In this document: positions 1-35,745 of the stretch, piece after piece
Position numbering within the stretch: the first letter of the stretch is position 1
Layout of the letters: each line of letters begins with the position of its first letter
DNA from: a virus
Lineage: Duplodnaviria > Heunggongvirae > Uroviricota > Caudoviricetes
Virus record (IMG/VR): IMGVR_UViG_2548876857_000008
Length of the DNA: 35,745 nucleotides
Direction: 5' to 3' (one strand)
The notes under the pieces: model-generated
Database searches by the model: none
Told to the model about the DNA's origin: nothing
What the model saw: the letters and a program-made list of their open reading frames with translations, nothing else
Made by a program: the position numbers and the translations under genes

Positions 1-19
1 TACGACCTCGTTTCATTAA

Positions 20-400
20 TCACTTCCGGGGTGATTTTACTGCTTCAGGTTCATCAATGATAGAGAATAATGGGAGCTGTCGGCGGGCGCTTTCAGAACG
101 CTGGATCTTTTTCACCACTTTGTAGATCCACTGCAAAGTCAGGTTGTACTTCTTCGCCAGTTCGCGGTAGTTGCGTCCATCACACTCCTGCCAGATTTTA
201 TAGTCCCGCGCCGATGTCATGAAGACCATGCCTTTGGGCAGGTAAATGGTTTGTCCGCCCCATGCCTGCATCATGTGATTAGCCACAGCGACGGCAATCT
301 GTTCAGCGATATCATCTTCCATTCCAACCATTTCTTTCAATGTGTTTGCGACGTGGTGCGCAAGGTCAGCAAAGATTTCTGGCTGTTGCGGTTCTTTCAT
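20..400 (-). CDS. mor: Mor/C-family transcriptional activator (middle operon regulator-like)
   Basis: Conserved Mor-like blocks GGQTIYLPKG and IWQECDGRNYRELAKKYNLTLQWIYKVVKK. ATG at 400 overlaps the upstream stop (ATGA) and follows a GGGAGGGG ribosome-binding site; the ORF-track start at 427 has none. Confidence 0.8.
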   Translation of the reverse strand: MKEPQQPEIFADLAHHVANTLKEMVGMEDDIAEQIAVAVANHMMQAWGGQTIYLPKGMVFMTSARDYKIWQECDGRNYRELAKKYNLTLQWIYKVVKKIQRSESARRQLPLFSIIDEPEAVKSPRK

Positions 401-801
401 CTTCCCCTCCCGACACGTGCCAGCCATTTTTTCAGTTGTTCAATCACCTGGCTGGCCTGCTGATTGTTAAGCCACTCCAGCCGGGCGACGCCTGTCTGGC
501 GTTGTACGAACTTATTTAACGCCGACAAACTGCCATCTCTGACCGTACCGCTGGAAGTCAGTTCCTGCCATAACGCGCGGATCATCGCAGACTGCTTATC
601 ATAGGAAGGAGGCTCTTTAGATGTGACTTTGAAGCCCTGTTTTTTCATCACAGCGAAAGCCTTAGCCAGTTGTGAGTCGCTCATTACCCGTAACGATTCA
701 CTGCCGCAGTGTGTTTTAAGTAATTGTCGATACGTAGCCTCATCCAGTCGCAGCTCTCGCCGGGCAACATGGATAACCCGCAATAATTGTGCTCTGTTCA
801 T
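397..801 (-). CDS. gemA: GemA / Mu gp16-like early regulatory protein
   Basis: 134 aa directly upstream of Mor, as in Mu. Basic N-terminus (MNRAQLLRVIHVARRELRLDEATYRQLL) resembles the gp16/GemA family. GGAGG precedes the ATG at 801. Confidence 0.6.
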   Translation of the reverse strand: MNRAQLLRVIHVARRELRLDEATYRQLLKTHCGSESLRVMSDSQLAKAFAVMKKQGFKVTSKEPPSYDKQSAMIRALWQELTSSGTVRDGSLSALNKFVQRQTGVARLEWLNNQQASQVIEQLKKWLARVGRGR

Positions 802-855
802 TCATTCCTCCGTGAGGCGGTTATGACAGGCACAACCGCTGGATAATCAATGTGG

Positions 856-1149
856 CTACACGTCACCACATTGGCAGATCCCAACCATCCTTACGGTTAA
901 TACCGATGGCTCATTTGCGGGAGATATGCAGCTTTTATCGAGGCAGTAATCTTTGCCACGAGATCGGACAACCGCTGAATCATTATTGACGCTGGTTATT
1001 TTCCCTGTTTTTGTCGTTATTCTGATGCGAGTGTTACGGGCGCTCATAGATACTTGCTGCCAGGCAAAACTCACTTTGTCGCCAATGCGAAACGGTACTT
1101 CTTTCTCGGCATATTTCCCGCAGGCCGGGCATTTAACAAACATCATCAT
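856..1149 (-). CDS. hypothetical zinc-ribbon protein
   Basis: 97 aa with N-terminal CPAC and C-terminal CQCG motifs. Overlaps the upstream gene by 17 nt within the early operon. Confidence 0.5.
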   Translation of the reverse strand: MMMFVKCPACGKYAEKEVPFRIGDKVSFAWQQVSMSARNTRIRITTKTGKITSVNNDSAVVRSRGKDYCLDKSCISPANEPSVLTVRMVGICQCGDV

Positions 1150-1411
1150 TTACTACCCCCAACCATTCAGCCAGTCGCGCCAGCTTTTTCGCTTTGCGAT
1201 AATCGATTAGCTTTTCCATACCGTTCTGCCGGAACTGTTCGATCATGATTTCCACATCAGCCATTTCATCCGCCAGCACAGCTTCGTCACAGAAGCCTGT
1301 CAAACCACGCGCGGTTGCGGCGCTGAGTTCGGCTGCTTCCTCGGCTAGCTTCGCCAGTTGTTTCTCCGGCCCCCACTTGCGTAAGGCTGCACGGTAGATA
1401 AGCGTTTTCAT
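1133..1411 (-). CDS. MazG-like nucleotide pyrophosphohydrolase (small all-alpha NTP-PPase)
   Basis: 92 aa with acidic motifs LAEEAAELSAA and DEMADVEIMIEQF typical of MazG/HisE-type NTP pyrophosphatases. GGAGG precedes the ATG at 1411. Confidence 0.55.
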   Translation of the reverse strand: MKTLIYRAALRKWGPEKQLAKLAEEAAELSAATARGLTGFCDEAVLADEMADVEIMIEQFRQNGMEKLIDYRKAKKLARLAEWLGVVNDDVC

Positions 1412-1602
1412 GCGCCTACCTCCGTTGCCGGGGTTAATTCCATAGTGGGAATAAAGGCGTTATAAGCCTGCTCGCAGTGCGGACAGAGCAAAATTAAATT
1501 TACGCACCACTCCTTATATTCATCAGTCTGCAATAAGCTTGCTTGTTGAAAATCCAGTTCAGTGACTTCTTTTTTGCAGTACACACATTTAATCGTCGCC
1601 AT
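1408..1602 (-). CDS. hypothetical small zinc-binding protein
   Basis: Two Cys pairs (CVYCKK, CPHCEQ). ATG at 1602 with a GGGGGTG ribosome-binding site; the track start at 1617 is TTG. Coupled to its neighbours. Confidence 0.5.
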   Translation of the reverse strand: MATIKCVYCKKEVTELDFQQASLLQTDEYKEWCVNLILLCPHCEQAYNAFIPTMELTPATEVGA

Positions 1603-1603
1603 C

Positions 1604-2221
1604 TCACACCCCCGCAATATTCAGCACGACAGGCTGGTATTTATCGCTATCACCGACACGCTGATAAACCCGCACGTAACTTGTTGAGTTCACCACCTGC
1701 ACCGACTCGCCAATGGCCTCCATTGCCTTCAGCCAGCGTGGGTCGGTAATTTCATAGCGGCGCAGCGCCAGTACGCGCCCGGTGGAGATGTTGCCCTCTT
1801 TATCTTCTGCGAATGCTTTCTCCACGATGACCTTCAGCTCTGGCGTGGCCTGTGCCGTCCACTCATGCAGGCACTCATCAATCAAGTTACGGGCGGCTTG
1901 TAACCGTTCATCAAAGGCGATGTTTTCGGCAATCTGGCGCTGGATCTTGTAGCGACCATCAAATGAATGCAGGGTGATGTTGCCTTTCTTGCCTCCGGGG
2001 CGGGCATCATATTGTTCAACGGACAAATCAATAAACGCCTGTATATCGCCAAAACAGCGGTTTTTAAACTCAAGTAATTCAGCATTCATTTTCATTGCGT
2101 CGGCGACGATCTCCTTTACCAGCGCATCGCGTGCGCGGTCAATGGGCTTGATCATAGACTCGGGAACCAGACAACCTTTGGCGTCCTGCCAGTAACCTGC
2201 GGGGATAGTTTTTTCAGTCAT
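1604..2221 (-). CDS. hypothetical early protein (possibly DUF3164-like, as found in Mu-like phages)
   Basis: 205-aa ORF with ATG at 2221 and an upstream GGAG. Family assignment is from memory only. Confidence 0.55.
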   Translation of the reverse strand: MTEKTIPAGYWQDAKGCLVPESMIKPIDRARDALVKEIVADAMKMNAELLEFKNRCFGDIQAFIDLSVEQYDARPGGKKGNITLHSFDGRYKIQRQIAENIAFDERLQAARNLIDECLHEWTAQATPELKVIVEKAFAEDKEGNISTGRVLALRRYEITDPRWLKAMEAIGESVQVVNSTSYVRVYQRVGDSDKYQPVVLNIAGV

Positions 2222-2292
2222 AAAATAGTCTCCAGGGTGATTTCAGGGTGTGCGAAGCCTGCCGGGTTGACGGCATTTTTCTGCGACCTGAA

Positions 2293-2388
2293 TTAATTAA
2301 ATAAGGCTATGAATATAAAAATCAGTGTAGTTATAGCGCTGGCCCATAATACAAAACGGTCAGCCAGCGATATCTTGCGGTATTGCAT
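2293..2388 (-). CDS. candidate small hydrophobic peptide (31 aa) downstream of B
   Basis: Hand-translated MQYRKISLADRFVLWASAITTLIFIFIALFN. ATG at 2388-2386 preceded by GGAAAGGA; TAA at 2295-2293. Below the ORF-track size cut-off. Confidence 0.3.
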   Translation of the reverse strand: MQYRKISLADRFVLWASAITTLIFIFIALFN

Positions 2389-2423
2389 CACGTCCTTTCC
2401 GGTTAATTTGTGAAATACCATTT

Positions 2424-3548
2424 TCACACTCCTTTAATCACATCCGCATTCACCACCGGCACGCCGATATCAGCGGCCAGATTCATTGCGGCGATAACCA
2501 GATTCCCCAGCGCCAGCGGATAAAGCAGACTGACGTCACCGCGTCGGGATGAATTACATAATCGGGCGCGGATAGCATCGGCGGTGCTATCATCCAGCAC
2601 CTCGGAAACACCTTTCCCGGTACGCTGAAATTTGAACGCCAGAAACGCTTCCAGATAGTTATCCAGCGGCAGCAGTTCGACGACCTCGCAGCGCTGTACC
2701 ACTTCGCGCACCTCCTGATTACGTTCAGAAAGTTTCAGCTTTAGCTCCGGCTGGCCAATCAACACCACCGACAGCAGTTTTTTAAAGCCGTCCTCCAGCT
2801 CAAAGAACCGCTTCAAATGCTTGAGCGTCGGCACCGGTAGCGAGTGCGCCTCTTCAATAACCAGACAATGTGAGAACCCGGCGCGGGCCGACTCTTTCAG
2901 CACCCGGTGCAACTGGCGGTAACGGGCCTCCTGCGAGCGTTTGACGTTCTCCAGCGGTGCGATGGTGTTGATGATGGCCTCGGCAATCGACGCCGCTTTC
3001 AGAGTTTTGCCTTTGGCGTCGTTGTCTTCCATCGCAATGATGTACGGTTCGATGAGGATAACTGGCGCGTTTTCACGGTTGATGCGATCAGCCAGGTCAC
3101 GGCGTAGCGTGGTTTTCCCTGCGCCGGATTCGCCAACTACGGCGATAAATCCGCCATGTCGCGCGGTCTGATACAGTGCTTCACGCACGTAGCGGATATC
3201 TGGCGTGGTGAACACGTCGTCCGCACTCTGCATAACCTCATCGGCGAACGGGTCGCGGAACAACCCAAAATGCTTCTTCGCCGCTGGATTTAATACCTGT
3301 TTTGCCAGTAACATATTTTCGTCCTCACTGGATGATGTACCGGTGCAGGCGGTGGCCGCCGTCTGCGCCTCCTTCAGTTCAATACCTTTTTCTGCAAAAA
3401 ATGTGCTGATGCGCTCCCGTAGTTCTTCTGTTTTCGGCCACAGGCCGTGATTAACCATCTGCGCGATAACCGCTGCGGAAACTCCGGTAGCCTGTGCTAC
3501 TGCTGCCTGAGTGATGCCACGCTGGCGCAACTGTTGTTTAATCTGCAT
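2424..3548 (-). CDS. MuB-like transposition ATPase (AAA+ target-DNA activator)
   Basis: N-terminal helix-turn-helix (GITQAAVAQATGVSAAVIAQ) and Walker A VVGESGAGKTT. Immediately downstream of the transposase, as in Mu. AGGGGGAG precedes the ATG at 3548. Confidence 0.85.
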   Translation of the reverse strand: MQIKQQLRQRGITQAAVAQATGVSAAVIAQMVNHGLWPKTEELRERISTFFAEKGIELKEAQTAATACTGTSSSEDENMLLAKQVLNPAAKKHFGLFRDPFADEVMQSADDVFTTPDIRYVREALYQTARHGGFIAVVGESGAGKTTLRRDLADRINRENAPVILIEPYIIAMEDNDAKGKTLKAASIAEAIINTIAPLENVKRSQEARYRQLHRVLKESARAGFSHCLVIEEAHSLPVPTLKHLKRFFELEDGFKKLLSVVLIGQPELKLKLSERNQEVREVVQRCEVVELLPLDNYLEAFLAFKFQRTGKGVSEVLDDSTADAIRARLCNSSRRGDVSLLYPLALGNLVIAAMNLAADIGVPVVNADVIKGV

Positions 3549-3557
3549 AACTCCCCC

Positions 3558-5303
3558 TTAACCGCCGACTACGTTCAGTTGCACTCGGGCGGTAAGCTGC
3601 TGCGCGGCGGCGTCCAGTTCTTCTTCCGCCACGCCTTCTGGCCAGCGTTTCACCAGTTCCTGATACAGTGCGACGTTCCATTCCGGCAACCGTGCTTTCA
3701 GCGCCTTCGCCGCCTCGACGTGAGTCAGACGCCGGGCTTCAACGCGTGGAGCGCGTACCGGGGAATCCTGACCACGACGCGGCAGGAACGCGGGCAGTTC
3801 GCTGTCGGTGATGGGTTTATACGGGTCAAGCCTGCCGCCGAACGGCAGCGCCTTCGCTTTACGCGCCGCAGCCGCGTCCGTCTCGTTATCTGTTCCGGTA
3901 ACAATCTGCTCAATCTGTTTAGCCGCAGTCTGCGCGGGTGTATCGGCGTGGCGCTTGTGATTCTGGCCCAGCACCGCCGCGCCTTCGGCAAAGCCGTATT
4001 CGTCCTTGCGGACTTCCTCCACCAGGTGAAAATACTCGTGGCCATCGTCACCGATGAGCACTACCTGCGCGGCATCGCTGCGCCACGGATTGCGGGTGAT
4101 CATCAGTTTTTCACCCACCATCACATCTGGCACGGTGGAGACGTCGTATTCCGTACCCTGAAACGACACGCGCAGCTTCGGCGTTATCTTGCGGCTTTCC
4201 GGCGCGGCAACAGCCAGTTCGCGGCAGACCTCCACCGATGGCGCTTTGATAAGCTGCTGCGCGGTGATGGTCATCCAGACGTTACTACGCGACTTGCCGT
4301 GGCGGGTGTGAATCGCGGTGGCGTTGAAGTGCTGCCGCCACAGGCGCGCTTTGGCGTTCAGTTCCTCCAGGCTGTGAACCGGCTGGAACTTCAGCCCCGG
4401 TTCAAAGCGGCGTTCGATAATGTCGCGCGCCTTTTCCACCTGCCCGGTGGCGCGGGCGTTGTGGGCTTTATGCGCCACCACGTCAATGCCCAGCGAACGA
4501 CAGAGGTTCTTCGTCATAGCGGCGGTGTTGGCCGAGCCGGGGTCGAGATACAACATATGCGGCACGCCGTGGAGCACATCCGCGCCGCCGCGCTCCTGCA
4601 TGGCATTGATGAGAACGGAACAGAGATTTTCGCCAGACTCCGCCCCCATCACGTATTCAACGTAGATCCAGCCGCTGGTATGGTCGGTCAGTTCATAGCT
4701 CCATACCCGGTCACTGGCGATACGTTGCAGGTTCTTCGGCTTGTTTTTGTAGAACGTCGCGCTGTCCATCACCTGTAACCCGCGCTGGCCGTTGCTGAGG
4801 TAGTACAGCGTGCAGAGCGAGGCGTCGATTTCCCAGACGTGATTGGGGTGCAGACTGGCAAGCTCCGTCACTGGCGCGGGCTGGCTGAGTTGATCCGGGT
4901 GCAGGCCGTAGCCACGCAGCGCCCGGATGATGGTGCTTTCTGACAATGGCACCCACTCGCCGCTTTCCTCATCCAGCCGCCCGGCGTCAATCTCGCCGTT
5001 GGCGCGTAACATCTCCACGGCATCAATGACGGAATACAGGCGCTTGCCGTTCTTACGGGTGGCTTCCGTCAGCGTAGCGGAAATCATCACCGCCTCATCG
5101 CGGGTCAGCGCGGTTTTTCCGGCGTCGGTGCGGCGCTTGCGTTTATCGGTCACGGCAACCTCCTTTATTCTGCGTAACAGCGTGGCGCGGGACAGGCCAA
5201 GTTCCGCGCAGGCGGCAGTGTAGATTGCGCCGCGTGCGCCATGCCCGGCCTGCCGTGCAGCCTGAGCAACAGCAACTAAGCGTTCGGTCATGACGGCGCT
5301 CAT
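3558..5303 (-). CDS. MuA-like DDE transposase (rve/integrase-core superfamily)
   Basis: N-terminal helix-turn-helix, then candidate D-D-E residues (HVWEIDAS, LYLDPGSANT, ATGQVEKARD; D to E spacing 36 aa). Lies between Ner and B. ATG at 5303 has a GGAAGG site 9 nt upstream; the track start at 5312 has zero spacing. Confidence 0.8.
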   Translation of the reverse strand: MSAVMTERLVAVAQAARQAGHGARGAIYTAACAELGLSRATLLRRIKEVAVTDKRKRRTDAGKTALTRDEAVMISATLTEATRKNGKRLYSVIDAVEMLRANGEIDAGRLDEESGEWVPLSESTIIRALRGYGLHPDQLSQPAPVTELASLHPNHVWEIDASLCTLYYLSNGQRGLQVMDSATFYKNKPKNLQRIASDRVWSYELTDHTSGWIYVEYVMGAESGENLCSVLINAMQERGGADVLHGVPHMLYLDPGSANTAAMTKNLCRSLGIDVVAHKAHNARATGQVEKARDIIERRFEPGLKFQPVHSLEELNAKARLWRQHFNATAIHTRHGKSRSNVWMTITAQQLIKAPSVEVCRELAVAAPESRKITPKLRVSFQGTEYDVSTVPDVMVGEKLMITRNPWRSDAAQVVLIGDDGHEYFHLVEEVRKDEYGFAEGAAVLGQNHKRHADTPAQTAAKQIEQIVTGTDNETDAAAARKAKALPFGGRLDPYKPITDSELPAFLPRRGQDSPVRAPRVEARRLTHVEAAKALKARLPEWNVALYQELVKRWPEGVAEEELDAAAQQLTARVQLNVVGG

Positions 5304-5305
5304 GG

Positions 5306-5605
5306 TCAGCATCCTTCCGGTAGTTCGGGAACTAACATCCAGTGGGTGATCTGTTTTGCCGGGTACGTTTCACTGGTGCAGTGAAACTCGCCATCAATAT
5401 AGTTAGCGGTTTCCACGCCGTAGCCATCACAGACCAGCACAAGGTCATAGTCACCAGGCAGTTGTGCGTCAGTGGCTATCCACGGTGAGGCCAGCGCATC
5501 CTTAAAAGCGACTCTCAGCAGTCGGCCACCGAGGATATCGGCGTTAAAGTGGTAACTCGGCTCCTGCGGAGCCTTAGCGAAATCAATAACTAATGTGCGG
5601 ATCAT
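5306..5605 (-). CDS. hypothetical early protein
   Basis: 99 aa; its ATG at 5605 overlaps the upstream stop (ATGA). Confidence 0.5.
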   Translation of the reverse strand: MIRTLVIDFAKAPQEPSYHFNADILGGRLLRVAFKDALASPWIATDAQLPGDYDLVLVCDGYGVETANYIDGEFHCTSETYPAKQITHWMLVPELPEGC

Positions 5606-6537
5606 GCGGCGTTCTCCTTATCGGTGGTCATCCAGTCCGGGCGTTCGATTTTAGGCGTGGGGTTTGTTACCCACTCCGGCGCGGCGTCACTGCGTGGTTC
5701 GACAGCAAGGCCAAACTCTTCACGCAGATAAACGGTGGCGCTGTCAATCTGGCATAACAGCCCGGTCATAAAGGCGTGAGGGTGCGTCTGAACCAGTGCC
5801 GAATGATGTTGATTCAGGACGGTAAAAGCTTCGTGGAGCTTGCCGCGAATAATGGCCTCGGCTTCGAAGGCAATAGCCATGACTTCCTTGCGCAACTGCT
5901 CGTCCTCCACATCCGGGGGCGGCGGCGCGATGCGGGATTTTTTGGCAAGCTGGGTGGAGAGGTTGTCGATTTTGCTGTTCTTGTCAGCCAGAACGCGGCG
6001 CTGGGCGTCGGCGTCCTCGCGAGCTTCACGCAGGGCGGCGCGGAGTTCGCGACTGGTCATACGGTCGATATCGTCGAGGGTTAGCCCGGCAACGGTGCCG
6101 CCTTCGGTCAGGGCAGTGAGTTCGTCGTCATCTTCTGCCATTAACTCGAATAGTTTGGTTTTACCCAAATGTGCCAGCGCTGGCATATTTGATTTCAGCG
6201 CTGGAGATAAATATTTGGTTGATGCCTGCATCATCCTTACTGACGTGCGATATGGTAAGCCCAGTTCCTTTTCAATAAGTTCGATAAACTCCCCATGCGG
6301 CTCATTCTCTTTCAGAATCACCAGGCGCTTACCCGCTTCCAGCATTGCCTCGGCGCTCTGCGACATATAAAACCGAGCCTCATGCACCACTCGGTCGCGC
6401 TCATACGGAAGGCCGTCGCCGAACTGCTGCATAATTTCGATGCGGTGTTCCGCCAGCGCGTTCAGGCTGACGTTCAGTTCAGTGTTCAGCGGTGCGTCCG
6501 GCACCAGTTCAACAGGTGGTGATTTTTGACGTGCCAT
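5602..6537 (-). CDS. hypothetical early protein (311 aa, acidic middle, coiled-coil-like centre)
   Basis: AAGGAG 7 nt before the ATG at 6537. No catalytic motif recognised. Confidence 0.55.
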   Translation of the reverse strand: MARQKSPPVELVPDAPLNTELNVSLNALAEHRIEIMQQFGDGLPYERDRVVHEARFYMSQSAEAMLEAGKRLVILKENEPHGEFIELIEKELGLPYRTSVRMMQASTKYLSPALKSNMPALAHLGKTKLFELMAEDDDELTALTEGGTVAGLTLDDIDRMTSRELRAALREAREDADAQRRVLADKNSKIDNLSTQLAKKSRIAPPPPDVEDEQLRKEVMAIAFEAEAIIRGKLHEAFTVLNQHHSALVQTHPHAFMTGLLCQIDSATVYLREEFGLAVEPRSDAAPEWVTNPTPKIERPDWMTTDKENAA

Positions 6538-6548
6538 TAACTTGCTCC

Positions 6549-6848
6549 TTAGCGACTGCCAGCCAGCAACCGCTGATTCATTTCATTCAGCCTGTCCTGA
6601 GCGCGTGTGACTTCCGTCGCGTGGGCGTGGGCGATTTGCAGCATCGCCATACTCATGGCGAAGCGCCCATTTTCCAGCCGTTGTACCAGTCCCTCTTCGA
6701 TCAGAGTGTCAGCGGCGCGGGTGATATTGGCCGGGGATTCATGCAACGCCGCCGCCAATTCGCCATTGGACAACCCAGTGAGCGAGTAGCCTTTCAGGGC
6801 TTTGAGTACGCGCAGGATACGTGCGCCGGAAGTAGAGGTGGGTTTCAT
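6549..6848 (-). CDS. winged-helix DNA-binding protein (IclR-N-type HTH)
   Basis: RILRVLKALKG...LSNGELAAALHESPANITRAADTLIEEGLVQR matches the IclR-type HTH pattern. ATGA overlap with the upstream gene. Confidence 0.55.
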   Translation of the reverse strand: MKPTSTSGARILRVLKALKGYSLTGLSNGELAAALHESPANITRAADTLIEEGLVQRLENGRFAMSMAMLQIAHAHATEVTRAQDRLNEMNQRLLAGSR

Positions 6849-7084
6849 GCATGCATCTCCAGTGGTTGGACATGGCGGCTGATGTAGTGGTCAGAACAGG
6901 TGATGTTGCCTGGATCGTCCGGGCCGTTCAGCCCGGCAAACTCATCAACCAGAAATACGCTATATGCGGATAATCCCTGCTGACGCGGAACGCGGCGAAT
7001 AAACGTGCCGTGGTATGGAGTTGATTGGCCAAATGAGGGCGTAATCAGTACGCGCTGGCTGGGGGTTAAATCGGTAGGTTTCAT
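6845..7084 (-). CDS. hypothetical early protein
   Basis: 79 aa with AAGGAG 6 nt before the ATG at 7084. Confidence 0.45.
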   Translation of the reverse strand: MKPTDLTPSQRVLITPSFGQSTPYHGTFIRRVPRQQGLSAYSVFLVDEFAGLNGPDDPGNITCSDHYISRHVQPLEMHA

Positions 7085-7094
7085 TGCGCTCTCC

Positions 7095-7331
7095 TTAGTT
7101 AGGTTCGTGCAGGATGCCCGGCACGATCTCTTTGCCGATGGTGCGGGACAGCTCTTTCAGAATGCGAAACGTCAGCCGTCCACGCGGCAAATCCTGTTTA
7201 CCCGCCCAGCGATCAACAGCTTGCGTAACCGTCCGGGGTTCGTAGCCGGTACTGATGGCGAACTGGCGAAAGTTGCTGCCCTGCTCAATCAGTCGCGCGT
7301 GGATTTGGTGTTTGTTCATTAGTTTGTTCAT
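7095..7331 (-). CDS. ner: Ner/Nlp-family DNA-binding regulator
   Basis: 78 aa, first gene of the leftward early operon and divergent from the repressor. FRQFAISTGYEPRTVTQAVDR resembles the Ner/Nlp HTH. GAGGG precedes the ATG. Confidence 0.8.
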   Translation of the reverse strand: MNKLMNKHQIHARLIEQGSNFRQFAISTGYEPRTVTQAVDRWAGKQDLPRGRLTFRILKELSRTIGKEIVPGILHEPN

Positions 7332-7412
7332 TTGTTCCCTCTGAGCTATTATGTACTCAATTGGGTTTATTGTACGTACTCAAACGGGCAAGTCAACGAC
7401 TAATATGCACAA
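7332..7412. promoter_or_regulatory. divergent early/repressor control region with repeated GTAC-core elements
   Basis: 81-bp gap between divergent ner and repressor starts. GTACTCAA occurs at 7353-7360 and 7376-7383, with TGTAC at 7352 and 7371. A TAATAT -10-like hexamer lies at 7401-7406. Confidence 0.45.
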
Positions 7413-7823
7413 ATGAACATAAAAGAAAGACTCAAAAAAATACTCGCTGACAAAGCGTTATCAATCACTGATGCTGCCGCACAGTGCGATATCCCATATC
7501 GTTCTCTACAAAACTATCTGCGTGGCGAGCGAGAACCAAATGCGGAGGCATTGATCTCAATAGGTACCCATTTGGGTATAAATATTGATTGGCTGCTCAC
7601 CGGCAGAGGAGGAATGTATCTGTCTGAACATGCGGATGTTTTGACTGAGCAGCCGGAATACAGCCATGCCGATTTGAAGTTACTGGAATTTTTGAATCAG
7701 TTGGAACCGGATGTACGAAAGGATTTGTTACGCAGTGCTGAAGAAAAACAGCGAGTGGCCGCCCTAGAAAAAAGATTAGAGGAATTGGCTTTAGAACTCG
7801 AAAGCCTAAAACGTTCGGCGTAA
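7413..7823 (+). CDS. XRE-family HTH repressor (c/cI-like)
   Basis: N-terminal HTH (LSITDAAAQCDIPYRSLQNYLRGEREPNAEALISIGTHLGINIDWLL) and coiled-coil C-terminus. Divergent from ner. No S24 peptidase domain. Confidence 0.7.
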   Translation: MNIKERLKKILADKALSITDAAAQCDIPYRSLQNYLRGEREPNAEALISIGTHLGINIDWLLTGRGGMYLSEHADVLTEQPEYSHADLKLLEFLNQLEPDVRKDLLRSAEEKQRVAALEKRLEELALELESLKRSA

Positions 7824-7861
7824 AGTGTTCTCATTAAGAACAAAACATGAAGGACTATGTT

Positions 7862-8383
7862 ATGAAACACTTTTTCTTACCTTTGGGGGTTTGTGCGCTG
7901 TTGTTGTCGGGATGTGGTGATGACGATGTTACACAGCCATCTGCATCGACAATGTTTACTGTTGAAACCGATAGTCCGGTAGTGAAGCGCGAATTGCCCT
8001 TTATTCGCCAACAGTGTCCAGGACTGGATAAATACGCAGCAAACTTTGATAAATTTAAGGTCTACGACGACACGATGCGTCCGGTGACAACGGTGGAGTT
8101 TCACGTCAAGAATGAGAACAGCATACCCGGTAATTACACCGCCTCTGATCATACCTGTTTCCTTTTCATCTCCAACAATACCCACGAAGTGAAGATTTCA
8201 AAATCCGCCTGCCAGTCTGTTTGCTTCGATAAAGCGGATGTGCCTGGTGGGGATCTGGTTGTGAAACTGGATAAAGAAAGAGTTCCTATGACTGCTGATA
8301 AGAAGCCGCCGCGCGAGGGGTGCCTGATGGTTTACTCGCCAGAGCCAAACGGGGATTACTGGACGTGTCCAAGACAAGATTAA
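7862..8383 (+). CDS. lipoprotein (signal peptide with lipobox LLSGC)
   Basis: MKHFFLPLGVCALLLSGC then a Cys-rich mature part. AGGA lies 7 nt before the ATG at 7862. Begins 38 bp after the repressor stop. Confidence 0.7.
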   Translation: MKHFFLPLGVCALLLSGCGDDDVTQPSASTMFTVETDSPVVKRELPFIRQQCPGLDKYAANFDKFKVYDDTMRPVTTVEFHVKNENSIPGNYTASDHTCFLFISNNTHEVKISKSACQSVCFDKADVPGGDLVVKLDKERVPMTADKKPPREGCLMVYSPEPNGDYWTCPRQD

Positions 8384-8460
8384 ACATGTTGTAAACAAAA
8401 CAAAAAAGCGTGCAGACAGCACGCATTTACTATCTAACTCTACTGAAGGTTTCAGATTCT

Positions 8461-9492
8461 ATGCCAGCAAATGAACCTGCAAATGCAATCGTTGTAAATC
8501 ATGTGGTTATTCACCTTTTAGATAAAGAGCCGCATGGGGTGACATCCTTACAGCTTAGCCCAGCAGAGAGTGGCGTCACCGCAGCATCACAACGCTTAAT
8601 AGATGATATCTGTGGGAAATATGCAGGGCGAATGGGGAAAGGTTATGGCCATTTTGAAGATGACCCTGACAATTACCCGATGCAAACAATCGTATCAGAC
8701 TATTTAGCTCAAGAGCATCCTGATGATTTTTACCGTAGCTCCTGCCGCATGATTCGTCATCTGGAATCTCGGATTCAAACAACACCACTCGCTACTGGTG
8801 GCTATGTTCTATTCGCCCACATTACGATGAATCAACACGAGCATATTTTAGTTGCCATGTTAAGCCCCACGACGGGAACTGCGGTTAACGATGCCTTTGC
8901 TATCCAGGAAAGTGTCTACCTTGATATCGACAAGCTACGTGTGGCGGGGCGTATTGACATTACGTCCTGGCAATCAGGTGCCGAACGTTATATAAGTTTC
9001 CTGAAAGGGAGCAATGCTGTATCTGGTTACTTTAAGCAGTTCCTGGGCTGTAACGATGTTTTGATCGCCAAGCGTGAAACAGAGAAATTGCGGGATGCGT
9101 TGAAAGAGTTTGCGACTGAGCAAGGGCTTGACCCCGCACGTCGAGAGGCTTTTCTGCAAACGGCCCATGACCATTTGAAGCAACTGAGCAAAGATGGTGA
9201 GCCTGTAGATCTGACAACCTTTGTGAACGCAGTCTGGCCACAAGAACCAGAACTGCTATCGACTAAGCTGGCCAACCAAGAACTGGAACTGTCGGATGGT
9301 TTTGTCCCAGATGGACGCGTACTAAAAGGAATCATTTCCTTTAAAGGAAAGTCCAATCATTGGGAGCTAAAGTTTGATCGTGCTGGTCTTCAAGATGGTT
9401 CAATTGAGTATAATCGTGATCAGGATGTAATCATTCTAAGGAATATTCCTGATAGCTTCAGAGAAGAGATACTGGATGAGGTTGAGGAGTGA
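8461..9492 (+). CDS. NdpA/YejK-like nucleoid-associated protein homolog (NA37 family)
   Basis: GGYVLFAHITMNQHEHILVAMLS and YISFLKGSNAVSGYFKQFLGC closely parallel E. coli YejK ([23 protein letters not shown] and [23 protein letters not shown]). Length is about the same. The track start at 8410 is GTG; ATG at 8461. Confidence 0.7.
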   Translation: MPANEPANAIVVNHVVIHLLDKEPHGVTSLQLSPAESGVTAASQRLIDDICGKYAGRMGKGYGHFEDDPDNYPMQTIVSDYLAQEHPDDFYRSSCRMIRHLESRIQTTPLATGGYVLFAHITMNQHEHILVAMLSPTTGTAVNDAFAIQESVYLDIDKLRVAGRIDITSWQSGAERYISFLKGSNAVSGYFKQFLGCNDVLIAKRETEKLRDALKEFATEQGLDPARREAFLQTAHDHLKQLSKDGEPVDLTTFVNAVWPQEPELLSTKLANQELELSDGFVPDGRVLKGIISFKGKSNHWELKFDRAGLQDGSIEYNRDQDVIILRNIPDSFREEILDEVEE

Positions 9493-10697
9493 GTATCAGT
9501 TTTGAGCAACTGGTGGGATTGTACAGGCAGATTACTTTCGGTAACGATATGGCCGAAGGTACGCTGGTGCTTACCCCAGAATCCTGCGAGTTGCTCAACG
9601 CTTTGCTTGAGGACACCGATACATATGGGATCTCTCTGGCACAAGGTGAAGTAGTGGCTGGCCAGCAGGTGTCGCTTTTTGTGAACGCCCCAAAGACAAA
9701 GCTAGGTCTGCTATGCCGTAATTTGGCGGCTTTGTTAAAGTCGCCAAAACACCAAAGCGAGGAACCTTCCCGCTACTACCTGATCGACAGCCAATTTTAT
9801 AGTTCGGATGCGCCAACATCTGTAATTGAAAACTACCGCACTATCTTAACATTTCTGCGCCTGCTTAAAGAAAAGTCGGCATACTTTGATACCAGTGCAT
9901 ATGAATGCGTTTTTTTCCGCGCCGATGTATTTAAATTACCTATACGTTACAGTGCAGAAACCGTAGAAAATCTTGATAAAACGACACTCGATGAACTCAT
10001 TCAGCAGTTTTCTGACGACACACACAAAGAGCAGAAACTCTCGCTTTTAATTGAAAGCATCCAGTTAATCGGTCAGGAAACGGAAAACAATAAAGTCTTT
10101 GAGTATGCACTGAAGAACATTGATAAATTAAAAGTTGAGTTCGATAAGGGTTATCGCCTCTTCACTTCTGGGTTCTCATACGAAAAGGTTCTGGATGAAC
10201 TTAGAACCGCCAAAGTTGAAGAAATGGGACGTATCCATAAAGTCTTTTCAGATATCCAAAACCAGATACTGGGTATCCCAGTCGCAACCATTATCGTCGC
10301 GACACAAATCAAGAAAGCAAGTGGTGATGTCTATCAAACCATTATCAATAGCGCAGTTTTTTTAGGGGCCTTTGTTTTTGCTACGTTGGTTATGTTGACT
10401 TTGTTCAACCAGTTACAGACGTTAACTGCTATCAAAGAAGAACTTCGACATAAAAAGACTCAGGTTGATAAAAAGTATGCATCAATAAAAAATGACATTG
10501 ATAGTATCTTTTGCTCTGTACGTAAACGTCTTTGCCGTCAGGTTATCGCGTTCTGGTTTATTATTATGTTCCTTGTTGTCGCTATTATATCGACAGGATT
10601 AATTTACCTATACTGCACATACCCTGAAACATGGAATATCTTGGTTACAAAAGTGATGTCATGGCGGCATCACTTGAGTAATAAGCCCACTCCTTAA
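9489..10697 (+). CDS. hypothetical membrane protein (soluble N-domain of about 270 aa plus two C-terminal TM helices)
   Basis: GTG start overlaps the NdpA-like stop (GTGA). Hydrophobic helices IPVATIIVATQI...AVFLGAFVFATLVMLTLF and VIAFWFIIMFLVVAIISTGLIYLY. No enzymatic motif seen. Confidence 0.65.
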   Translation: MSISFEQLVGLYRQITFGNDMAEGTLVLTPESCELLNALLEDTDTYGISLAQGEVVAGQQVSLFVNAPKTKLGLLCRNLAALLKSPKHQSEEPSRYYLIDSQFYSSDAPTSVIENYRTILTFLRLLKEKSAYFDTSAYECVFFRADVFKLPIRYSAETVENLDKTTLDELIQQFSDDTHKEQKLSLLIESIQLIGQETENNKVFEYALKNIDKLKVEFDKGYRLFTSGFSYEKVLDELRTAKVEEMGRIHKVFSDIQNQILGIPVATIIVATQIKKASGDVYQTIINSAVFLGAFVFATLVMLTLFNQLQTLTAIKEELRHKKTQVDKKYASIKNDIDSIFCSVRKRLCRQVIAFWFIIMFLVVAIISTGLIYLYCTYPETWNILVTKVMSWRHHLSNKPTP

Positions 10698-10758
10698 ACC
10701 CCTTTAAAAGCCTTCCTGCCTACCATTCCGCACACTGCCTCCATCACCCAATGGAGGC
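10693..10758 (+). promoter_or_regulatory. candidate late promoter element (dyad motif plus start-site hairpin) before the lysis genes
   Basis: CTTAAACCCCTTTAAAAGCC at 10693-10712. Perfect 8-bp hairpin GCCTCCAT/ATGGAGGC at 10737-10758 contains the GGAGG site and the first ATG. Confidence 0.45.
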
Positions 10759-10762
10759 ACTT

Positions 10763-11053
10763 ATGAAAACTTCTCTTTTCCCGCGTTTATCCGGCTGGCT
10801 GGTGGCATCGGTGGTGTTGTTCGCGCTGATTGCGCTGATTTCCCCGCAGCAGCTTCCGGTCGTTGTTTACAAACTGAGCCTGATCTCGCTGGCGGCGGTG
10901 CTGGGCTACTGGCTGGATCGCAGCCTGTTTCCCTATGCGCGGCCAAATTATTTTCAGTCAGCGGAAAATGAACAACGTCTCTTTGCCGCCGCCATGCTGC
11001 GCCGTGCGGTGATTGTCGCGGCGGTGTGTCTGGCCGTGGCGATGGGGCTGTAG
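10763..11053 (+). CDS. putative holin or lysis membrane protein
   Basis: 97 aa with two or three hydrophobic helices, immediately before the transglycosylase gene. ATG at 10763 has GGAGG 5 nt upstream; ATG at 10751 is an alternative. Confidence 0.4.
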   Translation: MKTSLFPRLSGWLVASVVLFALIALISPQQLPVVVYKLSLISLAAVLGYWLDRSLFPYARPNYFQSAENEQRLFAAAMLRRAVIVAAVCLAVAMGL

Positions 11054-11055
11054 CC

Positions 11056-11790
11056 ATGACGCTGCATATGTACTGGCCGCAGGTTGTCTGGTCTGTGACG
11101 GCGCTGCTGGGGATGGGAATGGCGCTGGCGCGTCACGGGCAACCGCGCACCGATAAACACAATTTCTGGTACCAGTCGCTGGCGGTACTGATTGCAGGCT
11201 GGCTGCTCTGGTGCGGCGGTTTTTTTAGCCAGGCCAATGCCGCCGAACCGCCCGCTTCCGCCAAACCTTACCGCGCCGAACTGGTGCGTAATGCCCGCGC
11301 GGTATGGGGGATGGATGCGCCTGTCGCCGATTTCGCCGGGCAGTTCCAGCAGGAATCCGACTGGAATCCCGCCGCCCGTTCACCCGTTGGTGCGCAGGGG
11401 ATGGCGCAGTTTATGCCCTCCACTAGCGACTGGATCAGCCAACTGCTTCCCGAACTCCGCGCCCGAGAGCCGTTTAACCCGTCGTGGGCCATCCGGGCGC
11501 TGGTGCAATACGACCAGTGGTTGTGGCAGCGCGTCAGCGCCCGCGATGGTTGCCAGCGAATGGCATTCACCTTAAGCGCCTATAACGGCGGTTTAGGCTG
11601 GGTGAACCGCGATAAAAAGCTGGCGGCGCAGCGCGGGCTGGATGCCGCCGTCTGGTTTGACGCGGTGGCGACGGTCAACGCCGGGCGCAGCGCCGCCAAC
11701 TGGCGCGAGAACCGGGGTTATCCGCAACGCATCCTGTACCAGAACGCGCCGCGCTATCTGTCATGGGGAGGGGCTAACTGTGTTCGATAA
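11056..11790 (+). CDS. endolysin, lytic transglycosylase (SLT domain) with N-terminal hydrophobic segment(s)
   Basis: SLT signature QQESDWNPAARSPVGAQGMAQFMPST (catalytic Glu, AQGxMQ). N-terminus VVWSVTALLGMGMALA and LAVLIAGWLLWCGGFFSQANA suggests a signal-anchor or signal peptide. Confidence 0.75.
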   Translation: MTLHMYWPQVVWSVTALLGMGMALARHGQPRTDKHNFWYQSLAVLIAGWLLWCGGFFSQANAAEPPASAKPYRAELVRNARAVWGMDAPVADFAGQFQQESDWNPAARSPVGAQGMAQFMPSTSDWISQLLPELRAREPFNPSWAIRALVQYDQWLWQRVSARDGCQRMAFTLSAYNGGLGWVNRDKKLAAQRGLDAAVWFDAVATVNAGRSAANWRENRGYPQRILYQNAPRYLSWGGANCVR

Positions 11791-12373
11791 ACTCAAAACG
11801 GCGGGGTTAGCCGCCACGCTGATACTGCTATTCGTCGTGTTTGGCGGGTATTTCGCGTGGCTGCAAGGCCACAAACACGGCTACGAGAAGGCGCAGACTG
11901 AATGCCTGCGCCTGCAAAAACAGCAGGCCAAGGCCGGGCAACGGGCGTTGCAGGAGGAAATAAACCGCAGCCAGCAGCAGTTGATTCACATCCGGGAAAA
12001 CGAGCAGACCTACCTCGCCCGGACAGAGGAACTGACCGCCCGCAACGCCGAACTACAGAGGAAAATTAACGATGTTACGCAGCATTACGTTGACGAAAAA
12101 GGCAAGGCTCATACTGTGGCCTGCGTGTTTACTCGCGGCTTCGTGCAGCAGTACAACGCCTCCCTCGGCGTGTCCGCCCCGGATGTTGCCGCCGCTACCC
12201 GCGACGCTGGCGCGGCCGCCGCAGCCGTTCAGGGCGCTGACGCCCGGTTACGCGCCTCCGGCGTCAGCCAGCGCGACATCCTCGCCAATCTCGCCGACAA
12301 CGGCCAGCGCTGCCAGCAGTTAGCGCTCCAGGTGCGTGGCTTGCAGAACTATATCGCGGAGGTGTCGCGATGA
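11780..12373 (+). CDS. Rz-like inner-membrane spanin
   Basis: GTG start after GGGGAGGGG. N-terminal TM helix LAATLILLFVVFGGYF followed by coiled-coil-like sequence. Contains an embedded ORF. Confidence 0.6.
   Translation: MFDKLKTAGLAATLILLFVVFGGYFAWLQGHKHGYEKAQTECLRLQKQQAKAGQRALQEEINRSQQQLIHIRENEQTYLARTEELTARNAELQRKINDVTQHYVDEKGKAHTVACVFTRGFVQQYNASLGVSAPDVAAATRDAGAAAAAVQGADARLRASGVSQRDILANLADNGQRCQQLALQVRGLQNYIAEVSR
12072..12323 (+). CDS. Rz1-like outer-membrane lipoprotein spanin, embedded in the +1 frame of Rz
   Basis: ATG at 12072 after AGAGGA. Signal peptide with lipobox-like LLAASC, then a Pro-rich mature region. Lies wholly inside the Rz ORF. Confidence 0.6.
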   Translation: MLRSITLTKKARLILWPACLLAASCSSTTPPSACPPRMLPPLPATLARPPQPFRALTPGYAPPASASATSSPISPTTASAASS

Positions 12374-12684
12374 TGTTGCAGATTGACTTCTGGGAGGTGA
12401 TCTCGATGGCGCTGTCGTTTTTGGGCGTGCTGGTCGCCGCCGGGAAGATGCTGCTGACCCAGATTGAGAAGCGCCTCAACGAACGCTTTGAGTCGCTGGA
12501 AGCGGCACGTAAGGAGTCGGAATCCGGCTGGTCACGGCTGGAGCGCGAGTTCCTGGAGTTCCGCGCCGATATGCCGCTGAACTATGTGCGGCGTGAGGAT
12601 TACATCCGGGGACAAACGGTTATCGAGGCCAAGCTGGACGCGCTGTATAACAAAATCGAACTGTCGCAAGGGGGTGGTAAATGA
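12370..12684 (+). CDS. hypothetical small membrane protein (Mu gp25 position)
   Basis: N-terminal TM helix ISMALSFLGVLVAAG; ATGA coupling on both sides. Confidence 0.5.
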   Translation: MMLQIDFWEVISMALSFLGVLVAAGKMLLTQIEKRLNERFESLEAARKESESGWSRLEREFLEFRADMPLNYVRREDYIRGQTVIEAKLDALYNKIELSQGGGK

Positions 12685-12986
12685 TGGATAAAGTACGCCG
12701 TGAGTCGATGCGCTGGAATCTGATGCTGGCGCTGAACAAGGCGCGGCCCTATACCAGCAATGAACGGTTTTTACTGGCGGTGATGCAGGCGATTTACCCG
12801 GATGCCACCGCGCTGGAGCTGCGGCGCGAGCTGGACTATCTGGCCGACCGCCGGATGCTGGAACTGGTGAAGGAGCCGTCCGGCACCTGGTTCGGTGATT
12901 TAACCCGTCTCGGTGTTGATGTGGTTGAGTACACTGTGGACTGCGGCCCCGGCATCGCCCGCCCGCAAAAGTACTGGAGCGAATGA
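12681..12986 (+). CDS. hypothetical protein (Mu gp26 position)
   Basis: 101 aa, coupled to both neighbours. Confidence 0.5.
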   Translation: MMDKVRRESMRWNLMLALNKARPYTSNERFLLAVMQAIYPDATALELRRELDYLADRRMLELVKEPSGTWFGDLTRLGVDVVEYTVDCGPGIARPQKYWSE

Positions 12987-13543
12987 TGGCCAGACGCAGC
13001 ACCATTGACAAACTCCCCGAAGAGGTCAGGCGCTGGCTGGAGCGGGCGCTGACCGACAGCGGCTTCAGCGGTTATGCCGAACTGGAAGCGCTGATGCGTG
13101 AGAAGGGCTTCCTTATCAGCAAGTCAGCCATTCATCGCTACGGCCAGAAAATCGAACGTCGTTTTACCGCCATCCGCGCAGCCACCGAAGCGGCGCGGAT
13201 GCTGACCGAGGGAGCCGCCGACGATCAGGACGCCCGTTCGGAGGCGGTGATTGCGCTGATCCAGACTGAATTGTTTGAGTCCATTGTCCAGTTACAGGAG
13301 GCGGAGGACGGCGAGATTGATCCGCAGGAGCGTGTGGCACTGCTATCGAAGGTGGCGAAGAACGTCGCCACGCTGTCACGCGCCAGCGTCAACCTGAAGA
13401 AGTTTCAGGCTGATATCCGTCGTGAGGCTCGTGAAGAGCTACAGCGCGAACAAGCTGCGGCACTGGAGAAAGAAGCCAAGGCGCAGGGGCTGGGTGAAGA
13501 TCAGGTGCGCTTCTGGCGTGAGAAGATTTTGGGGATTCGATGA
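12983..13543 (+). CDS. putative terminase small subunit (Mu gp27-like)
   Basis: 186 aa, directly upstream of the large terminase; helical and charged. Confidence 0.5.
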   Translation: MMARRSTIDKLPEEVRRWLERALTDSGFSGYAELEALMREKGFLISKSAIHRYGQKIERRFTAIRAATEAARMLTEGAADDQDARSEAVIALIQTELFESIVQLQEAEDGEIDPQERVALLSKVAKNVATLSRASVNLKKFQADIRREAREELQREQAAALEKEAKAQGLGEDQVRFWREKILGIR

Positions 13544-15147
13544 AACCTTTAAGCAGCACCGTCCGTATTGTTGACTGGGAGGAACTGCCGCCCAGAGCCA
13601 GAGATATTCCGGCTGGTTTTAACCCAATGACCGACGGCGTTCTGATGAAACATCAGGTGGATGTCCTGAAAATCAGAAAGTCGATTCTCGCTGTGCCTAA
13701 AGGCCGTCGAACTGGCATCACCTTTGCCTTTGGCTTTGAAGCTGTCCTGACCGCAGCCGCCCGGAAAAGCAGCGGAGGTATGGACGTTTACTACATCGGC
13801 GATACCAAAGAGAAAGGTCTGGAGTTTATCGGTTACTGCGCCAAATTCTCTCGTGTTATTGCCGAACAACAGGCGGATTCTGTCTCCAGCATTGAAGAGT
13901 TCTTGTTTGACGATCAGGACGAGGATGGCAACACCCGCAAAATCACCGCCTATCGTGTCCGCTATGCGTCAGGTTTTCAGACTGTCGCACTATCATCCCG
14001 TCCTGCGAATATTCGTGGTTTGCAAGGGATGGTGATCATAGACGAAGCTGCGTTCCATCAGGATGTTCAAGGGGTACTGGACGCGGCAACGGCACTTCTC
14101 ATCTGGGGGGGTAGGATTGTGGTGATCTCCTCGCATAAAGGAAAATCGAACCGCTTCAACGCCTTTATTATTGATATTGAAAACGGCTTATACGGCGAGG
14201 ATGCAGCGGTTTATACCGTGACTTTCGATGATGCTGTAGCTAACGGGCTGTACGAGCGCGTCTGTTTTATGCAGGGCGAAGAACCTACGCTGGAGGGGAA
14301 AACCGCCTGGTACAGTCGCATCCGTAATGCCTATGGCCCGCGTAAAGCCGCCATGCGCGAGGAACTGGACGCGATCCCCCGCGACGGCAATGGCATCTGT
14401 ATTCCTGGGATCTGGATAGAAGCCGCGATGCCGCCGGGAGACGACCGGACAATACTGCGGCTGACGCTGGATGAGGGTTTCACGGCGAAATCCAGGAAGG
14501 AGCGCGAAGAGTACGTCACCGACTGGATCATGCGTTATCTGGAGCCGGTGATCGCCGGGCTTGATATCAGCCTGCGTTATGCAATGGGGGATGACTTTGC
14601 CCGCCACCGCGATTTTTCCGCCATTGTGCTGATGGCCATCATGCCCAACCTGTACCGCCGCGTGCCGCTGATTATTGAAATGCACAAGGTTCCCACCCGC
14701 CAACAGGAGCAAATCCTGTGGTATCTGCTGCGCGCTCTGCGGTGTTTTTCCGGGGCGATGGATGCCACCGGGCCGGGGCAGACGCTGGCAGAGTATACCG
14801 CCGATGAGTTCGGCACCAGCCGTATCGCGCAGGTTAACCTTAGTCGTTCCTGGTATGGGTTGTGGATGCCAAAGCTGATTCAGGCATTTGAAGATGGCGT
14901 GCTGACATTACCAGCGGATGAGAACGTGCGGCAGGATCTGCATTCCGTCGAGGATATTGACGGTATTCCGATGGTTTCCTCGGTGCGTAAAGAAGACCTT
15001 AAAGACCCGGAGCTGTTCCGCCACGGCGATACGGCTATTGCGCTGGCGCTGGCATGGTTTGCATCTGTCGCCATACATACCGGCCCGGTGACGGTGAACT
15101 CCCGCCGCCGTCGCCAGTCCGCACGATTACTGGAGAACTATCACTGA
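13540..15147 (+). CDS. terminase large subunit (Mu gp28-like)
   Basis: 535 aa between the small-terminase-like and portal genes; P-loop-like PKGRRTGITF and acidic motif VIIDEAAF. Confidence 0.75.
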   Translation: MKPLSSTVRIVDWEELPPRARDIPAGFNPMTDGVLMKHQVDVLKIRKSILAVPKGRRTGITFAFGFEAVLTAAARKSSGGMDVYYIGDTKEKGLEFIGYCAKFSRVIAEQQADSVSSIEEFLFDDQDEDGNTRKITAYRVRYASGFQTVALSSRPANIRGLQGMVIIDEAAFHQDVQGVLDAATALLIWGGRIVVISSHKGKSNRFNAFIIDIENGLYGEDAAVYTVTFDDAVANGLYERVCFMQGEEPTLEGKTAWYSRIRNAYGPRKAAMREELDAIPRDGNGICIPGIWIEAAMPPGDDRTILRLTLDEGFTAKSRKEREEYVTDWIMRYLEPVIAGLDISLRYAMGDDFARHRDFSAIVLMAIMPNLYRRVPLIIEMHKVPTRQQEQILWYLLRALRCFSGAMDATGPGQTLAEYTADEFGTSRIAQVNLSRSWYGLWMPKLIQAFEDGVLTLPADENVRQDLHSVEDIDGIPMVSSVRKEDLKDPELFRHGDTAIALALAWFASVAIHTGPVTVNSRRRRQSARLLENYH

Positions 15148-16625
15148 TGCCACGCGGAATCTACGTTACCCCCACCGAGTTTGTCTCATTCAGCGAGCCG
15201 ACCAAAAGCCTGTCAGAGCAAATCGCTGTCCGCTCGCGCTCGATTGATTTTTACGGGCTGGGAATGTACCTGCCCAACCCTGACCCCATTCTCAAGGCGC
15301 AGGGGCGCGATATCAAAATCTACCGCGAACTGCGCAGCGATCCCTTAGTCGGCGGTTGTATCCGGCGACGTAAAGCGGCGGTGAAAGCGCTGGAGCACGG
15401 TGTCGAACGCGGCAACGCCACGGCGCGGGTGTTTCGCTTTGTGCGTGATCTGTTCGCGGATTTAGATATCGCCCGCATCACCGGTGAAATGACCGACGCT
15501 GTGCTCTACGGCTATCAGCCGTGTGAACTGATGTGGGCGCGTGGCGGCAAATCATGGGCAGTGACCGATGTGGTGGGTAAGCCCCCGGAGTGGTTCCAGT
15601 TCGATATGGAAAACCGCCTGCGCTTTCGCGCCCGTAATGCCGGACTAGAGGGCGAGTTGACGCCACCGTATAAATTCCTGCTGCCGCGTCAGGATGCGAC
15701 CTACGATAACCCGTATGGTTTCCCGGATCTGTCGATGTGCTTCTGGCCCGTGACCTTCAAGAAAGGCGGCATGAAGTTCTGGGTGCGCTTTGCCGAGAAA
15801 TACGGCTCGCCGTGGGTTGTCGGCAAGCATCCGCGTGGTACGTCGCAGGGTGAGATTAACCAGTTGCTGGATTCGCTGGAGGCGATGATTGAGGATGCGG
15901 TGGCCGCTATCCCGGATGACTCTTCGGTGGATATCAAAGAGGCCGCAGGTAAAGCCGATTCCAGCGATATTTACCAGAACCTGATCACAATGTCGCGCAG
16001 TGAGATTTCCATTGCCTTGCTGGGGCAGAATCAGACCACTGAAGCCAGCGCCAACAAAGCTTCGGCGCAGGCCGGGCTGGAAGTGACGGATGATATCCGT
16101 GACGGTGATGCATCCATTGTAACCAGCGCGTTTAACCAACTTATCCGCTGGATTGTGGAACTGAACTTTGGTGCGGTGGACTGCCCTGTGTTCCGTATGT
16201 GGGAGCAGAAAACGGTTGATGAGGTGCAGGCCGGACGCGACCAGAAGTTATCGCAGGCAGGTGTGAAATTCACCCCGCAGTACTGGAAGCGCGAGTATCA
16301 ATTACAGGATGGCGATATCGACGAAACCCCGGCACCTGCGCCAGTGGCATTTGCGGAGGCGGTGACAGCGGATGTCGCCGCGCAGGAGCTGCTTGACACG
16401 GCGCTGGATGAACTGATGACCAGCGGTAAGCTGGACGATACGCTGACGCCGGTGCTGGCTCCCTTGTTTGCGCGGGTACAAAAAGGCGTCGCACCAGCGG
16501 TGCTGATGGGCGAACTGGCGGAACTGTACCCCCAGATGAACACCGACGACCTGACAGAACGGCTGGCGCGTGTGCTGTTTGTGGCGAATATCTGGGGGCG
16601 GCTCCATGAGCGTGACGAGCAGTGA
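15147..16625 (+). CDS. portal protein (Mu gp29-like)
   Basis: About 490 aa following the terminase; ATG at 15147 overlaps the terminase stop. Confidence 0.7.
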   Translation: MPRGIYVTPTEFVSFSEPTKSLSEQIAVRSRSIDFYGLGMYLPNPDPILKAQGRDIKIYRELRSDPLVGGCIRRRKAAVKALEHGVERGNATARVFRFVRDLFADLDIARITGEMTDAVLYGYQPCELMWARGGKSWAVTDVVGKPPEWFQFDMENRLRFRARNAGLEGELTPPYKFLLPRQDATYDNPYGFPDLSMCFWPVTFKKGGMKFWVRFAEKYGSPWVVGKHPRGTSQGEINQLLDSLEAMIEDAVAAIPDDSSVDIKEAAGKADSSDIYQNLITMSRSEISIALLGQNQTTEASANKASAQAGLEVTDDIRDGDASIVTSAFNQLIRWIVELNFGAVDCPVFRMWEQKTVDEVQAGRDQKLSQAGVKFTPQYWKREYQLQDGDIDETPAPAPVAFAEAVTADVAAQELLDTALDELMTSGKLDDTLTPVLAPLFARVQKGVAPAVLMGELAELYPQMNTDDLTERLARVLFVANIWGRLHERDEQ

Positions 16626-17427
16626 GCTGGCGTATTGTCTGAGTCTTCCACCAAAGCGAGCCATCGGCTATCTGGAGTCCAAAGGCTATACCCTGTCGTG
16701 GGACTGGGAAGAAGTTTGGCAGGAGGCCCACGCCCGCGCCTTTACCGTGGCGAAGGTGACAAAGCTGGATGTACTGGAAGATATCCGCCGTGCACTGGAG
16801 CGGTCACTGGCAGAGGGCAAAACCGGCGCGTGGTTCCGTAAGGAGCTGGAACCAGTGCTGAAAGAGAAAGGCTGGTGGGGTGAGAAAGAAATCACCGACC
16901 CGGACACCGGGGAAGTGACCATCATCCAGCAAGGCAGTACCTGGCGGCTTGATACCATCTACCGCACCAATATGACGGTGGTTTACAGTGCCGGGCGCTG
17001 GGCCGAACAGATGGAAAACGTCGACGATCGTCCATATGGGATGTACTGTGCCATTTGCGACAACCGCACCCGTCAACCCCACCTCCTGCTGCATCAGATG
17101 GTTATGCGTCTTGATGATCCATTCTGGCAGTCATTCTACCCGCCTAACGGCTGGGGGTGCCGCTGTACAGTGATAGCAATGACTGAGGCGGATGTCCGCC
17201 GCCGCGGGCTGAAAATCACGGCCTCCGGCGATGCGCTGGGGGAAACGATGAAACTGATATCGATGCAAACCGGAGAATTGCAACCGGTGGCCACCTTTAC
17301 TATTGGCAATACGATTATCACCCCGGATGCGGGCTGGTCATACGCGCCGGGCGCGGCGTACCGCCCGGACTTAGCCAAATACCAGGGCGTGCTCGCGCCG
17401 CTGGCGCAACAGGAGCTGGCACCATGA
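16606..17427 (+). CDS. Mu F-like head morphogenesis protein
   Basis: Conserved NGWGCRC motif (PNGWGCRCTVIAMTE) typical of the Mu F / SPP1 gp7 family. ATG at 16606 follows GGGGG. Confidence 0.8.
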   Translation: MSVTSSELAYCLSLPPKRAIGYLESKGYTLSWDWEEVWQEAHARAFTVAKVTKLDVLEDIRRALERSLAEGKTGAWFRKELEPVLKEKGWWGEKEITDPDTGEVTIIQQGSTWRLDTIYRTNMTVVYSAGRWAEQMENVDDRPYGMYCAICDNRTRQPHLLLHQMVMRLDDPFWQSFYPPNGWGCRCTVIAMTEADVRRRGLKITASGDALGETMKLISMQTGELQPVATFTIGNTIITPDAGWSYAPGAAYRPDLAKYQGVLAPLAQQELAP

Positions 17428-17963
17428 TGGAGATTAAGCTGGAGGATAATGCGTTACAGCACGCGCTGAAGAGCCTGGAGATCGGCTGTAAAGATTTAAC
17501 CCCGGCGATGCGCAAAATTGCCGGATCGTTACAGACGGAAACGGCGGAAACCTTCGAGGCTGAAGGTCGCCCGGCATGGGTGCCGTCGCTGGCGGCGAAG
17601 AAACGCGGTGGCCCGACGCTGCGCGATACCGGTGCGCTGGCGCGGTCAGTGACCACGCAGTACGACGCGCAGCACGCGGTAGTAGGATCTAATCTGGCCT
17701 ATGCCGCCATTCACCAGCTCGGCGGTGAAGTGAAGCGTAAAGGCCGCAAAGTCTACTTTAAGCAGGGTGAGAATGGCCGCGTTGGTCGTCAGTTTGTGAA
17801 GAAGAAAAACAGCAACTTTGAACAGAACGCTGCCGACCATACCGCCACTTATCCGGCACGTCCGTTTTTGCCTGTTGATAGCGACGGCAACCTGACCACC
17901 CGCGCAAAACGGGTGGTGCTGGCGACGATTCTGCGCCATCTTGAATCAGCGGCCCGTAGATAA
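17424..17963 (+). CDS. Mu G-like virion morphogenesis protein
   Basis: 179 aa following F; AGGAG 8 nt before the ATG; sits at the Mu G position. Confidence 0.65.
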   Translation: MMEIKLEDNALQHALKSLEIGCKDLTPAMRKIAGSLQTETAETFEAEGRPAWVPSLAAKKRGGPTLRDTGALARSVTTQYDAQHAVVGSNLAYAAIHQLGGEVKRKGRKVYFKQGENGRVGRQFVKKKNSNFEQNAADHTATYPARPFLPVDSDGNLTTRAKRVVLATILRHLESAARR

Positions 17964-18011
17964 GCCATTTCTCCGCGCCGGGCGGATGCCCGGCTTCACC
18001 GCCCAACCTGC

Positions 18012-18142
18012 TTTATAAAGATTTATAAAGCCCTTTACGCCCCGATTTTTACCTTCTCTTTCCCCGCAGTGATTAAAGCGCTTTAAAAGCGATTTTCGCC
18101 CGTTTTTATAAAGCTATTCCCTGACGTACTACGGAGGGAATA
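18012..18142 (+). promoter_or_regulatory. candidate late promoter region for the head operon: repeated TTTATAAAG / TTAAAGCGCTTTAA motifs plus start-site hairpin
   Basis: TTTATAAAG at 18012-18020, 18022-18030 and 18106-18114. Palindrome TTAAAGCGCTTTAA at 18073-18086. 8-bp hairpin TATTCCCT/AGGGAATA at 18115-18142 ends in the ATG. This is a 178-bp gap inside an otherwise coupled late region. Confidence 0.5.
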
Positions 18143-19233
18143 TGCCCGCACCTATTCATATCTTTAAATCCGGCACGCATACCGCGATGAACGGTACGCG
18201 GATGCCGTTCACATCGGCGGAGCTGGCTGCCTGTGCCGCCGCCTACGATCCGGCGGTGCATGAAGCGCCGCTGGTTATCGGCCATCCGGCGCATGACGCT
18301 CCGGCCTACGGCTGGGTGAAGTCGTTAACCGCCTCGCAGGATGATTTGCAAGCCGAGCCTGACCAGGTTGATCCGGCCTTTGCCGAACTGGTCGGAGCCG
18401 GACGTTACAAGAAAATCTCCGCCTCGTTCTATCTGCCTGACTCCCCTAATAACCCAAAGCCCGGCGCGTTGTATCTGCGCCACGTGGGTTTTCTCGGTGC
18501 GCAGCCGCCTGCCGTAAAAGGCTTAAAGCCCGTCGAGTTCAGCGAGCAGGAGGAAGGCGTGGTCGAGTTCGCCGACTGGGGACTTTCAACCAGCGCAGGG
18601 ATGTTTGCCCGCCTGCGCGATTTCCTGATCAGCAAGTTCAGCCTCGACGAGGCCGACAGCGTTTTGCCGGCCTGGCAAATCGATGCGTTACGCGATGAGG
18701 CGCAGCGTGATGACCCTAAACCCGATCCGGCTTTCAGTGAGCCAAAACCTGAACCAAAGGAGAAATCCGTGACTGAAGAAGAAATTAAGGCGATGCGCGA
18801 AGAGAATGCCCGCCTGAAAGCCGACGCTGCTGACCGCGCGAAGGCTGATGTAAAACGCCGTGCCGACGAACTGCACACTGCTAACGTCTCCTTTGCCGAG
18901 GAACTGGTGACCGGCGGCAAGCTGACGCCTGCGGCTAAAGGCGTGGTTGTCGCGCTGCTGGATGAAGTAAGCAAAGGCGATGCGCCGGTGGAGTTCGCCG
19001 AGGGCGATGTGAAGAAACCACTGGCGATGGCCTTTAAAGAACTATTGACAGGCGCTGCGCCGGTGCTGGATTTCAGCGAAGTTGCCAGCAAAGACCGCGC
19101 CAACCGCGACGTCGTGCGCACCGTCGATTTTGCCGACGCCGACCCGGAGCAACTGGCGGTGCATAACAAGGCCGTGGCGCTAGCGAAGGCTGAAGGCATC
19201 AGTTACGAAGCTGCCGTTAAACGCTGCTTATAA
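18142..19233 (+). CDS. head maturation protease / scaffold (Mu I-like)
   Basis: 363 aa directly before the major capsid gene, with a charged KE-rich coiled-coil C-terminal half typical of scaffold domains. Confidence 0.6.
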   Translation: MPAPIHIFKSGTHTAMNGTRMPFTSAELAACAAAYDPAVHEAPLVIGHPAHDAPAYGWVKSLTASQDDLQAEPDQVDPAFAELVGAGRYKKISASFYLPDSPNNPKPGALYLRHVGFLGAQPPAVKGLKPVEFSEQEEGVVEFADWGLSTSAGMFARLRDFLISKFSLDEADSVLPAWQIDALRDEAQRDDPKPDPAFSEPKPEPKEKSVTEEEIKAMREENARLKADAADRAKADVKRRADELHTANVSFAEELVTGGKLTPAAKGVVVALLDEVSKGDAPVEFAEGDVKKPLAMAFKELLTGAAPVLDFSEVASKDRANRDVVRTVDFADADPEQLAVHNKAVALAKAEGISYEAAVKRCL

Positions 19234-19244
19234 AGGAGGAAAAA

Positions 19245-20183
19245 ATGCCAAATCATTTACAGGGTAAACGCGTCGTTAACCCGATCCTGACCACCGTCGC
19301 GCGCGGTTATAAAAACGCGGCGTTTATCGGGGAGAAGATTTTCCCGGTGGTGGAGATGGATAAAGAAGGCGCAACGGTGCCGACGTTCGGCAACGGCGTG
19401 TTTGCCGTCTATGAGACGAAACGCGCCGTGGGTGCTGACAGTAACGTCATGATCCGTGAGAAAACCGGTTCGGTAGATATCGTGCTGGATGAGCACGACC
19501 TTTCCGCGCCGGTGGATTACCGCGAAAGCGCCGAGAGCATCTTCGACGAGGAAGCAAAAGCCACCCGTCGCGCCACCAATGGCATCCTGTTGCGCCGTGA
19601 AGTCTACGCGGCGGCGCTAGCGCAGGATGCGAAAATCTATAAGCCCAATGCGAAGAAAGTCTTCACTGCGGCGGATTGCTGGGCCAACGGTCAGGGCGAC
19701 CCGCTGCGCGACGTTGAAACCTATATGGATGCGGTACGCAATAACGTCGGTCTGCGCCCGAACATTATCACGATGGGCGCATCGGTGATGACGCTGCTGA
19801 AATTCCACCCGGTGATCCAGGCGGCAATCGGCGCGAACGAACGCAAGATTATTACTACCGATATTCTCAAAGAACTGTTCGGCGTGGATGAGGTGGTGGT
19901 CGGTAGCCCGGTATCGCTGGGCAAGGATGGTAAAGCTGCCGATCTCTGGAAAGACAATCTGATGGGCCACTACGTCACCCCGCCACAAGGTGGCGCGGCG
20001 TCTGCCGATGAGAATGAGCCATCGTTCGGCTATACCTTCCGCCGCAAGGGGATGCCTGTTATTGACCAATACGACACGGCAGGCGGCAAAGTGCGCAATT
20101 GTCGCTACACCGATATCTATAAGGTCGTTGTTGTCGGTTCTGACGCCGGGTTCCTGCTCTCTGGTCTGAAAGGAGGTGCATGA
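19245..20183 (+). CDS. major capsid protein (Mu T-like)
   Basis: 312 aa with a strong AAAGGAGGA site before the ATG; follows the protease/scaffold gene. Confidence 0.7.
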   Translation: MPNHLQGKRVVNPILTTVARGYKNAAFIGEKIFPVVEMDKEGATVPTFGNGVFAVYETKRAVGADSNVMIREKTGSVDIVLDEHDLSAPVDYRESAESIFDEEAKATRRATNGILLRREVYAAALAQDAKIYKPNAKKVFTAADCWANGQGDPLRDVETYMDAVRNNVGLRPNIITMGASVMTLLKFHPVIQAAIGANERKIITTDILKELFGVDEVVVGSPVSLGKDGKAADLWKDNLMGHYVTPPQGGAASADENEPSFGYTFRRKGMPVIDQYDTAGGKVRNCRYTDIYKVVVVGSDAGFLLSGLKGGA

Positions 20184-20521
20184 TGGCCGTCACTCAACAG
20201 GTCATTCTGACCACCACCGTCGTTGCCGTTGACATCATTCTCCAGCAGCACTTTGTCGGCTTTGACGGCAAGGTCTGCGCGGCGGGTAAAGCCGTTCTCG
20301 GCGTCGCGGAAACCGATGCCAACGCAGAGGACGCCGTTGGCGTCAATGTGCTGGGGATTATTGCTGTTGAAGCAGGCGCAGCAATTGAAGCCGGTGCTTC
20401 CGTCCAGTCCGATGCCGAAGGCTGCGCCATTGCGAAAACCGGTAGCAACGCTGTCGCCGGAATCGCGCTGGATGCGGCAACGCAGGCGGGAGATACCGTG
20501 CGCATTCTGCGCGGGGCGTGA
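20180..20521 (+). CDS. hypothetical head protein (Ala/Gly/Val-rich)
   Basis: 113 aa, coupled after the capsid gene. Confidence 0.5.
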   Translation: MMAVTQQVILTTTVVAVDIILQQHFVGFDGKVCAAGKAVLGVAETDANAEDAVGVNVLGIIAVEAGAAIEAGASVQSDAEGCAIAKTGSNAVAGIALDAATQAGDTVRILRGA

Positions 20522-20964
20522 TGATGGACTACTGCACCCCGGACGAACTTACCCTCTCGCTACCGTGGCAGACGCTGGTCTGGCTGTCGAATGAGGATGC
20601 CACGGCGACCACGGTGAATGAGGCCGTGGTGCAGGAAGCAATACGCCATGCTAACGAGCGCGTCGATGCCTACCTGCGCGGGCGCTACACGCTGCCGCTG
20701 CCGGAAGTGCCAACCGTTATCCATGACGTAGCCGTGTCGATTACCCGCTATCGCCTGTACGCCCGTCGCCCGGAAGGAGCGCTGCCGGATGCGGTAAAGG
20801 ACGACTACAAAGACGCCCTGAAACAGCTTACCGATATTCGTGATAACCGGATGACGCTGGCTCTGCCATCCACCGAAACCGATGCGCCGGAGTCCGGCGA
20901 GTTCCGGGTGCGCGCGCGGACGGCAACGTTTGGCGGCGCTAACGGCCTACTGGAGAAATACTGA
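20521..20964 (+). CDS. head-tail connector / gp36-like protein
   Basis: About 147 aa at the Mu gp36 position, coupled to its neighbours. Confidence 0.5.
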   Translation: MMDYCTPDELTLSLPWQTLVWLSNEDATATTVNEAVVQEAIRHANERVDAYLRGRYTLPLPEVPTVIHDVAVSITRYRLYARRPEGALPDAVKDDYKDALKQLTDIRDNRMTLALPSTETDAPESGEFRVRARTATFGGANGLLEKY

Positions 20965-21428
20965 TGGACACATTAACTATCGTCGATGACGTGGTGGCGC
21001 GACTGCGCACCAAACTCCCGGCGCTACAGGTGGAATATTTCCCGGAGAAGCCAGAAGAGTTCCGGCTTAACCACCCGGCTGGCGCGGTGCTGGTGAGTTA
21101 TATCAGCTCGAAGTACGACAACCCGGATGACACCTGTGCCGTCGTTCAGCCGCAGACCGTCACGCTGTGCGCCACTGTCATTATGCGCCAGCTTAACGGG
21201 CGCGGTGGTGCAGTTGCGGTACTTGAACTGGTGCGCCGTGCGCTCGGCGGCTGGCGTCCGGTGAACTGTCACCGCCCGATACGGCTGAAGCAGGACACGT
21301 TTATTGGCGAAGTGGCGGGACTCTGGCAGTACGCGCTGGAGTTCGTCACCGACACTATGTTTGTAGAGGACAGCGAGGCGGATGAACTTCCGCTGCTGGT
21401 CAGCATCGATTATGAGGAAAAATTATGA
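20964..21428 (+). CDS. hypothetical head-tail joining protein (Mu gp37 position)
   Basis: 154 aa; ATGA overlap with the upstream gene. Confidence 0.5.
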   Translation: MDTLTIVDDVVARLRTKLPALQVEYFPEKPEEFRLNHPAGAVLVSYISSKYDNPDDTCAVVQPQTVTLCATVIMRQLNGRGGAVAVLELVRRALGGWRPVNCHRPIRLKQDTFIGEVAGLWQYALEFVTDTMFVEDSEADELPLLVSIDYEEKL

Positions 21429-21655
21429 AATTTATTTACCGCGGCCCGGCCAGCGGCGTGACGTTAGCCGATGGCGCAGAAGTGCTGCTCTGGCCAGAGC
21501 ATGAGGTGGAACTGCCGGAAGATCTGGACTATGTGCAGACGCTGCTGGCGCTGAAGCATCTCACACCAGCGCCAGTTGAACCCGAAGTGGTGCCTGAACC
21601 TGAACCACAACCCCTGAAGGGTAAAAAAGAGAAGGAGACAACCAGTGGCAGCTAA
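21425..21655 (+). CDS. hypothetical small protein (Mu gp38 position)
   Basis: 76 aa with a Pro/Glu-rich C-terminus. Confidence 0.45.
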   Translation: MKFIYRGPASGVTLADGAEVLLWPEHEVELPEDLDYVQTLLALKHLTPAPVEPEVVPEPEPQPLKGKKEKETTSGS

Positions 21656-23060
21656 TTATTTACACGGCGTCGAGACTATCGAGATCGAACGCGGCCCGCG
21701 CCCGGTGCGTACCGTTAAGTCGGCGGTGATTGGTCTTGTAGGAACGGCTCCGGCTGGCCCGATTAACACATCGGTATTGTGCCTGTCAGAGAAAGACGCG
21801 GCGCAGTTCGGCTCGCAGGTTTCCGGGTTCAGTATCCCGCAGGCACTGGATGCGATTTATGACCACGGCGCGGGAACGGTGGTGGTAATTAACGTGGCCG
21901 ATCCGGCAAAGCACAGCGTAACGGCCTCTACCATCGCACGTCGGGTTGATGATAATCATCAGATCAGGCTGGACTATGGCGCGGTCAGTAATGTCGTTTT
22001 GAAGGTGTCGGGCGCGAGTTCAGATTTAAGCCCGGCAAATTATACCGTTGATGCCGGAACTGGCGTTGTTACATGCCCGACGGTTAACGCAGGCGACACG
22101 CTGTTTGCCACATATCGTTATATCGATCCGACAAAAATCACCGCTGCCGATATCATCGGCGCGATCAATGCCGCAGGCCAGCGTATCGGGATGAAGCTGC
22201 TGGAGGATACCTATAGTCTCTATGGTTTTAAACCGAAAATCCTGATCGCCCCGGTGTTCTGTACGCAAAAATCGGTCAGTACCGAGCTGATTGCCCTGGC
22301 GGAAAAGCTGGACGCTATCACCTATATCGATGCGCCAGTTGGCACGACCTTCAGCCAGGTGCTGGCAGGCCGTGGCGCATCCGGGACTATCAACTTCAAT
22401 ACCAGTTCCGAACGCGCCCGTCTGTGCTACCCGCACGTTAAGGTGTATGACTCTGTCACCGACAGCGAACGGCTGGAGCCGCTTTCCTCCCGCGCCGCTG
22501 GCCTGCGTGCCAAAGTGGATCTGGATAACGGTTTCTGGTGGAGCAACTCCAACCAGGAGATCCTCGGCATCACTGGTGTGGAACGTTCGCTGTCGGCGAT
22601 GATTGATGACCCGCAAAGCGAGGTGAATCAACTGAACGAAAACGGCATCACCACCGTTTTCAACAGCTACGGCACCGGGATGCGACTGTGGGGCAACCGT
22701 ACCGCCGCCTGGCCGACCGTTACCCATATGCGCAACTTTGAAAATGTGCGGCGCACCGGGGATGTGATTAACGAGTCGATCCGTTACTTCAGTCAGCAGT
22801 ATCTGGATATGCCGATTAACCAGGCGCTGATTGACGCGCTAACCGAATCGGTGAATGCCTATGGCCGCAAGCTGATTGGCGACGGCGCATTGCTGGGCTT
22901 CGAGTGCTGGTATGACCCGGCGCGTAATGAGCAGACCGAGCTGGCCGCTGGCCATCTGCTGCTCAGTTACAAATATACGCCGCCTCCGCCGCTGGAACGG
23001 CTGACGTTTGAGACGGAAATCACTTCGGAATATCTGGTTAATCTGGAAGGTAAACGCTGA
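21645..23060 (+). CDS. contractile tail sheath protein
   Basis: 471 aa; GTG start 8 nt after AAGGAG. Size and position before the tube gene match a myovirus sheath. Confidence 0.75.
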   Translation: MAANYLHGVETIEIERGPRPVRTVKSAVIGLVGTAPAGPINTSVLCLSEKDAAQFGSQVSGFSIPQALDAIYDHGAGTVVVINVADPAKHSVTASTIARRVDDNHQIRLDYGAVSNVVLKVSGASSDLSPANYTVDAGTGVVTCPTVNAGDTLFATYRYIDPTKITAADIIGAINAAGQRIGMKLLEDTYSLYGFKPKILIAPVFCTQKSVSTELIALAEKLDAITYIDAPVGTTFSQVLAGRGASGTINFNTSSERARLCYPHVKVYDSVTDSERLEPLSSRAAGLRAKVDLDNGFWWSNSNQEILGITGVERSLSAMIDDPQSEVNQLNENGITTVFNSYGTGMRLWGNRTAAWPTVTHMRNFENVRRTGDVINESIRYFSQQYLDMPINQALIDALTESVNAYGRKLIGDGALLGFECWYDPARNEQTELAAGHLLLSYKYTPPPPLERLTFETEITSEYLVNLEGKR

Positions 23061-23584
23061 TGGGCGGAAAAATTGAAGTTAACCGTATTACCAACGCCAA
23101 TATCTATATCAATGGTAATAACCTGCTGGGCCGCGCGGAGGAGATTAAGCTGCCGGATATCAGCATGATTATGCAGGAGCATAAGGCGCTGGGGATGGTC
23201 GGCAAGATTGAGTTGCCCGCTGGGTTCGACAAACTGGAGGGCGAAATCAAGTGGAACAGCTTCTATCGCGAAGTGATGCGCCATGCGGCTAACCCGTATA
23301 AGTCGCTGGCGTTGCAGTGCCGTTCGTCTATCGACCGCTATAACTCAACGGGGCGTATCGATGAAATCCCGCTGGTGACGCACCTGACGGTAATGTTCAA
23401 GAAGAATCCGCTGGGGACGTTTAAGCAACATGAGAACCCGGATTTTTCCAGTGCCTTTAGCTGCACCTATATCAAGCAGGTGGTGGACGGCGAGACGCTG
23501 CTGGAACTGGATTATCTGGCGAATATCTTCAAAGTGAATGGCGTGGATCAGTTGAGCACCTATCGCGCCAATATCGGCGGTTAA
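23060..23584 (+). CDS. tail tube protein
   Basis: 174 aa immediately after the sheath gene (TGATG overlap). Confidence 0.7.
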   Translation: MGGKIEVNRITNANIYINGNNLLGRAEEIKLPDISMIMQEHKALGMVGKIELPAGFDKLEGEIKWNSFYREVMRHAANPYKSLALQCRSSIDRYNSTGRIDEIPLVTHLTVMFKKNPLGTFKQHENPDFSSAFSCTYIKQVVDGETLLELDYLANIFKVNGVDQLSTYRANIGG

Positions 23585-23589
23585 CCACT

Positions 23590-23660
23590 CATTAAAGCTG
23601 TTTAATACTGTTTGTTTCATCCCTCCTCAATACTGTCCTCAGTTCAACACTGAGGACAGT
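23590..23660 (+). promoter_or_regulatory. inter-operon element: CATTAAAGCTGTTTAATACTG motif plus perfect 12-bp hairpin before the tail chaperone gene
   Basis: Motif at 23590-23610. Hairpin ACTGTCCTCAGT-TCAAC-ACTGAGGACAGT at 23632-23660 holds the GAGGA site in its 3' arm, 4 nt before the ATG at 23665. No U-tract follows. Confidence 0.5.
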
Positions 23661-23664
23661 CACC

Positions 23665-23967
23665 ATGACAGACACATTCAAACTGCAATACCCCTTCACC
23701 GCACCCTCCGGGCAGCGTATCGACGAACTGCAACTGACTCGCCTGAAGGTCAAAGATATGCGTGCGGCTCGACGTATCAGCGATAAACCTGAAGACTGGG
23801 ACGAACCGCTACTGGCGGCGATGACCGGACTGGTGCCGGAAGATTTGGCCGAAATGGATCTTGCTGACTATCAGGCGTTGCAGAAACGATTTCAGAACAT
23901 GCTTGGGCTGGGCGGCGAACCCGCAGCAACTGTGGCAGGCGATGGCGCTGCTGGCACGGTGGTTTAG
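23665..23967 (+). CDS. tail assembly chaperone (P2 gpE / lambda G-like)
   Basis: 100 aa between the tube and tape-measure genes. An overlapping +1-frame ORF extends to 24067. Confidence 0.6.
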   Translation: MTDTFKLQYPFTAPSGQRIDELQLTRLKVKDMRAARRISDKPEDWDEPLLAAMTGLVPEDLAEMDLADYQALQKRFQNMLGLGGEPAATVAGDGAAGTVV

Positions 23968-24041
23968 GTTTCAACCAGGGGAAATTGACAATCTGGCGGT
24001 CGGGGATTTTGAACGCTGGCTTGATGAGGCCAGCGCCCAGA

Positions 24042-24320
24042 TTAAGCGTGAGAACGGCGGCGGTTGAGTACCCATTCGGTGATGCTGCCGACAAGGGCGA
24101 ACAGGAAGGCCAGCAGGGAAATGGCCGGGCTAAATAACCAGCCTGCCAGTGCGGTCAGCAACAGTACACCAACGCTGCCCACACCAATCATCAAAGTTGC
24201 CGCCAGCCCATCATGGCAGTTATGCAGGGTATAGCTGACCACATGAAACAGCGCCCAACCATCCACCGCCACAATCGCGGCGATCAATAGTCCTTTAAAC
24301 AGGGTTAATGCGTTGTTCAT
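24042..24320 (-). CDS. small integral membrane protein encoded antisense within the tail module (moron candidate)
   Basis: 92 aa with three predicted TM helices and a basic C-terminus (NRRRSHA). AAGAGG sits 4-5 nt before the ATG at 24320. It is the only minus-strand gene in the late region. Confidence 0.5.
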   Translation of the reverse strand: MNNALTLFKGLLIAAIVAVDGWALFHVVSYTLHNCHDGLAATLMIGVGSVGVLLLTALAGWLFSPAISLLAFLFALVGSITEWVLNRRRSHA

Positions 24321-24360
24321 AACGCCTCTTTTTTATTGTGGTTTTCCGGGAGTGTAAAGC

Positions 24361-27135
24361 GTGGCTGCTGAATTTTCAATCGGTGTTCTTATTAGTGGCG
24401 CAGTCACTGGCGCATTTCGTTCTGCTATTGGAGGAACCCAGCGAGCGTTAAACGATCTCCAATCCACCACGCAGCGATTGCAAAACCGTCAGGCCGCGCT
24501 GACGCAGGCGATGACACGTTACGGGCAGGCAGGTATTAGCAGTACATCCCGGCTCAACAACGAATTACAGCAAGTCAGTCGCACAATGGCGCGGCTGGAA
24601 AGCCAGCAAAATAAATTATCCAGCGCAACGGCGCGTAGCCAGGCGATGCGTTCGCAGCGGATGGATCTTTACGCCCAGGGTGCAGAGACCTACGCGCTGG
24701 CCAGAACGATGTCGGCCCCTCTGGTGTCGTCAGTGAAAACCTATGCGGGGTTTGAATCAGGGCTGCGGGATATTGCCGTGACCGGGGATCTGGACAGTAA
24801 ACAGGAAGCGGCGATCGATAACGCCATCCGTCAGGCAGCGGGTAAAGTCAACCAGTTGCAGGAAACGCTACTCGGTGGCGTGAATCAACTGGTAGCCGAT
24901 GGTATGAACCCGGAGAAAGCGGCGGGAATGGTGGATTTGCTTGGTAAAACCGCCACGGCCACCAAGGCTGATATGACCGATCTGGCAAAAATGACTTTCG
25001 CTTTTAGCGATGCCTTGAAGATTAGCGATGGAAAGGAGATGCAGGAAGCCTTTGCAATGGCAGCGGTCGGAGCAAAGACCGGCTCCTTTGAACTGAAAGA
25101 TATGGCAAAGGCATTGCCTACCCTGACAAAAAGCTTTGCGGCTAAAGGTATTACGGGTAAGGAAGCGATTAAAGAAATTGTCGCCTCTCTCGAAGCTGCA
25201 AAAGGCTCTGGTTCGGCAGAAGAAGCCGTGACCAATATGACCAACTGGATGGGCGCAATGACGCGCGGCGATACCGTCAAGAAATATGAAAAGGCGGGCG
25301 TAAATTATGAAGCGTCGATGAAAGATTATGTCGCCAAAGGTTATTCGCAATATGAAGCCTCGCTGATGATTGCTGACCGCTTTATTAAAGGTAAAGGCGA
25401 TGCCTTTATAAAACAGTGGCAGGAAGCGGGGGCACGTGGCGACGGTGAGTCGCAACAGAAGTTGATGGAGTCGTTTGGTCTGTCGGAGGTTTTTACCGAT
25501 ATTCAAACCGTCAATCATCTGCTTTCCATGCGTCAGAACTGGGATCAATATCAGTCGAATAAAGCCAAAATGGGTGACCCGGCATCACAGAATGTGCTGG
25601 ATACTGATTTTAATAAGCAAAACGATACCCTGGAAGCCCGCTGGCGAAGCTCGCAGGTAGCGATGAATGAGATGGCAATCAGTATCGGTAGTTCTCTACG
25701 CCCGGCACTGGTCGAATTATCGGAAAGTCTGCTGCCAGTAATGAGTTCTTTTGCAAAATGGCTTTCAGCTAACCCGGAGATGGTGGCGAATATAGCCAAA
25801 CTACTGGCCGGATTTATTGCATTCAAAGCGGCGACGGTCGGTAGCAAGCTGGCTCTGAATATGATGTTGTCGCCGTTTGTGGATTGTATTAAAGCGGTAA
25901 CGTTGCTTAACACGAAATGGCTGCTTCTGAAAACAGCCTTTTCGTCTGGCGGCAAACTGGCAGGCATCACTAAGTTGTTCGGCTCGCTAGCGCGTGGTGC
26001 CTTGTCATTAGGCAAAATCCTTGCCGGTGGATTAATGCGTGGCGTGATGATGGCCGCCCGTGCCGTAATGTTTCTGGGCCGTGCGCTGCTGATGAATCCC
26101 ATCGGGTTGATTATCACTGGCATCGCGGCAGCCGCGTATCTGATTTATCGCTACTGGGGGCCCATTTCCGGCTTCTTTAAACGGCTGTGGGCGCAGGTCA
26201 CGGTAGCGTTTCGCGGGGCGTGGAGCGGCATCAAAGGTATCTGGAGTGGCGTGTCGGGCTGGTTCTCTGGTATCTGGGCGCAAATCAAAACCGCATTCAG
26301 CGGTGGGATTGGCGGCGTGGCAAAGCTGATTACCAACTGGTCGCCGCTGGGCCTGTTCTATAAAGCTTTTGCCGGAGTGATGAAATACTTCGGTATCGAT
26401 ATGCCGAAGAACTTTACCGATTTTGGCGGTAATCTGATTAACGGTCTGATGAACGGTATCGGCAATGCGCTGACTGCTGCGAAAGAGACGGTCGTTAACT
26501 TTGGTAACTCGATTTCAGGCTGGTTTAAGGAGACGCTGGGCATTCACTCCCCGAGCCAGGTGTTTGCCGGGTTCGGCGACAATATCGCGCAAGGGGCCGC
26601 TATCGGTATCAACCGCACCGCCCCGGATGCGATTTCCGCCAGCCAACAGATGGCGGCGGCGTTAATTCCCCCGTTGCTGGATATCCGCGTTCCGGGTCTG
26701 GATGTTGCCGCAATACCACAGCGACCACCTGTTGCGGGTGGCATCGCGCCTCAACTCAACCCACTGCTGCCGAAAGTCGCACCGCCCACCATTGTGCCAG
26801 CCCCCACTGCGGCGGGTATGGCGCTGGCTGGGGCGGCGGGCGCGGTGTTATCTCGCCGCAAACCGCTGTCGCCAGTGCCACCAAAACCCGCCGTACCTGC
26901 CGTTCCTGAACTGCCGAAAAGTACCGCACCAGCCGCCAAAGGCCGCAATGCCAGTGCGCGTGTGCCGGGGCAGTCATCCGGGGTGAATGTGACCTTTGCG
27001 CCGCAAATTACCATCAAAGGCGCGGCATCGACGACCGAGGGCGAAATCACCTCTGCGCTGAAACTGAGCCTGCACGAACTTGAAAAGATGATGGAGCGGA
27101 TTATGGCGCGTCGTGAACGCCGGGAGTATGCATAA
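24361..27135 (+). CDS. tail tape measure protein
   Basis: 924 aa, largely helical, with central hydrophobic Gly/Ala segments and a Pro/Ala-rich C-terminal region. GTG start after GGGAG. Follows the chaperone gene. Confidence 0.85.
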   Translation: MAAEFSIGVLISGAVTGAFRSAIGGTQRALNDLQSTTQRLQNRQAALTQAMTRYGQAGISSTSRLNNELQQVSRTMARLESQQNKLSSATARSQAMRSQRMDLYAQGAETYALARTMSAPLVSSVKTYAGFESGLRDIAVTGDLDSKQEAAIDNAIRQAAGKVNQLQETLLGGVNQLVADGMNPEKAAGMVDLLGKTATATKADMTDLAKMTFAFSDALKISDGKEMQEAFAMAAVGAKTGSFELKDMAKALPTLTKSFAAKGITGKEAIKEIVASLEAAKGSGSAEEAVTNMTNWMGAMTRGDTVKKYEKAGVNYEASMKDYVAKGYSQYEASLMIADRFIKGKGDAFIKQWQEAGARGDGESQQKLMESFGLSEVFTDIQTVNHLLSMRQNWDQYQSNKAKMGDPASQNVLDTDFNKQNDTLEARWRSSQVAMNEMAISIGSSLRPALVELSESLLPVMSSFAKWLSANPEMVANIAKLLAGFIAFKAATVGSKLALNMMLSPFVDCIKAVTLLNTKWLLLKTAFSSGGKLAGITKLFGSLARGALSLGKILAGGLMRGVMMAARAVMFLGRALLMNPIGLIITGIAAAAYLIYRYWGPISGFFKRLWAQVTVAFRGAWSGIKGIWSGVSGWFSGIWAQIKTAFSGGIGGVAKLITNWSPLGLFYKAFAGVMKYFGIDMPKNFTDFGGNLINGLMNGIGNALTAAKETVVNFGNSISGWFKETLGIHSPSQVFAGFGDNIAQGAAIGINRTAPDAISASQQMAAALIPPLLDIRVPGLDVAAIPQRPPVAGGIAPQLNPLLPKVAPPTIVPAPTAAGMALAGAAGAVLSRRKPLSPVPPKPAVPAVPELPKSTAPAAKGRNASARVPGQSSGVNVTFAPQITIKGAASTTEGEITSALKLSLHELEKMMERIMARRERREYA

Positions 27136-28052
27136 TGTTTGCCGTACTGGGTGATATTGAGTTTGAGGTGGTGACCTACTGGGACGGCTTTGATGCGTCG
27201 TTTGGTATGGATTATGCCGAACATGCCCGCATTGAAGGCAAACCGGGGTTGCAGTTTATCGGCGAAAAGCTGGATGAAGTGAGTATCAGCCTAGTGTTCC
27301 ACGATCACTATTGCCAGCCGGATGTTGAACTGGCGCGACTGCGTGACGCAATGGTGGCGCATCAGGCGCTGGCGCTGGTATTTGGCAACGGCGACTATCG
27401 CGGCTGGTTTGTGGTAACCGATATTCGGGCAACCAGCCAGCAGACCGATGGCCTCGGTAATGTGCAGGCGTTAAGTGCAGAGCTGTCGCTGAAGGAGTAC
27501 ATCGGCGATCCGAAAAATCCCCTGACGCCACCGGCTGTGTCCGGGGACGATCCGAATATCGATTCGTGGTCTGACGATGCCGACGACAGTTTTTCCGGCA
27601 GCGATATGTTCGACGGCCTAAGCGATATTACCGACGGGCTGGATGCGGCATCGGACGCGCTGGATGCCGCAGAGCAGGCGTTCGATGAGGCAGTGTCGTG
27701 GGCGGAAGATGTGGTGGAGCAAGTTGAAGATGCGATTGATGACGTACTTTCACCGCTGGAGGACGTTCTCAATGAGGTGTTATCACCACTCGATGAGGTG
27801 ATGCAGGCGCTGGAGGGTATCATGGGCGGCGGCGTACTGACCGATGCTCTCGGCGAGGTCGGGCAAGTCGCCTCGCAGATTTACGATGAAATCAGCAGTA
27901 CGTTGACCGGGCTTGACGGTATCACCCCCGACAACTTTGCCGATCTGTTCTCGCAGGCACTGGACGTGGTGCGCAACGGTCAGTCATTGATGGAAGCGTG
28001 TTCTCCCGCCGTTAGCAGGCTGGCGGCGGCAATCATTACCAGGAGCGTGTGA
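27135..28052 (+). CDS. tail protein (Mu N / DNA circulation protein-like)
   Basis: 305 aa directly after the tape measure. Acidic C-terminal half with short repeats (VLSPLEDVLNEVLSPLDEV). Confidence 0.5.
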   Translation: MFAVLGDIEFEVVTYWDGFDASFGMDYAEHARIEGKPGLQFIGEKLDEVSISLVFHDHYCQPDVELARLRDAMVAHQALALVFGNGDYRGWFVVTDIRATSQQTDGLGNVQALSAELSLKEYIGDPKNPLTPPAVSGDDPNIDSWSDDADDSFSGSDMFDGLSDITDGLDAASDALDAAEQAFDEAVSWAEDVVEQVEDAIDDVLSPLEDVLNEVLSPLDEVMQALEGIMGGGVLTDALGEVGQVASQIYDEISSTLTGLDGITPDNFADLFSQALDVVRNGQSLMEACSPAVSRLAAAIITRSV

Positions 28053-28270
28053 TGGGCGGCTGGATTGAACATATCACCACCGAGGGCGAGCGCTGGGATA
28101 ATCTGGCGTTCCTCTATTACGGCGATCCAATGGGCTATGAGCGCATCATTGTCGCTAACCCCCATATTGCGATCACGCCGACACTGGCCTCCGGGCTGCG
28201 GTTGCGTATTCCGGTGATCGGCCCGATGCAGGTGCATAACGTTGATGAGGTGCCGCCGTGGCTCAGGTAA
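28052..28270 (+). CDS. tail protein X-like (LysM-like small tail protein)
   Basis: ERWDNLAFLYYGDPMGYERIIVANPHIAITPTLASGLRLRIP resembles the P2 gpX family. AGGAG 6 nt before the ATG. Confidence 0.6.
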   Translation: MGGWIEHITTEGERWDNLAFLYYGDPMGYERIIVANPHIAITPTLASGLRLRIPVIGPMQVHNVDEVPPWLR

Positions 28271-29358
28271 ATGCCGTTATCACCCCCGTTTTCACCCTGT
28301 TTTACGGGCAGAAAGATATCACTCACGATATTGCTCCTTTTGTCCTGAGCGTGACGTATACCGACAGTCTCAAGAGCGAATCGGATGAAATCGACGTGCA
28401 GGTGGAAGACACCGCCGGGCGCTGGCGCGAGGCGTGGTATCCGGGCAAAGGCGATATGCTGATGCTGAAGTTGGGCTATCAGGGCGAAGCGTTGCTGGAC
28501 TGTGGAGCGTTCTCCATCGATGAGATTGAGCTGGGCGCACCGCCGGATACGGTATCCATTCGCGGCGTGGCGACGTCGGTCAACAGCGCTCTGCGTACCG
28601 CCTCCAGCGAGGGCTACGAAGAGACGACGCTGGATGCGATTGCCAGCCGTATCGCGCAGAAGCATGGTCTGAAGCTGGTCGGTCAGATAGAGCCGATTAC
28701 CATTGACCGGGTGACGCAATACGCGGAAACCGACGTCGGTTTTCTGAAGCGGCTGGCGGGTGAGTATGGTTATGCGCTGAAAGTCACCACTGGCGAGCTG
28801 GTGTTTTCCCATCTGGCTACACTGCGAAGTAACGCGCCGGTGACGACGCTGACGCCGCAGGATGTAGCGCGCTGGTCGCTGCGCGATACCATCAACCGCA
28901 TCTATAAGGATGCAAAGGTGGCGCATCAGAAGAGTAAAGAGAAGACGCTGGTGACGTACCACGCCGACGGCCCGCCGACCACGGAGACGCGTGGTAAATC
29001 GACCAGCGCCGATACGCTCAAGGTCAATGCACGGGCGGCGGATCAGGGGACGGCGCAGGTGAAAGCCGAGGCGGCGCTGGATGACCATAACGAGTATCAG
29101 CAGACCGGTTCGCTCTCGATGATGGGCAACACGCAGCTTATCGCCGGGAACAAAATCACTCTCGACGGGTTCGGCGTGCTCTCCGGGGAGTGGCTGATCA
29201 CCAGCGCCCGTCACTCGTTTGACCGTTCATCGGGCTACAGCACCGAAATTGAGGTCGGACGTGGCCCGAAAACGGCCTCCGGCGGCGGGAAGAAGAAAAA
29301 ACCGGATACGCTGACCGTCTATCACCCGGACGGCCCACCCACCCAGGAGAAAAAATGA
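28258..29358 (+). CDS. baseplate hub protein (P2 gpD / Mu P-like)
   Basis: 366 aa at the Mu P position; GTG start overlaps the upstream gene. Confidence 0.65.
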   Translation: MAQVNAVITPVFTLFYGQKDITHDIAPFVLSVTYTDSLKSESDEIDVQVEDTAGRWREAWYPGKGDMLMLKLGYQGEALLDCGAFSIDEIELGAPPDTVSIRGVATSVNSALRTASSEGYEETTLDAIASRIAQKHGLKLVGQIEPITIDRVTQYAETDVGFLKRLAGEYGYALKVTTGELVFSHLATLRSNAPVTTLTPQDVARWSLRDTINRIYKDAKVAHQKSKEKTLVTYHADGPPTTETRGKSTSADTLKVNARAADQGTAQVKAEAALDDHNEYQQTGSLSMMGNTQLIAGNKITLDGFGVLSGEWLITSARHSFDRSSGYSTEIEVGRGPKTASGGGKKKKPDTLTVYHPDGPPTQEKK

Positions 29359-29846
29359 AAGGCGTCACCCGACAGACCGGGATTATCAGCGATATCGACG
29401 AGGTGAAGGTGTGCGTGCGCGTCACCCTGCCGGAATGCGACGATCTGCGCACCAACTGGCTCCCCATCCTGCAACGCAATACGCAGGACAATAAGGACTA
29501 CTGGCTGCCGGATATCGGCGAGCAGGTGGAGGTGCTGCTGGATGATAACGGCGAGGATGGCGTGGTGCTGGGGGCGGTCTATTCGTCGGTGGATACGCCA
29601 CCGGTGACGGACAAAGACAAGCGCTATGTGCGGTTCTCCGATAAGGCCGCGATTGAGTACGACCGCAAACAGCACCAGTTGACCATTAATGGCGGCATTG
29701 AAAAAATCGTGATTGAGGTGAAAACCAGCGTCAGCATCACCGCGCCGCAGGTGGTCATCACGGGTAATGTCCGCGTCACCGGCAATATCAGTGCGTCAGG
29801 CTCTATCATCGACGCTGGCGGCAATACCAACCATCACTCTCATTAA
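29355..29846 (+). CDS. baseplate spike protein (P2 gpV / Mu gp45-like)
   Basis: 163 aa with a C-terminal beta-rich VxGN repeat region (ITGNVRVTGNISASGSIID). Confidence 0.7.
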   Translation: MKGVTRQTGIISDIDEVKVCVRVTLPECDDLRTNWLPILQRNTQDNKDYWLPDIGEQVEVLLDDNGEDGVVLGAVYSSVDTPPVTDKDKRYVRFSDKAAIEYDRKQHQLTINGGIEKIVIEVKTSVSITAPQVVITGNVRVTGNISASGSIIDAGGNTNHHSH

Positions 29847-29892
29847 AGCGGTTTAATACCGCCACTTTAGCAACGGGGGCGACAATGCCCCC
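29841..29892 (+). promoter_or_regulatory. inter-operon element: CATTAAAGCGGTTTAATACC motif plus GC hairpin abutting the gpW-like start
   Basis: Motif at 29841-29860 overlaps the gpV-like TAA stop. Hairpin GGGGGC-GACAAT-GCCCCC at 29875-29892 ends at the ATG at 29893. Confidence 0.5.
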
Positions 29893-30252
29893 ATGAGCAC
29901 ACAATCCCATCCTTTAAATCTGCACTGGCAACCGGCCCTGAAACGCGACGGCGAGTACGTCTGTGGGCTGGAGGATATCAGCCAGGCCGTTCACATCATT
30001 CTGCGCACGCCGCGCGGTAGCGATCCCCATCGCCCCTTTTTCGGTAGCGACCTGTGGCGCTATATCGACTGGCCTGCTGAACGGGCGATTCCCCATGTGG
30101 TGCGTGAGTCGGTGGAGGCTATCCGCCACTGGGAGCCGCGCTGCAAATTTCTCAAAGTGGTGCCGGAACTGGACGGCGAACATCTCACGCTGCGCATCCA
30201 GTGGCGCGCCGCCGATGGCGTTATTAATGAAACGGAGGTGGTATGGCGTTAG
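29893..30252 (+). CDS. baseplate wedge protein (P2 gpW / T4 gp25-like)
   Basis: 119 aa immediately before the gpJ-like gene. Confidence 0.7.
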   Translation: MSTQSHPLNLHWQPALKRDGEYVCGLEDISQAVHIILRTPRGSDPHRPFFGSDLWRYIDWPAERAIPHVVRESVEAIRHWEPRCKFLKVVPELDGEHLTLRIQWRAADGVINETEVVWR

Positions 30253-31358
30253 CTGAACCCGATTTTATCGACCGCGACCCGGCGCAAATCACCAGTGAGA
30301 TGATTGCGCAGTATGAAGCGGTGAGCGGTAAAACGCTCTATCCGGCGCAGGCGGAGCGGCTGCTGATTGATGTTATTGCCTATCGTGAAAATCTGCTGCG
30401 CATCGGCATTCAGGAGGCGGCAAAGCAGAATCTGGTGGCGTTTTCCCGTGCGCCAATGCTCGATTACCTCGGCGAACTGGTGGGCGTGAAGCGCCTGCCT
30501 GCGCAGGCGGCACAGACCACGTTGCGGTTTTCCGTTGCCAGCGCGCAAAAGCGCAATGTGCTGATCCCGGAGGGCACCCGCGCCAGCGCGGCCAACAGCG
30601 TGATGTTTGCCACCGATGACGATGTGCTGCTGCCAGCCGGAAGTCTGAGCGTCGATGTCACGGCCACATGTACCACCGCTGGCGTTGTGGGTAATGGCTG
30701 GCAACCGGCGCAGATTAGCGCACTGGTGGACAGCGTGGCAGGTGTCGATTTGCAGGTGACGAACATTACCGCGTCCGGCGGCGGCTGCGCCGATGAAAGC
30801 GACGACGCCCTGCGCGAGCGTATCCGGCTGGCTCCTGAAAGTTTCAGTAACGCGGGGAGTTATGGCGCATACCGCTTTCATGCGCTGTCAGTCAGCCAGG
30901 CGATTATCGACGTGGCCATCCTCGGCCCGGATGAGGGGCTGGATGAAGGTTGCGTGGAGATTTACCCGCTGACGCAGGACGGTCTGCCGGGCGATGAGTT
31001 GCTGGCACAGGTGGTGCAGGATGTCAGTAAAGAGAAGAAACGCCCGTTGACCGATAAGGTAAGCGCGAAGAAACCACTGCGCGTGGCATATCAGATTAAC
31101 GCGCAACTCACGCTATTCACTAAAGCCGATCAGGACTCGACGCTGCTGGCCGCGCGTAAGGCCATCGCCGACTGGACGGCAGAGCGCGAGCGCCATCTGG
31201 GGCGGGATATCGTCCCCAATCAAATCATCAAAGTGTTGCAGGTGGCGGGTGTCTATGACGTGGCGCTGGAAACACCTGCCAAACGAGTGCTCGCGGCACA
31301 TGAGTGGGCGCAGTGTACCTCGATTGATGTGACCATCGCCGGGGTGAGCGATGGATAA
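30243..31358 (+). CDS. baseplate J-like protein (Mu gp47 / P2 gpJ)
   Basis: 371 aa in the conserved position after gpW-like. Confidence 0.75.
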   Translation: MALAEPDFIDRDPAQITSEMIAQYEAVSGKTLYPAQAERLLIDVIAYRENLLRIGIQEAAKQNLVAFSRAPMLDYLGELVGVKRLPAQAAQTTLRFSVASAQKRNVLIPEGTRASAANSVMFATDDDVLLPAGSLSVDVTATCTTAGVVGNGWQPAQISALVDSVAGVDLQVTNITASGGGCADESDDALRERIRLAPESFSNAGSYGAYRFHALSVSQAIIDVAILGPDEGLDEGCVEIYPLTQDGLPGDELLAQVVQDVSKEKKRPLTDKVSAKKPLRVAYQINAQLTLFTKADQDSTLLAARKAIADWTAERERHLGRDIVPNQIIKVLQVAGVYDVALETPAKRVLAAHEWAQCTSIDVTIAGVSDG

Positions 31359-32070
31359 GTTACCGCTTCAACCGCCGCTCGCCGGGGATGAACGCTTTAC
31401 CCGGCTGGCAAATCTTGCCGCTGAACGCTTCGCACAACTCGATCTGACCGCGCTTCTGATTTACCTGGTGGATCTGGTGGATGCCACGGCGCTGCCGTCG
31501 CTGGCAGAACAGTTCCACGTTCAGGGGCTGGAAGGCTGGCTGTTTGCCCGCGATGAGCGACAAAAGCGCGATCTGATCAAGCAGGCCATTGAGCTGCACC
31601 GCTATCGCGGTACGCCGTGGGCAGTGCGTCAGGTACTGAAGATTCTGGCGTTGGACGGCGATATCAGCGAGTGGTTTGAGTATGGCGGTAAGCCGTACTT
31701 TTTCCGCATGGATGTCACGCTTGAGACGCGCGGGCTGACTGAGGATGAATTTAACGCGCTGATTGTGCTGATCCATGAGTACAAGAACGTCCGCTCAAAG
31801 CTGGAGATGCTGACTATCTGGCTGATTAACCAGAGCCAGATCCCGGTTATCGCCAGTGCTGTTCAGGGCGGCGAGATTGCTACCGTTCTGCCGTGGATTG
31901 CGGAGAGCGTGAGTCAGTCGTCTGCGGTTTATCTGGCGACGGAGTGTTTGAGTGCAGAGGTGGTAACGGTGTTGCCTCCGCTGCATGGCAATGTTGAGCA
32001 GACCAGCGTTATGAGTGTTGGAGCGGGCTGCTGGAGTATTGAGTTTGTCACTGTTTACCCGGAGGAGTAA
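31351..32070 (+). CDS. tail protein (P2 gpI / Mu gp48-like)
   Basis: 239 aa between baseplate J and the tail fibre. Confidence 0.65.
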   Translation: MDKLPLQPPLAGDERFTRLANLAAERFAQLDLTALLIYLVDLVDATALPSLAEQFHVQGLEGWLFARDERQKRDLIKQAIELHRYRGTPWAVRQVLKILALDGDISEWFEYGGKPYFFRMDVTLETRGLTEDEFNALIVLIHEYKNVRSKLEMLTIWLINQSQIPVIASAVQGGEIATVLPWIAESVSQSSAVYLATECLSAEVVTVLPPLHGNVEQTSVMSVGAGCWSIEFVTVYPEE

Positions 32071-33770
32071 TGGCGAGTGAATTTTTTACCATTTTAACCG
32101 CCGCTGGCCGCGCGAAGATTGCTGCGGCGCTGGCGGAACAAAAGCAGATAGTGCTGCAAACAATGGTCGTTGGCGACGGCGGCGGGCAGTATGCCGAACC
32201 GAAAGAGAGCCAGACAAAGGTGGTGCGTGAAGTCTGGCGCGGGTCACTGAATACGCTGAAAATCGCCCCGGAAAACCCGGCGTGGGTGATTGCCGAGGCG
32301 GTACTGCCGGAAGCGAAAGGCGGCTGGTATATCCGCGAGGTGGGATTGCTGGATATGGACGGCGTGCTGATTGCCATCGGCAAGTTCCCGGAAACCTATA
32401 AGCCGAAGCTGCCTGCCGGGGCCAGTAAGCAAATTGTGATCCGCGCTGTGATGGAAGTGACGAACGCGGCGGCGGTAACGCTGATGGTTGATCCGTCGCT
32501 GGTGATGGCAACGGTAGATTATGTGGACTCCAGTATTGAAGAGCACGAAAGATCACATAATCACCCGGACGCAACGCTGACGCAGAAAGGCTTTACGCAG
32601 CTTAACAGCTCCACCAATAGCACGCTGGAAACGCAGGCAGCAACGCCGAAGGCGGTGAAGGCGGCGATGGATAAGGCGAATGAGGCACTGGAAAAAGCTG
32701 GGGCTGATAAAGCGCATAAACATCTGTGGGCCGATATTACCGGGGTGCCGGATGGGACAACGGCGCAGAAAGGGGTTGTGAAGCTTAATAGCTCAACGAA
32801 CAGTACCAGTACGACGGAGGCTGCGACACCGAGTGCGGTTAAGGCGGCATATGACCTGGCGAATGGTAAGGCGGCGGGGAGCCATAAACATGCCTGGGGC
32901 GATATTACCGGGGTACCGGATGGCACTACGGCGCAAAAAGGGATCGTAAAGCTCAACAGCGCGACGAACAGCACCAGTACTACCGAAGCGGCCACGCCCG
33001 GCGCAGTGAAGGCGGCGTATGACCTGGCGAACGGGAAAGCGGCTTCCAGCCATACTCACGCATGGAGTCAGATTACCGGCGTACCGGATGCAACTACAGC
33101 GCAAAAAGGGGTTGTGAAGCTTAATAGCGCGACGAACAGTACCAGTACGACTGAAGCCGCAACGCCGAGCGCGGTTAAGGCGGCGTATGACAAGGCGAAT
33201 ACAGCAATCTCCAGTTTTGCTCTTTTCACGTCGAATGGGACGTTTACGGTGCCAGTCGGGGTAACGAAAGTGATGGTGGAAATGATTGGAGGTGGAGGTG
33301 GTGGCGGCGGCGGTGGTGTGGGTGGTGGTGAGCGAATTGGTTATCCGACAGCAGGTAAACCATCACTTTTTGTTCAAGGGATTGTTGCTGTGAACTCTGG
33401 ACAAAATGTAACCGTCACAGTCGGCGGAGGCGGTGTTGGGGGATCATCAAAAGTAGATACTGGTGGTGGTTCGATGACCGGGAGTAATGGGTACGCCGGA
33501 GGAAACTCAATTTTCTTAACGCTCACTTCTGTTGGTGGTAGCGGCGGCGGCGGTGCATTGCCAGATTCTGGTCCTGGCAACGCATTAAATGAGCCAGGTT
33601 CTGATTCAACGCATGGCTATGGCGGGGGGACTAAGTATAACTCGCAGAAAAATGCCGTAGGTTATGGTTCGAGTGGTGCGGCTGGTACCTCTAAAGGCGT
33701 CAGAACTGTTGAAGGGGACTCTACAGCAGGTGGCAATGGTGCTTCAGGTTTTGTCAGAATATGGTGGTAA
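32070..33770 (+). CDS. tail fibre protein with internal tandem repeats and poly-Gly tract
   Basis: N-terminus resembles P2 gpH / Mu S fibre N-domains. Four tandem repeats of about 56 aa at 32580-33200; Gly run at 33290-33328. Confidence 0.8.
   Translation: MASEFFTILTAAGRAKIAAALAEQKQIVLQTMVVGDGGGQYAEPKESQTKVVREVWRGSLNTLKIAPENPAWVIAEAVLPEAKGGWYIREVGLLDMDGVLIAIGKFPETYKPKLPAGASKQIVIRAVMEVTNAAAVTLMVDPSLVMATVDYVDSSIEEHERSHNHPDATLTQKGFTQLNSSTNSTLETQAATPKAVKAAMDKANEALEKAGADKAHKHLWADITGVPDGTTAQKGVVKLNSSTNSTSTTEAATPSAVKAAYDLANGKAAGSHKHAWGDITGVPDGTTAQKGIVKLNSATNSTSTTEAATPGAVKAAYDLANGKAASSHTHAWSQITGVPDATTAQKGVVKLNSATNSTSTTEAATPSAVKAAYDKANTAISSFALFTSNGTFTVPVGVTKVMVEMIGGGGGGGGGGVGGGERIGYPTAGKPSLFVQGIVAVNSGQNVTVTVGGGGVGGSSKVDTGGGSMTGSNGYAGGNSIFLTLTSVGGSGGGGALPDSGPGNALNEPGSDSTHGYGGGTKYNSQKNAVGYGSSGAAGTSKGVRTVEGDSTAGGNGASGFVRIWW
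32580..33200 (+). repeat. four in-frame tandem repeats (about 168-183 bp) inside the tail-fibre gene
   Basis: Repeated unit TAQKGVVKLNS(A/S)TNSTSTTEAATP(S/G)AVKAAYDLANGKAA(G/S)SH(K/T)HAWGDITGVPDG, with units starting near 32580, 32763, 32931 and 33099. Confidence 0.85.
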
Positions 33771-33773
33771 CAC

Positions 33774-34376
33774 ATGAAATATGCGTATTTTGAACCCTCA
33801 TCAATGAAGGTTTTAGACTGGCTGGATACCGAACAATTATCCTTTGTTTTGCCTGACAGTGTTGTTTCGGTAACTGATGAGCAATGGTGTTATCGTGATC
33901 GTGAATGCTGGGTCAATATTTCAACCACAGAAATCATCACAACACCTCCACCCGGTGATTTTTATCGGCTTGATGGTGATAAGTGGGTGTATGACGCAAC
34001 CAGCTATACTGCTGCGCTAGACGGTGCTAAGTCACTAGTTGTTAAGGCAATCAAGGCGCTACGCGATGAAGTCACTGCCGATTATATCATTATCGGCGAC
34101 TATCACTTTCACAGCGATGCCAGCAGTCGTATCCAGCAAATGTCACTCACCAGGATGGGGCAAACGAAGCAAATCCCCAAAGGCTTAATGTGGCAGACCA
34201 AAAACCTCGGACTTCTCGAGCTAACCAATGAAATCGCGGCGCAGTTTGAGTCCATTACAATGGATCACGATATGCGCCTCTTTGCCAATGCCCAGCGACA
34301 TATTGCCGCCGTTGAGGCGCTGGAAGATATCCTGGCAGTTCAGGAGTATGACTACTCTACGGGGTGGCAACCATGA
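33774..34376 (+). CDS. putative tail fibre assembly chaperone
   Basis: 200 aa immediately after the fibre gene; AT-richer than the structural genes. Confidence 0.5.
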   Translation: MKYAYFEPSSMKVLDWLDTEQLSFVLPDSVVSVTDEQWCYRDRECWVNISTTEIITTPPPGDFYRLDGDKWVYDATSYTAALDGAKSLVVKAIKALRDEVTADYIIIGDYHFHSDASSRIQQMSLTRMGQTKQIPKGLMWQTKNLGLLELTNEIAAQFESITMDHDMRLFANAQRHIAAVEALEDILAVQEYDYSTGWQP

Positions 34377-34825
34377 AGCCGGTGTATCTGGCGTTCTATA
34401 AAGGGCGAGCCGATCATCATGGGTTCGCACGTCTTTCCGACTGGCTGACGCGGCTGGTGACGCGGGGTGAGTATTCTCACTGCGAGCTGGCTGTTGACCA
34501 GGGTAACGGCGAGTTTCTTTGTTATTCGTCGTCGATGCGTGACAAGGGGGTGCGCTGTAAGCAAATGCCGCTGCCACTCGATAAATGGGATCTTATCGCG
34601 CTAAATGCGCTACCAACCAGTGTGGAGCAGTTCTTCCGTCGAAACGACGCCATGAAATATGACTGGCTGGGGGCTGTGGGATTCGTTGTTTTTAATCGTG
34701 GACGGGAGAACAAATATTTCTGTAGCGAGTTTTGCGCAGATTTTCTTGGACTGGTCGATAGCTGGCGTTATTCACCCAATATGCTCCACGCGCTGGCCAG
34801 CAGTATTCAGACTATGAAGTTATAA
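34373..34825 (+). CDS. hypothetical protein with conserved His/Cys residues
   Basis: About 150 aa; GGGGTGG precedes the ATG at 34373. Contains YSHCEL and YFCSEFC. Confidence 0.5.
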   Translation: MKPVYLAFYKGRADHHGFARLSDWLTRLVTRGEYSHCELAVDQGNGEFLCYSSSMRDKGVRCKQMPLPLDKWDLIALNALPTSVEQFFRRNDAMKYDWLGAVGFVVFNRGRENKYFCSEFCADFLGLVDSWRYSPNMLHALASSIQTMKL

Positions 34826-34909
34826 GGGAAACAGCGACCAGAGTCAGGCGGTCACCTGACTCTGACCAGCTAACCCGCAGGAAGTGTCTGCGAGCCGCCC
34901 AGGGCTGCC

Positions 34910-34925
34910 ACTGATGGCCATCAGT
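34910..34925. promoter_or_regulatory. perfect 16-bp palindrome ACTGATGGCCATCAGT upstream of the methyltransferase gene
   Basis: Exact dyad 47 bp before the ATG at 34972; a 10-bp stem-loop lies further upstream at 34839-34864. Confidence 0.3.
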
Positions 34926-34971
34926 CCAATAAGCCTAACAGTTTTTCACATACTGAAAAAGGTTTGCAGAA

Positions 34972-35745
34972 ATGAAAACATTACCCATTATTCCGTGGCC
35001 CGGCGGTAAGCGTCGTCTGGCCAAAAAGTTATTACCGTTATTTCCTGAGCACCAGTGTTATGTAGAGCCATTCTGCGGCGGTGCAGCCTTGTATTTCATG
35101 AAGGAGCCGGTTGAAGCTGAAGTCCTGAACGATATCAACGGCGAACTGGTGAATCTGTACCGTGTGGTTAAAAATCATCTTGAAGAGTTTGTGCGCCAGT
35201 TCAAGTGGGCGTTGAGCAGCAGGCAGATTTTTGAATGGTCGAAAATGACCATCCCGGAGACGCTAACTGATATTCAGCGTGCAGCGCGGTTTTATTATCT
35301 CCAGAAGCAATCATTCGGAGGGAAAGTGGAATCACAGACGTATGGAACGGCGACCACTTCTGCACCACGGCTTAATCTGCTAAGGCTGGAAGAGGAGTTG
35401 AGCGCCGCCCATTTGCGGCTATCACGCACGTTTGTAGAACATTTACCGTGGCGTACCTGCATTGAGAAGTATGATCGCCCGCACACACTGTTCTATTGCG
35501 ATCCCCCGTATTGGGGAACGGAGGGCTACGGTGTTGAATTTGGACTGGAGCAGTACACCCAACTTGCAGAGTTGGCCAGAACGATAAAAGGCAGGATGTT
35601 GATCAGTGTGAACGATATCCCGGAGATGCGTGAAACCTTTGCGGACTTGTCGATTGATACGGTAGATATTCGCTATACGTTGAGCGGTGGGCCTAATGCT
35701 AATCGCTCGAAAGTCAGCCGTGAGCTGGTCATTCGTAACTGGTAA
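34972..35745 (+). CDS. DNA N6-adenine methyltransferase, Dam-like (D12 class)
   Basis: N-terminal PWPGGKRRL (AdoMet-binding motif I) and catalytic DPPY (CDPPYWGTEGYG). Complete ORF; its TAA ends at the window edge. Confidence 0.85.
   Translation: MKTLPIIPWPGGKRRLAKKLLPLFPEHQCYVEPFCGGAALYFMKEPVEAEVLNDINGELVNLYRVVKNHLEEFVRQFKWALSSRQIFEWSKMTIPETLTDIQRAARFYYLQKQSFGGKVESQTYGTATTSAPRLNLLRLEEELSAAHLRLSRTFVEHLPWRTCIEKYDRPHTLFYCDPPYWGTEGYGVEFGLEQYTQLAELARTIKGRMLISVNDIPEMRETFADLSIDTVDIRYTLSGGPNANRSKVSRELVIRNW

What the first reader, a model, noticed from the sequence alone, without database searches (positions are those of the whole stretch)
1..35745. Mu gene set in a divergent layout: early operon leftward and late genes rightward from a central repressor/ner switch
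In Mu the repressor is at the left end and ner-A-B, the accessory early genes, mor and the late genes all run rightward. Here ner, A, B, gemA and mor run leftward from the switch at 7332-7412, and the repressor, accessory cassette, lysis, head and tail genes run rightward. The late region keeps Mu gene order but ends in a Dam-like methyltransferase instead of com/mom, with no invertible G segment or gin. The repressor is an XRE-type HTH protein, not the Mu c type. BcepMu/B3-like phages may share this layout, but that is from memory.
Basis: partly seen in the sequence, partly recalled or inferred. Interest (0 to 1): 0.5.

Follow-up and report, generated by a model that had tools for sequence, protein, structure and literature searches.

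The report
BcepMu-like transposable prophage in E. coli
The window is an almost complete, apparently intact transposable prophage of Escherichia coli; its layout (early genes leftward, late genes rightward) is real, but it is the standard layout of the BcepMu/B3 group of Mu-like phages, described long ago, and not a new arrangement.

Summary
Thirteen ORFs run leftward from 7331 to 20: a small HTH protein, a DDE transposase, an AAA ATPase, GemA and Mor. About 35 ORFs run rightward from 7413: an XRE-type repressor, cargo genes, lysis, head and tail genes, and a Dam methylase. There is no gin, G segment or com/mom.

It is not a rearranged Mu. Thirty-six of 49 proteins match Burkholderia phage BcepMu in the same order and orientation (transposase 68% identical, ATPase 59%). 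Only about 8 match Mu. The transposase and ATPase have no detectable similarity to MuA/MuB, and the tail is P2-type. BcepMu and B3 have exactly this layout, as do 61 of 66 informative related loci from other species. The literature already describes it as an inversion of the early operon.

The window is not a join artefact. The same element sits at several E. coli sites, each flanked by a 6-bp (not 5-bp) target duplication. Its ends lie 126 bp and 84 bp outside the window.

Three side findings:
- The termini are 5'-TA...TA-3', where all surveyed relatives have TG...CA.
- The two genes after the repressor distantly resemble the DS-1 anti-phage system.
- dam replaces com-mom behind a conserved leader.

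The layout is known; this phage is a new member of a known kind.

The parts
20..427 (-). Mor-family late transcription activator. Last gene of the leftward early operon and the only Mor/C-family gene in the window. The gene call in identical contigs is 20-400 (126 aa).
   Evidence: PF08765 E 1.7e-39; 41% identical to BcepMu gp01 and 28% to Mu Mor; Mu C also hits only this gene; gene call.
397..801 (-). GemA (Mu gp16) homologue.
   Evidence: PF06252 E 5e-35; 43% identical to BcepMu gp02 and 38% to Mu gp16.
856..2221 (-). Accessory early genes: 856-1149, MazG/PRA-PH-like 1133-1411, zinc-ribbon-like 1408-1617, DUF3164 1604-2221.
   Evidence: Pfam; PHROG families; DUF3164 is 66% identical to BcepMu gp05.
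2424..3548 (-). Transposition ATPase, the functional counterpart of MuB. AAA_22/ExeA-like with an N-terminal HTH. Not a MuB homologue.
   Evidence: PF13401 E 2e-20 and HTH_3 at residues 3-34; 59% identical to BcepMu gp08 and 54% to B3 ORF11, no hit to Mu.
3558..5312 (-). DDE (rve) transposase of the BcepMu/B3 (Tn552/IS481-related) family, the functional counterpart of MuA. Candidate catalytic triad D163, D257, E293.
   Evidence: rve E 6e-7 and no Mu-transposase domains; partial IS481-family match E 4e-18; 68% identical to BcepMu gp09 and 59% to B3; no similarity to MuA; D163/D257/E293 invariant in 82 relatives.
5306..7084 (-). Early genes between the switch and the transposase: DUF551-like 5306-5605 (absent from the 90% E. 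coli relative), DUF3102 protein 5602-6537 (BcepMu gp10-like), MarR-type wHTH 6549-6848 (BcepMu gp12-like), and 6845-7084 (no family).
7095..7331 (-). First gene of the leftward early operon: a 78-aa helix-turn-helix protein in the position of Ner/Cro. It carries a 4-codon duplication at its start (MNKLMNK).
7332..7412 (.). Divergent regulatory switch, 81 bp. It holds a leftward sigma-70-like promoter (TTGACT-16-TACAAT, 7396 to 7369). Two 16-nt direct repeats, TAYGTACTCAAWYGGG, lie at 7350-7365 and 7373-7388, 23 bp apart; these are candidate operators.
   Evidence: The repeats and their spacing are conserved in relatives with similar immunity genes (L012, L020, L071). Function is inferred.
7413..7823 (+). 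Lysogeny repressor: XRE/cI-type HTH, 136 aa, with a helical charged C-terminus and no S24 peptidase domain.
   Evidence: HTH_3 E 4.7e-8 and Phage_CI_repr E 1.5e-4; repressor PHROGs; weak similarity to BcepMu gp17 (25%, E 8e-4) and none to Mu c.
7847..8383 (+). Cargo gene: predicted lipoprotein (signal peptide ending in the lipobox LLSGC).
   Evidence: Sequence read directly; no Pfam or PADLOC hit; lies in the low-GC stretch 7001-11000.
8410..10697 (+). Two-gene cargo module. The first gene is a YejK/NA37 nucleoid-associated protein (8410/8461-9492). The second is a 402-aa protein with two C-terminal transmembrane helices (9489-10697). Together they are a distant relative of the DS-1 anti-phage system.
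   Evidence: PF04245 E 6e-74; NF053868 DS1_1 E 2.5e-18 and NF053869 DS1_2 E 8e-21, both far below the equivalog cutoffs; hydrophobic segments at residues 283-309 and 346-379; the same pair in the same slot in L015, L020, L045, L044/L062, L050 and adjacent in Sinorhizobium phage phi2LM21; DS-1 = YejK-domain protein plus a partner, validated in PMC13092281.
10751..12373 (+). Lysis cassette: holin 10751-11053, SLT endolysin 11026-11790, Rz-like ORF ending at 12373.
   Evidence: PF13272 E 4e-33 and PF01464 E 1e-14; 55%, 61% and 30% identical to BcepMu gp21, gp22 and gp23.
12370..21655 (+). Mu-type packaging and head module: two small ORFs, gp27 (TerS-like) 12983-13543, TerL 13540-15147, portal 15054-16625, F 16570-17427, G 17424-17963, protease/scaffold 18142-19233, capsid 19245-20183, cement 20180-20521, gp36 20518-20964, gp37 20964-21428, and 21425-21655.
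   Evidence: Pfam families Phage_Mu_Gp27, Portal_Mu, Phage_Mu_F, Phage_tail_S, Phage_Mu_Gp36, Gp37; collinear with BcepMu gp25-gp38.
21645..34825 (+). P2-type contractile tail module: sheath FI, tube FII, chaperone E, tape measure 24361-27135, gpU, X, D, V, W, J, I, fibre H 32070-33770, DUF4376 assembly protein, and 34364-34825.
   Evidence: Pfam families Phage_sheath_1, Phage_tube, Phage_TAC_7, Phage_P2_GpU, Phage_tail_X, Phage_GPD, Phage_base_V, GPW_gp25, Baseplate_J, Tail_P2_I, Phage_tail_fib; collinear with BcepMu gp39-gp51; Mu L, M, N, P and gp45-48 give no hit.
24042..24320 (-). The only opposite-strand ORF in the late arm: 92 aa with about three hydrophobic helices and no family.
   Evidence: 79% identical in the E. 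coli relative L001.
34914..35745 (+). DNA-modification slot: a conserved com-type leader (34914-34988) followed by a Dam (D12 class) N6-adenine methylase at 34972-35745. The closest E. coli relative carries com-mom here.
   Evidence: PF02086 E 1.5e-28; TIGR00571 dam 116.5 bits, above its cutoff; 66% identical to B3 ORF48 Dam; leader 72% identical over 25 codons to the 5' part of the relative's com ORF; com and mom annotated in L001.

Best explanation
The window is the coding part of a 35,955-bp BcepMu-type transposable (Mu-like) prophage of Escherichia coli. The window was trimmed at gene boundaries, so only the non-coding ends are missing: 126 bp on the left and 84 bp on the right.

Shown here:
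- The gene content and order match BcepMu.
- The element inserts as one unit at different chromosomal sites, each time with a 6-bp target duplication.
- Its imperfect terminal inverted repeats align in register with those of BcepMu and B3.

Inferred from the anatomy and from RNA-seq of the B3-like phage Fc02:
- In the lysogen, the XRE-type repressor (7413-7823) is transcribed rightward together with the cargo genes behind it. It binds the two repeats in the 81-bp switch and shuts off the leftward early promoter.
- On induction, one long leftward transcript is made. It carries, in order, the Ner/Cro-like HTH protein, the DDE transposase, the AAA ATPase, accessory genes, GemA and finally Mor.
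- The transposase and ATPase replicate the genome by transposition.
- Mor is made last and is the only Mor/C-family protein. It acts in trans on the rightward late operons (lysis and packaging, head, P2-type tail, dam).

The divergent layout is therefore the normal architecture of this phage family and not a rearrangement of Mu.
For: - Gene identities come from Pfam, PHROGs and NCBIfam.
- 36 of 49 proteins hit BcepMu in the same order and orientation; about 8 hit Mu.
- The annotated BcepMu and B3 genomes show the same layout.
- Among 80 loci from other species that encode a related transposase, 61 of 66 informative ones carry the late genes upstream on the opposite strand (my count from the table).
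- A 90%-identical prophage with the same layout lies between ybjC and grxA in E. coli OkiPb01694.
- Copies identical to the window (0-8 mismatches per 10 kb) lie at other E. coli sites.
- Four element/flank pairs of this lineage, plus one 76% relative, each show a 6-bp duplication.
- The terminal sequences align in register with the BcepMu and B3 ends.
- The DDE residues are invariant in 82 relatives.
[quoted passage not shown] BcepMu has a Tn552-related transposase, a P2-like right end and no G region (PMC2628397).
- Fc02 RNA-seq shows the repressor plus a downstream accessory gene expressed in the lysogen. A reverse-strand pE operon runs from ner to mor, followed by forward-strand late clusters that start at holin-endolysin (PMC9936078).
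Against: - No experiment on this element exists. The promoters, operators and Mor targets are consensus or conservation inferences.
- No terminator was found between the cargo genes and the holin gene (53-bp gap). How lysogenic transcription is kept out of the lysis genes is therefore unexplained.
- The termini are TA...TA, not the TG...CA reported for BcepMu-type elements. This could mean reduced activity, although the multiple insertion sites argue otherwise.
- The Ner-like protein and the repressor have no, or only marginal, sequence similarity to the BcepMu, B3 or Mu counterparts.
- No close relative exists among sequenced phage isolates; the best covers 16% of the first 25 kb at 77% identity. 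Virion production is unproven.
Confidence: 0.93

Rival explanations
1. It is a true Mu-family (Muvirus) phage in which the early region was recently inverted relative to the late region.
For: Mor, GemA, TerL, portal, F, G and gp36 are detectably Mu-related. The overall size and module order resemble Mu.
Against: - The transposase and ATPase have no similarity to MuA/MuB, while they are 68% and 59% identical to the BcepMu proteins.
- The repressor, endolysin and tail are not Mu-type.
- The target duplication is 6 bp, not 5 bp.
- The same arrangement is found in 61 related loci across Gamma- and Betaproteobacteria, so it is ancestral to the group and not recent.
Confidence: 0.02
2. The window is an assembly or binning artefact that joins two elements back to back at the 'switch'.
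For: - Composition changes sharply at 7-11 kb (GC 0.44-0.47 against about 0.58).
- The immunity genes have no counterpart in the otherwise 90%-identical relative.
Against: - The same continuous arrangement occurs in a complete E. coli chromosome and in many independent assemblies.
- The 6-bp duplications flank the whole 35-36 kb unit, and no end sequences lie inside it.
- BcepMu and B3 virion genomes have the same join.
- The low-GC stretch is the exchangeable immunity and cargo region.
Confidence: 0.01
3. It is a BcepMu-type element but a defective or domesticated prophage. The non-canonical TA termini cripple transposition, and the element is kept for its cargo (lipoprotein, DS-1-like pair, Dam).
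For: - The termini differ from the TG...CA of all 41 surveyed relatives and of BcepMu, B3 and L092.
- No phage isolate of this lineage is in the phage collection.
- One close relative (Lelliottia, L012) is visibly degraded.
Against: - All modules are intact with no interrupted ORFs.
- The DDE triad is conserved.
- Nearly identical copies sit at at least three different E. coli sites, and two diverged variants sit at others, each with a clean 6-bp duplication. This requires recent movement with the TA ends.
- The TA state is retained at both ends in lineages that have diverged to 90% identity.
Confidence: 0.1

Closest known systems
Burkholderia phage BcepMu (NC_005882; genus Bcepmuvirus) and phiE255
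   Same: - Identical architecture: Mor and GemA at the far left, a leftward early operon with an rve transposase and an ExeA-like ATPase, a small HTH gene facing a cI-type repressor, accessory genes, holin/SLT/Rz, a Mu-type head, a P2-type tail, and a cargo gene at the right end.
- 36 of 49 proteins are homologous (34-69% identity).
- The terminal repeats align in register: GTGAGATA at positions 10-17 and a CGATAA site near position 35.
- Neither has a G segment (PMC2628397).
   Different: - There is no nucleotide-level similarity to BcepMu (it is absent from the megablast hits).
- The host is E. coli.
- The termini are TA...TA, not TG...CA.
- The immunity proteins are essentially unrelated.
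- The cargo differs: lipoprotein, DS-1-like pair and dam, against a membrane protein and an acyltransferase.
- TerL is only 42% identical.
Pseudomonas phage B3 and B3-like beetreviruses (e.g. Fc02)
   Same: - The same divergent early/late layout, described in the literature as an inversion of the early operon (PMC5977238).
- Transposase 57-59% and ATPase 54% identical.
- Dam 66% identical to B3 ORF48.
- The Fc02 transcription programme fits the layout (PMC9936078).
   Different: - B3 has a siphovirus-type tail with no P2 module.
- In B3, com-dam sits inside the tail region and not at the right end.
- B3 ends are TG...CA.
Escherichia phage Mu (NC_000929)
   Same: - A transposable temperate phage of similar size.
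- Mor, GemA, TerL, portal, F, G and gp36 are homologous (24-44% identity).
- Early regulation uses a divergent repressor/Ner-type switch.
- A DNA-modification gene lies at the right end.
   Different: - In Mu the early and late genes are collinear.
- MuA, MuB, c, the endolysin, the tail, gin/G and com-mom have no counterpart here.
- Mu has both Mor and C; this element has one Mor-family gene.
- Mu makes a 5-bp duplication and has TG...CA ends (own knowledge; the Mu ends are shown). This element makes 6 bp and has TA...TA ends.
Prophages in E. coli OkiPb01694 (NZ_AP042564, between ybjC and grxA) and CFSAN051542 (NZ_CP020835, between napH and napB); phages PhiKM, Phi06_2974 B and Klebsiella KP12
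   Same: - The OkiPb01694 prophage is 90% identical over 82% of the first 25 kb. It has the same layout, the same TA...TA ends, a 6-bp duplication and the same DS-1-like pair at 98% identity.
- The CFSAN051542 type has the same layout and a 6-bp duplication.
   Different: - OkiPb01694: different immunity genes, TerL only 25% identical, com-mom in place of dam, and no DUF551-like ORF.
- CFSAN051542 type: about 76% identity over about 20% of the query, TG...CA ends, an invertible fibre segment with a recombinase, and dam in the accessory slot.
Tn552 / IS481-type DDE transposons
   Same: - The transposase is rve-type with a partial IS481-family match.
- BcepMu's orthologue is annotated as a Tn552/IS1604 rve transposase.
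- It is partnered with a P-loop ATPase.
- The 6-bp duplication fits the 6-7 bp reported for Tn552 (own knowledge).
   Different: Scores are far below the IS-family cutoffs (65.9 against 224 bits). The element is a 36-kb phage, not an insertion sequence or transposon.

Membership tests
Phage Mu type (Muvirus) | MuA-type transposase (Mu-specific HTH and C-terminal domains) and MuB | tested here: not met
   Only an rve core below threshold and no Mu-transposase Pfam domains. No BLAST similarity to MuA or MuB.
Phage Mu type (Muvirus) | Repressor at the left end, with ner-A-B, mor and the late genes all rightward | tested here: not met
   The early operon runs leftward from 7331 and the late genes rightward from 7413.
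Phage Mu type (Muvirus) | 5-bp target duplication and 5'-TG...CA-3' termini | tested here: not met
   Four 6-bp duplications in this lineage. Termini are TAATCAG...GGCTTTA.
Phage Mu type (Muvirus) | Invertible G segment with gin, and com-mom | tested here: not met
   No gin, mom or com hit and no bracketing inverted repeats. Dam occupies the slot.
Phage Mu type (Muvirus) | Mor and GemA, and Mu-type head genes (gp27, portal, F, G, gp36) | tested here: met
   Pfam families all above their cutoffs.
BcepMu-type transposable phages (Tn552-related transposase, inverted early operon) | rve transposase and ExeA-like AAA ATPase orthologous to BcepMu gp09 and gp08 | tested here: met
   68% and 59% identity over the full length.
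BcepMu-type transposable phages (Tn552-related transposase, inverted early operon) | Divergent layout: Mor at the left end, a leftward early operon, and a rightward cI-type repressor followed by lysis, head and tail genes | tested here: met
   Gene-for-gene match to the BcepMu annotation.
BcepMu-type transposable phages (Tn552-related transposase, inverted early operon) | Mu-type head joined to a P2-type contractile tail, with no G segment | tested here: met
   PMC2628397.
BcepMu-type transposable phages (Tn552-related transposase, inverted early operon) | Imperfect terminal inverted repeats with repeated GAGATA/CGATAA sites | tested here: met
   In-register alignment with both ends of BcepMu and B3. 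The same left-end motif is present in 41 related loci.
BcepMu-type transposable phages (Tn552-related transposase, inverted early operon) | 5'-TG...CA-3' terminal dinucleotides (stated as characteristic in PMC2628397) | tested here: not met
   TA at both ends, defined by divergence points at four insertion sites. The same holds in the 90% relative and in a further variant, L121. All surveyed relatives have TG.
BcepMu-type transposable phages (Tn552-related transposase, inverted early operon) | Replicative transposition, with virion DNA carrying variable host ends | not testable with these tools
   Only prophage copies are available. Multiple insertion sites with duplications show transposition-type integration, not replication or packaging.
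Genus Bcepmuvirus (nucleotide-level membership) | High genome-wide nucleotide identity to BcepMu (about 70% is the usual ICTV genus criterion; own knowledge) | tested here: not met
   BcepMu is not among the megablast hits of either half of the window. Protein identities are 34-69%.
Ner family (Mu Ner / Nlp) | Sequence membership in the Ner-type HTH family | tested here: not met
   No Pfam hit at E<=0.01. A profile of 28 homologues finds no Ner chain in the PDB. BLAST against Mu Ner gives 20 residues at E 0.15.
Ner family (Mu Ner / Nlp) | Ner-like fold, and position as the first gene of the early operon facing the repressor | tested here: inconclusive
DS-1 anti-phage system (DefensePredictor) | Two adjacent genes: a YejK/NA37-domain protein plus a DS1_2-type partner | tested here: inconclusive
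   Both proteins hit the two DS-1 models (E 2.5e-18 and 8e-21), but at 66 and 74.5 bits against equivalog cutoffs of 330 and 315. Pairing is conserved across phages. No PADLOC 2023 hit.
DS-1 anti-phage system (DefensePredictor) | Protection against phage infection | not testable with these tools
   Needs an efficiency-of-plating assay. DS-1 itself was validated in PMC13092281.

The most novel reading that the evidence does not exclude
This E. coli lineage of BcepMu-type phages transposes with 5'-TA...TA-3' termini. The penultimate base of the transferred 3' end is T, where rve-type elements (Mu, Tn7, Tn552, IS3, retroviruses) almost always have C. Both ends have changed, and all 41 surveyed relatives, plus BcepMu, B3 and the other E. 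coli type, keep TG...CA in the same register. No accompanying change was found at any conserved transposase residue. If correct, this is a natural experiment on how strictly the terminal CA is required. It suggests that only the pyrimidine-purine step and the terminal A are needed. Separately, the repressor-linked YejK-like/membrane-protein pair may be a diverged DS-1-type defence system carried by transposable prophages.
Probability: 0.55. Interest if true: 0.4.

Novelty: new member of a known kind. Interest (0 to 1): 0.2.

Why it matters
For the finding as given, it matters little. The divergent early/late layout has been textbook knowledge for BcepMu- and B3-type transposable phages since 2004, and it is the majority arrangement among relatives of this transposase.

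What the window adds:
- A well-delimited, seemingly active E. coli representative of the group, widespread in draft genomes but without a sequenced phage isolate.
- Exact ends and a 6-bp target duplication.
- Three exchangeable slots: immunity genes, cargo behind the repressor, and the DNA-modification gene at the right end.

What a specialist might follow up:
- The non-canonical TA termini, as a natural test of the conserved terminal CA rule.
- The DS-1-like YejK/membrane-protein pair sitting where lysogen-expressed defence genes are expected.

Tried and rejected
- **Mu homology of A, B, ner, c and the tail.** tblastn and blastp of the Mu proteins against the window gave nothing beyond Mor/C and fibre repeats. 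The 'Mu gene set' label is dropped.
- **Ner membership.** Pfam, NCBIfam and a 28-sequence profile against PDB sequences gave no Ner hit. The fold search placed Mu Ner among many HTH proteins. This is left as 'Ner-like by position'.
- **PADLOC** on the cargo genes gave no hit except generic methylase models for Dam.
- **Compensatory transposase changes** to explain the TA ends. No position that is >=93% conserved in TG-ended relatives differs in the TA lineage.
- **Terminator between the cargo genes and the holin gene.** None is convincing.
- **Lelliottia wanjuensis locus L012** (the closest species-representative relative) as a further end example. Its terminal 16 nt have diverged and the B-to-Mor region is deleted, so it is uninformative.
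- **Invertible segment.** Only two weak inverted repeats, inside genes, taken as chance.
- **Rfam, tRNA and tandem-repeat scans.** Nothing, apart from the 168-bp repeats that encode fibre repeats.
- **IMG/VR pattern scan.** Six of the eight 'TA' matches lack the second binding-site motif and are chance hits. Only L113 and L121 are real ends.
- **First Python attempt** at the junction analysis failed because a file had not yet been written. It was redone by reading the sequences directly.

Full report
**1. What is in the window**

ORF listing and composition show two gene arms that diverge from an 81-bp gap at 7332-7412. GC skew is negative to the left of about 5 kb and positive to the right of about 7 kb. 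A low-GC stretch (0.44-0.47, against about 0.58 elsewhere) covers 7-11 kb.

The left arm is on the minus strand (Pfam). Reading from the switch outward:
- a 78-aa protein (7095-7331)
- 6845-7084
- a MarR-type winged-helix protein (6549-6848)
- a DUF3102 protein (5602-6537)
- a DUF551-like ORF (5306-5605)
- an rve-type DDE transposase (3558-5312)
- an AAA_22 ATPase with an N-terminal HTH (2424-3548)
- DUF3164 (1604-2221)
- three small ORFs
- GemA (397-801)
- Mor (20-427)

The right arm is on the plus strand:
- an HTH_3 repressor (7413-7823)
- three cargo genes
- holin, SLT endolysin and an Rz-like ORF
- Mu-type gp27, TerL, portal, F, G, protease/scaffold, capsid, cement, gp36 and gp37
- a P2-type tail: sheath FI, tube FII, chaperone E, tape measure, U, X, D, V, W, J, I, fibre H, and a DUF4376 assembly protein
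- a D12/Dam methylase (34972-35745), whose stop codon is the last base of the window

Gene calls in contigs identical to the window agree with these coordinates.

**2. It is not a rearranged Mu**

I ran tblastn of the 49 window proteins against the complete genomes of BcepMu, B3, Mu and the closest E. coli prophage.
- 36 proteins match BcepMu, in the same order and on the same strands. Examples: transposase 68%, ATPase 59%, portal 62%, sheath 69%, tube 68%.
- Only Mor, GemA, TerL, portal, F, G, gp36 and part of the fibre match Mu.
- The reverse test (Mu A, B, c, ner, lys, I, T, L, M, N, P, gp45-48, gin, com, mom against the window) gave hits only for C (to the Mor gene) and for fibre repeats.
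- The transposase has only a sub-threshold rve core, a partial IS481-family match and none of the Mu-transposase domains.

So 'A' and 'B' are functional counterparts of MuA/MuB and not homologues.

The 'ner' gene matches no Ner model.
- It has a weak, sub-threshold match to the BcepMu gp16 family.
- A profile of 28 homologues finds no Ner chain among PDB sequences.

It is Ner/Cro-like by position and fold class only.

**3. The layout is the known BcepMu/B3 layout**

The annotated BcepMu genome reads, from the left:
- leftward: Mor, GemA, ..., DUF3164, ..., the ExeA-like transposition protein, the Tn552/IS1604-type transposase, gp10, ..., and an HTH protein
- rightward: a cro/cI-type repressor, accessory genes, holin, SLT endolysin, Rz/Rz1, TerS, TerL, portal, F, G, I/Z, T, ..., P2-type FI, FII, T, U, D, V, W, J, I, H, and finally a cargo gene

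B3 has the same left half and switch.

The literature says the same.
[quoted passage not shown] - PMC2628397 notes BcepMu's Tn552-related transposase, P2-like right end and lack of a G region.

I tested how general the layout is. I fetched 80 loci from one-genome-per-species contigs that encode a relative of the transposase (46-88% identity; Enterobacterales, Pseudomonadales, Burkholderiales, Neisseriales and others). I then mapped the window proteins on them. By my count from that table:
- 61 loci have the lysis and packaging genes upstream of the transposase on the opposite strand.
- 5 loci (L042, L043, L066, L075, L076) have them downstream of Mor on the same strand, which is the Mu-like arrangement.
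- 14 loci are uninformative.

The window therefore shows the majority architecture of its family.

**4. Ends, target duplications and the artefact test**

A 90%-identical prophage lies between ybjC and grxA in E. coli OkiPb01694. Comparison with the empty K-12 site gives its exact junctions.

Exact-protein look-ups found the window's Mor and Dam proteins in hundreds of assembly blocks and at three further chromosomal contexts. The flanks are E. coli (100% identity). Those copies differ from the window by 0-8 mismatches per 10 kb.

The points where these copies diverge define the element:
- It starts at 5'-TAATCAGTAGTGAGATAAACC, 126 bp left of window position 1.
- It ends at ...GCGCGGCTTTA-3', 84 bp right of the window end.
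- Its total length is 35,955 bp.

The window was evidently trimmed at gene boundaries.

Each of four insertions of this lineage has a perfect 6-bp duplication: GGCGAT, GCACCG, TTTTCA and GCTTCC. A 76%-type E. coli prophage between napH and napB also has one (TCATGA). This refutes an artefactual join and corrects the expected 5 bp to 6 bp. Six base pairs fits a Tn552-type enzyme (own knowledge).

**5. How it most likely works**

The switch contains several candidate regulatory elements.
- It holds a leftward promoter-like site (TTGACT-16-TACAAT, 10 of 12 matches).
- It holds two 16-nt direct repeats, 23 bp apart, that flank and partly overlap the promoter's -10 region.
- The repeats and their spacing are conserved in relatives with related immunity genes, and they differ in relatives with other immunity genes.
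- The repressor start codon has no obvious leader.

- The lysogen transcribes the repressor and the cargo behind it.
- Induction fires one leftward operon from the Ner-like gene to Mor.
- Rightward late clusters, starting at holin-endolysin, follow.
- Only one Mor/C-family gene exists, so the cascade probably has two tiers and not Mu's three.

One motif may mark late promoters. TTTA(N)AAAGC occurs five times, all in the gaps before the holin gene (10698-10750) and before the protease/scaffold gene (17964-18141). Only 0.46 occurrences are expected by chance. It is a candidate late-promoter or Mor-site element, which is inference only. The second gap is also where Mu has its strong gyrase site.

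One point is unexplained. No terminator separates the cargo genes from the holin gene.

**6. Things that differ from the described family**

(a) Termini.
- Both ends align in register with the BcepMu and B3 ends: GTGAGATA/GCGCGATA at positions 10-17 and a second CGATAA-type site near position 35.
- However, this element begins TA, not TG.
- All 41 related loci in which the left-end motif was found begin TG. So do the napH/napB prophage and 24 IMG/VR matches.
- The TA state is present at both ends in three diverged variants: the window, the ybjC/grxA prophage, and IMG/VR locus L121.
- PMC2628397 calls TG...CA characteristic of BcepMu-related prophages.
- The multiple recent insertions show that TA ends work.
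- No conserved transposase residue differs in this lineage, and D163, D257 and E293 are invariant.

(b) Cargo behind the repressor.
- The first gene encodes a predicted lipoprotein (7847-8383; lipobox LLSGC).
- It is followed by a YejK/NA37 protein plus a 402-aa protein with two C-terminal transmembrane helices.
- These two hit the NCBIfam models of the two DS-1 anti-phage proteins at E 2.5e-18 and 8e-21, far below the equivalog cutoffs.
- DS-1 is the YejK-domain system validated by DefensePredictor (PMC13092281).
- The pair recurs in the same slot in Pectobacterium, Mixta, Brenneria, Jeongeupia and Terasakiispira prophages. It is also adjacent in an unrelated Sinorhizobium phage.

(c) The modification slot.
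- The closest relative carries com-mom here, while the window carries dam (66% identical to B3 Dam).
- dam sits behind a leader 72% identical over 25 codons to the 5' part of the relative's com ORF.

(d) Mosaicism against the 90% relative.
- The immunity genes are unrelated.
- TerL is only 25% identical.
- There is an extra DUF551-like ORF.

**7. Verdict**

The layout is already known. The element is a new, well-delimited E. coli member of the BcepMu-type transposable phages. No close phage isolate is in the collection. Interest in the finding as posed is low. The TA termini and the DS-1-like cargo are modest leads.

Noticed in passing
Just outside the window: 126 bp left of position 1 and 84 bp right of 35745 (seen in L003-L008, L001 12875 and 48214): The element's termini are 5'-TAATCAG...GGCTTTA-3' (TA...TA). 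They align in register with BcepMu and B3 ends that begin TG. All 41 surveyed related loci, the other E. coli type and 24 IMG/VR matches begin TG. Three diverged variants of this lineage keep TA at both ends.
   Followed up: yes
Junctions in L003/L006, L004/L007, L005/L008, L001, L092: Target-site duplications are 6 bp (GGCGAT, GCACCG, TTTTCA, GCTTCC, TCATGA), not the 5 bp of Mu.
   Followed up: yes
window 8410-10697: A YejK/NA37 nucleoid-associated protein plus a 402-aa protein with two C-terminal transmembrane helices. Both distantly match the two proteins of the validated DS-1 anti-phage system. The pair is conserved in the same slot in several other species' prophages and in Sinorhizobium phage phi2LM21.
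   Followed up: partly
window 7847-8383: The first gene after the repressor encodes a predicted lipoprotein (signal peptide with lipobox LLSGC) with no family assignment. It is a candidate superinfection-exclusion or lysogenic-conversion gene.
   Followed up: partly
window 34826-35745 versus L001 47152-48131: dam replaces com-mom at the right end. The upstream leader (34914-34988) is conserved between the two prophages, which suggests cassette exchange behind one late promoter.
   Followed up: partly
window 10703-10711 and 18010-18114: The motif TTTA(N)AAAGC occurs five times (0.46 expected), only in the non-coding gaps before the holin gene and before the protease/scaffold gene. The second gap (17964-18141, between G and the I-like gene) is where Mu has its strong gyrase site.
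   Followed up: partly
window 10698-10750: Only 53 bp and no recognisable terminator separate the repressor-linked cargo genes from the holin gene. How lysogenic transcription is kept out of the lysis genes is unexplained.
   Followed up: partly
window 13540-15147: TerL is 42% identical to BcepMu's and 37% to Mu's, but only 25% identical to that of the otherwise 90%-identical E. coli relative. This indicates a module swap. G and gp27 are also much more diverged (53% and 78%) than their neighbours.
   Followed up: no
window 24042-24320 (minus strand): A 92-aa, roughly three-helix membrane protein encoded against the direction of the tail operon, between the tail chaperone and the tape measure gene. 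It is conserved (79%) in the E. coli relative and has no family.
   Followed up: no
window 5306-5605: A DUF551-like 99-aa ORF lies between the transposase and the DUF3102 gene and is absent from the 90% relative.
   Followed up: no
window 7310-7333: A 12-nt tandem duplication (GTTTGTTCATTA/GTTTGTTCATTT) at the start of the Ner-like gene gives an MNKLMNK N-terminus. The Lelliottia relative and most homologues (74 aa) lack it.
   Followed up: partly
L042, L043, L066, L075, L076: Five loci with a related transposase have the packaging genes downstream of Mor on the same strand (Mu-like collinear order). This matches the 'two genomic organisations' reported for phages with Tn552-related transposases.
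   Followed up: partly
L092 (E. coli CFSAN051542, 1705127-1740633 of NZ_CP020835): A 76%-type BcepMu-like prophage between napH and napB carries an opposed pair of fibre-assembly genes plus a recombinase (a G-segment-like invertible region). It also has a dam gene in the accessory slot. So gin/G and dam are both movable options within this family.
   Followed up: partly
window 7001-11000: A low-GC island (0.44-0.47, against about 0.58) covers the switch, the repressor and the cargo genes, consistent with horizontal exchange of the immunity and cargo region.
   Followed up: partly
window 32715-33200: A 168-bp tandem repeat (2.9 copies, 79% identical) inside the tail fibre gene corresponds to Phage_fiber_2 repeats, the only part of the fibre similar to Mu S.
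   Followed up: partly

What the first reader, a model, noticed from the sequence alone, without database searches (positions are those of the whole stretch)
856..1617. MazG-like pyrophosphohydrolase flanked by two small zinc-ribbon proteins in the early operon
Small phage MazG-like enzymes hydrolyse nucleoside triphosphates or alarmones. In a transposable phage early operon this could blunt the stringent response or nucleotide-signal-based immunity. The flanking CxxC proteins are overlapped and co-translated with it and may be part of the same host-takeover module.
Basis: inference. Interest (0 to 1): 0.4.

Follow-up and report, generated by a model that had tools for sequence, protein, structure and literature searches.

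The report
MazG-like pyrophosphatase in Mu-like phage
A 92-residue gene in the early operon of a Mu-like (BcepMu-type) phage is a genuine but ordinary member of a very large, already annotated family of small MazG-like nucleotide pyrophosphatases, and its two cysteine-rich neighbours are independent accessory genes, not fixed partners.

Summary
Three tightly packed minus-strand genes fill 856-1617: a 64-aa CxxC...CPHC protein (1408-1602), a 92-aa MazG-like protein (1133-1411) and a 97-aa CxxC...CxC protein (856-1149). They lie between DUF3164 and GemA/Mor in the early operon of a BcepMu-type transposable phage.

- Pfam PRA-PH scores just above its curated cut-off, and PHROG 2245 (NTP pyrophosphohydrolase) matches at E 1e-23.
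- 14 of 60 family members match Pfam MazG.
- The EExxE...ExxD metal-binding motif is intact here and in 166 of 173 relatives.

RefSeq already names a 96%-identical E. coli copy "nucleoside triphosphate pyrophosphohydrolase family protein".

The "module" idea is not supported. MazG occurs without the upstream zinc protein in 36 of 83 loci. The zinc protein occurs without MazG in at least 13 of 51 loci. The 97-aa protein is confined to the closest relatives.

In non-Mu phages the same family sits beside primase/helicase genes, which favours a (d)NTP-pool role in replication. Alarmone or anti-defence activity has a precedent (Atd1) but was not tested. This is an ordinary new member of a known kind, of low interest.

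The parts
1133..1411 (-). 92-aa single-domain MazG-like (all-alpha) nucleoside triphosphate pyrophosphohydrolase
1328..1342 (-). Codons for E24-E25-A-A-E28, the EExxE metal-binding motif
   Evidence: Read from the sequence. E24, E25 and E28 are conserved in 172, 168 and 170 of 173 relatives. hhalign places the motif on E. coli MazG YEEIDE, inside the aligned block 166-200; my own count within that block gives residues 170-175.
1256..1267 (-). Codons for E49-M-A-D52, the ExxD motif
   Evidence: Read from the sequence. E49 is conserved in 170 of 173 and D52 in 172 of 173 relatives. The motif aligns with EEMGD of the E. coli MazG C-terminal domain.
1408..1602 (-). 64-aa CxxC...CPHC small protein ('Zn64'), probably a zinc ribbon. 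An alternative TTG start at 1617 gives 69 aa.
   Evidence: PHROG 3401 (unknown function) matches at E 2e-30. Only sub-threshold Pfam zinc-ribbon hits were found. Four Cys are invariant in 27 distinct homologues. The ATGA overlap with MazG is seen.
856..1149 (-). 97-aa protein ('p97') with an N-terminal CPAC and a C-terminal CQC. Predicted to be a small beta-barrel, not a classical zinc ribbon.
1604..2221 (-). DUF3164 protein, the conserved upstream neighbour (context)
   Evidence: PF11363 matches at E 1.7e-82. It lies upstream of MazG in 37 of 83 loci, and directly adjacent to MazG in the second Mu-like clade.
397..801 (-). GemA homologue (context; downstream end of the early region)
   Evidence: PF06252 matches at E 5e-35. 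It lies downstream of MazG in 70 of 83 loci.
20..427 (-). Mor-family late-transcription activator, the last gene of the operon
   Evidence: PF08765 matches at E 1.7e-39.
2424..5312 (-). MuB/ExeA-like ATPase (2424-3548) and DDE transposase (3558-5312), upstream in the same operon
   Evidence: ORFs are listed. PGAP names for the 96%-identical locus are. Both are 76% identical in DNA to the transposase gene region of phages KP12 and Phi06_2974 B.
7369..7396 (-). Promoter-like site (TTGACT-16-TACAAT), a candidate early promoter for the minus-strand operon
   Evidence: Consensus scan, 10 of 12 matches. This is a pattern match only; the number of sites found is not above shuffled expectation.

Best explanation
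Gene 1133-1411(-) encodes a minimal, single-domain enzyme of the all-alpha NTP pyrophosphohydrolase (MazG/HisE) superfamily.

Mechanism, inferred from what is established for the superfamily: the subunit is a helical hairpin or bundle that oligomerises. The acidic cluster E24/E25/E28 + E49/D52 holds Mg2+. The conserved basic residues of the last helix (K73, K76, R79) hold the triphosphate. The alpha-beta phosphoanhydride bond of a (d)NTP is then cut to give (d)NMP + PPi.

Expression: the gene is transcribed with the rest of the early (semi-essential) operon of a BcepMu-type transposable phage and is translationally coupled to its neighbours.

Most likely role: conditioning the nucleotide pool for phage DNA replication, here replicative transposition. 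This could mean removing non-canonical (d)NTPs or biasing pools.

The two Cys-rich neighbours are separate, exchangeable accessory genes of the mosaic region between the transposition genes and GemA/Mor.

What is shown: family membership, motif conservation, operon anatomy, and separability of the neighbours. What is inferred: catalysis, substrate and physiological role.
For: Family membership:
- PF01503 scores above its gathering score, and PHROG 2245 matches at E 1e-23.
- 14 of 60 relatives match PF03819 MazG.
- Weak but consistent profile hits to solved MazG-like NTP-PPases 5ie9, 2q73, 2gta and 2q5z all align on the EExxE...ExxD block.
- The motif is intact in 166 of 173 relatives and aligns to the catalytic C-terminal domain of E. 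coli MazG.

Operon anatomy:
- The overlaps, Shine-Dalgarno sequences and lack of internal terminators are seen.

Replication link:
- In non-Mu phages the same family sits immediately next to VapE-like and Pox_D5-like primase/helicase genes and DUF6378.
- In Mu-like phages it sits after Gam or DUF3164.

Neighbours separable.
Against: - No enzymatic data exist for this subfamily, so the substrate is unknown.
- The Pfam hit clears its threshold by only 0.4 bits.
- A few very close relatives have lost catalytic residues (P0007, P0009/L089) yet look constrained, with dN/dS 0.09. This hints that a non-catalytic role may exist.
- The replication role rests on gene neighbourhood only.
- A phage MazG-like enzyme with alarmone and anti-defence activity has been reported (Atd1).
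Confidence: 0.6

Rival explanations
1. Alarmone or anti-defence enzyme. The MazG-like protein hydrolyses (p)ppGpp, or a defence-made nucleotide such as a chain-terminating ddhNTP. This prevents stringent-response-linked abortive infection, as reported for phage Atd1.
For: Atd1, a single-domain MazG-like protein of Pectobacterium phage PcCB7V, hydrolyses ppGpp (apparent Km about 50 uM) and protects cells from TIR-STING toxicity (bioRxiv 10.1101/2022.06.09.495361). The gene here is expressed early, alongside other host-takeover genes such as GemA and, in relatives, Gam.
Against: - Cyanophage MazG neither binds nor hydrolyses (p)ppGpp and prefers dGTP/dCTP (PMC6850273).
- The window protein has no detectable sequence relative outside four Mu-like phages in 50,697 phage records, so it is not a close homologue of Atd1.
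- There is no PADLOC hit.
- In non-Mu phages the family is linked to replication genes.
- MazG chemistry cuts linear alpha-beta pyrophosphate bonds. It therefore cannot degrade cyclic oligonucleotide signals.
Confidence: 0.2
2. Three-protein module. The Zn64, MazG-like and p97 proteins act as one complex, with the zinc proteins targeting or regulating the enzyme.
For: The three genes are overlapping and translationally coupled. Zn64 lies within 300 nt upstream of MazG in 47 of 83 MazG loci, and directly adjacent in most of the 38 MazG-positive Zn64 loci.
Against: - MazG occurs without Zn64 in 36 of 83 loci, including a whole clade where it follows DUF3164 directly.
- Zn64 occurs without MazG in at least 13 of 51 evaluable loci.
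- In about 10 loci another ORF is inserted between the two.
- p97 is present in only 5 of 53 Zn64 loci and 2 of 83 MazG loci.
- Small Cys-rich ORFs are common in phage early regions generally.
Confidence: 0.07
3. Non-catalytic (moonlighting) helical protein. The conserved function is binding a host or phage partner, as shown for staphylococcal phage dimeric dUTPases, and catalysis is dispensable.
For: Close relatives carry substitutions at E25/E28/E49/D52 (P0007; P0009/L089) yet keep the rest of the sequence. dN/dS between the window gene and L089 is 0.09. Family-specific invariant residues lie outside the metal motif: G14, Q18, Q59, K76 and R79.
Against: Only 7 of 173 relatives have a broken motif, and the window copy is intact. 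The exceptions may be recent decay in prophages. The extra invariant residues are just as well explained by substrate binding.
Confidence: 0.08
4. Not a MazG relative at all. It is a generic helical hairpin whose glutamate-rich helices attract spurious profile hits.
For: The best-scoring PDB sequence hits with the family profile are designed coiled coils. Foldseek found nothing at E<0.6. The Pfam score is only 0.4 bits over threshold.
Confidence: 0.05

Closest known systems
All-alpha NTP pyrophosphohydrolase superfamily (MazG PF03819 / HisE PRA-PH PF01503; Moroz et al. 2005, cited from my own knowledge and in PMC9503650)
   Different: It is very divergent from every solved member (profile E>=0.04). 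It forms its own large subfamily with extra invariant residues G14, Q18, Q59, K76 and R79. The AF2 monomer is two long helices and not a compact four-helix bundle.
PHROG 2245 'nucleoside triphosphate pyrophosphohydrolase' and the RefSeq/PGAP 'nucleoside triphosphate pyrophosphohydrolase family protein' (WP_032217867.1 in E. coli A35)
   Same: Direct membership: E 1.2e-23 to the PHROG, and a 96%-identical locus with the same gene order.
   Different: None of substance. These are annotation labels, and no member close to this one has been assayed as far as I could find.
Atd1, the MazG-like anti-TIR-defence protein of Pectobacterium phage PcCB7V (bioRxiv 10.1101/2022.06.09.495361)
   Same: Both are single-domain, phage-encoded MazG-like proteins.
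   Different: There is no detectable close sequence relationship (one search found only Mu-like phages). I could not retrieve the Atd1 sequence to compare profiles. The genomic context differs: Atd1 came from a library of phage genes chosen for lying near phage nucleotidyltransferase (NTase) genes, whereas this gene sits in a Mu-type early operon.
Cyanophage S-PM2 MazG (PMC6850273)
   Same: It is a phage MazG-family pyrophosphohydrolase thought to act on the nucleotide pool during infection.
   Different: It is an experimentally characterised dGTP/dCTP-preferring enzyme with no (p)ppGpp activity. It belongs to a different phage type (T4-like myovirus) and is not retrieved by sequence search from this protein.
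E. coli MazG (3cra), a tandem-domain enzyme in the relA-mazEFG locus
   Different: The host enzyme has 263 aa in two tandem domains and is linked to mazEF. The phage protein is a single 92-aa domain with no toxin-antitoxin linkage.

Membership tests
All-alpha NTP-PPase (MazG/HisE) superfamily | Significant match to a curated superfamily profile | tested here: met
   PF01503 scores 21.7 bits against gathering score 21.3, E 2.7e-4. PHROG 2245 matches at E 1.2e-23, and PHROGs 4856 and 715 match weakly. 14 of 60 family members match PF03819.
All-alpha NTP-PPase (MazG/HisE) superfamily | EExxE ... ExxD acidic metal-binding motif on two adjacent helices | tested here: met
   E24, E25, E28, E49 and D52 are present in the window protein. 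The full pattern is present in 166 of 173 relatives and aligns to the E. coli MazG catalytic block.
All-alpha NTP-PPase (MazG/HisE) superfamily | All-helical bundle fold resembling solved members | tested here: inconclusive
All-alpha NTP-PPase (MazG/HisE) superfamily | Mg2+-dependent hydrolysis of (d)NTP to (d)NMP + PPi; oligomer completes the active site | not testable with these tools
   Needs enzyme assays and a multimer structure.
E. coli-type MazG (stringent-response regulator) | Two tandem MazG domains (~263 aa) and linkage to relA-mazEF | tested here: not met
   The window protein is a single 92-aa domain flanked by phage genes. The E. coli locus is shown for comparison.
Atd1-like anti-defence MazG | Sequence relatedness to Atd1 and (p)ppGpp hydrolysis | tested here: inconclusive
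   tblastn of the window protein against 50,697 phage records returned only four Mu-like phages. The Atd1 sequence could not be obtained. Activity is not testable here.
Zinc ribbon (upstream 64-aa protein) | Two CxxC knuckles conserved across homologues | tested here: met
   C6, C9, C40 and C43 are invariant in 27 distinct homologues and in alignment A5.
Zinc ribbon (upstream 64-aa protein) | Match to a curated zinc-ribbon model above threshold, or a ribbon fold | tested here: not met
   The best hit is PF23551 Zn_ribbon_20 at 18.9 bits against cut-off 27. NCBIfam hits are below cut-off.
Zinc ribbon (downstream 97-aa protein) | Two closely spaced CxxC knuckles forming a ribbon | tested here: inconclusive
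Mu/BcepMu-type transposable phage early operon | DDE transposase + MuB-like ATPase followed by accessory genes, GemA and Mor, all on one strand | tested here: met
   Gene order is shown. PGAP names for the 96%-identical locus are. Related phage PhiKM is classified as Bcepmuvirus. The same order is found in most of the 83 loci.

The most novel reading that the evidence does not exclude
The small MazG-like enzymes of Mu-like phages may be early-expressed counter-defence enzymes, not housekeeping ones. They would hydrolyse alarmones or defence-made toxic nucleotides, for example viperin-type ddhNTPs. Alternatively they may act non-catalytically, as hinted by constrained relatives with dead active sites. 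The frequently co-located zinc-ribbon protein could serve as an optional adaptor.
Probability: 0.15. Interest if true: 0.55.

Novelty: new member of a known kind. Interest (0 to 1): 0.18.

Why it matters
As it stands the finding matters little. It confirms a routine annotation that PHROGs and RefSeq already carry. It also shows that the neighbouring Cys-rich genes are interchangeable cargo of the mosaic "semi-essential" early region of Mu-like phages.

Two modest points of value remain:
- The subfamily is very large (over 15,000 clusters at 50% identity). It is strongly phage-associated and biochemically uncharacterised, so a single substrate-profiling experiment would annotate thousands of genes.
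- Published data on phage MazG proteins conflict (ppGpp hydrolysis by Atd1 versus dGTP/dCTP preference in cyanophage MazG). A genetically tractable, inducible E. coli Mu-like prophage would be a convenient place to settle what such enzymes do during infection.

Tried and rejected
- Direct phmmer of the 92-aa protein against PDB sequences gave only chance hits.
- Family-profile searches of PDB were topped by designed coiled coils. Genuine MazG-like entries appeared only at E 0.04-0.4.
- Foldseek against PDB gave nothing below E 0.6.
- hhalign of the family profile against the single E. coli MazG sequence aligned the right motifs, but with no statistical weight (probability 1%).
- I tried to reach Atd1 (phage PcCB7V) by tblastn with E. 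coli MazG against the phage collection. It was not among the 20 hits, and the preprint text gives no accession.
- PADLOC gave no meaningful hit for any of the four proteins.
- Rfam found no RNA family anywhere in the window.
- The repeat scan of 1-2600 showed only short two-copy matches consistent with chance.
- Literature searches for MazG in Mu-like phages and for DUF3164 returned nothing specific to this gene.
- I considered the idea that the three genes form an obligate module and rejected it on presence/absence data.

Full report
**What is in the sequence**

The interval 856-1617 is filled exactly by three consecutive minus-strand ORFs:
- 1408-1617, 69 aa from a TTG start. The start is more probably the ATG at 1602, giving 64 aa, as in the PGAP annotation of a 96%-identical E. 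coli locus and as in all homologues. I call this protein "Zn64".
- 1133-1411, 92 aa, the MazG-like protein.
- 856-1149, 97 aa, "p97".

Reading the minus strand shows the junctions:
- The stop of the preceding DUF3164 gene and the Zn64 start form TGAgATG.
- The Zn64 stop and the MazG start share ATGA, with a GGAGG Shine-Dalgarno sequence 8 nt upstream.
- The MazG gene overlaps the p97 start by 17 nt, again behind a G-rich Shine-Dalgarno sequence.

No terminator-like site occurs on the minus strand between 5514 and the end of the operon. A promoter-like site (TTGACT-16-TACAAT) lies at 7396-7369.

Pairwise dN/dS against a diverged relative (L089) is 0.06, 0.09 and 0.10 for the three genes, though dS is saturated for two of them.

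**Setting**

The minus-strand operon reads, from upstream to downstream:
- MarR-like and DUF3102 genes
- DDE transposase (3558-5312)
- MuB/ExeA-like ATPase (2424-3548)
- a 44-aa membrane ORF
- DUF3164 (E 2e-82)
- Zn64, MazG and p97
- GemA (E 5e-35)
- Mor (E 2e-39)

Late genes (holin, SLT transglycosylase and so on) run on the plus strand from about 10.7 kb. This is the BcepMu-type arrangement. The related Escherichia phage PhiKM is classified as Bcepmuvirus. The window itself is IMG/VR contig UViG_2579778940_000019.

**Is the 92-aa protein MazG-like?**

Yes. The evidence is as follows.
- Pfam PRA-PH (HisE, same clan as MazG) scores 21.7 bits against a gathering score of 21.3.
- PHROG 2245 "nucleoside triphosphate pyrophosphohydrolase" matches at E 1.2e-23, and two further NTP-PPase PHROGs match weakly.
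- A profile of 21 homologues recovers 15,416 cluster representatives at E<=1e-3 (6,669 at E<=1e-10), mostly 90-140 aa.
- 14 of 60 sampled members individually match Pfam MazG PF03819.
- The superfamily's metal-binding signature is present as E24-E25-x-x-E28 and, 20 residues later, E49-x-x-D52. The complete pattern is kept in 166 of 173 relatives whose mean column identity is only about 31%.
- hhalign places these motifs on YEEIDE...EEMGD of the catalytic C-terminal domain of E. coli MazG, though without statistical weight.

Neither applies. RefSeq already names the E. coli A35 orthologue "nucleoside triphosphate pyrophosphohydrolase family protein".

**The flanking proteins**

Zn64:
- It belongs to PHROG 3401, of unknown function.
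- It keeps four invariant Cys (CxxC, then 30 residues, then CPxC) in 27 distinct homologues.
- It is very probably a zinc ribbon, although no curated zinc-ribbon model reaches threshold.

p97:
- It belongs to PHROG 3728, of unknown function.
- It has invariant C7/C10 and C92/C94 at its two ends.
- Its model is poor (pLDDT 59) and all-beta, with weak resemblance to SH3/Tudor/bL19 barrels.
- It is better described as a possibly zinc-clasped small beta-barrel than as a zinc ribbon.

**Are they one module?**

No. Counts from the 83 viral loci found through the MazG profile:

| Neighbour | Loci with it |
|---|---|
| GemA downstream | 70 |
| Mor downstream | 67 |
| Zn64 upstream | 47 |
| DUF3164 upstream | 37 |
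| p97 | 2 (the window itself and one non-adjacent distant homologue) |

A second Mu-like clade (for example Klebsiella phage Kp4866-3) has the MazG domain as the N-terminal half of a 162-aa Cys-free protein directly after DUF3164, with no Zn64.

In the other direction, 38 of the 53 loci found through Zn64 have MazG. Spacing between the two stop codons suggests that most of these are directly adjacent, and about 10 have another ORF inserted between the two genes. The other 15 lack MazG, and at least 13 of those run on to GemA/Mor, so the absence is real. p97 is in 5 of the 53.

Searches of 5.8 billion proteins found only 4-5 close homologues each for Zn64 and p97. p97 has no tblastn hit in 50,697 phage records.

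The overlap and coupling therefore reflect the compact architecture of the operon, not a conserved functional unit.

**Likely function**

By homology, the protein should oligomerise and use the acidic cluster plus Mg2+ to hydrolyse (d)NTPs to (d)NMP + PPi. This step is inferred from established knowledge of the superfamily.

For the physiological role, context is the only guide.
- In non-Mu phages the same family lies immediately beside VapE-like (E 4e-79) and Pox_D5-like primase/helicase genes and DUF6378.
- In Mu-like phages it follows Gam or DUF3164.

This favours nucleotide-pool conditioning for phage DNA replication.

Atd1, a phage MazG-like protein, hydrolyses ppGpp and rescues cells from TIR-STING (bioRxiv 10.1101/2022.06.09.495361). 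Against it, cyanophage MazG does not touch (p)ppGpp and prefers dGTP/dCTP (PMC6850273). The window protein is not a close relative of any non-Mu phage MazG, and I could not obtain the Atd1 sequence for a profile comparison. MazG chemistry also cannot open cyclic oligonucleotide signals.

My probabilities are:

| Reading | Probability |
|---|---|
| Active NTP-PPase with a replication/pool role | about 0.6 |
| Anti-defence or alarmone role | about 0.2 |
| Non-catalytic role | about 0.08 |
| Three-protein module | about 0.07 |
| Not a MazG relative | about 0.05 |

**An oddity**

Several very close relatives carry substitutions in the catalytic residues:
- P0007 has E25A, E28G and E49A.
- P0009 and L089 have E25K, E28D and D52S/N.

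They otherwise stay conserved, with dN/dS 0.09 for the window gene against L089. This may be prophage decay. It may also hint at a non-catalytic function such as that known for staphylococcal phage dimeric dUTPases (from my own knowledge). It affects only 7 of 173 relatives.

**Verdict**

The MazG assignment is correct and already present in public annotation. The "module" interpretation is not supported, and the proposed physiological role is untested. This is a new, uncharacterised member of a known kind, of low interest (0.18). The main residual value is that one substrate-profiling experiment would annotate a very large phage protein family.

Noticed in passing
window 7847-10697 (+): A low-GC island (0.44-0.47, against about 0.58 in the rest of the phage) lies between the CI-like repressor (7413-7823) and the holin (10751-11053). 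It carries a 178-aa unknown ORF, a 360-aa NA37/YejK-like nucleoid-associated protein (PF04245, E 6e-74) and a 402-aa unknown ORF. None hits PADLOC. It looks like acquired cargo (a moron or possible defence or lysogenic-conversion genes).
   Followed up: partly
P0007, P0009; L089:3192-3467: Close relatives (75-78% identical) of the MazG-like protein have lost catalytic residues (E25A/E28G/E49A, or E25K/E28D/D52S-N). They remain otherwise conserved, with dN/dS 0.09 for the window gene against L089. This could be decay or a non-catalytic role.
   Followed up: partly
L004:4980-5468 and L011-L017, L025, L026 etc.: In a second clade of Mu-like phages, with a 699-aa MuA-type transposase in L004, the MazG domain is the N-terminal half of a protein of about 162-165 aa. 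The protein has a Cys-free helical C-terminal extension and sits directly after DUF3164. Pfam detects nothing in the L004 example.
   Followed up: partly
L073:3185-5877, L078:1072-3768, L083:1113-1981: In non-Mu (probably Firmicutes/gut) phages, the same MazG-like family sits immediately upstream of VapE-like primase-helicase genes, or downstream of a Pox_D5-like primase domain. In L073 a DUF6378 gene lies about 500 nt upstream of it.
   Followed up: partly
L001 (E. coli A35, NZ_CP028740.1 1609009-1621770): The 96%-identical E. coli copy has a frameshifted MuB/ExeA-like gene. On this side the prophage ends right after Mor, next to ybjC. The early region matching the query was found in only 2 of 5,426 complete E. 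coli genomes.
   Followed up: no
window 2293-2427 (-): A 44-aa ORF with a hydrophobic C-terminal half overlaps the stop of the MuB-like gene by 4 nt (GTG start). It is conserved only in the closest relatives, 4 of the 53 Zn64 loci.
   Followed up: no
window 3447-4778 (+): A 443-aa ORF runs antisense to the transposase gene in a region of 58-61% GC. It is most likely a spurious ORF produced by high GC content, not a gene.
   Followed up: no
window 397-427: The GemA and Mor reading frames overlap by 31 nt if the first ATG of Mor is used. PGAP calls a shorter Mor (381 nt) in the E. coli copy, which overlaps GemA by only 4 nt. The Mor start in the window is therefore uncertain.
   Followed up: no

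Follow-up and report, generated by a model that had tools for sequence, protein, structure and literature searches.

Genomic Setting of the Peptide Gene

Analysis of a 35,745-nt stretch of DNA (IMG/VR record IMGVR_UViG_2548876857_000008; hereafter the window) showed an E. coli prophage of the transposable (Mu-like), BcepMu/B3-like type, whose early operon occupies the minus strand. A Ner-like gene and then four regulatory-type or functionally unassigned genes lie upstream of the transposase A gene (3558–5312), all on the minus strand. Gene B (2424–3548, minus strand) encodes an ExeA/AAA_22-type AAA+ DNA transposition ATPase of 374 aa. It is followed on the same strand by the small peptide gene described here (2293–2421), a non-coding spacer of 71 nt (2222–2292), and a gene of the DUF3164 family (1604–2221; 205 aa). 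Downstream of DUF3164, the operon continues with three small genes, GemA, and Mor, also on the minus strand.

Of 5,426 complete E. coli genomes, only 2 contained near-identical prophage DNA. Among isolated phages, BcepMu, phiE255, and B3 are the closest, together with enterobacterial relatives including KP12 and PhiKM, with DNA identities of 65–75%. Mor is the last early gene, and its neighbor in the two complete E. coli genomes is the host gene ybjC (window 1–430; L001 3430–4251). Therefore, the early operon points to the end of the prophage; BcepMu has this arrangement, whereas Mu does not. In E. coli A35 (L001 6275–7195), B is annotated as a frameshifted pseudogene, and the peptide gene and the spacer are identical to those of the window.

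Gene Boundaries and Start Codon

A sequence-only reading of the window had proposed an unannotated, Kil-like ORF of 31 codons at 2293–2388. Its minus-strand ATG (2388–2386), the peptide MQYRKISLADRFVLWASAITTLIFIFIALFN, and the TAA stop (2295–2293) were all found as claimed. The reading frame is present, but the 5′ end had been set too short: the conserved gene has 42 codons and the TAA stop, extends from 2421 to 2293 on the minus strand, and encodes MVFHKLTGKDVMQYRKISLADRFVLWASAITTLIFIFIALFN, as judged from the ORF, its orthologues, dN/dS, and third-position bias. The frame is open upstream of the internal ATG (2293–2427 in the ORF list). With the start at 2421, the supposed 200-bp gap (2222–2423) shrinks to a 2-nt junction and the 71-nt spacer. 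Nor had this been the only non-coupled gap of the operon, as another one of 54 nt is located at 802–855.

The ATG at 2421–2419 begins 2 nt past the TGA of B (2426–2424), and a Shine–Dalgarno sequence, AAGGAG (2429–2434, minus strand), lies within the last codons of B, 7 nt 5′ of this ATG. Judged by sequence, a stop codon of B 2 nt before the ATG together with a Shine–Dalgarno sequence inside B is the layout of translational coupling. A purine-rich Shine–Dalgarno sequence was also present upstream of the conserved ATG in all orthologues, including those in which a 72-aa gene is inserted. A GTG start at 2427 that would overlap the stop of B was rejected, because this codon reads ATA in L013 and L100. 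No promoter-like site was found on either strand between 1500 and 3700. Most simply, therefore, the peptide gene would be part of the early transcript and translated in coupling with B, as its layout suggests.

The start codon at 2421 was favored over the internal ATG (M12) by comparison of the orthologous sequences. The earlier reading had paired M12 with GGAAAGGA as a ribosome-binding site (2386–2400 on the minus strand for the two elements). The string GGAAAGGA is indeed present at 2400–2393, but as a ribosome-binding site it is lost in the orthologues, where it reads GGCAAGGA, GGAAAAGA, or GGTAAAGA, all by synonymous changes; in L098, the internal Shine–Dalgarno sequence has decayed to GGTAAAGATGTTATG. 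Could the 31-codon form nevertheless be what the gene truly or mainly produces, or an additional isoform that arises by internal initiation? M12 is invariant across the family, it follows a reasonable Shine–Dalgarno sequence in the window, and one gene caller chose it as the start (31 aa) in one assembly. That 31-aa call is the choice of the caller, since the upstream ATG and the frame are intact in the same contig. Moreover, the 11 codons upstream of M12 are kept at the amino-acid level with mostly synonymous changes, the invariant LTG.DV motif sits within them, and the internal Shine–Dalgarno sequence decays as described. We therefore give a product starting at 2388 little chance.

The statement that the ORF is unannotated holds for two RefSeq complete E. 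coli genomes carrying the prophage, in both of which the PGAP annotation is empty between B and DUF3164. It does not hold elsewhere: the exact 42-aa product has been deposited as a "hypothetical protein" of E. coli CHS 77 and is seen on 479 contigs, and the 42-aa form is predicted by other gene callers. It is common for small phage proteins to be missed or shortened by annotation, and both occurred here, through the PGAP omission and through the wrong start taken from a sequence-only reading.

Conservation of the Reading Frame

Orthologues with the frame kept at the same place were identified in approximately ten diverged lineages from E. coli, Salmonella, Lelliottia, and Limnobaculum. Their products are 42–45 aa in length, with additional variants of 53 aa and 100–102 aa. 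Peptide identity to the window was 74% in Lelliottia and 88% and 48% in two IMG/VR contigs. Further orthologues directly after B were found in Salmonella and additional assemblies, and more distant forms of 53 and 100 aa were also found. The two E. coli genomes and several contigs were 100% identical over the ORF and the spacer and were uninformative on selection.

The reading frame is under strong purifying selection. The dN/dS ratio was 0.074 between the window and L097 and 0.066 between the window and L013. Differences at codon positions 1/2/3 numbered 4/2/15, 7/4/21, and 20/11/26 in three comparisons (p about 2–4e-4 for the first two). The same pattern was observed in the segment that the 31-codon model leaves out: the 11 codons before the internal ATG differed from L098 at 2/1/8 sites (8 of 11 at third positions), and over the first 16 codons, 10 of the 11 codons changed relative to L098 were synonymous. 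All other frames contained stops or had lost their starts in orthologues. An antisense ORF at 2309–2413 on the plus strand (34 aa) was rejected in this way, as its ATG is lost or stops are gained in orthologues.

Three contigs carry a gene of 72 aa between B and the peptide gene. In these contigs, the peptide gene retains its own ATG and a strong Shine–Dalgarno sequence (TGGAGGAAAGG) and has a new N-terminus, MP[AV]SH[FY]KLTG.... The inserted gene (MKDNPYTEHLKMAR...; L102–L104, 2793–3011) has no hydrophobic stretch and overlaps the new start of the peptide gene by 11 nt.

An ORF of this length is weak evidence in itself, since an ATG-initiated ORF of at least 42 codons occurred in about 5% of shuffles of the stretch; the case for a gene rests on conservation. 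A chance ORF in a non-coding spacer from which no protein is made would be compatible with this frequency, with the low GC content (37%), and with the empty PGAP annotation in the two complete E. coli genomes. It is at odds with the frame, length, start, and Shine–Dalgarno sequence that are kept in about ten diverged lineages, with a dN/dS of approximately 0.07 accompanied by third-position bias, with the lack of conservation in the remaining five frames, and with a start rebuilt after an upstream insertion. A frame not kept in close relatives had been named beforehand as the observation that would speak against the gene, and the opposite was observed. Among the rival explanations considered in this study, a chance ORF is the only one that these sequence comparisons contradict to the point of exclusion; it is extremely improbable, and the 42-codon ORF is almost certainly a real protein-coding gene.

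Predicted Membrane Helix and Conserved Motif

Prediction supported the proposal that the product is a single-pass membrane peptide. Alignments and charge indicated that codons 1–22 (2356–2421, minus strand) encode a predicted cytoplasmic N-terminal segment with a net charge of +3, and codons 23–41 (2299–2355, minus strand) encode a predicted C-terminal hydrophobic transmembrane helix, FVLWASAITTLIFIFIALF, which is followed by N42. The Kyte–Doolittle mean over the 19 residues 23–41 was 2.48. AlphaFold2, run with the family alignment, returned one helix over residues 8–41 with a pLDDT of 88–93 in the hydrophobic part. These predictions make it likely that the peptide is membrane-anchored.

The positive-inside rule and the long Limnobaculum variants point to a tail anchor with a predicted N-in topology. 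The 56-aa N-terminal extension of the 100–102-aa variants shows no hydrophobic signal-like stretch by eye, which fits this orientation. The peptide ends in ...FIALFN, and in members of 42–44 aa the helix is followed by just one residue (N, K, or S); longer variants have short, mostly uncharged C-terminal tails. The long variants P0022 and P0023 of Limnobaculum (L107 4001–4303; 100–102 aa) consist of the 56-aa extension (...NDIPLYLHRP...) fused to the motif and the transmembrane helix. The extension has a weak match to phrog_660. No spacer flanks the gene, which is tightly coupled to both of its neighbors. In Limnobaculum xujianqingii, a 45-aa and a 100-aa family member occur together.

In ten aligned sequences, L6, T7, G8, D10, V11, M12, K16, and D21 were invariant, giving the N-terminal core motif LTG[KD]DVM..K....D. 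W26, S28, I30, and I34 were nearly invariant in the same sequences, and W26, I30, and I34 share one face of the helix. The remaining positions of the hydrophobic segment are freely exchanged for other hydrophobic residues, and in P0004, P0008, and P0009 the transmembrane sequence has been almost wholly replaced while the cytoplasmic motif is unchanged. From a conserved cytoplasmic juxtamembrane motif together with one conserved helix face, we infer binding of a specific partner and not a simple pore. Such conservation would fit a specific partner on the cytoplasmic side of the membrane better than generic damage to the membrane.

The same data bear on the possibility that the peptide is a membrane-damaging small toxin of the type I toxin or holin kind, whose helix would oligomerize and depolarize or permeabilize the inner membrane, with the N-terminus being secondary. 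Like the small membrane toxins of type I systems, the peptide is small and hydrophobic with one predicted transmembrane helix, and its gene lies in the region that kills the host in Mu (PMC3325207). Against such a toxin, the transmembrane sequence is less conserved than the invariant cytoplasmic motif, as seen in the three members with a replaced helix. The arrangement is also atypical, with a charged N-terminus, the helix at the extreme C-terminus, and no charged C-terminal tail. Most type I toxins have the reverse orientation, and holins also differ. Holins have a charged hydrophilic C-terminal tail past the last helix, where this peptide has only one residue, and they are encoded in the lysis cassette, beside the endolysin in the late operon, whereas the peptide gene is located between B and DUF3164 in the early operon. 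Consensus scans, which can miss weak promoters, gave no sigma-70-like site on either strand between 1500 and 3700 from which an antisense RNA might be transcribed, and no Rfam antitoxin RNA was matched. A membrane-damaging toxin is therefore considered unlikely.

Family Size and Similarity to Known Proteins

The family is small, comprising about ten clusters at 90% identity among 5.8 billion proteins and five representatives at 50% identity among 1.84 billion. All known hosts of its members belong to the Enterobacterales, and the family is clearly dispensable for Mu-like phages in general.

Searches against Pfam, NCBIfam, PADLOC, and PDB gave no homology-based support for a function. No Pfam-A family scored above the gathering score (the sole match, PT-TG, reached 13.7 bits with a cut-off of 23.5), and NCBIfam and PDB sequence searches returned no usable match for the peptide. 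None of eight family members matched a PADLOC-DB defense model at E values up to 10. Likewise, megablast against phage records and tblastn with the peptide and P0004 against 50,697 phage records gave no match. The only library family matched repeatedly was phrog_11981, an unannotated profile of 49 positions, with E values of 0.0019, 0.0004, 0.027, and 0.0043 for four members; these matches are consistent but marginal. Their alignments cover the N-terminal motif and extend, in the case of P0004, over most of the length.

Two small proteins resembled the family and were not accepted as members. Mu gp20 (39 aa, MYRKFS...; L099 9831–9950) looks tail-anchored like the peptide, with a hydrophobic C-terminal half, MYRKFSDECFGPSTLINAIKVIALVVLITISAVVYLSVC, and a YRK[FI]S string. 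Homology was rejected, as hhalign gave a probability of 1.9% over 5 aligned columns and the gp20 gene occupies a different genome position, just before gene C. P0010 (62 aa; L109 5001–5189) shares the 11-residue string ADRAVLWASAI with P0006, but its E value was 0.6 and its genomic context is different, being an unrelated phage with an Sf6-type terminase and an SU10-type portal.

Outside phages, SidA of Caulobacter (29 aa), DidA, and YneA of B. subtilis are very small inner-membrane proteins of DNA-damage or induction programs, as is predicted for the peptide. SidA and DidA are small single-pass membrane proteins that block division through FtsW/I/N (PMC4211646). Together with YneA, also a small membrane inhibitor of division, they suggest a plausible way for the peptide to act, by way of a partner in the membrane (PMC4211646; PMC13396833). 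These proteins are encoded by chromosomal checkpoint genes, whereas the peptide is phage-encoded, and homology between them would not be expected.

The Position after B and Its Relation to Kil

It had been noted that Mu encodes a host-killing protein just downstream of B, and this was confirmed: Mu kil lies directly after B, and relatives carry Kil-family genes in exactly this slot. The B protein was used to fetch 80 related loci, and in most of them B is directly followed by a gene for a protein of 89–113 aa that lacks a strongly hydrophobic segment. These proteins end in a motif resembling the NGCQIIW of Mu Kil, and a chain of weak PHROG matches ties them to it (phrog_2743/6381 to phrog_2041 to phrog_2043). 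The relatives compared were those of phrog_2743/6381/2679 and the linked phrog_2041/2043, together with KP12_290, BcepMu gp07, and B3 ORF10.

By tblastn, 52 of 85 other loci gave a Kil-family hit, whereas the window and all 20 of the fetched peptide-bearing loci gave none. No Kil PHROG was matched by ten early-operon proteins (nine of the window and the gene after the peptide in L098), and no Kil family appeared in a PHROG scan of three peptide orthologues at E values up to 10; Mu Kil and the after-B proteins of relatives do match Kil-linked PHROGs. The peptide and Kil never co-occur in the sampled loci. This mutual exclusion is phylogenetically non-independent and may reflect only one or two replacement events.

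Like Mu Kil (Mup05, 74 aa) and its remote relatives, the peptide gene is the first gene after B, is coupled tightly to B, is small, and is dispensable for the phage group. The term Kil-like is thus apt for position and not for homology. The Kil family has proteins of 74–113 aa with no strongly hydrophobic segment and a GC[RQ]I[IT]W end, whereas the peptide has 42 aa, a predicted C-terminal helix that would make it membrane-bound rather than soluble, and another motif; it matches no Kil PHROG and has no sequence similarity to the Mu Kil family. Lambda Kil, Rac KilR, Qin DicB, and P1 Icd are short early or prophage peptides, as here, and they are soluble, cytoplasmic, and halt host growth. According to PMC3961180, PMC12482147, and PMC11897509, prophage peptide inhibitors of cytokinesis arrest the growth of their host. 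Genes named kil are unrelated to one another (PMC3961180).

The slot after B is variable in general, also holding lipoproteins, other small transmembrane proteins, and unrelated genes, so position alone is weak evidence of function. Over L014–L092, it appears as a gene-replacement hot spot with Kil-family proteins in most loci. About ten Pasteurellaceae loci have lipoproteins of 63–68 aa (e.g., MRKTTLILTAFLLAGC...) in it, and L056 and L086 have other small transmembrane proteins. Where Kil is missing, the slot often carries other envelope-directed small proteins.

The peptide gene is not confined to one arrangement. In L107, the peptide module is 40% identical to that of the window and lies after a B of only 44% identity and beside a DUF3164 gene of 41% identity. 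Since the peptide also follows a 44%-identical B, its association with the position after B is either of long standing or was regained on more than one occasion. In two diverged short variants (L013 and L100), the peptide gene alone is retained between B and Mor. The early regions of L013 (Lelliottia wanjuensis, 2630–4095) and L100 lack DUF3164, the small genes, and GemA and run from A through a 315-aa B and the gene of the 42-aa peptide to Mor. No further in-frame ATG is present upstream of the 315-aa B, and the two peptides differ at 10 of 42 residues.

These arrangements might be taken to indicate an accessory factor of phage transposition or replication, for example one that tethers or regulates B at the membrane. 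The gene is always directly downstream of B or one gene away with a layout of translational coupling, it is retained with A and B where the rest of the region is deleted, and its divergence in L107 is similar to that of B and DUF3164. On the other hand, most phages with a closely related B (72–76% identity) have no such peptide, and we know of no membrane link for MuB-type proteins. Furthermore, Kil as the occupant of the same slot is host-directed (PMC3325207; PMC3961180). A role in support of B is thus regarded as rather improbable.

Proposed Role of the Peptide

The kil gene and the semi-essential region of Mu are lethal to the host and share an early transcript with A and B (PMC3325207), and Mu kil expression leads to spherical cells (PMC3961180). 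The peptide of the window lies in Kil's position and was never found with a Kil-family gene in the sampled loci, and its most likely role is that of a host-directed early effector. In short, this early-operon membrane peptide is probably directed at the host, and it occupies the position of Kil with no homology to it. The complete reading, namely a 42-codon early gene whose tail-anchored product is a host-directed effector and a positional, non-homologous substitute for Kil, is the one we favor, at somewhat less than an even chance. The host-directed role by itself is put forward a little more tentatively still, and a specific inhibitor of morphogenesis or division is a doubtful refinement of it.

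Under the favored reading, the peptide would be made on induction together with A and B from the early (transposase) transcript and would be translated by coupling or re-initiation directly after B. It would then insert in the inner membrane as a tail anchor, with a positively charged segment of about 22 residues staying in the cytoplasm. The conserved cytoplasmic juxtamembrane surface may bind a target at the inner membrane. As a result, growth, morphogenesis, or division would be blocked, or the envelope otherwise altered, during lytic development, an outcome comparable to that of Kil.

The position of the gene within the early operon also bears on another function, that of a superinfection-exclusion or defense peptide, which would keep competing phages out by blocking the entry of their DNA or the function of their receptors. 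Superinfection exclusion is common among small inner-membrane prophage proteins. The small prophage protein DicB protects by an action on inner-membrane receptor proteins (PMC6832061). The peptide gene, however, is inside a repressed early lytic operon and has no promoter-like site of its own, so expression in lysogens is unlikely, and the family had no PADLOC match. We consider an exclusion peptide improbable.

A broader interpretation would be a new class of phage takeover protein, in which a tail-anchored LTG[KD]DVM..K....D peptide captures a host protein and so replaces the soluble Kil, or else couples the B ATPase to the membrane. This is unlikely as it stands. If it were true, the captured host protein could be a morphogenesis or division protein or another membrane-proximal protein, and Kil would have been replaced in a subgroup of enterobacterial Mu-like phages; in either form, host capture or coupling of B, it would amount to a non-homologous functional swap at a fixed genome position.

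The peptide is a newly described addition to the small early proteins of phages, a well-known class, and is not itself surprising. What the comparison adds is the true gene, of 42 aa and with a layout of coupling to B, and a small orphan family with an unusually sharp motif in its predicted cytoplasmic part. Since the peptide occupies the slot of Kil and no sampled locus has both, it makes an inexpensive and well-defined candidate for a new peptide inhibitor of the envelope or of morphogenesis in E. coli and Salmonella, and the locus offers a test case for non-orthologous replacement in the mosaic early regions of phages. If expression of the peptide gives no phenotype, it would be merely another hypothetical phage peptide.

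A Conserved Non-coding Spacer Downstream of the Peptide Gene

The 71-nt spacer between the peptide gene and DUF3164 (2222–2292, minus strand) drew attention by its conservation and predicted fold. Column identity was 96% over five lineages, and the spacer had 4–8 differences in 71 nt, whereas the adjacent ORF had 12–15 in its 38 third codon positions (Fisher p 2e-5 to 3e-3). It is retained where the downstream gene has been swapped (DUF3164 versus a 177-aa gene). By these sequence comparisons, the spacer is a constrained non-coding element, which might act in mRNA processing or stability or serve as a linker at a module boundary.

A stem-loop is predicted at about 2242–2292 (minus strand), with the core TGCCG-N6-CGGCA at 2260–2275. 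The consensus fold has 17 pairs and −18 kcal/mol, and one pair is compensatory (U-A to C-G in L103), although two lineages have a C.A mismatch at the same pair. The Rfam search of the spacer gave no match other than a sub-threshold snoRNA. The core hairpin with its T-run was rejected as a terminator, since it would work on the plus strand only, shuffled sequences are equally rich in such hairpins, and the T-run is not conserved.

The spacer also contains a 20-codon upstream ORF, MPSTRQASHTLKSPWRLFYD (window 2212–2274, minus strand), which ends in a ATGACTGA overlap with the start of DUF3164. It was rejected as a gene, as three lineages have ACG in place of its ATG. A 1-nt deletion in L097 brings the ATG of this upstream ORF in frame with the downstream gene.

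Follow-up and report, generated by a model that had tools for sequence, protein, structure and literature searches.

A YejK-like protein and membrane protein pair in a Mu-like Escherichia prophage as a probable anti-phage module of the DS-1/type II PANGU kind

The locus and its carrier prophage

The window, i.e., the whole stretch of phage DNA that was analysed (35,745 nucleotides), carries three + strand open reading frames between positions 7862 and 10697; their products are, in order, a lipoprotein, a protein of the NA37/YejK-like type and a membrane protein of 402 aa. The original prediction had placed three genes here on this strand, and RefSeq gives the identical three reading frames and lengths in a prophage of E. 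coli A35 that is 94–97% identical. The carrier is a BcepMu-like (Mu-like) transposable prophage of Escherichia, and the slot between its repressor and holin genes is variable, being occupied by other genes in KP12_2 and ABU 83972. A megablast search of positions 7300–11100 against GenBank phages returned no match. The gene preceding the slot (7413..7823, + strand) encodes the repressor of this prophage, an HTH protein of the Cro/CI type that matched Pfam HTH_3 (E = 4.7e-8), Phage_CI_repr (E = 1.5e-4) and PHROG transcriptional repressor families. The gene is oriented divergently to the early operon, which lies on the − strand, and it is context, outside the proposed defence module.

The lipoprotein gene (7862..8383, + strand; 173 aa) has an AAGGA Shine–Dalgarno sequence 6 nt upstream, and its product begins with MKHFFLPLGVCALLLSGC and contains a lipobox, LSGC, with the cysteine at position 18. 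The original prediction treated all three genes as one cassette, a view that does not hold, as the lipoprotein occurs without the other two genes in KP12_2, Phi06_2974 B and Apirhabdus, whereas 19 E. coli genomes and the majority of 38 IMG/VR loci have these two but lack the lipoprotein. In locus L017, the lipoprotein is 83% identical vs. 98% for the pair, a difference that indicates a mosaic history. Thus, the lipoprotein gene is an independent lysogen-side moron following the repressor gene, outside the conserved pair.

The three-gene block is AT-richer than the rest of the phage, as had been predicted, with a GC content of 0.441 at 7862–10697 vs. 0.550 at 1–7331 and 0.567 at 11054–35745. 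The pair formed by the NA37 and membrane-protein genes is low in GC (0.41–0.46), and the holin and SLT genes reach 0.58 and 0.64, respectively. Since the repressor gene is equally AT-rich (0.44), the low-GC block begins in the immunity region.

Expression of the three genes from the repressor operon is plausible. However, the late and lysis genes lie directly downstream on the same strand, with the holin gene starting at 10751 or 10763, and a terminator scan found no + strand intrinsic terminator between the cassette and the holin gene, so that the predicted lysogen-only expression is not proven by strand alone. No convincing + strand sigma-70 promoter was found for the cassette, where promoter-like sites numbered 7 vs. 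6.4 expected by chance. Two hairpins were observed in the block and at its downstream edge. A scan for terminator-like sequences revealed a 6-bp GC-rich hairpin (8408..8424), with its T-run on the − strand side, in the 77 nt that separate the lipoprotein gene from the NA37 gene. A 9-bp hairpin on the + strand (UGCCUCCAU/AUGGAGGCA, 10736..10759) covers the GGAGG Shine–Dalgarno sequence of the holin gene, and RNA folding of 10660–10760 gave a minimum free energy of −22.1 kcal/mol (z = −2.0). This second hairpin marks the border of the cargo with the lysis and late genes.

The NA37 protein, its membrane partner and their linkage

The second gene (8461..9492, + strand) encodes a 343-aa nucleoid-associated protein (NAP) of the NA37/YejK-like family. 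The search against PF04245 that the original prediction had called for gave a full-length match (E = 6.2e-74; 249.7 bits, with a gathering score of 24.6; profile positions 1–324 of 325), and phrog_3767 was matched with E = 6e-101. The protein shares its fold family, over its full length, with chromosomal YejK/NdpA, whose structure (PDB 9be2) aligned to residues 11–337 with E = 4.7e-30. However, it reached only 189.3 bits against the NCBIfam YejK model (NF001557), below the equivalog cut-off of 341, and is a divergent paralogue of chromosomal YejK/NdpA, not an equivalog. In contrast to the chromosomal gene, the window gene is mobile, AT-rich prophage cargo and is always coupled to a membrane partner.

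This partner is encoded by the third gene (9489..10697, + strand; phrog_5023, E = 8.5e-87). It combines an acidic, predicted-cytoplasmic alpha/beta N-domain (about residues 1–210), a long stalk helix and a hydrophobic C-terminal region with hydrophobic segments at 283–309 and 346–379; the AF2 model (pLDDT 87.7) contains long helices at 281–329 and 331–397. The net charge is −11 (pI 4.9) for residues 1–270 and +9 for residues 271–402, and the N-domain is net-negative in 41 of 42 members of the partner family, with a median of −9. Family conservation picks out the motif FSYxK...KIHKxFSDIQNQILGIPVATIIVATQ. Foldseek gave no significant structural relative (E > 0.5), searching PDB sequences with a profile of the partner family gave a chance match only (E = 0.5), and no toxSYNTH domain was found in the partner.

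The two genes overlap by the stop/start sequence GTGA at 9489..9492 on the + strand (...GAGGAGTGAGTATC), just as predicted, an arrangement that would couple their translation. The predicted functional pairing is likewise borne out by comparison with other loci: the NA37 gene lies immediately upstream of the partner gene in 7/7 GenBank phage records and 38/38 evaluable IMG/VR loci, the stop–start junction falls within −14 to +7 nt in 37 of these 38 loci, and the identity of one protein tracks that of the other (Spearman 0.87). The NA37 and membrane-protein genes thus form a conserved two-gene module.

The pair 8461–10697 also recurs elsewhere, a point that the original prediction had left to be checked, and its hosts comprise Mu-like prophages, lambdoid prophages and integrative islands. 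It was seen in a P4-like island adjoining a restriction endonuclease, in an island adjoining DNA methyltransferases and, as a Citrobacter homologue, in the Q–holin interval of a lambdoid prophage, on the opposite strand; such surroundings are characteristic of defence cargo. Such modules therefore ride in prophage moron slots, i.e., repressor–holin in Mu-like phages and Q–holin in lambdoid phages. Among 5426 complete E. coli genomes, a related Mu-like prophage is present in 650 and the pair in only 21. The pair is cargo and not a set of core phage genes, which agrees with the earlier view of the block as accessory cargo in a variable slot.

Relation to DS-1, PANGU and other known systems

DS-1 (DefensePredictor system 1, working id D390), composed of WP_000355468.1 and WP_000150292.1, is an experimentally validated defence system that was reported on bioRxiv in January 2025 and in Science in 2026, with −log EOP values of 7.6 for Bas1, 2.7 for Bas26, 1.7 for Bas3 and 1.7 for T3 (PMC13092281). 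Its models are included in NCBIfam 20.0 as NF053868 (DS1_1_antiphage) and NF053869 (DS1_2_antiphage). The window NA37 protein matched the former with E = 2.2e-18 (66.4 bits; equivalog cut-off of 330 not reached) and the partner matched the latter with E = 8.3e-21 (74.5 bits; equivalog cut-off of 315 not reached). Direct BLASTP comparison gave E = 5e-11 with DS-1A (23% identity) and E = 4e-9 with DS-1B, the identity of both window proteins to the DS-1 proteins being 23–25%, and hhalign aligned the partner family with DS-1B over 265 columns (probability 96.1%, E = 3e-9). Both window proteins are thus homologues of DS-1A and DS-1B, significant though distant, and not equivalogs; DS-1 and the window pair share one partner-protein superfamily of 1241 clusters at 50% identity (E <= 1e-3).

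The likeness extends to organization. In both DS-1 and the window pair, a gene with an NA37/YejK domain precedes a gene for a protein of ~400 aa, and both form one tightly spaced unit, with a 2-nt gap in DS-1 and a 4-nt overlap in the window. DS-1B shows a charge pattern like that of the window partner (−8 for the N-domain, +4 for the C-terminal region), and DS-1 is also prophage cargo. We note two differences. DS-1A carries an N-terminal zinc-ribbon (NinF-like) extension of ~40 aa which the window NA37 protein does not possess, and DS-1 occupies the Q–holin interval of lambdoid prophages, on the opposite strand, whereas the window pair follows the repressor gene of a Mu-like prophage.

Type II PANGU (PANGU-Ecu, "E. 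coli upec"), described in April 2026, consists of Pag2A and Pag2B and is defined as a NAP together with a protein whose N-terminus forms an acidic domain and whose C-terminus forms a TM domain (bioRxiv 10.64898/2026.04.06.716658). Both genes were needed and the phenotype was abortive, the trigger was mapped to phage-induced genome degradation, Pag2A relocated upon T4 infection, and the NAP bound the acidic domain with a KD of 19 nM (bioRxiv 10.64898/2026.04.06.716658). The PANGU systems were found via defence-island linkage, and the preprint contains neither the word "prophage" nor any mention of DefensePredictor or DS-1 (bioRxiv 10.64898/2026.04.06.716658).

The window pair corresponds to type II PANGU in several respects. 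Its YejK-like gene lies in a bicistronic operon, for which the PANGU search required neighbouring genes <40 bp apart, the partner has predicted C-terminal transmembrane helices, and the host genus is the same. Residues 1–270 of the partner (net charge −11, pI 4.9) are a candidate counterpart of the acidic "DNA-mimicking" (DMK) NAP-binding domain of type II PANGU, the putative "DNA-mimic" character being judged here by net charge. Type II PANGU is tied to the window pair and the DS-1 superfamily by architecture only. Type I PANGU (Pag1A and Pag1B) shares the principle of a NAP sensor and an acidic NAP-binding domain in the effector; however, its effector Pag1B is a cytoplasmic, pppGpp-synthesising GRel toxSAS, whereas the window partner is a membrane protein.

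Kiwa, which consists of the membrane protein KwaA and the DNA-binding protein KwaB, follows a general logic like that of the window pair. However, Kiwa has no homology to the pair and differs from it in gene order and domains. The PADLOC search suggested in the original prediction matched no system component for the three proteins: PADLOC-DB 2.0.0, which includes Kiwa, Zorya and Abi families and is older than DS-1 and PANGU, gave no match for the lipoprotein or the NA37 protein and only a chance-level match for the partner (PDC-M64B, E = 0.017). A Kiwa-like reading was thus rejected.

A proposed genome-damage sensor and its alternatives

Taken together, the genes at 8461–9492 and 9489–10697 are best explained as a two-gene anti-phage module of the DS-1/type II PANGU kind, carried as cargo between repressor and holin, to which we assign a probability of roughly 0.75. 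The original prediction had read the pair as a sensor and membrane effector of an abortive-infection system, which accords with the later-validated DS-1 (homologous) and type II PANGU (same architecture). Its accompanying statement that no defence system built on an NA37-family protein had been described is outdated now that both have been validated and the DS-1 models of NCBIfam 20.0 are matched, and the claim of a most likely novel system fails, as the pair is a divergent relative of a described kind. Because the pairing of a YejK-like protein with a membrane protein was shown in 2025–2026 to guard E. coli against other phages, the defence would be of a known kind, not a new one. The functional guess was correct, and the system itself is not new. 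The window pair adds a divergent, prophage-borne lineage to a defence class first described in 2025–2026, whose principle is a nucleoid protein serving as genome-damage sensor, and it connects DS-1 with type II PANGU, which were named independently of each other.

In the mechanism that we propose, the NA37 protein would be a putative sensor, like Pag2A and DS-1A, and its partner a putative effector comparable to Pag2B and DS-1B. The YejK-like protein would reside on the nucleoid of the lysogen, with the partner in the inner membrane and its acidic N-terminal domain facing the cytoplasm. Degradation of the host chromosome by a superinfecting phage would free the NAP, which could then bind the acidic domain, whereupon the membrane region of the partner would harm membrane integrity and the infected cell would no longer support phage growth, i.e., abortive infection. 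By analogy with the characterized systems, protection, the need for both genes, the abortive phenotype, NAP relocation and nanomolar binding would hold for the window lineage as well, and membrane damage is the role that we infer for the partner membrane domain.

It is very unlikely that the NAP is a nucleoid protein of the mobile element which adjusts transcription of the host or the prophage or makes the AT-rich prophage DNA less costly to fitness, with the membrane protein as an accessory tether. Such a role has reportedly been proposed for NdpA-like proteins borne on plasmids or islands, e.g., Pnd of pCAR1, and it would suit both the location of the NA37 gene within the AT-rich immunity region and the presence of an NA37 homologue in 43 phage records, only 7 of which have the partner. 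However, the partner never occurs without the NA37 gene (45/45 evaluable loci), the two genes meet at tightly coupled junctions and their products co-diverge, the pair travels as a unit among unrelated elements, and homologous pairs have been demonstrated to be defensive. Superinfection exclusion, in which the membrane protein would act at the injection site and the DNA binder would capture incoming DNA while the cell survives, also seems highly improbable, although it would combine a membrane protein with a DNA binder and the pair adjoins the repressor gene, a frequent site of exclusion genes in temperate phages. The PANGU authors regard how Pag2A engages and activates Pag2B as unsettled, which leaves room for this view; however, at high MOI type II PANGU causes growth arrest and a lower phage titre, which they read as abortive infection, and its trigger is genome degradation by the phage (bioRxiv 10.64898/2026.04.06.716658).

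A single three-component system of lipoprotein, NAP and membrane protein is suggested by the contiguity of the genes on one strand and by a block that, from 7850 on, is 94% conserved in two E. coli prophages with a different repressor. The separate occurrence of lipoprotein and pair in both directions, their unequal identities in L017 and the hairpin-bearing 77-nt spacer between them leave this reading very little probability. We give equally little credence to the view that the pair stabilises the prophage as a toxin–antitoxin or addiction module, in which the membrane protein would be the toxin and the NAP the antitoxin. An overlapping two-gene operon on mobile elements with a potentially toxic membrane protein would fit this scheme, whereas single-gene PANGU constructs are non-toxic and the NAP is an activator, not an antitoxin (bioRxiv 10.64898/2026.04.06.716658).

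Within the preferred reading of an anti-phage module, it is possible, but unlikely, that the window lineage represents a distinct sub-type wired into the Mu-like immunity operon, which may then reveal the type II effector mechanism. Since replicative transposition of a Mu-like phage itself shreds the host chromosome, a genome-damage sensor risks being triggered by its own carrier, and placement in the repressor operon could spare the phage such self-triggering on induction. With its cytoplasmic alpha/beta domain, stalk helix and membrane helices at the C-terminus, the effector recalls CorA and ClyA in layout, and it could be an oligomeric pore gated by NAP binding. Its conserved core is polar, with many Gln, Asn and Thr residues, comprising the FSYxK motif followed by N287, G293, N307 and Q308, and this conserved juxtamembrane motif, together with the high-confidence AF2 model, provides targets for mutagenesis of the effector mechanism.

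Gene pair and separate lipoprotein gene

The window holds an Escherichia prophage of the transposable, Mu-like kind that resembles BcepMu. Its early region lies on the − strand (up to 7331) and includes genes for a small DNA-binding protein, a MarR/IclR-like regulator, a DDE transposase and an ExeA-type ATPase; a Cro/CI-type repressor gene (7413–7823, + strand) diverges from it. Three further + strand genes follow, i.e., a lipoprotein gene (7862–8383, MKHFFLPLGVCALLLSGC) with an upstream AAGGA Shine–Dalgarno sequence, an NA37 gene (8461–9492) matching PF04245 over its full length (E = 6.2e-74), and a gene for a 402-aa partner (9489–10697) with hydrophobic segments at residues 283–309 and 346–379. 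From about 10751 onwards come holin, SLT transglycosylase and late genes, again on this strand. The original prediction had described a low-GC cassette of three genes at 7862–10697, the last two coupled by a GTGA overlap, and these observations were confirmed, with a GC content of 0.441 vs. 0.550 and 0.567 in the flanks.

The same prediction treated the three genes as one unit, which does not hold, as most loci carrying the NA37/partner pair lack the lipoprotein gene, and this gene is placed directly after the repressor whether the pair is present or not. The cassette is thus two separate things, the pair and the lipoprotein gene, and we treat the latter as a separate moron. The lipoprotein family is narrow (30 clusters, all named members being enterobacterial), and a search for structural relatives of its AF2 model (pLDDT 81) found none.

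The pairing itself is tight. In GenBank phage records, partner homologues occur seven times, each time with an NA37 gene directly upstream. A pattern scan of IMG/VR gave 39 loci, one of them truncated by a contig end; in each of the 38 evaluable loci the partner gene has an NA37 homologue immediately next to it, and the distance from NA37 stop to partner start is −14 to +7 nt in 37 of them. The identities of the two proteins to those of the window co-vary (Spearman 0.87). The pair recurs in several settings that are unrelated to one another: in other Mu-like prophages, in a lambdoid prophage of Citrobacter, where it lies in opposite orientation between antiterminator Q and holin, in a Pseudomonas P4-like island adjoining a restriction endonuclease, and in a Methylotenera island beside DNA methyltransferases. 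The exact window NA37 and partner proteins are recorded in 231–237 Escherichia contigs, and the identical locus is present on one IMG/VR contig (35.7 kb).

Relation of the pair to DS-1 and type II PANGU

DS-1, validated in the DefensePredictor study (Science 2026, PMC13092281; bioRxiv January 2025), is an E. coli unit of two genes, which encode the NA37 protein WP_000355468.1 (DS-1A) and the 404-aa hypothetical protein WP_000150292.1 (DS-1B); its −log EOP values were 7.6 for Bas1, 2.7 for Bas26, and 1.7 for Bas3 and T3 (PMC13092281). Homology was tested directly against these two published sequences. The partner family profile aligned with DS-1B by hhalign over 265 columns (probability 96.1%, E = 3e-9), and BLASTP of the window partner against DS-1B gave 25% identity (E = 4e-9); the window NA37 nucleoid-associated protein (NAP) is 23% identical to DS-1A (E = 5e-11). 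NCBIfam 20.0 holds equivalog models for both DS-1 proteins, which the window NAP (E = 2.2e-18, 66 bits vs. a cut-off of 330) and partner (E = 8.3e-21, 74.5 bits vs. 315) match far below the cut-offs. Judged by sequence, the window pair is homologous to DS-1 but divergent. The exact DS-1A sequence occurs in 10,333 index blocks of a contig collection, suggesting a very wide spread. DS-1 is also prophage cargo, lying in lambdoid prophages between Q and holin; this moron slot, on the opposite strand, holds DS-1 in E. coli loci L058 and L059 and the homologue of the window pair in Citrobacter loci L009–L011.

A study of April 2026 (bioRxiv 10.64898/2026.04.06.716658) reported that YejK-like NAPs sense phage-induced genome degradation in systems named PANGU. 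In type II PANGU the NAP Pag2A is paired with Pag2B, a protein whose N-terminal domain is acidic ('DNA-mimicking') and whose C-terminal part is a TM domain. Its E. coli representative confers protection from T4; neither gene is dispensable, and the phenotype is abortive. On infection Pag2A leaves the nucleoid, and its KD for the acidic domain is 19 nM (bioRxiv 10.64898/2026.04.06.716658). The window pair resembles type II PANGU in architecture, with a YejK-like NAP and a partner that has hydrophobic C-terminal segments and a net-negative N-domain, the putative counterpart of the DNA-mimicking domain.

The confident AF2 model of the partner (42 homologues, pLDDT 87.7) has an alpha/beta domain (about 1–210), a long helix (211–260), a short helix (262–273) and two very long C-terminal helices (281–329 and 331–397). 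Residues 1–270 carry a net charge of −11 (pI 4.9) and residues 271–402 one of +9; the net charge of the N-domain is below zero in 41 of the 42 family members (median −9), and the loop 310–345 is rich in Lys and Arg. The protein may span the membrane two or three times. The invariant residues (FSYxK, KIHKxFSDIQNQILGIPVATIIVATQ, N287, G293, N307 and Q308) are concentrated in the juxtamembrane/membrane region, suggesting that the functional core is the membrane part. Structure searches returned no solved structure significantly matching the partner, whose family is large: searching 1.84 billion representatives with its profile yielded 1241 clusters at E ≤ 1e-3 (373 at E ≤ 1e-30).

The homology of the pair to DS-1, its architecture resembling type II PANGU and its genomic context give good support to reading it as anti-phage defence, at a probability of about 0.75. 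The claim that no NA37-based defence system was known fails, as the literature has two, PANGU (bioRxiv 10.64898/2026.04.06.716658) and DS-1 (PMC13092281), and the proposal of a novel system is not supported. The effector mechanism is of mild interest, and so is the question of how the names DS-1 and PANGU relate, on which the PANGU preprint is silent, as well as the coexistence of a putative genome-damage sensor with a transposable phage that harms the host chromosome in its own replication.

Cargo slot and expression

Acquired cargo, rather than core phage genes, was the original view of the three-gene block, and the distribution bears this out for the pair. Counted by the portal and head-morphogenesis region, a related prophage is present in 650 of 5426 complete E. 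coli genomes, and the pair in only 21 (two at 97% DNA identity, 19 in a lineage at 67%). The repressor–holin slot contains a lipoprotein gene, a Dam methylase gene and a hypothetical gene in KP12_2, a Dam methylase gene and three hypothetical genes in ABU 83972, and a hypothetical gene, a Dam methylase gene and the pair in a Klebsiella prophage; this slot is a cargo hotspot of the Mu-like prophage family. Across related loci L001, L002, L005, L006, L012, L054 and L055, the region corresponding to 7332–10750 variously holds lipoprotein, opposite-strand Dam methylase, DUF2441 and hypothetical genes and the NAP pair.

Expression of the cassette in the lysogen, judged by position, is plausible rather than firm, because the repressor gene is as AT-rich as the cassette (GC 0.44), a terminator scan recognised no intrinsic terminator between the cassette and the same-strand lysis/late genes, and a promoter scan found no sigma-70-like + strand promoter above chance level. 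On the − strand, a promoter-like site (TTGACT-16-TACAAT) lies at 7396–7369, and the divergent promoter region of the early operon and repressor gene (7345–7385) contains the repeated motifs TTATGTACTCAA and TTGTACGTACTCAA, possible operator sites. A 9-bp hairpin at 10736–10759 (UGCCUCCAU / AUGGAGGCA), not followed by a T-run, sequesters the holin GGAGG Shine–Dalgarno sequence and could thereby prevent holin translation from transcripts that read through from the repressor/cargo operon. Between the lipoprotein and NA37 genes, a GC-rich hairpin (8408–8424) has its T-run on the − strand side and thus looks like an antisense-transcription terminator or a cargo-junction remnant.

In E. coli A35 and OkiPb01694, the cargo and lysis genes are 94% identical to the window starting exactly at 7850, and the repressor and immunity region is a different one, marking a mosaic junction at the repressor gene end (window 7300–7850 vs. 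L001). The A35 prophage (86–97% identical to that of the window) has gp16 and Mor homologues as extra genes. Near the NAP pair of the Citrobacter freundii lambdoid prophage (L009–L011) are genes for a colicin-domain protein and an SLFN/AlbA_2 protein, to which one variant adds a reverse transcriptase and an SMC/AAA protein, and the region seems densely packed with candidate cargo genes for defence or competition. Elsewhere in the window, local GC dips at 2001–2500 (0.46), 25001–26000 (0.49) and 33501–34000 (0.47) may mark further acquired segments.

Follow-up and report, generated by a model that had tools for sequence, protein, structure and literature searches.

A lipoprotein gene in the immunity region of a BcepMu-like prophage

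The stretch of DNA analysed here (the window; 35.7 kb, 35,745 nucleotides of IMG/VR record IMGVR_UViG_2548876857_000008, identical to IMG/VR UViG_2579778940_000019) is a BcepMu-like transposable (Mu-like) prophage of an enterobacterium. Its leftward early operon contains a ner-like gene (7095-7331), a MarR/IclR-type regulator (6549-6848) and a DDE transposase (3558-5312), and also encodes a DUF3102 protein and an AAA+ B-like protein. Divergent from this operon, the rightward immunity operon opens with the gene for a 136-aa HTH (Cro/CI-type) prophage repressor (7413-7823, plus strand), which matches Pfam HTH_3 (4.7e-8), Phage_CI_repr (1.5e-4) and PHROG repressor families, and whose position agrees with that of the repressor of BcepMu-like prophages. 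The next open reading frame, at 7862-8383 on the plus strand, encodes a 173-aa lipoprotein precursor and is the subject of this study. Behind it, also on the plus strand, lie a YejK/NA37-like NAP gene (8461-9492), a gene for a 402-aa membrane protein with C-terminal TM helices (9489-10697) and a holin gene (10751-11053), followed by an SLT endolysin and by Mu-type head and tail genes. The region from 7400 to 10700 is a low-GC island (0.38-0.47, against ~0.58).

Three TAYGTACTCAAWYGGG-like repeats occur at 7350-7365, 7373-7388 and 7561-7576; two of the copies fall between the ner-like and repressor genes, where the divergent promoters would lie, the third lies within the repressor gene, and all are candidate operators. 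An Rfam search of the whole window gave no match.

The open reading frame encodes a predicted lipoprotein with paired cysteines

The ATG at 7862 has the Shine-Dalgarno sequence AAGGA (7850-7854, plus strand, read from the sequence) 7 nt upstream, and an in-frame ATG at 7847 lacks one. AAGGA or TAAGGA is kept in relatives, and the equivalent start is used by the homologues and by the RefSeq annotation of E. coli A35. With the repressor stop codon, TAA, at 7821-7823, the spacer between the two genes runs from 7824 to 7861 and is 38 bp long. Pairwise comparison with four relatives gave dN/dS values of 0.07-0.12 for the gene, indicating purifying selection; because of these values, we consider that ORF 7862-8383 is a functional protein-coding gene.

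As the criterion for a lipoprotein, we used a positive n-region, a hydrophobic h-region, a lipobox of the form [LVI][ASTVI][GAS]C and a Cys at 15-35. The predicted signal peptide, which runs through the lipidated Cys18 (7862-7915, plus strand; MKHFFLPLGVCALLLSG followed by C), matches this PROSITE PS51257-type rule, with K2, an h-region whose mean Kyte-Doolittle value is 2.59, and a cysteine in the allowed range. Nearly all close homologues share its lipobox, LLSG followed by Cys18. An acidic, poorly conserved tether (GDDDVTQPSASTM; 7916-7954, plus strand) joins the lipid anchor to the folded domain; here the predicted pLDDT is below 50 up to residue 28, and both length and sequence vary across the alignment of homologues.

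The mature lipoprotein would have 156 residues, of which seven (4.5%) are cysteines: the lipidated one and six more. These six fall into pairs. C52 and C121 are present or absent together in 18 of 18 close and 30 of 32 distant relatives; C99 and C117 are invariant; and C154 and C169 come and go with the C-terminal extension of the protein, apart from a few distant, poorly aligned relatives that keep only one of them. From this covariation we infer three disulfides, C52-C121, C99-C117 and C154-C169, which in turn point to an oxidising, periplasmic location. The earlier note on this DNA had described a lipoprotein with a clear lipobox and a Cys-rich mature domain, encoded by a gene beginning 38 bp past the repressor stop, and it was right in each of these respects.

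A predicted alpha/beta domain from an uncharacterised family

Behind the tether, the phrog_10002 profile match described below, the AlphaFold2 model and the cysteine covariation delimit a core periplasmic domain (residues ~32-140; 7955-8281, plus strand) that contains the motifs LPFIRQQCPGLDKY, IPxxYxAS(G/D)HxCF and KSACQSVCFD. A C-terminal extension follows (8282-8383, plus strand, including the stop codon), with a motif, PxTxDxKPPRxGCLxV(Y/F)xP...W.CP, that also occurs in P0031, P0033-P0035 and P0037, relatives where an insert of variable length sets it apart from the core domain. AlphaFold2, run on the family alignment, predicted with confidence an alpha/beta domain behind a disordered tether, with a mean pLDDT of 82 overall and of ~90 in the domain.

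Searches of Pfam, NCBIfam and PADLOC with the lipoprotein returned nothing beyond signal-peptide-level matches, and no family passed threshold; weak matches to LptM, DUF5006 and phrog_8801 cover the signal peptide only. Profile searches did not place the protein with lambda Bor (Pfam Bor) or other annotated prophage lipoproteins, nor did it match the Ltp repeat PF07553, any PHROG annotated as exclusion, or the Llp, Cor, Bor and Ltp proteins themselves. Neither the family profile nor the phrog_5825 and phrog_10002 relatives had a sequence match in the PDB. The fold search likewise gave no match, only weak, noise-level resemblances to LolA/LprG/START-type lipid binders and to small inhibitor or immunity folds, so that we provisionally regard the alpha/beta domain as one without a known relative. 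An enzymatic role through a conserved histidine was considered and rejected, as several homologues have Asn in place of H97.

A Megablast search of phage records with the region gave no match, and tblastn against deposited phage records found only Klebsiella phage KP12 and Escherichia phage Phi06_2974 B, in both of which the protein is unannotated or hypothetical. Our literature search found no paper on this lipoprotein family. It is an uncharacterised family that has no Pfam entry and whose homologues are all annotated as 'hypothetical'.

The gene keeps its place behind diverged repressors

We mapped about 45 loci related to the lipoprotein gene by tblastn. In all of them, the homologue lies in a BcepMu-like prophage, directly downstream of its HTH repressor gene on the same strand, usually 35-38 bp away, and in two relatives of a fused type described below (L046 and L053) its start codon overlaps the repressor stop by 4 bp. 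The linkage spans at least three unrelated or highly diverged repressor types (rep136-type, A35-type and L017-type), and it holds regardless of what cargo lies downstream. In most relatives, the gene after the lipoprotein gene is on the opposite strand, and a hairpin follows the lipoprotein gene. A simple promoter scan found no plus-strand promoter. The synteny, the spacing and the start/stop-codon coupling argue strongly that the lipoprotein is co-expressed with the repressor in lysogens. These data also bear out the earlier suggestion of a lysogeny-linked lipoprotein, and the description of its product as a lysogeny-expressed envelope protein is well supported, with expression itself deduced from the gene arrangement.

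The synonymous divergence (dS) of the lipoprotein gene to its relatives is 0.8-1.2, similar to that of the repressor and MarR genes; this similarity, together with the variable cargo downstream, marks it as a backbone gene of the BcepMu-like immunity region and not a mobile moron.

In E. coli A35 (L001), the block of lipoprotein, NAP and TM-protein genes is 94% identical to that of the window, and it stands behind an unrelated 116-aa repressor with a 113-bp spacer. The homology between the two (window 7300-7850, L001 8440-9010) breaks at ~7850, at the lipoprotein ribosome-binding site. The position of this breakpoint indicates that immunity regions are swapped by recombination at this site.

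Elements in the flanking spacers

The spacer between the repressor and lipoprotein genes contains a conserved palindrome, TGTTCTCATTAAGAACA (7826-7842), present as a single exact copy in the window. TGTTCYYATTAAGAACA recurs unchanged behind the stop codon of every rep136-type repressor, even between repressor proteins that are only 43-56% identical, and is absent with other repressor types. The palindrome could be a protein-binding site or an RNA element. We also considered it as a repeated operator and rejected this, given the single copy and a count of near-matches in the window that was below chance.

The 77-bp spacer before the NAP gene contains the GC hairpin GCGTGC-AGACA-GCACGC (8408-8424), with a stem of 6 bp, just where the earlier note had placed it. 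That note had also proposed that the hairpin might be an attenuator separating the lipoprotein gene from the next two genes, and this part held up poorly, given a short stem, little conservation and a T-run on the side of the opposite strand. When the 77-nt spacer was shuffled, 10 of 200 shuffles folded as well or better (z = -1.8), a marginal result. The U-run lies on the minus-strand side, and the plus-strand tail, AUUUACUAUC, makes a poor terminator tail. In a Salmonella relative (L015) the stem is down to 4 bp; a C-to-T change in E. coli A35 still allows a G.U pair in the plus-strand RNA; and the Dam-type relatives have a different hairpin (GGTGGTGC...GCACCACC) after the lipoprotein stop codon. 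The hairpin at 8408-8424 is at best a weak plus-strand terminator or RNA 3' end, and plausibly serves as a 3'-end element of the repressor-lipoprotein transcript.

The minus strand of 8400-8483 has a promoter-like site (8483-8456) ahead of the hairpin and its U-run. The two would together yield an antisense RNA of ~50 nt over the NAP ribosome-binding site, a tentative lead, as promoter-like matches in this region occur at chance level.

The downstream pair is separable cargo

The NAP gene matches Pfam NA37 (5e-74), and the pair that it forms with the membrane-protein gene (8461-10697) matches NCBIfam DS1_1 (2e-18) and DS1_2 (8e-21), anti-phage models, significantly but in both cases below the cut-offs; PADLOC-2023 has no model for such a pair. 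The pair shares the architecture of type II PANGU, a NAP with a TM effector, and is a candidate PANGU type II/DS-1-like two-gene defence system, a diverged relative of DS-1. Its dS to relatives is 0.06-0.33, several-fold below that of the lipoprotein gene and of the flanking phage genes, and for this reason we take it to be recently acquired defence cargo.

The lipoprotein might be thought a third component of this defence system: its gene adjoins the pair on the same strand within a single low-GC island, and E. coli A35 keeps the trio at 94% DNA identity although its repressor differs. We find this barely credible. Most lipoprotein loci lack the NAP pair, which is present in the window, in E. 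coli A35 and in one Salmonella lineage; the lipoprotein gene and the pair differ several-fold in dS; and the published PANGU (10.64898/2026.04.06.716658) and DS-1 (PMC13092281) systems consist of two genes and include no lipoprotein. On co-occurrence and dS, we therefore rejected the lipoprotein as a component of the NAP pair.

The interval from the lipoprotein gene to the holin gene (8384-10750 in the window, and likewise in L002, L008, L023, L028, L046 and L048) is a cargo slot whose content varies: it may be the NAP pair, an opposite-strand Dam methylase with or without other ORFs (in most loci), ORFs of unknown function, or nothing (in Serratia sp. Ag1). PADLOC, run on the slot in relatives, found only a DrmD-like 227-aa ORF (L002:8490-9173, 2e-90) and an HTH match.

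The minimal loci bear on another explanation, namely that the lipoprotein is a late-expressed lysis-cassette accessory, one that regulates or inhibits the SLT-type endolysin or the spanin, for instance. In Serratia L023, in the Pseudomonas-type L054 and in L050, the holin/endolysin genes do follow immediately behind the gene on the same strand. Against a lysis role, the opposite-strand Dam gene and other cargo intervene before the holin in most relatives, with a hairpin behind the lipoprotein gene; the gene stays 35-38 bp from the repressor or overlaps it; and holin, endolysin and spanin functions are already assigned downstream. We consider a lysis accessory very improbable.

The same domain on different anchors

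An exhaustive HMM search returned 131 representative relatives, which have in common a core of ~100 residues with the pattern LPxIRxxCPGLDKY ... IPxxYxAxGHxCF ... KxACxSVCLD. The close family is confined to Enterobacterales (Escherichia, Salmonella, Citrobacter, Serratia, Pantoea, Apirhabdus and Pseudocitrobacter) and is rare, occurring in 22 of 5,426 complete E. coli genomes. Residues ~19-130 of the lipoprotein match positions 211-321 of the 328-position phrog_10002 profile (E = 1.3e-12), which is also matched by 31 of 32 relatives. This match, the CPGLDKY, GHxCF and ACQSVC motifs and the paired cysteines place the lipoprotein in the family of the phrog_10002 C-terminal periplasmic domain.

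The anchor of the core domain varies across the family. Roughly half of the relatives have a lipobox, some of them with Asp at +2, and others carry the domain on an N-terminal TM helix. The phrog_10002 proteins themselves (325-329 aa, from BcepMu-like prophages) are bitopic, with a cytoplasmic domain, a TM helix and then the core domain, and they occupy the same slot directly behind the repressor. The window lipoprotein has this core domain and this genomic slot in common with them; unlike them, it lacks the cytoplasmic (phrog_5825/Flk_N-like) half and the TM helix, has a lipid anchor instead, and carries an extra Cys-loop extension at its C-terminus. The two halves, fused in the enterobacterial phrog_10002 proteins, are encoded separately in Pseudomonas-type BcepMu-like phages: a phrog_5825 gene comes first and the gene for a family lipoprotein of 134-136 aa next to it, both behind the repressor (L054 5396-6405, with relatives L055-L067). 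The phrog_5825 product is a tail-anchored cytoplasmic protein that is 29% identical to the N-terminal half of the phrog_10002 fusion (E = 1e-21), with weak similarity to Flk_N and marginal similarity to anti-repressor PHROGs (E ~5e-4). We searched the 35.7-kb window for a phrog_5825-like partner and for a second copy of the domain and found neither.

One relative, P0048, has a TM helix, the core domain and then two PF07553 Ltp repeats, and it matches PHROGs annotated as superinfection exclusion; it is the only Ltp fusion among the 131 representatives. Serratia sp. Ag1 (L023/L041, 3840-5525) has tandem paralogues, a 324-aa protein of the fusion type (phrog_10002) followed by a 177-aa protein of the lipoprotein type. 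In the giant protein P0047 (4417 aa, on an NCBI contig of 957 kb), 14 stretches match family profile positions 80-139; the protein may contain repeats of a portion of the domain, unless the match is spurious.

The fused and split forms raise the possibility of a trans-envelope sensor, in which the domain would sense a cue in the envelope and, via the phrog_5825/Flk_N-like partner, modulate the repressor or the choice between lysis and lysogeny. The phrog_10002 architecture would suit this, with a cytoplasmic domain joined through a TM helix to the core domain and a start codon that overlaps the repressor stop, as would the adjacent tail-anchored and lipoprotein genes behind the repressor in Pseudomonas-type phages and the likeness of the cytoplasmic domain to anti-repressors. 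That likeness is only marginal, however, and the window phage and most of its enterobacterial relatives have the lipoprotein only; a lone lipoprotein cannot signal across the inner membrane. We regard a sensor as quite unlikely. A broader view, in our judgement doubtful but less so, is that the disulfide-bonded domain is the periplasmic module of a new BcepMu-like immunity-operon system, be it for entry-blocking exclusion at the inner membrane or as a trans-envelope sensor of the repressor. By lineage, such a module would be lipid-anchored, TM-anchored, or fused or adjacent to a Flk_N-like tail-anchored cytoplasmic protein.

Candidate functions of the lipoprotein

Lambda carries rexA-rexB behind cI, exclusion genes on the immunity transcript. 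P22 SieA is likewise a prophage-expressed exclusion protein (PMC10883804). If its hypothesised role is correct, the window gene would follow the same logic, that of exclusion genes expressed with or near the repressor; unlike the lipoprotein, Rex and SieA are integral or cytoplasmic proteins, and they have no homology to it. A known exclusion lipoprotein is Ltp of Streptococcus thermophilus TP-J34 (PF07553): its gene is downstream of the repressor in the lysogeny module and is transcribed in the prophage, and the protein acts outside the cytoplasmic membrane and blocks DNA injection at that membrane (PMC3952083). The window gene has the Ltp-type organisation, co-oriented with and downstream of the repressor in a lysogeny module, and this is a likeness of organisation, not homology. 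Its product lacks the PF07553 repeats, which occur only in the distant fused P0048; its fold is unrelated and its host Gram-negative; and its function is hypothesised, whereas that of Ltp has been demonstrated.

Superinfection exclusion by the lipoprotein is plausible by analogy. It is favoured because the organisation mirrors that of ltp and rexAB, because the gene is kept whatever the immunity type, and because of the Ltp fusion. Specifically, we tentatively propose, with somewhat less than even confidence, that the repressor-coupled lipoprotein is an envelope-level exclusion factor acting at the periplasmic face of the inner membrane. The repressor and lipoprotein genes would form a two-gene operon, so that the lipoprotein would be made in lysogens together with the repressor. 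Its precursor would be exported by Sec and lipidated at Cys18, and the mature protein would fold in the periplasm, with the three disulfides forming in the alpha/beta domain. This membrane-tethered periplasmic binding domain would then interfere with the entry of a superinfecting phage, at DNA ejection or during periplasmic transit. Like Ltp of TP-J34, it would act at the cytoplasmic (inner) membrane, on its periplasmic side, and would not jam a receptor in the outer membrane in the manner of Llp or Cor. Inner-membrane action is favoured because many relatives are necessarily anchored there, with tethers of 10-20 residues that are too short for the outer membrane; the Asp at +2 in some lipoprotein relatives is a further hint.

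Several observations speak against parts of this proposal. The pairwise dN/dS values indicate purifying selection and not the diversifying selection that is common in phage-phage arms races; the Ltp fusion was seen in only one of the 131 representatives; the window phage lacks a phrog_5825-like partner; the simple scan gave no plus-strand promoter; and no homologue of the lipoprotein has a known function. As for location, the residues at +2 and +3 are Gly-Asp, which gives no clear sorting prediction. Under the classical +2 rule, a lipoprotein that has Gly here, and not Asp, goes to the outer membrane; Seydel et al., in 1999, reportedly saw that a Gly in this position can lead to the retention of reporter constructs.

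An outer-membrane location would suit a different mechanism, suggested in the earlier note, in which the lipoprotein binds the periplasmic face of a phage receptor and blocks adsorption as T5 Llp and the Cor proteins do. The residue at +2 agrees with this by the classical rule, and the gene does encode a lipoprotein in a prophage immunity region. Llp, a 61-residue lipoprotein, jams the FhuA plug from the periplasm, and Llp and Cor are phage-encoded, lipidated, periplasmic and disulfide-containing (PMC9586334), features that are predicted for the window protein too, including the intramolecular disulfide. The analogy nevertheless fared badly. The window protein has no sequence or fold similarity to Llp, Cor or exclusion PHROGs, and its mature form, at 156 residues, is well beyond the 61 of Llp (PMC9586334) and the ~60-residue size of the Llp/Cor lipoproteins. 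Unlike the window gene, llp is expressed early in lytic growth and adjoins the gene for the receptor-binding protein, not a repressor. Moreover, the many relatives with a TM anchor or a cytoplasmic fusion could not reach an outer-membrane receptor. [quoted passage not shown]

The prophage might instead use the lipoprotein to help its host without any exclusion. Lambda Bor, a small lysogen-expressed prophage lipoprotein that confers serum resistance, is the model for such a lysogenic-conversion factor, and candidate roles would be resistance to serum or stress, a part in envelope homeostasis, or inhibition of an enzyme or toxin in the periplasm. Expression with the repressor, as we deduce it, is what such a factor would show; strong purifying selection and conserved motifs would suit a conserved host or environmental target; and the weak fold resemblances include lipid binders of the LolA/LprG/START type and small inhibitor or immunity folds. 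Those resemblances are at noise level, however, and the protein matches neither Bor nor any other such family. Conversion genes are usually variable morons, as is bor, whereas the window lipoprotein gene is a fixed backbone gene. The Ltp fusion and the coupling to a phage-specific tail-anchored protein also point to a phage-directed role. We therefore hold a conversion factor to be unlikely, and retain exclusion at the inner membrane as our tentative reading of the lipoprotein.

Significance

The genes on a repressor transcript are what a dormant prophage does for or to its host. Here, an unannotated lipoprotein family is fixed at the repressor slot across Mu-like prophages of Enterobacteriaceae and of Pseudomonas-type hosts, and, judged from these genome comparisons, its domain family is a hallmark of the BcepMu-like phage immunity operon. 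The analysis separates the lipoprotein from the adjacent NAP-based defence pair and marks the interval between the lipoprotein and holin genes as a variable cargo slot. If the family does not act in exclusion, it would still offer a clean handle on an unstudied lysogeny function. If it does, it would give Gram-negative bacteria a new family of exclusion proteins that act at the envelope, one that combines an unknown fold with a modular anchor, and phage host range and escape from phage therapy would be affected.

Follow-up and report, generated by a model that had tools for sequence, protein, structure and literature searches.

It was only in 2025-26 that defence systems with a nucleoid-associated protein as their basis, including a type with a membrane effector, were described. 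Type II PANGU, which consists of Pag2A and Pag2B, is a bicistronic system that pairs a YejK-like protein with a transmembrane effector, the latter (Pag2B) having an N-terminal domain that is acidic and a TM domain at its C-terminus, and the two genes are separated by a gap of <40 bp (bioRxiv 10.64898/2026.04.06.716658, April 2026). According to the same preprint, PANGU systems were selected by defence-island linkage, type II is a widespread and horizontally mobile class, both genes are required for abortive infection and neither alone is toxic, the sensor leaves the nucleoid upon infection, and T4 escapes through loss of EndoII. A second two-gene system, DS-1 (DefensePredictor system 1; DS-1A, WP_000355468.1, and DS-1B, WP_000150292.1; NF053868/NF053869), is an experimentally validated anti-phage system of E. 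coli, which in the initial screen (Table S7) reduced the plating of Bas1 by ~7.6 logs and had smaller effects on Bas26, Bas3, T3 and T5 (PMC13092281). DNA binding by YejK itself needs two pore-lining basic triads, R173/R176/K177 and R276/R280/K284, and mutating the N-domain triad abolishes it (PMC11229321).

Here, we analyzed a two-gene locus in a window of 35,745 nucleotides (the whole stretch of DNA examined; IMG/VR virus record IMGVR_UViG_2548876857_000008), which encodes an NA37/YejK-family protein and, directly downstream, a second protein that we call the partner. The window is a Mu-like transposable prophage with genes for Mor, GemA, a MuB-like AAA protein, an rve transposase, a Mu-type portal and Mu F, as well as further homologues of Mu gp27, gp36 and gp37. 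The coordinates of features around the pair are given in Table 1. Taken together, our comparisons suggest that the two genes probably form a self-contained anti-phage cassette, which would be expressed by the prophage and act by abortive infection through a mechanism like that of PANGU and DS-1. We propose the first product as the cytoplasmic sensor subunit (PagA/DS-1A-like) of this cassette.

Table 1. Features of the NA37-partner locus and its surroundings in the window
Feature	Coordinates	Strand	Description
Low-GC stretch	7400..10700	.	42-47% GC vs 56-62% in flanks; contains repressor, lipoprotein gene and pair; composition profile
Hairpin GCGTGC-AGACA-GCACGC	8408..8424	.	GC-rich, between lipoprotein gene and NA37 gene; terminator-like scan
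NA37/YejK-family protein gene	8461..9492	+	343 aa, pI 5.0; ATG at 8461, TGA ends at 9492
GTGA overlap (NA37 stop/partner start)	9489..9492	+	4 bp; GAGG 9-12 nt upstream; sequence reading
Partner gene	9489..10697	+	402 aa, GTG start; proposed membrane effector, DS-1B/Pag2B-like
Holin gene	10751-11053		Lysis cassette adjoining pair
SLT endolysin gene	11026-11790		Lysis cassette

The first gene encodes a full-length NA37/YejK-family protein with the YejK fold, and the similarity is far beyond chance. Pfam NA37 (PF04245) matched it with an E-value of 5.3e-74 and 250 bits (cut-off 24.6) over profile positions 1-324 of 325; E. coli K-12 YejK was 27% identical over 330 aa in BLASTP (E 9e-35, 117 bits), and the sequence of the solved YejK structure, 9be2_A, was also recovered by phmmer (E 4.7e-30). 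When the AlphaFold2 model of the protein (pLDDT 88.5) was compared with the PDB by Foldseek, 9be2 was the only significant match (E 3.6e-20, 334 aligned columns), its global TM of 0.53 suggesting that the relative placement of the domains differs in the model. Thus, the original prediction of a phage-borne YejK/NdpA homologue, made from an alignment by eye, was borne out by the profile search, the predicted fold and the Mu-like context alike. Phage-borne NA37 genes are not unusual, however, as they were present in 43 phage records and have a PHROG of their own (phrog_3767, which matched our protein with an E-value of 5e-101). With regard to the gene start, a GTG at 8410 would give a longer product, but the annotated length of homologues at two other loci (L003 and L007) is 343 aa, as obtained with the ATG at 8461. 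The protein then begins with MPANEPANAIVVNH and has no cysteine in the N-terminal residues before the NA37 domain.

The partner is a membrane protein by sequence and model. Its residues 1-255 make up an acidic alpha/beta plus helical part with a net charge of -11, which is also the value over residues 1-248 (family median for the N-terminal part, -10), residues 257-273 carry the invariant motif QNxxLGIPVAxxxxxTQ, and strongly hydrophobic segments (~283-309 and 346-380) lie within two long predicted C-terminal helices (hydropathy and AlphaFold2; pLDDT of the model, 83.8). No significant fold match for this model was obtained in PDB or BFVD by Foldseek; the best matches, including the alpha-pore-forming toxins AhlB/SmhB, MukF and SMC-like proteins, had E-values of ~0.5 and should be regarded as noise or at most as a lead. 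The partner family is large: at 50% identity it comprises 1,243 clusters, of which 367 have E ≤ 1e-30.

Examination of other genomes revealed that the two genes are conserved as a pair. The NA37 gene was located directly upstream of the partner gene and on the same strand in each of 64 informative loci (those in which the partner is nearly full-length and the sequence upstream of it is available), which span alpha-, beta- and gamma-proteobacteria, and the inferred junction lay between -20 and +16 nt across 59 related loci. Three Cupriavidus loci (L074-L076) that were considered as cases of a partner with a different sensor were rejected, as they carry a truncated gene remnant. In the window, the sequence around the overlap indicates that the two genes are translationally coupled. 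The pairwise identities of the two proteins were also strongly correlated (r = 0.92; Mantel, 0 of 999), and this co-divergence is compatible with an interaction between them, although it is no proof of one. Moreover, the NA37 protein fell in a clade made up of pair-associated proteins only, with YejK, Pnd of plasmid pCAR1 and F116 p13 outside.

Such a distribution is relevant to the function of the NA37 protein. It could be a nucleoid-associated protein of the phage in the sense of Pnd or NdpA, whose role would be to coat DNA or keep it silent, or to adjust transcription of the host or prophage and Mu-type transposition during lysogeny, the downstream gene being unrelated. The protein indeed shares its fold with a known DNA clamp, nucleoid proteins of the host take part in Mu-type transposition, and Pseudomonas plasmids (219 plasmid records with NA37, including Pnd of pCAR1) and F116-like phages commonly carry standalone NA37 genes. 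However, within the clade the NA37 gene was never found alone, the frames of the pair overlap or nearly abut, and the two proteins diverged together. In addition, most related Mu-like prophages lack an NA37 gene, whereas the pair is present in non-transposable prophages too. We therefore consider a Pnd/NdpA-type role quite unlikely, and the silencing of foreign DNA and the remodelling of the nucleoid, two of three functions offered by the original prediction, received no specific support. Its third suggestion, a DNA-sensing member of a defence pair, is favoured by the coupled membrane partner, which is homologous to DS-1B, and by the PANGU-like architecture.

Comparison with individual NA37 proteins supported the same distinction. 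The window protein resembles E. coli YejK (PDB 9be2; PMC11229321) in its full-length two-domain fold, in being acidic overall and in the C-domain basic cluster, which is approximately retained in a shifted form (R286/K289/K295). In contrast, the N-domain triad R173/R176/K177 is replaced by S184/N185/A186 with an additional 2-aa deletion, and this loss is common to the pair-associated clade. YejK is also a housekeeping nucleoid-associated DNA clamp, whereas the window gene is accessory, low in GC and operonic with a putative effector, and against the YejK equivalog model NF001557 the window protein scored 189 bits, under the cut-off of 341 (554 bits for E. coli YejK). The host keeps its own yejK besides the prophage copy. 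Pnd and F116 p13 are likewise NA37-family proteins on mobile elements, and the original prediction had drawn an analogy with Pnd. Nevertheless, these two are 77% identical to each other and each 33-36% identical to YejK, are standalone without a partner and keep the KGKxGRK basic patch, whereas the window protein shares only 26-29% identity with them, is paired and has lost the patch. It is thus neither a housekeeping YejK nor a standalone mobile protein of the Pnd/F116 type.

Since the N-domain triad is not conserved in the clade, binding of the NA37 protein to the nucleoid should not be assumed. Considering that the triad is lost while the partner has a conserved acidic N-terminal part, the clade might even have ceased to be a YejK-type DNA clamp, its sensor reading something other than bulk nucleoid integrity, for example, a protein of the phage, the end of a DNA molecule or a change in topology. 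In a Mu-like carrier, replicative transposition of the phage itself fragments and rearranges the host chromosome, and the pair would need to be silent at that time, which would imply a built-in way to tell self from rival. We regard this reading as an unlikely alternative. In any case, the lost triad offers a concrete test of whether the model of a sensor released from the nucleoid extends to this clade.

We further compared the pair with the two defence systems. DS-1 is also a two-gene operon in which an NA37/YejK-domain protein is followed by a ~400-aa protein with C-terminal hydrophobic helices, and gene order and sizes are similar (343 + 402 aa in the window, 391 + 404 aa in DS-1), as is the abutment of the genes (4-bp overlap and 2-bp gap, respectively). 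At the sequence level, the partner is demonstrably homologous to DS-1B: BLASTP gave 25% identity over 214 aa (E 4e-9), the partner family profile matched DS-1B with 95.9% probability over 264 columns (hhalign), and both proteins have the motifs D-x-HK, FS-x-x-K-[IV]-L-[DN]-EL and Q-x-x-x-L-x-IP-x-A as well as an acidic N-terminal part (-9 in DS-1B). The NCBIfam model DS1_2_antiphage (NF053869) also matched the partner (E 8.3e-21), at 74.5 bits and under the cut-off of 315. The corresponding match of the NA37 protein to DS1_1 (NF053868; 66.4 bits, cut-off 330) was rejected as evidence of DS-1 membership and is uninformative, because housekeeping E. coli YejK itself scores higher (81 bits). As both proteins lie under the DS-1 equivalog cut-offs, the window pair should be placed in a related but distinct subfamily. 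Several differences agree with this placement: identity is only 23-25%, the window sensor is nearer to YejK, with 117 bits as against 49 bits for DS-1A, the N-terminal CxxC...CxxC segment of DS-1A (~40 aa) is absent from it, and the window pair is prophage-carried. It should be noted that annotation pipelines would miss the partner, because its PHROG (phrog_5023, E 8.5e-87) is listed as 'unknown function', it scores under the NCBI DS-1 thresholds and it is unrecognised by PADLOC 2023, the models of which gave no meaningful match to either protein of the pair.

The likeness to type II PANGU was assessed from the published description. It comprises a YejK-like protein with a putative TM effector, gene spacing within the described gap of <40 bp, and a partner with an acidic N-terminal part and C-terminal hydrophobic helices as described for Pag2B. 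On the other hand, the window copy is prophage cargo without adjoining defence genes, and its clade lacks the N-domain triad of YejK, so that the mode of DNA binding may differ. By analogy, the window pair is at present best explained by a model in which damage to the nucleoid releases the sensor. In a healthy lysogen, a dimer of the NA37 protein would be held on the nucleoid; when a superinfecting phage degrades or remodels host DNA, the sensor would be released and could then bind the acidic N-terminal part of the partner. Such binding would switch on the membrane-helix module and damage membrane integrity, and the infected cell would no longer support phage growth, by which sister lysogens and the prophage they carry would be protected.

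A different kind of defence or exclusion should also be considered, in which the partner would block DNA entry under the control of the NA37 protein and so cause superinfection exclusion, or the two would form a toxin-antitoxin-like addiction pair with the NA37 protein restraining a toxic membrane protein. The partner being a membrane protein without a fold relative would fit such a role, the adjoining prophage lipoprotein gene suggests that the slot gathers envelope-acting cargo, and the degraded DNA-binding patch in the N-domain weakens the nucleoid-release model. However, the genes of type II PANGU are singly non-toxic and both are required, the mutations by which phages escape PANGU lie in a phage nuclease whose action follows DNA entry, and the conserved acidic cytoplasmic part of the partner is better suited to sensor docking than to a periplasmic or entry-blocking role. 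On balance, these non-PANGU mechanisms appear unlikely.

The genomic context of the pair is that of accessory cargo (a moron) of a Mu-like prophage of Salmonella/E. coli. The variable cargo slot of this prophage lineage is bounded by the end of the repressor gene (7823) and by the holin gene (10751), and in E. coli relatives it contains the lipoprotein gene and Dam (L006), the pair and Dam (L005), or the lipoprotein gene and the pair (L007). The prophage backbone was matched by 341 E. coli genomes, and of the 15 listed, 3 have a nucleoid-associated protein gene. A megablast search of phage genomes with the cargo region gave no match, and backbone relatives showed 77% identity with a query coverage of only 16-17%. 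The pair occupies the repressor-holin slot in Mu-like phages, lies in E. coli lambdoid-type prophages in the slot between antiterminator Q and holin, where it is transcribed antisense to the phage genes, and also occurs in phi2LM21, Kp4865-4 and P7641. Within the window, no other defence genes adjoin the pair. At non-prophage loci, its neighbours include Type III restriction enzymes, GmrSD, HamB, AriA-like, Old, SLATT and PIN_8 proteins and integrases.

The position next to the lysis cassette also raises the question of a lysis-linked function, in which the partner would regulate lysis as an antiholin, a releasin or a timing factor and the NA37 protein would be its cytoplasmic regulator. In the window, the holin and SLT endolysin genes follow directly after the pair, which also adjoins the holin gene in the lambdoid-type prophages and is near the endolysin gene in P7641. 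Nevertheless, it is opposite in strand to the lysis genes in the lambdoid-type prophages and in P7641, and in L005 a Dam gene in reverse orientation lies between it and the holin gene. Most genome loci have no detected similarity to genes of the window phage, some carrying restriction or other defence genes, and most relatives of this phage lyse without the pair. Slots that flank the lysis cassette are, moreover, classic moron insertion sites. A role in lysis is therefore very improbable.

The control of the pair by a repressor operon, as originally proposed, agrees with the window in position only, the pair being co-oriented with and downstream of the repressor gene. However, a hairpin separates the lipoprotein gene from the NA37 gene, and the antisense orientation in the lambdoid-type prophages indicates that such control is not general for the pair. 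The hairpin is possibly a weak or bidirectional terminator between transcription units, but its T-run is better on the minus strand. Sites found in a promoter scan were no more numerous than in shuffled sequence, and no promoter was therefore assigned to the pair.

On the basis of these results, the window pair is a member of a large, distinct and divergent subfamily that is distantly related to DS-1 and, presumably, to type II PANGU. Finally, as a compact cassette that is found in the cargo slots of unrelated phage types, the subfamily may add to the immunity that prophages confer on Salmonella, E. coli and many other Proteobacteria.

The product of the NA37 gene had been taken from the sequence for a homologue of the nucleoid-associated protein YejK/NdpA, and our analysis bore this out. 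The Pfam NA37 profile matched the 343-aa protein over positions 1-324 of 325 (E 5.3e-74, 250 bits), E. coli K-12 YejK could be aligned with it over 330 residues at 27% identity (E 9e-35), and the solved YejK chain 9be2_A was also matched (E 4.7e-30). An AlphaFold2 model with 54 homologues in the alignment (pLDDT 88.5) had 9be2 as its sole significant PDB neighbour (E 3.6e-20, 334 columns, TM 0.53); this TM value suggests that the two domains of the modelled protein are placed differently. The evidence for membership in the YejK family is strong, and neither a missing NA37 hit nor an unrelated fold was found when profile and structure were checked.

The stop codon of the NA37 gene overlaps the start codon of the next gene (GTGA), here called the partner, whose product had no Pfam family in a profile search. 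In its AlphaFold2 model (pLDDT 83.8), an N-terminal alpha/beta region (residues 1-175) and a helical region (180-260) are followed by a short helix (257-273) bearing the most conserved motif of the family, QNxxLGIPVAxxxxxTQ, and by two very long C-terminal helices with hydrophobic stretches at about 283-309 and 346-380, the only strong hydropathy peaks in the protein. A net charge of -11 was calculated for residues 1-248 (family median -10), and the family is large, with 1,243 clusters at 50% identity (E ≤ 0.001). Partner relatives were then sought in one genome per species, and 71 loci could be identified across alpha-, beta- and gamma-proteobacteria. An NA37 gene lay directly upstream on the same strand in 64 of 64 loci that had a near-full-length partner and available upstream sequence; of the remaining seven, two lay at contig edges, three were truncated remnants and two were partial hits of short length. 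Inferred junctions between the two genes ranged from -20 to +16 nt (59 related loci), and pairwise identities of the NA37 proteins and partners were closely correlated (r = 0.92, Mantel 0 of 999; 60 non-redundant pairs). The cassette is a YejK-fold protein with a coupled membrane protein that has an acidic cytoplasmic part, and the two are strictly co-inherited. Decayed remnants of it, on a plasmid and chromosomal contigs, were present in Cupriavidus (L074-L076), where a partner homologue was reduced to its C-terminal half (about 8004-8630; 43% identity, query residues 185-379), without an NA37 gene and abutted by an unrelated nitrilase-family gene.

Features of the prophage around the NA37-partner pair
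Feature	Position	Strand	Remarks
Mor, GemA, MuB-like AAA protein, rve transposase, DUF3102 protein, small HTH proteins	left of 7331	-	
Promoter-like site	7369-7396	-	TTGACT-16-TACAAT, 10 of 12; best sigma-70-like site in the region
HTH_3/CI-type repressor	7413-7823	+	
Lipoprotein gene	7862-8383	+	
GC-rich hairpin	8408-8424		between lipoprotein gene and NA37
NA37 gene	8461-9492	+	ATG start, TGA stop, 343 aa
Partner gene	9489-10697	+	GTG start, 402 aa
Holin	10751-11053	+	
SLT endolysin	11026-11790	+	
Mu-type gp27, terminase, portal, Mu F, head and tail genes	after SLT endolysin	+	
ORF at large terminase position	13540-15147	+	
DNA adenine methylase gene	34972-35745	+	prophage right end; runs off window end

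The partner was present in few of the mobile elements that carry NA37: 43 phage records contained NA37 and only 7 the partner (always adjoining NA37), and the corresponding plasmid records numbered 219 and only 8. Thus, mobile NA37 genes are of two kinds, standalone and paired. Pnd of plasmid pCAR1 and F116 p13 are of the standalone kind; they share 77% identity with one another and 33-36% with YejK, whose KG[KR]xGRK patch they keep. In a neighbour-joining tree rooted on DS-1A (the YejK-domain protein of the E. coli anti-phage system DS-1), paired NA37 proteins formed their own clade of 60 terminals, whereas YejK, Pnd, F116 p13 and the protein of Klebsiella phage P7641 all fell outside; members of the paired clade are 26-29% identical to YejK and Pnd. 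Mutation of the N-domain triad R173/R176/K177 abolishes DNA binding by YejK (PMC11229321). The counterparts in the window protein are S/N/A, with a 2-residue deletion, and those in the paired clade are R/Q/S, G/N and E/D/S; the C-domain cluster of YejK is roughly retained. The original prediction had offered silencing of foreign DNA or modulation of the host nucleoid as possible functions. Several observations contradict such a Pnd-like role, whether silencing or architectural: pairing is obligate, the clade is separate, the basic patch has been lost, and most relatives of the window phage lack the NA37 gene.

The window is a Mu-like transposable prophage, essentially complete. Among public sequences, the nearest copies are in a prophage of Salmonella enterica (L003; identities of 96% for NA37 and 92% for the partner) and on two chromosomes of E. 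coli (94% DNA identity). The ORF at the large terminase position shares only 27% identity with the corresponding ORF of L003, which is otherwise 80-95% identical, and this sequence comparison indicates mosaic replacement of the packaging gene. From about 7400 to 10700, GC content is 42-47%, against 56-62% on both flanks. The promoter-like site is directed at the early operon on the minus strand and lies where a Ner-like gene (7095-7331) and the repressor gene diverge; it is likely the early promoter and operator region; no promoter for the pair stood out in a scan of the region. The hairpin has a better T-run on its minus strand (TTTTTTGTTT) than on its plus strand, and no minus-strand gene ends there. 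As to the proposed repressor-operon control, the pair does lie downstream of the repressor gene in the same orientation, and its expression in lysogens by read-through from the repressor promoter is plausible; however, such control could not be general, because the pair is antisense in lambdoid-type prophages.

The pair behaves as cargo. In E. coli prophages of the same lineage as the window, the content of the repressor-holin slot varies: the lipoprotein and Dam genes in L006 (an arrangement shared by 12 of the 15 E. coli records among the matches listed), the pair and Dam in L005, and the lipoprotein and the pair in L007, as in the window. The pair also lies between early and lysis genes in Mu-like prophages of Pectobacterium, Brenneria, Mixta, Chitinimonas and Jeongeupia. 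In lambdoid-type prophages of E. coli (L083-L087), a 53%-identical pair is inserted at 7001-9203 between antiterminator Q and holin, a classic site for morons, and is antisense to the surrounding phage genes. Its NA37 protein has entries in 128 blocks of the collection, so this form of the family is probably the commonest in E. coli. Further pairs were found in Sinorhizobium phage phi2LM21, Klebsiella phages Kp4865-4 and P7641 and uncultured gut phages. Among 130 flanking ORFs tallied at other chromosomal loci were integrases, antiterminator Q, DUF968 and methylases, as well as defence proteins: Type III restriction enzymes, GmrSD, HamB, AriA-like, Old, SLATT_6 and PIN_8. Three observations contradict a role related to lysis: the pair is antisense in lambdoid-type prophages and P7641, L005 has the Dam gene between pair and holin, and at many loci similarity to genes of the window phage was not detected.

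The predicted 173-aa lipoprotein (MKHFFLPLGVCALLLSGC; lipobox LSGC) shares the low-GC slot with the pair, varies independently of it (66% identity in L006, which lacks the pair; missing from L005) and has phrog_10002, of unknown function, as its only match; it may be a moron in its own right that acts on the envelope, for instance in superinfection exclusion. Homologues (71-73% identical) of the DNA adenine methylase (phrog_56, E 5e-97) in relatives from E. coli, Brenneria and Mixta lie reversed inside the repressor-holin slot, where they adjoin the NA37 pair or replace it, so the same cargo gene occupies different positions in related phages. Jeongeupia wiesaeckerbachi (NZ_CP136946.1) has two pair-carrying copies of a related Mu-like prophage at two chromosomal sites, with equal values for all measured protein identities to the window, which is consistent with recent phage transposition.

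The pair belongs to a kind already described, as DS-1 (2025-26) and type II PANGU (2026). DS-1, from the DefensePredictor study (PMC13092281), is an E. coli two-gene unit in which the gene for a YejK-domain protein (391 aa) precedes that for a hypothetical protein (404 aa). In the initial screen data of that study, it lowered the plating of Bas1 by about 7.6 logs, with smaller effects on Bas26, Bas3, T3 and T5. Using the sequences in Table S8 of the study, we found that DS-1B was 25% identical to the window partner over 214 residues (E 4e-9) and matched the partner family profile over 264 columns (95.9% probability); DS-1A was 23% identical to the window NA37 protein (E 5e-11), which lacks its N-terminal Cys-rich segment. 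The partner matched NCBIfam DS1_2_antiphage (E 8.3e-21, 74.5 bits; cut-off 315). The match of the NA37 protein to DS1_1_antiphage (66 bits; cut-off 330) was rejected as a sign of DS-1 kinship, as housekeeping YejK scores 81 bits on that model. Current pipelines would leave this divergent subfamily unnamed, because the pair falls below both cut-offs and is absent from PADLOC 2023, and its partner is of 'unknown function' in PHROGs (phrog_5023).

A PANGU system was defined as a YejK-like protein that has an effector as its partner; in type II, the sensor is Pag2A and the effector is a transmembrane protein, Pag2B, whose acidic N-terminal 'DNA-mimic' domain binds Pag2A (KD 19 nM). Both genes are required, the phenotype is abortive infection, T4 escapes with endonuclease II inactivated, and infection drives the GFP-tagged sensor off the nucleoid (April 2026 preprint, bioRxiv 10.64898/2026.04.06.716658). 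The window pair matches the description of this type in each feature. We infer that, in a lysogen, the sensor dimer would be sequestered on DNA, that damage to the host chromosome by a superinfecting phage would free it, that it would then dock on the acidic part of the partner and activate the helical membrane module, and that infection would thereby be aborted. The main weakness of this mechanism is that DNA binding by the window protein should not be assumed, because the N-domain triad is replaced. Searches of PDB and BFVD with the partner model gave no significant structural match, so membrane damage is proposed only from the hydrophobic helices of the partner and by analogy with type II PANGU. 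Another mode of defence, for instance exclusion of DNA entry or a pair that works like a toxin and antitoxin, has a low probability. With conserved pairing and a partner homologous to a validated defence protein, DS-1B, the suggestion that the NA37 protein is the DNA-sensing half of a defence pair pointed in the right direction, and such activity would follow by analogy. The pair adds no new category, and it offers a good experimental handle on the mechanism.

Follow-up and report, generated by a model that had tools for sequence, protein, structure and literature searches.

The window analysed here, a stretch of 35,745 nucleotides, contains at positions 9489 to 10697 of the plus strand an open reading frame of 402 amino acids, as had been proposed in the original prediction, and we consider its product a putative membrane effector. 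Its start codon (GTG, 9489-9491) overlaps by 4 nt (GTGA) with the stop codon (TGA, 9490-9492) of an NdpA-like gene, an overlap that had also been predicted and by which the two genes are translationally coupled. A Shine-Dalgarno sequence (GAGG) is located at -11 to -8 relative to the GTG at 9489, and the RefSeq annotation of E. coli A35 uses the identical start for the 402-aa protein. The preceding gene (8461..9492, plus strand, start codon ATG 8461) encodes a YejK/NA37-type nucleoid-associated protein (NAP) of 343 aa, the putative sensor of the pair. The program-made open reading frame of this gene opens earlier, at GTG 8410; the 343-aa form is annotated by RefSeq in E. coli A35.

The pair occupies a cargo slot of low GC content in a Mu-like E. 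coli prophage, with the repressor gene on one side and the holin gene on the other. Upstream, a gene for a CI-type HTH repressor-like protein (7413..7823, plus strand; Pfam HTH_3, 4.7e-8; Phage_CI_repr, 1.5e-4) points in the same direction as the pair and diverges from the early lytic operon; a sigma-70-like promoter on the minus strand (7396-7369) faces the Ner-like gene. The repressor-like gene is followed by a gene for a 178-aa lipoprotein (7847..8383, plus strand; lipobox LSGC at aa 20-23; phrog_10002, 1.2e-12), which lies within the low-GC island and was found in L001, L055-57, L060, L061 and L064 but is missing from most other loci. As its gene is found beside the pair in close relatives only, the lipoprotein is probably separate cargo. 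Downstream lie, on the same strand, the genes for a holin (10751-11053; Pfam Holin_2-3, 4e-33) and an SLT endolysin (11026-11790; SLT, 1.1e-14), neither of which is part of the system. The GC content of the pair is 0.44-0.47 compared to 0.58-0.63 in its flanks, and the phage-normal value of 0.6 is regained at the holin and endolysin genes. Other genes occupy the same slot in a related Mu-like prophage lacking the pair, which together with the foreign GC content identifies the pair as accessory cargo. A scan of the window for Rfam families detected no RNA family.

The holin gene begins only 53 nt downstream, and the promoter and terminator scan revealed neither a convincing dedicated promoter for the pair nor a terminator before the holin gene, with counts near shuffle expectation. 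This arrangement would suit a role in the life cycle of the prophage itself, either as an accessory of holin lysis timing or as a nucleoid-membrane tether aiding Mu-like replicative transposition or packaging. Likewise, the pair adjoins lysis genes in a Mu-like setting at about 16 of the 38 viral loci and at about 8 genome loci, and the pair of a lambdoid prophage also abuts a holin gene. However, the lambdoid pair, which occupies the Q-holin moron slot, is encoded on the strand opposite to the lysis genes, related Mu-like prophages do without the pair, and its GC content is foreign to the phage. Linkage to lysis genes is also not constant, as the pair was found without them in non-phage islands and mobilisable elements. 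A match to a lysis family, which the original prediction had named in advance as a sign against its own reading, did not appear: Pfam and PHROG searches yielded no similarity to holin, antiholin or spanin families. A function in the prophage's own cycle is thus very unlikely. In addition to the repressor-holin slot of Mu-like prophages and the lambdoid moron slot, the pair is carried by Sinorhizobium phage phi2LM21, by a Pseudomonas integrase island, where it adjoins a restriction-endonuclease-like gene, and by a mobilisable element; among the loci examined it always resides in mobile elements.

The upstream protein matches Pfam NA37 (6e-74), phrog_3767 (6e-101) and the YejK structure PDB 9be2 (4.7e-30); its score against the NCBIfam model for YejK (NF001557; 189 bits, 1e-55) stays under the cut-off of 341 bits. 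A NAP gene is located directly upstream of the partner gene in all 38 loci holding both genes (36 of 41 genome loci, E. coli A35 and Sinorhizobium phage phi2LM21), and all untruncated loci that were examined are paired. The genes overlap in 32 of these 38 loci and no gap exceeds 16 nt. Furthermore, the more similar one gene of a locus is to its counterpart in the window, the more similar is the other (rho 0.88 between the identities). In the viral contigs, 34 of 38 loci show clean pairing; two of the remaining four are cut by contig ends, and two contain an upstream NAP hit with a fragmented match. The pairing of the NAP with the membrane protein is obligate. Cupriavidus loci L037-L039 were considered as a case of the C-terminal module being attached to another N-terminus, which was rejected, as they represent a decayed remnant of 208 aa without a NAP gene.

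For the 402-aa protein, the original prediction had recognised no known family. This does not hold: the protein matches phrog_5023, a phage family of unassigned function, over nearly its full length (E 8.5e-87, aa 3-378 on profile positions 4-403 of 412), and a remote homology to the DS-1 defence system was found (see below). The predicted absence of a catalytic motif, on the other hand, agrees with our data, since neither the domain searches nor the structural model pointed to an enzymatic domain. The Pfam search returned nothing significant, the sole match being LPG_synthase_TM (0.048), and the only match in PADLOC-DB v2.0.0 (2023), PDC-M64B with an E value of 0.017 over 50 aa, was judged to be noise. 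A sequence search against the PDB gave no significant match, and Foldseek comparison of the full model with the PDB gave none with an E value below 0.5. The ClyA family and CorA/Mrs2, which are helical pore formers or channels with long stalks, were rejected as relatives, the fold matches being generic helical bundles. The family comprises 1,217 clusters at 50% identity, nearly all of them around 400 aa in length, and the layout of the protein is kept across these clusters and across 40 aligned homologues (36-92% identity), which shows that it is not a chance feature.

The N-terminal part was originally described as a soluble domain of roughly 270 aa. It is acidic (residues 1-270: pI 4.9, net charge -11), and aa 257-274 at its end are probably membrane-embedded. 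The first 175 residues (9489..10013, plus strand) form an acidic alpha/beta domain whose fold is confidently predicted (pLDDT 94) and has no solved relative; it is a candidate NAP-binding domain that may resemble a DNA mimic, although it is only moderately acidic (pI about 4.6-4.9). The net charge of aa 1-200 is -12, with a family mean of -9.5. The adjoining helical region (aa 176-256; 10014..10256, plus strand) comprises a conserved DTHKEQK motif and the putatively cytoplasmic part of the long first helix (211-273). Column identity in this region is 0.57-0.72, and H179, Q182, G221, F229-S230-Y231, K233, K242 and H250 are invariant. The counterpart of the DTHKEQK motif in the DS-1 family consists of D187, R193 and a nearly invariant E192.

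Two strongly hydrophobic helices had been predicted towards the C-terminus, and hydropathy analysis bears them out. Kyte-Doolittle values above 1.6 in windows of 19 residues occur only at aa 283-309 (peak 2.3) and aa 346-379 (peak 2.6), and the helices were assigned to aa 285-307 (10341..10409, plus strand; family mean 1.9) and aa 352-376 (10542..10616, plus strand), the latter with a poorly conserved sequence (column identity 0.46). They are separated by a linker (aa 308-351; 10410..10541, plus strand) which according to positive-inside counts is predicted to be cytoplasmic and which AlphaFold2 models as a helical hairpin within helices 281-329 and 331-377. The basic character ascribed to this linker is pronounced in the 402-aa protein itself (11 K/R versus 5 D/E at aa 311-350, net +6) but slight in the family as a whole (mean net +1.1). 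The best-conserved stretch of the protein is the uncharged segment QNQILGIPVATIIVATQI (aa 257-274; 10257..10310, plus strand), which shows 90% mean column identity in 40 sequences, contains no charged residue in any of them and aligns to the invariant TIPGALIA segment of the DS-1 partner. It probably also sits in the membrane, as the first of three embedded segments. Based on hydropathy and positive-inside counts only, on which all transmembrane assignments rest, a model with three segments and an N-in/C-out orientation (K+R 7.7 inside, 2.0 outside) is favoured over one with two transmembrane helices (5.0 inside, 4.7 outside). In the structural model, the C-terminal half forms three long helices whose hydrophobic ends would cluster together, and most of the protein (about 256 aa) is predicted to lie in the cytoplasm.

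DS-1 consists of the E. coli NAP WP_000355468.1 and its partner WP_000150292.1; it carries the working id D390, was called defensive on expression in E. coli MG1655 and is listed as 'defensive TRUE' in Table S6 of the DefensePredictor study (Science 2026). It is represented by the NCBIfam models NF053868.1 (DS1_1_antiphage) and NF053869.1 (DS1_2_antiphage). Alignment of the partner family with the DS-1 partner family using hhalign resulted in a probability of 99.1% (E 7.3e-19) over 348 colinear columns, spanning residues 2-356 versus 3-369, and the family profile detects the single DS-1 partner sequence with 96% (E 4e-9). The 402-aa protein scores 74.5 bits against NF053869.1 (E 8.3e-21, aa 75-334), below the equivalog cut-off of 315 bits, whereas the genuine DS-1 partner (P0267) reaches 375 bits. 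Similarly, the NAP scores 66.4 bits against NF053868.1 (E 2.2e-18; equivalog cut-off 330 bits), and BLASTP of the window NAP against the DS-1 NAP gave an E value of 5e-11. At the level of sequence comparison, both genes are thus distant homologues of DS-1, the partner at the superfamily level, and neither scores as a DS-1 equivalog. Both systems share the order of a YejK-like NAP followed by a partner of about 400 aa that carries hydrophobic segments towards its C-terminus, nearly full-length homology of both proteins, and a most conserved motif, (I/T)xGIP/TIPGA...A, preceding the hydrophobic helices. In contrast, identity is only about 16-20%, and scores are four to five times under the equivalog cut-offs. 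The DS-1 NAP (391 aa) has an N-terminal zinc-ribbon extension which the window NAP (343 aa) lacks, and the latter matches housekeeping YejK (1e-55) better than DS1_1 (2e-18). The partner families also differ in size, with 1,217 clusters at 50% identity compared to 69 hits for the DS-1 partner. As the homology is remote and the scores are far under the cut-offs, the function may have diverged from that of DS-1.

A second system for comparison is type II PANGU, which consists of the NAP sensor Pag2A and the transmembrane effector Pag2B and aborts infection upon degradation of the host genome by phage nucleases (preprint, bioRxiv 10.64898/2026.04.06.716658). T4 escapes from it by mutations in denA (EndoII), and the isolated N-domain of Pag2B binds the NAP with a KD of 19 nM (bioRxiv 10.64898/2026.04.06.716658). 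Judged by its described architecture, type II PANGU resembles the window pair in its bicistronic operon, in which the gene of a YejK-like NAP is joined by one for a protein whose N-domain is acidic and whose C-terminal part holds transmembrane segments, and in its occurrence in mobile or defence contexts over a wide taxonomic range. Type II PANGU genes are defined by a spacing of less than 40 bp, and the window genes overlap by 4 nt, with at most 16 nt between genes in the 38 loci; the C-terminal transmembrane domain is likewise present according to hydropathy and positive-inside counts only. The window pair differs in its location, which is a prophage cargo slot and not a classical defence island. 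Moreover, the trigger of type II PANGU is degradation of host DNA by EndoII with relocation of the NAP, and only by analogy may the same apply to the window pair.

Taken together, we propose, with a probability of roughly 0.7, that 9489-10697 encodes the effector half and the YejK-like NAP the sensor half of a two-gene abortive anti-phage system carried as cargo by a Mu-like prophage. The pair very probably represents a divergent member within a known kind of NAP-paired defence system. The abortive-infection reading of the original prediction is therefore strengthened by the DS-1 homology and the PANGU-like architecture, and depolarisation of the membrane, which it had also suggested, stays conjectural.

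An overlapping two-gene operon within mobile elements would also be compatible with an addiction module, or one resembling toxin-antitoxin systems, by which the element is stably maintained. The membrane protein would then act as toxin and the NAP as antitoxin, and the pair would have no specific function against phages. A split NAP gene with an intact partner gene in Xenorhabdus and the decayed remnants in Cupriavidus might be seen in this light. Yet an intact partner behind a disrupted NAP gene also speaks against the NAP as an essential antitoxin, and the sensor-first order, the 1:1 coupling and the protein sizes are atypical for type II toxin-antitoxin systems. Furthermore, both genes of the PANGU system are needed for defence with its abortive phenotype and neither is toxic alone (bioRxiv 10.64898/2026.04.06.716658). 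We regard such a module as hardly likely at all.

A dedicated defence role need not be abortive, and the membrane protein could instead block DNA entry or another envelope step, with the NAP as a mere regulator or chaperone. Many membrane proteins encoded by prophage morons exclude superinfecting phages in this way, among them SieA/SieB, Cor and Llp, and the window gene is likewise prophage-encoded, with a co-oriented repressor gene and an adjoining lipoprotein gene. This explanation is nevertheless unlikely, as it leaves the obligate translational coupling to a cytoplasmic DNA-binding NAP unexplained and does not fit a protein most of which is predicted to be cytoplasmic. In addition, the analogous PANGU-Ecu is abortive and is escaped via a phage nuclease gene, not an entry function (bioRxiv 10.64898/2026.04.06.716658).

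For the favoured abortive system, a mechanism can be sketched by analogy with type II PANGU and DS-1. In the uninfected lysogen, the NAP would be held on the chromosome and the membrane protein would be inert in the inner membrane, its acidic N-domain and three-helix stalk facing the cytoplasm. Degradation of the chromosome by a superinfecting phage would free the NAP, which could then bind to the acidic N-terminal domain. Via the long helices, this binding might act on the conserved membrane segments (aa 257-274, 285-307 and 352-376), whose rearrangement or oligomerisation would compromise the membrane, and growth of the infected cell would stop before the phage cycle is finished.

RexAB of prophage lambda is an abortive system of two genes, one for a cytoplasmic sensor and one for a membrane effector, which lie behind the repressor gene and share its orientation. 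The layout of the window pair downstream of its repressor gene is similar; RexAB is, however, a functional analogue only. The two systems resemble each other neither in sequence nor in fold, RexB possesses four transmembrane helices, and RexA is not a NAP. In addition, a hairpin lies between the lipoprotein and the NAP gene, and any co-transcription of the window pair with its repressor gene is conjectural. It is conceivable, though doubtful, that aa 211-376, i.e. the three-helix stalk and the three membrane segments including the near-invariant QNQILGIPVATIIVATQ, represent an uncharacterised class of ligand-gated alpha-helical membrane-disrupting effectors opened by the DNA-free NAP at the N-domain. 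If so, Mu-like prophages would express the effector together with the repressor as a sentinel that, in the manner of RexAB, watches over the integrity of the host chromosome, and the effector might also fire at the induction of the prophage itself and affect lysis timing.

NAP-sensor defence systems such as DS-1 and PANGU have been recognised only in 2025-2026 (DefensePredictor, Science 2026; bioRxiv 10.64898/2026.04.06.716658), and because this kind of system has already been described, the pair, while real and coherent, is no longer new. It belongs to the less understood membrane-effector branch of NAP-sensor defence, in which a large divergent group of about 1,200 clusters at 50% identity is still annotated as "hypothetical protein" and owes its spread mainly to temperate phages; in Mu-like prophages, the stretch from the repressor to the lysis genes constitutes a defined cargo slot. 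The acidic N-domain, the segment aa 257-274 common to DS-1 and the putative three-segment topology provide handles on the action of the effector, and in genome annotation phrog_5023 and the neighbouring NA37 gene family phrog_3767 can now be marked as a candidate pair of anti-phage genes.

The gene at 9489-10697 on the plus strand of the window encodes a putative membrane effector of 402 aa and directly follows a gene for a YejK/NA37-type nucleoid-associated protein (NAP; 8461-9492, plus strand, 343 aa, Pfam NA37 6e-74). Its GTG start, for which a GAGG Shine-Dalgarno sequence is found at -11 to -8, lies across the NAP stop with a 4-nt overlap; the overlap as such had been noted in the original prediction, and the same start is annotated by RefSeq in E. 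coli A35. Among the loci holding both genes (36 of 41 species-representative genome loci, plus Sinorhizobium phage phi2LM21 and E. coli A35), 38 out of 38 have the NAP gene as the immediate upstream neighbour in the same orientation; in 32 of them the coding regions overlap, and the gap is at most 16 nt throughout. The more similar one gene is to its window counterpart, the more similar is the other (Spearman 0.88). The five unpaired genome loci comprise two weak partial matches and three Cupriavidus loci (10004-10630 in each), where a 208-aa ORF corresponding to family residues 185-379 only, with no NAP gene upstream, looks like a decayed remnant conserved across the three records. IMG/VR viral loci are cleanly paired in 34 out of 38 cases; in the other four, contig ends truncate two loci, and two show an upstream NAP match together with a fragmented match.

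The earlier statement that no known family was recognised is out of date. The protein matches phrog_5023 over its whole length (8.5e-87). Relatives number 262 in a set clustered at 90% identity and 1,217 in one clustered at 50% (870 with E < 1e-10), and family members occur in Gamma-, Beta- and Alphaproteobacteria. Of the best 150 of the 1,217 matches, nearly all are about 400 aa long, and none of the 120 matches listed in a word-indexed search carries a precomputed Pfam domain. The DefensePredictor study (Science 2026, PMC13092281) newly validated a "YejK nucleoid-associated domain" in defence and lists the system DS-1 (working id D390) as defensive in its Table S6; DS-1 consists of a 391-aa NAP (WP_000355468.1) and, 2 nt further on, a 404-aa hypothetical protein (WP_000150292.1). 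Compared with this single partner sequence (Table S8, PMC13092281), the profile of our family scored a probability of 96% (E 4e-9), and compared with a 31-member DS-1 partner profile 99.1% (E 7e-19) over 348 colinear columns spanning residues 2-356. Both families share a core consisting of a DxH..ER/QK motif, a GY/F-S-x-x-K-I helix and an (L/T)xIPxAxI segment. Independent support for this relationship comes from NCBIfam release 20, where the membrane protein matches DS1_2_antiphage (8.3e-21) and the NAP matches DS1_1_antiphage (2.2e-18). However, both genes score four to five times under the DS-1 equivalog cut-offs, and the NAP is nearer to housekeeping YejK (1e-55) than to DS1_1_antiphage. 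By these sequence scores the pair is thus a divergent relative of DS-1 and not DS-1 itself; it adds a new, divergent member to a type of system described only recently.

Two strongly hydrophobic C-terminal helices had been predicted, and hydropathy indeed exceeds the usual transmembrane threshold at aa 283-309 and 346-379 only. A third segment, probably membrane-embedded as well, lies at aa 257-274 (QNQILGIPVATIIVATQI); it is free of charge in every sequence of a 40-sequence family alignment and represents the best-conserved part of the protein (90% column identity vs 46-59% in the two obvious helices). Positive-inside counts favour a reading with three membrane segments and a cytoplasmic N-domain and hairpin (K+R 7.7 inside, 2.0 outside) over the two-helix reading (5.0 inside, 4.7 outside). 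An AlphaFold2 model (pLDDT 82) contains three long helices (211-273, 281-329, 331-377), whose lengths would place the three hydrophobic stretches at one end of a three-helix bundle. The basic linker described earlier is present in this protein (residues 311-350, helical, 11 K/R vs 5 D/E), but its basicity is weak family-wide (mean net +1.1 in the same alignment). A structure search with the C-terminal half recovered generic helical bundles only, the matches to ClyA-family pore formers and CorA being without statistical weight.

Residues 1-270 are acidic (pI 4.9). In the architectural features open to comparison, the pair agrees with type II PANGU, in which the NAP Pag2A is combined with Pag2B, whose N-terminal "DNA-mimic" domain is acidic and whose C-terminal domain is transmembrane (bioRxiv 10.64898/2026.04.06.716658). 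PANGU systems use a YejK-like NAP to sense that a phage is degrading the host genome. Type II acts abortively and needs both genes, of which neither is toxic by itself; T4 mutants in denA (EndoII) escape, Pag2A moves off the nucleoid upon infection, and the isolated Pag2B N-domain binds Pag2A with a KD of 19 nM, while effector activation is left open (bioRxiv 10.64898/2026.04.06.716658). The earlier observation is confirmed and its guess at abortive infection was a good one, and we consider it probable (roughly 70%) that the membrane protein is a NAP-coupled anti-phage effector, the individual steps of its action being less certain. The NAP would be sequestered on the chromosome until a superinfecting phage degrades the latter; the freed NAP might then bind the acidic, putatively cytoplasmic N-domain, and a signal passing through the long helices could cause the conserved membrane segments to rearrange or oligomerise, damaging the membrane and aborting the infection. 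Superinfection exclusion of a non-abortive kind is an unlikely alternative to such an abortive effector. An addiction module is very unlikely, given the non-toxicity reported for PANGU (bioRxiv 10.64898/2026.04.06.716658) and a locus in Xenorhabdus budapestensis (6211-8017), where an intact partner gene follows a NAP gene split into parts of 247 aa and 97 aa about 770 nt apart, which suggests insertion into or disruption of the sensor with retention of the membrane protein. The large phage-borne branch to which the pair belongs is unannotated.

The window is an essentially complete Mu-like (transposable) prophage. Its left part encodes, on the minus strand, Mor (20-427), GemA-like (397-801) and DUF3164 (1604-2221) proteins, the latter two identified from their position and their resemblance to annotated prophages of E. 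coli A35 and Salmonella, an AAA+ MuB-like protein (2424-3548), a DDE transposase (3558-5312), a MarR-type gene and a Ner-like regulator named from its E. coli A35 counterpart; holin, SLT endolysin, terminase, portal, head, myovirus tail and tail-fibre genes follow on the plus strand. The locus recurs at 100% identity over the 9.2 kb compared in a 35,726-nt IMG/VR contig, and 231 E. coli contigs encode the identical membrane protein, recorded there as "hypothetical protein" (CTR35202.1, EEQ6524703.1).

An island separating the early region from the holin has a low GC content (0.44-0.47; 0.58-0.63 in the flanks) and holds four co-oriented plus-strand genes: a CI-type HTH repressor-like gene (7413-7823), a 178-aa lipoprotein gene (7847-8383; lipobox LSGC at aa 20-23, phrog_10002 1e-12) and the pair. 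The lipoprotein gene accompanies the pair in close relatives (E. coli A35, a Salmonella prophage at the same position, some IMG/VR Mu-like loci) and is absent beside it elsewhere; it may represent a separate superinfection-exclusion moron. The pair lies downstream of the repressor gene in the same orientation, with the early lytic operon running the other way; this arrangement suggests that lysogens express it, as is the case for lambda rexAB. A perfect 6-bp hairpin between the lipoprotein and NAP genes (8408-8424, GCGTGC-AGACA-GCACGC), with an A-run upstream, looks like a good intrinsic terminator when the minus strand is read (tail TTTTTTGTTT) and a weak one on the plus strand, and may partly insulate the pair from transcription of the repressor operon; a promoter scan detected no dedicated promoter for the pair.

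At all loci examined the pair resides in mobile DNA. Mu-like prophages carry it in E. coli, Salmonella, Klebsiella, Pectobacterium, Brenneria, Mixta, Chitinimonas, Jeongeupia (two copies) and Acinetobacter, mostly with the repressor/early region on one side and the lysis genes on the other; it is also found in Sinorhizobium phage phi2LM21, beside a restriction-endonuclease-like gene in a Pseudomonas integrase island, in a mobilisable element of a Methylophilaceae genome and, on the opposite strand, in the Q-holin moron slot of a lambdoid Citrobacter prophage. In the related Mu-like prophage of E. coli GON1437 the repressor-holin slot (6355-8330) contains unrelated genes instead, namely a 312-aa hypothetical protein, a small ORF and a Dam methylase (7566-8330), which indicates that the slot is a cargo hotspot and that the phage can do without the pair. 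That the pair serves lysis or transposition of the phage itself is very unlikely: it is absent from sister prophages, present in non-phage elements, oppositely oriented in the lambdoid prophage and foreign to the phage in its GC content. Behaving as a cargo or defence hotspot, the repressor-holin slot would merit mining.

The two copies on the Jeongeupia wiesaeckerbachi chromosome lie in two Mu-like prophages and have the same identity values relative to the window pair. In the Citrobacter freundii lambdoid prophage, colicin-like and SLFN/AlbA_2 genes and a reverse transcriptase gene with an SMC/AAA ATPase gene behind it, all near the pair, form a dense cluster of candidate defence cargo (14039-21004). 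The D12-class Dam methylase gene is located at the right end of the prophage here (34972-35745, plus strand), and a Dam methylase gene occupies the repressor-holin slot in a related Mu-like prophage of Klebsiella (7924-8694), as in E. coli GON1437.
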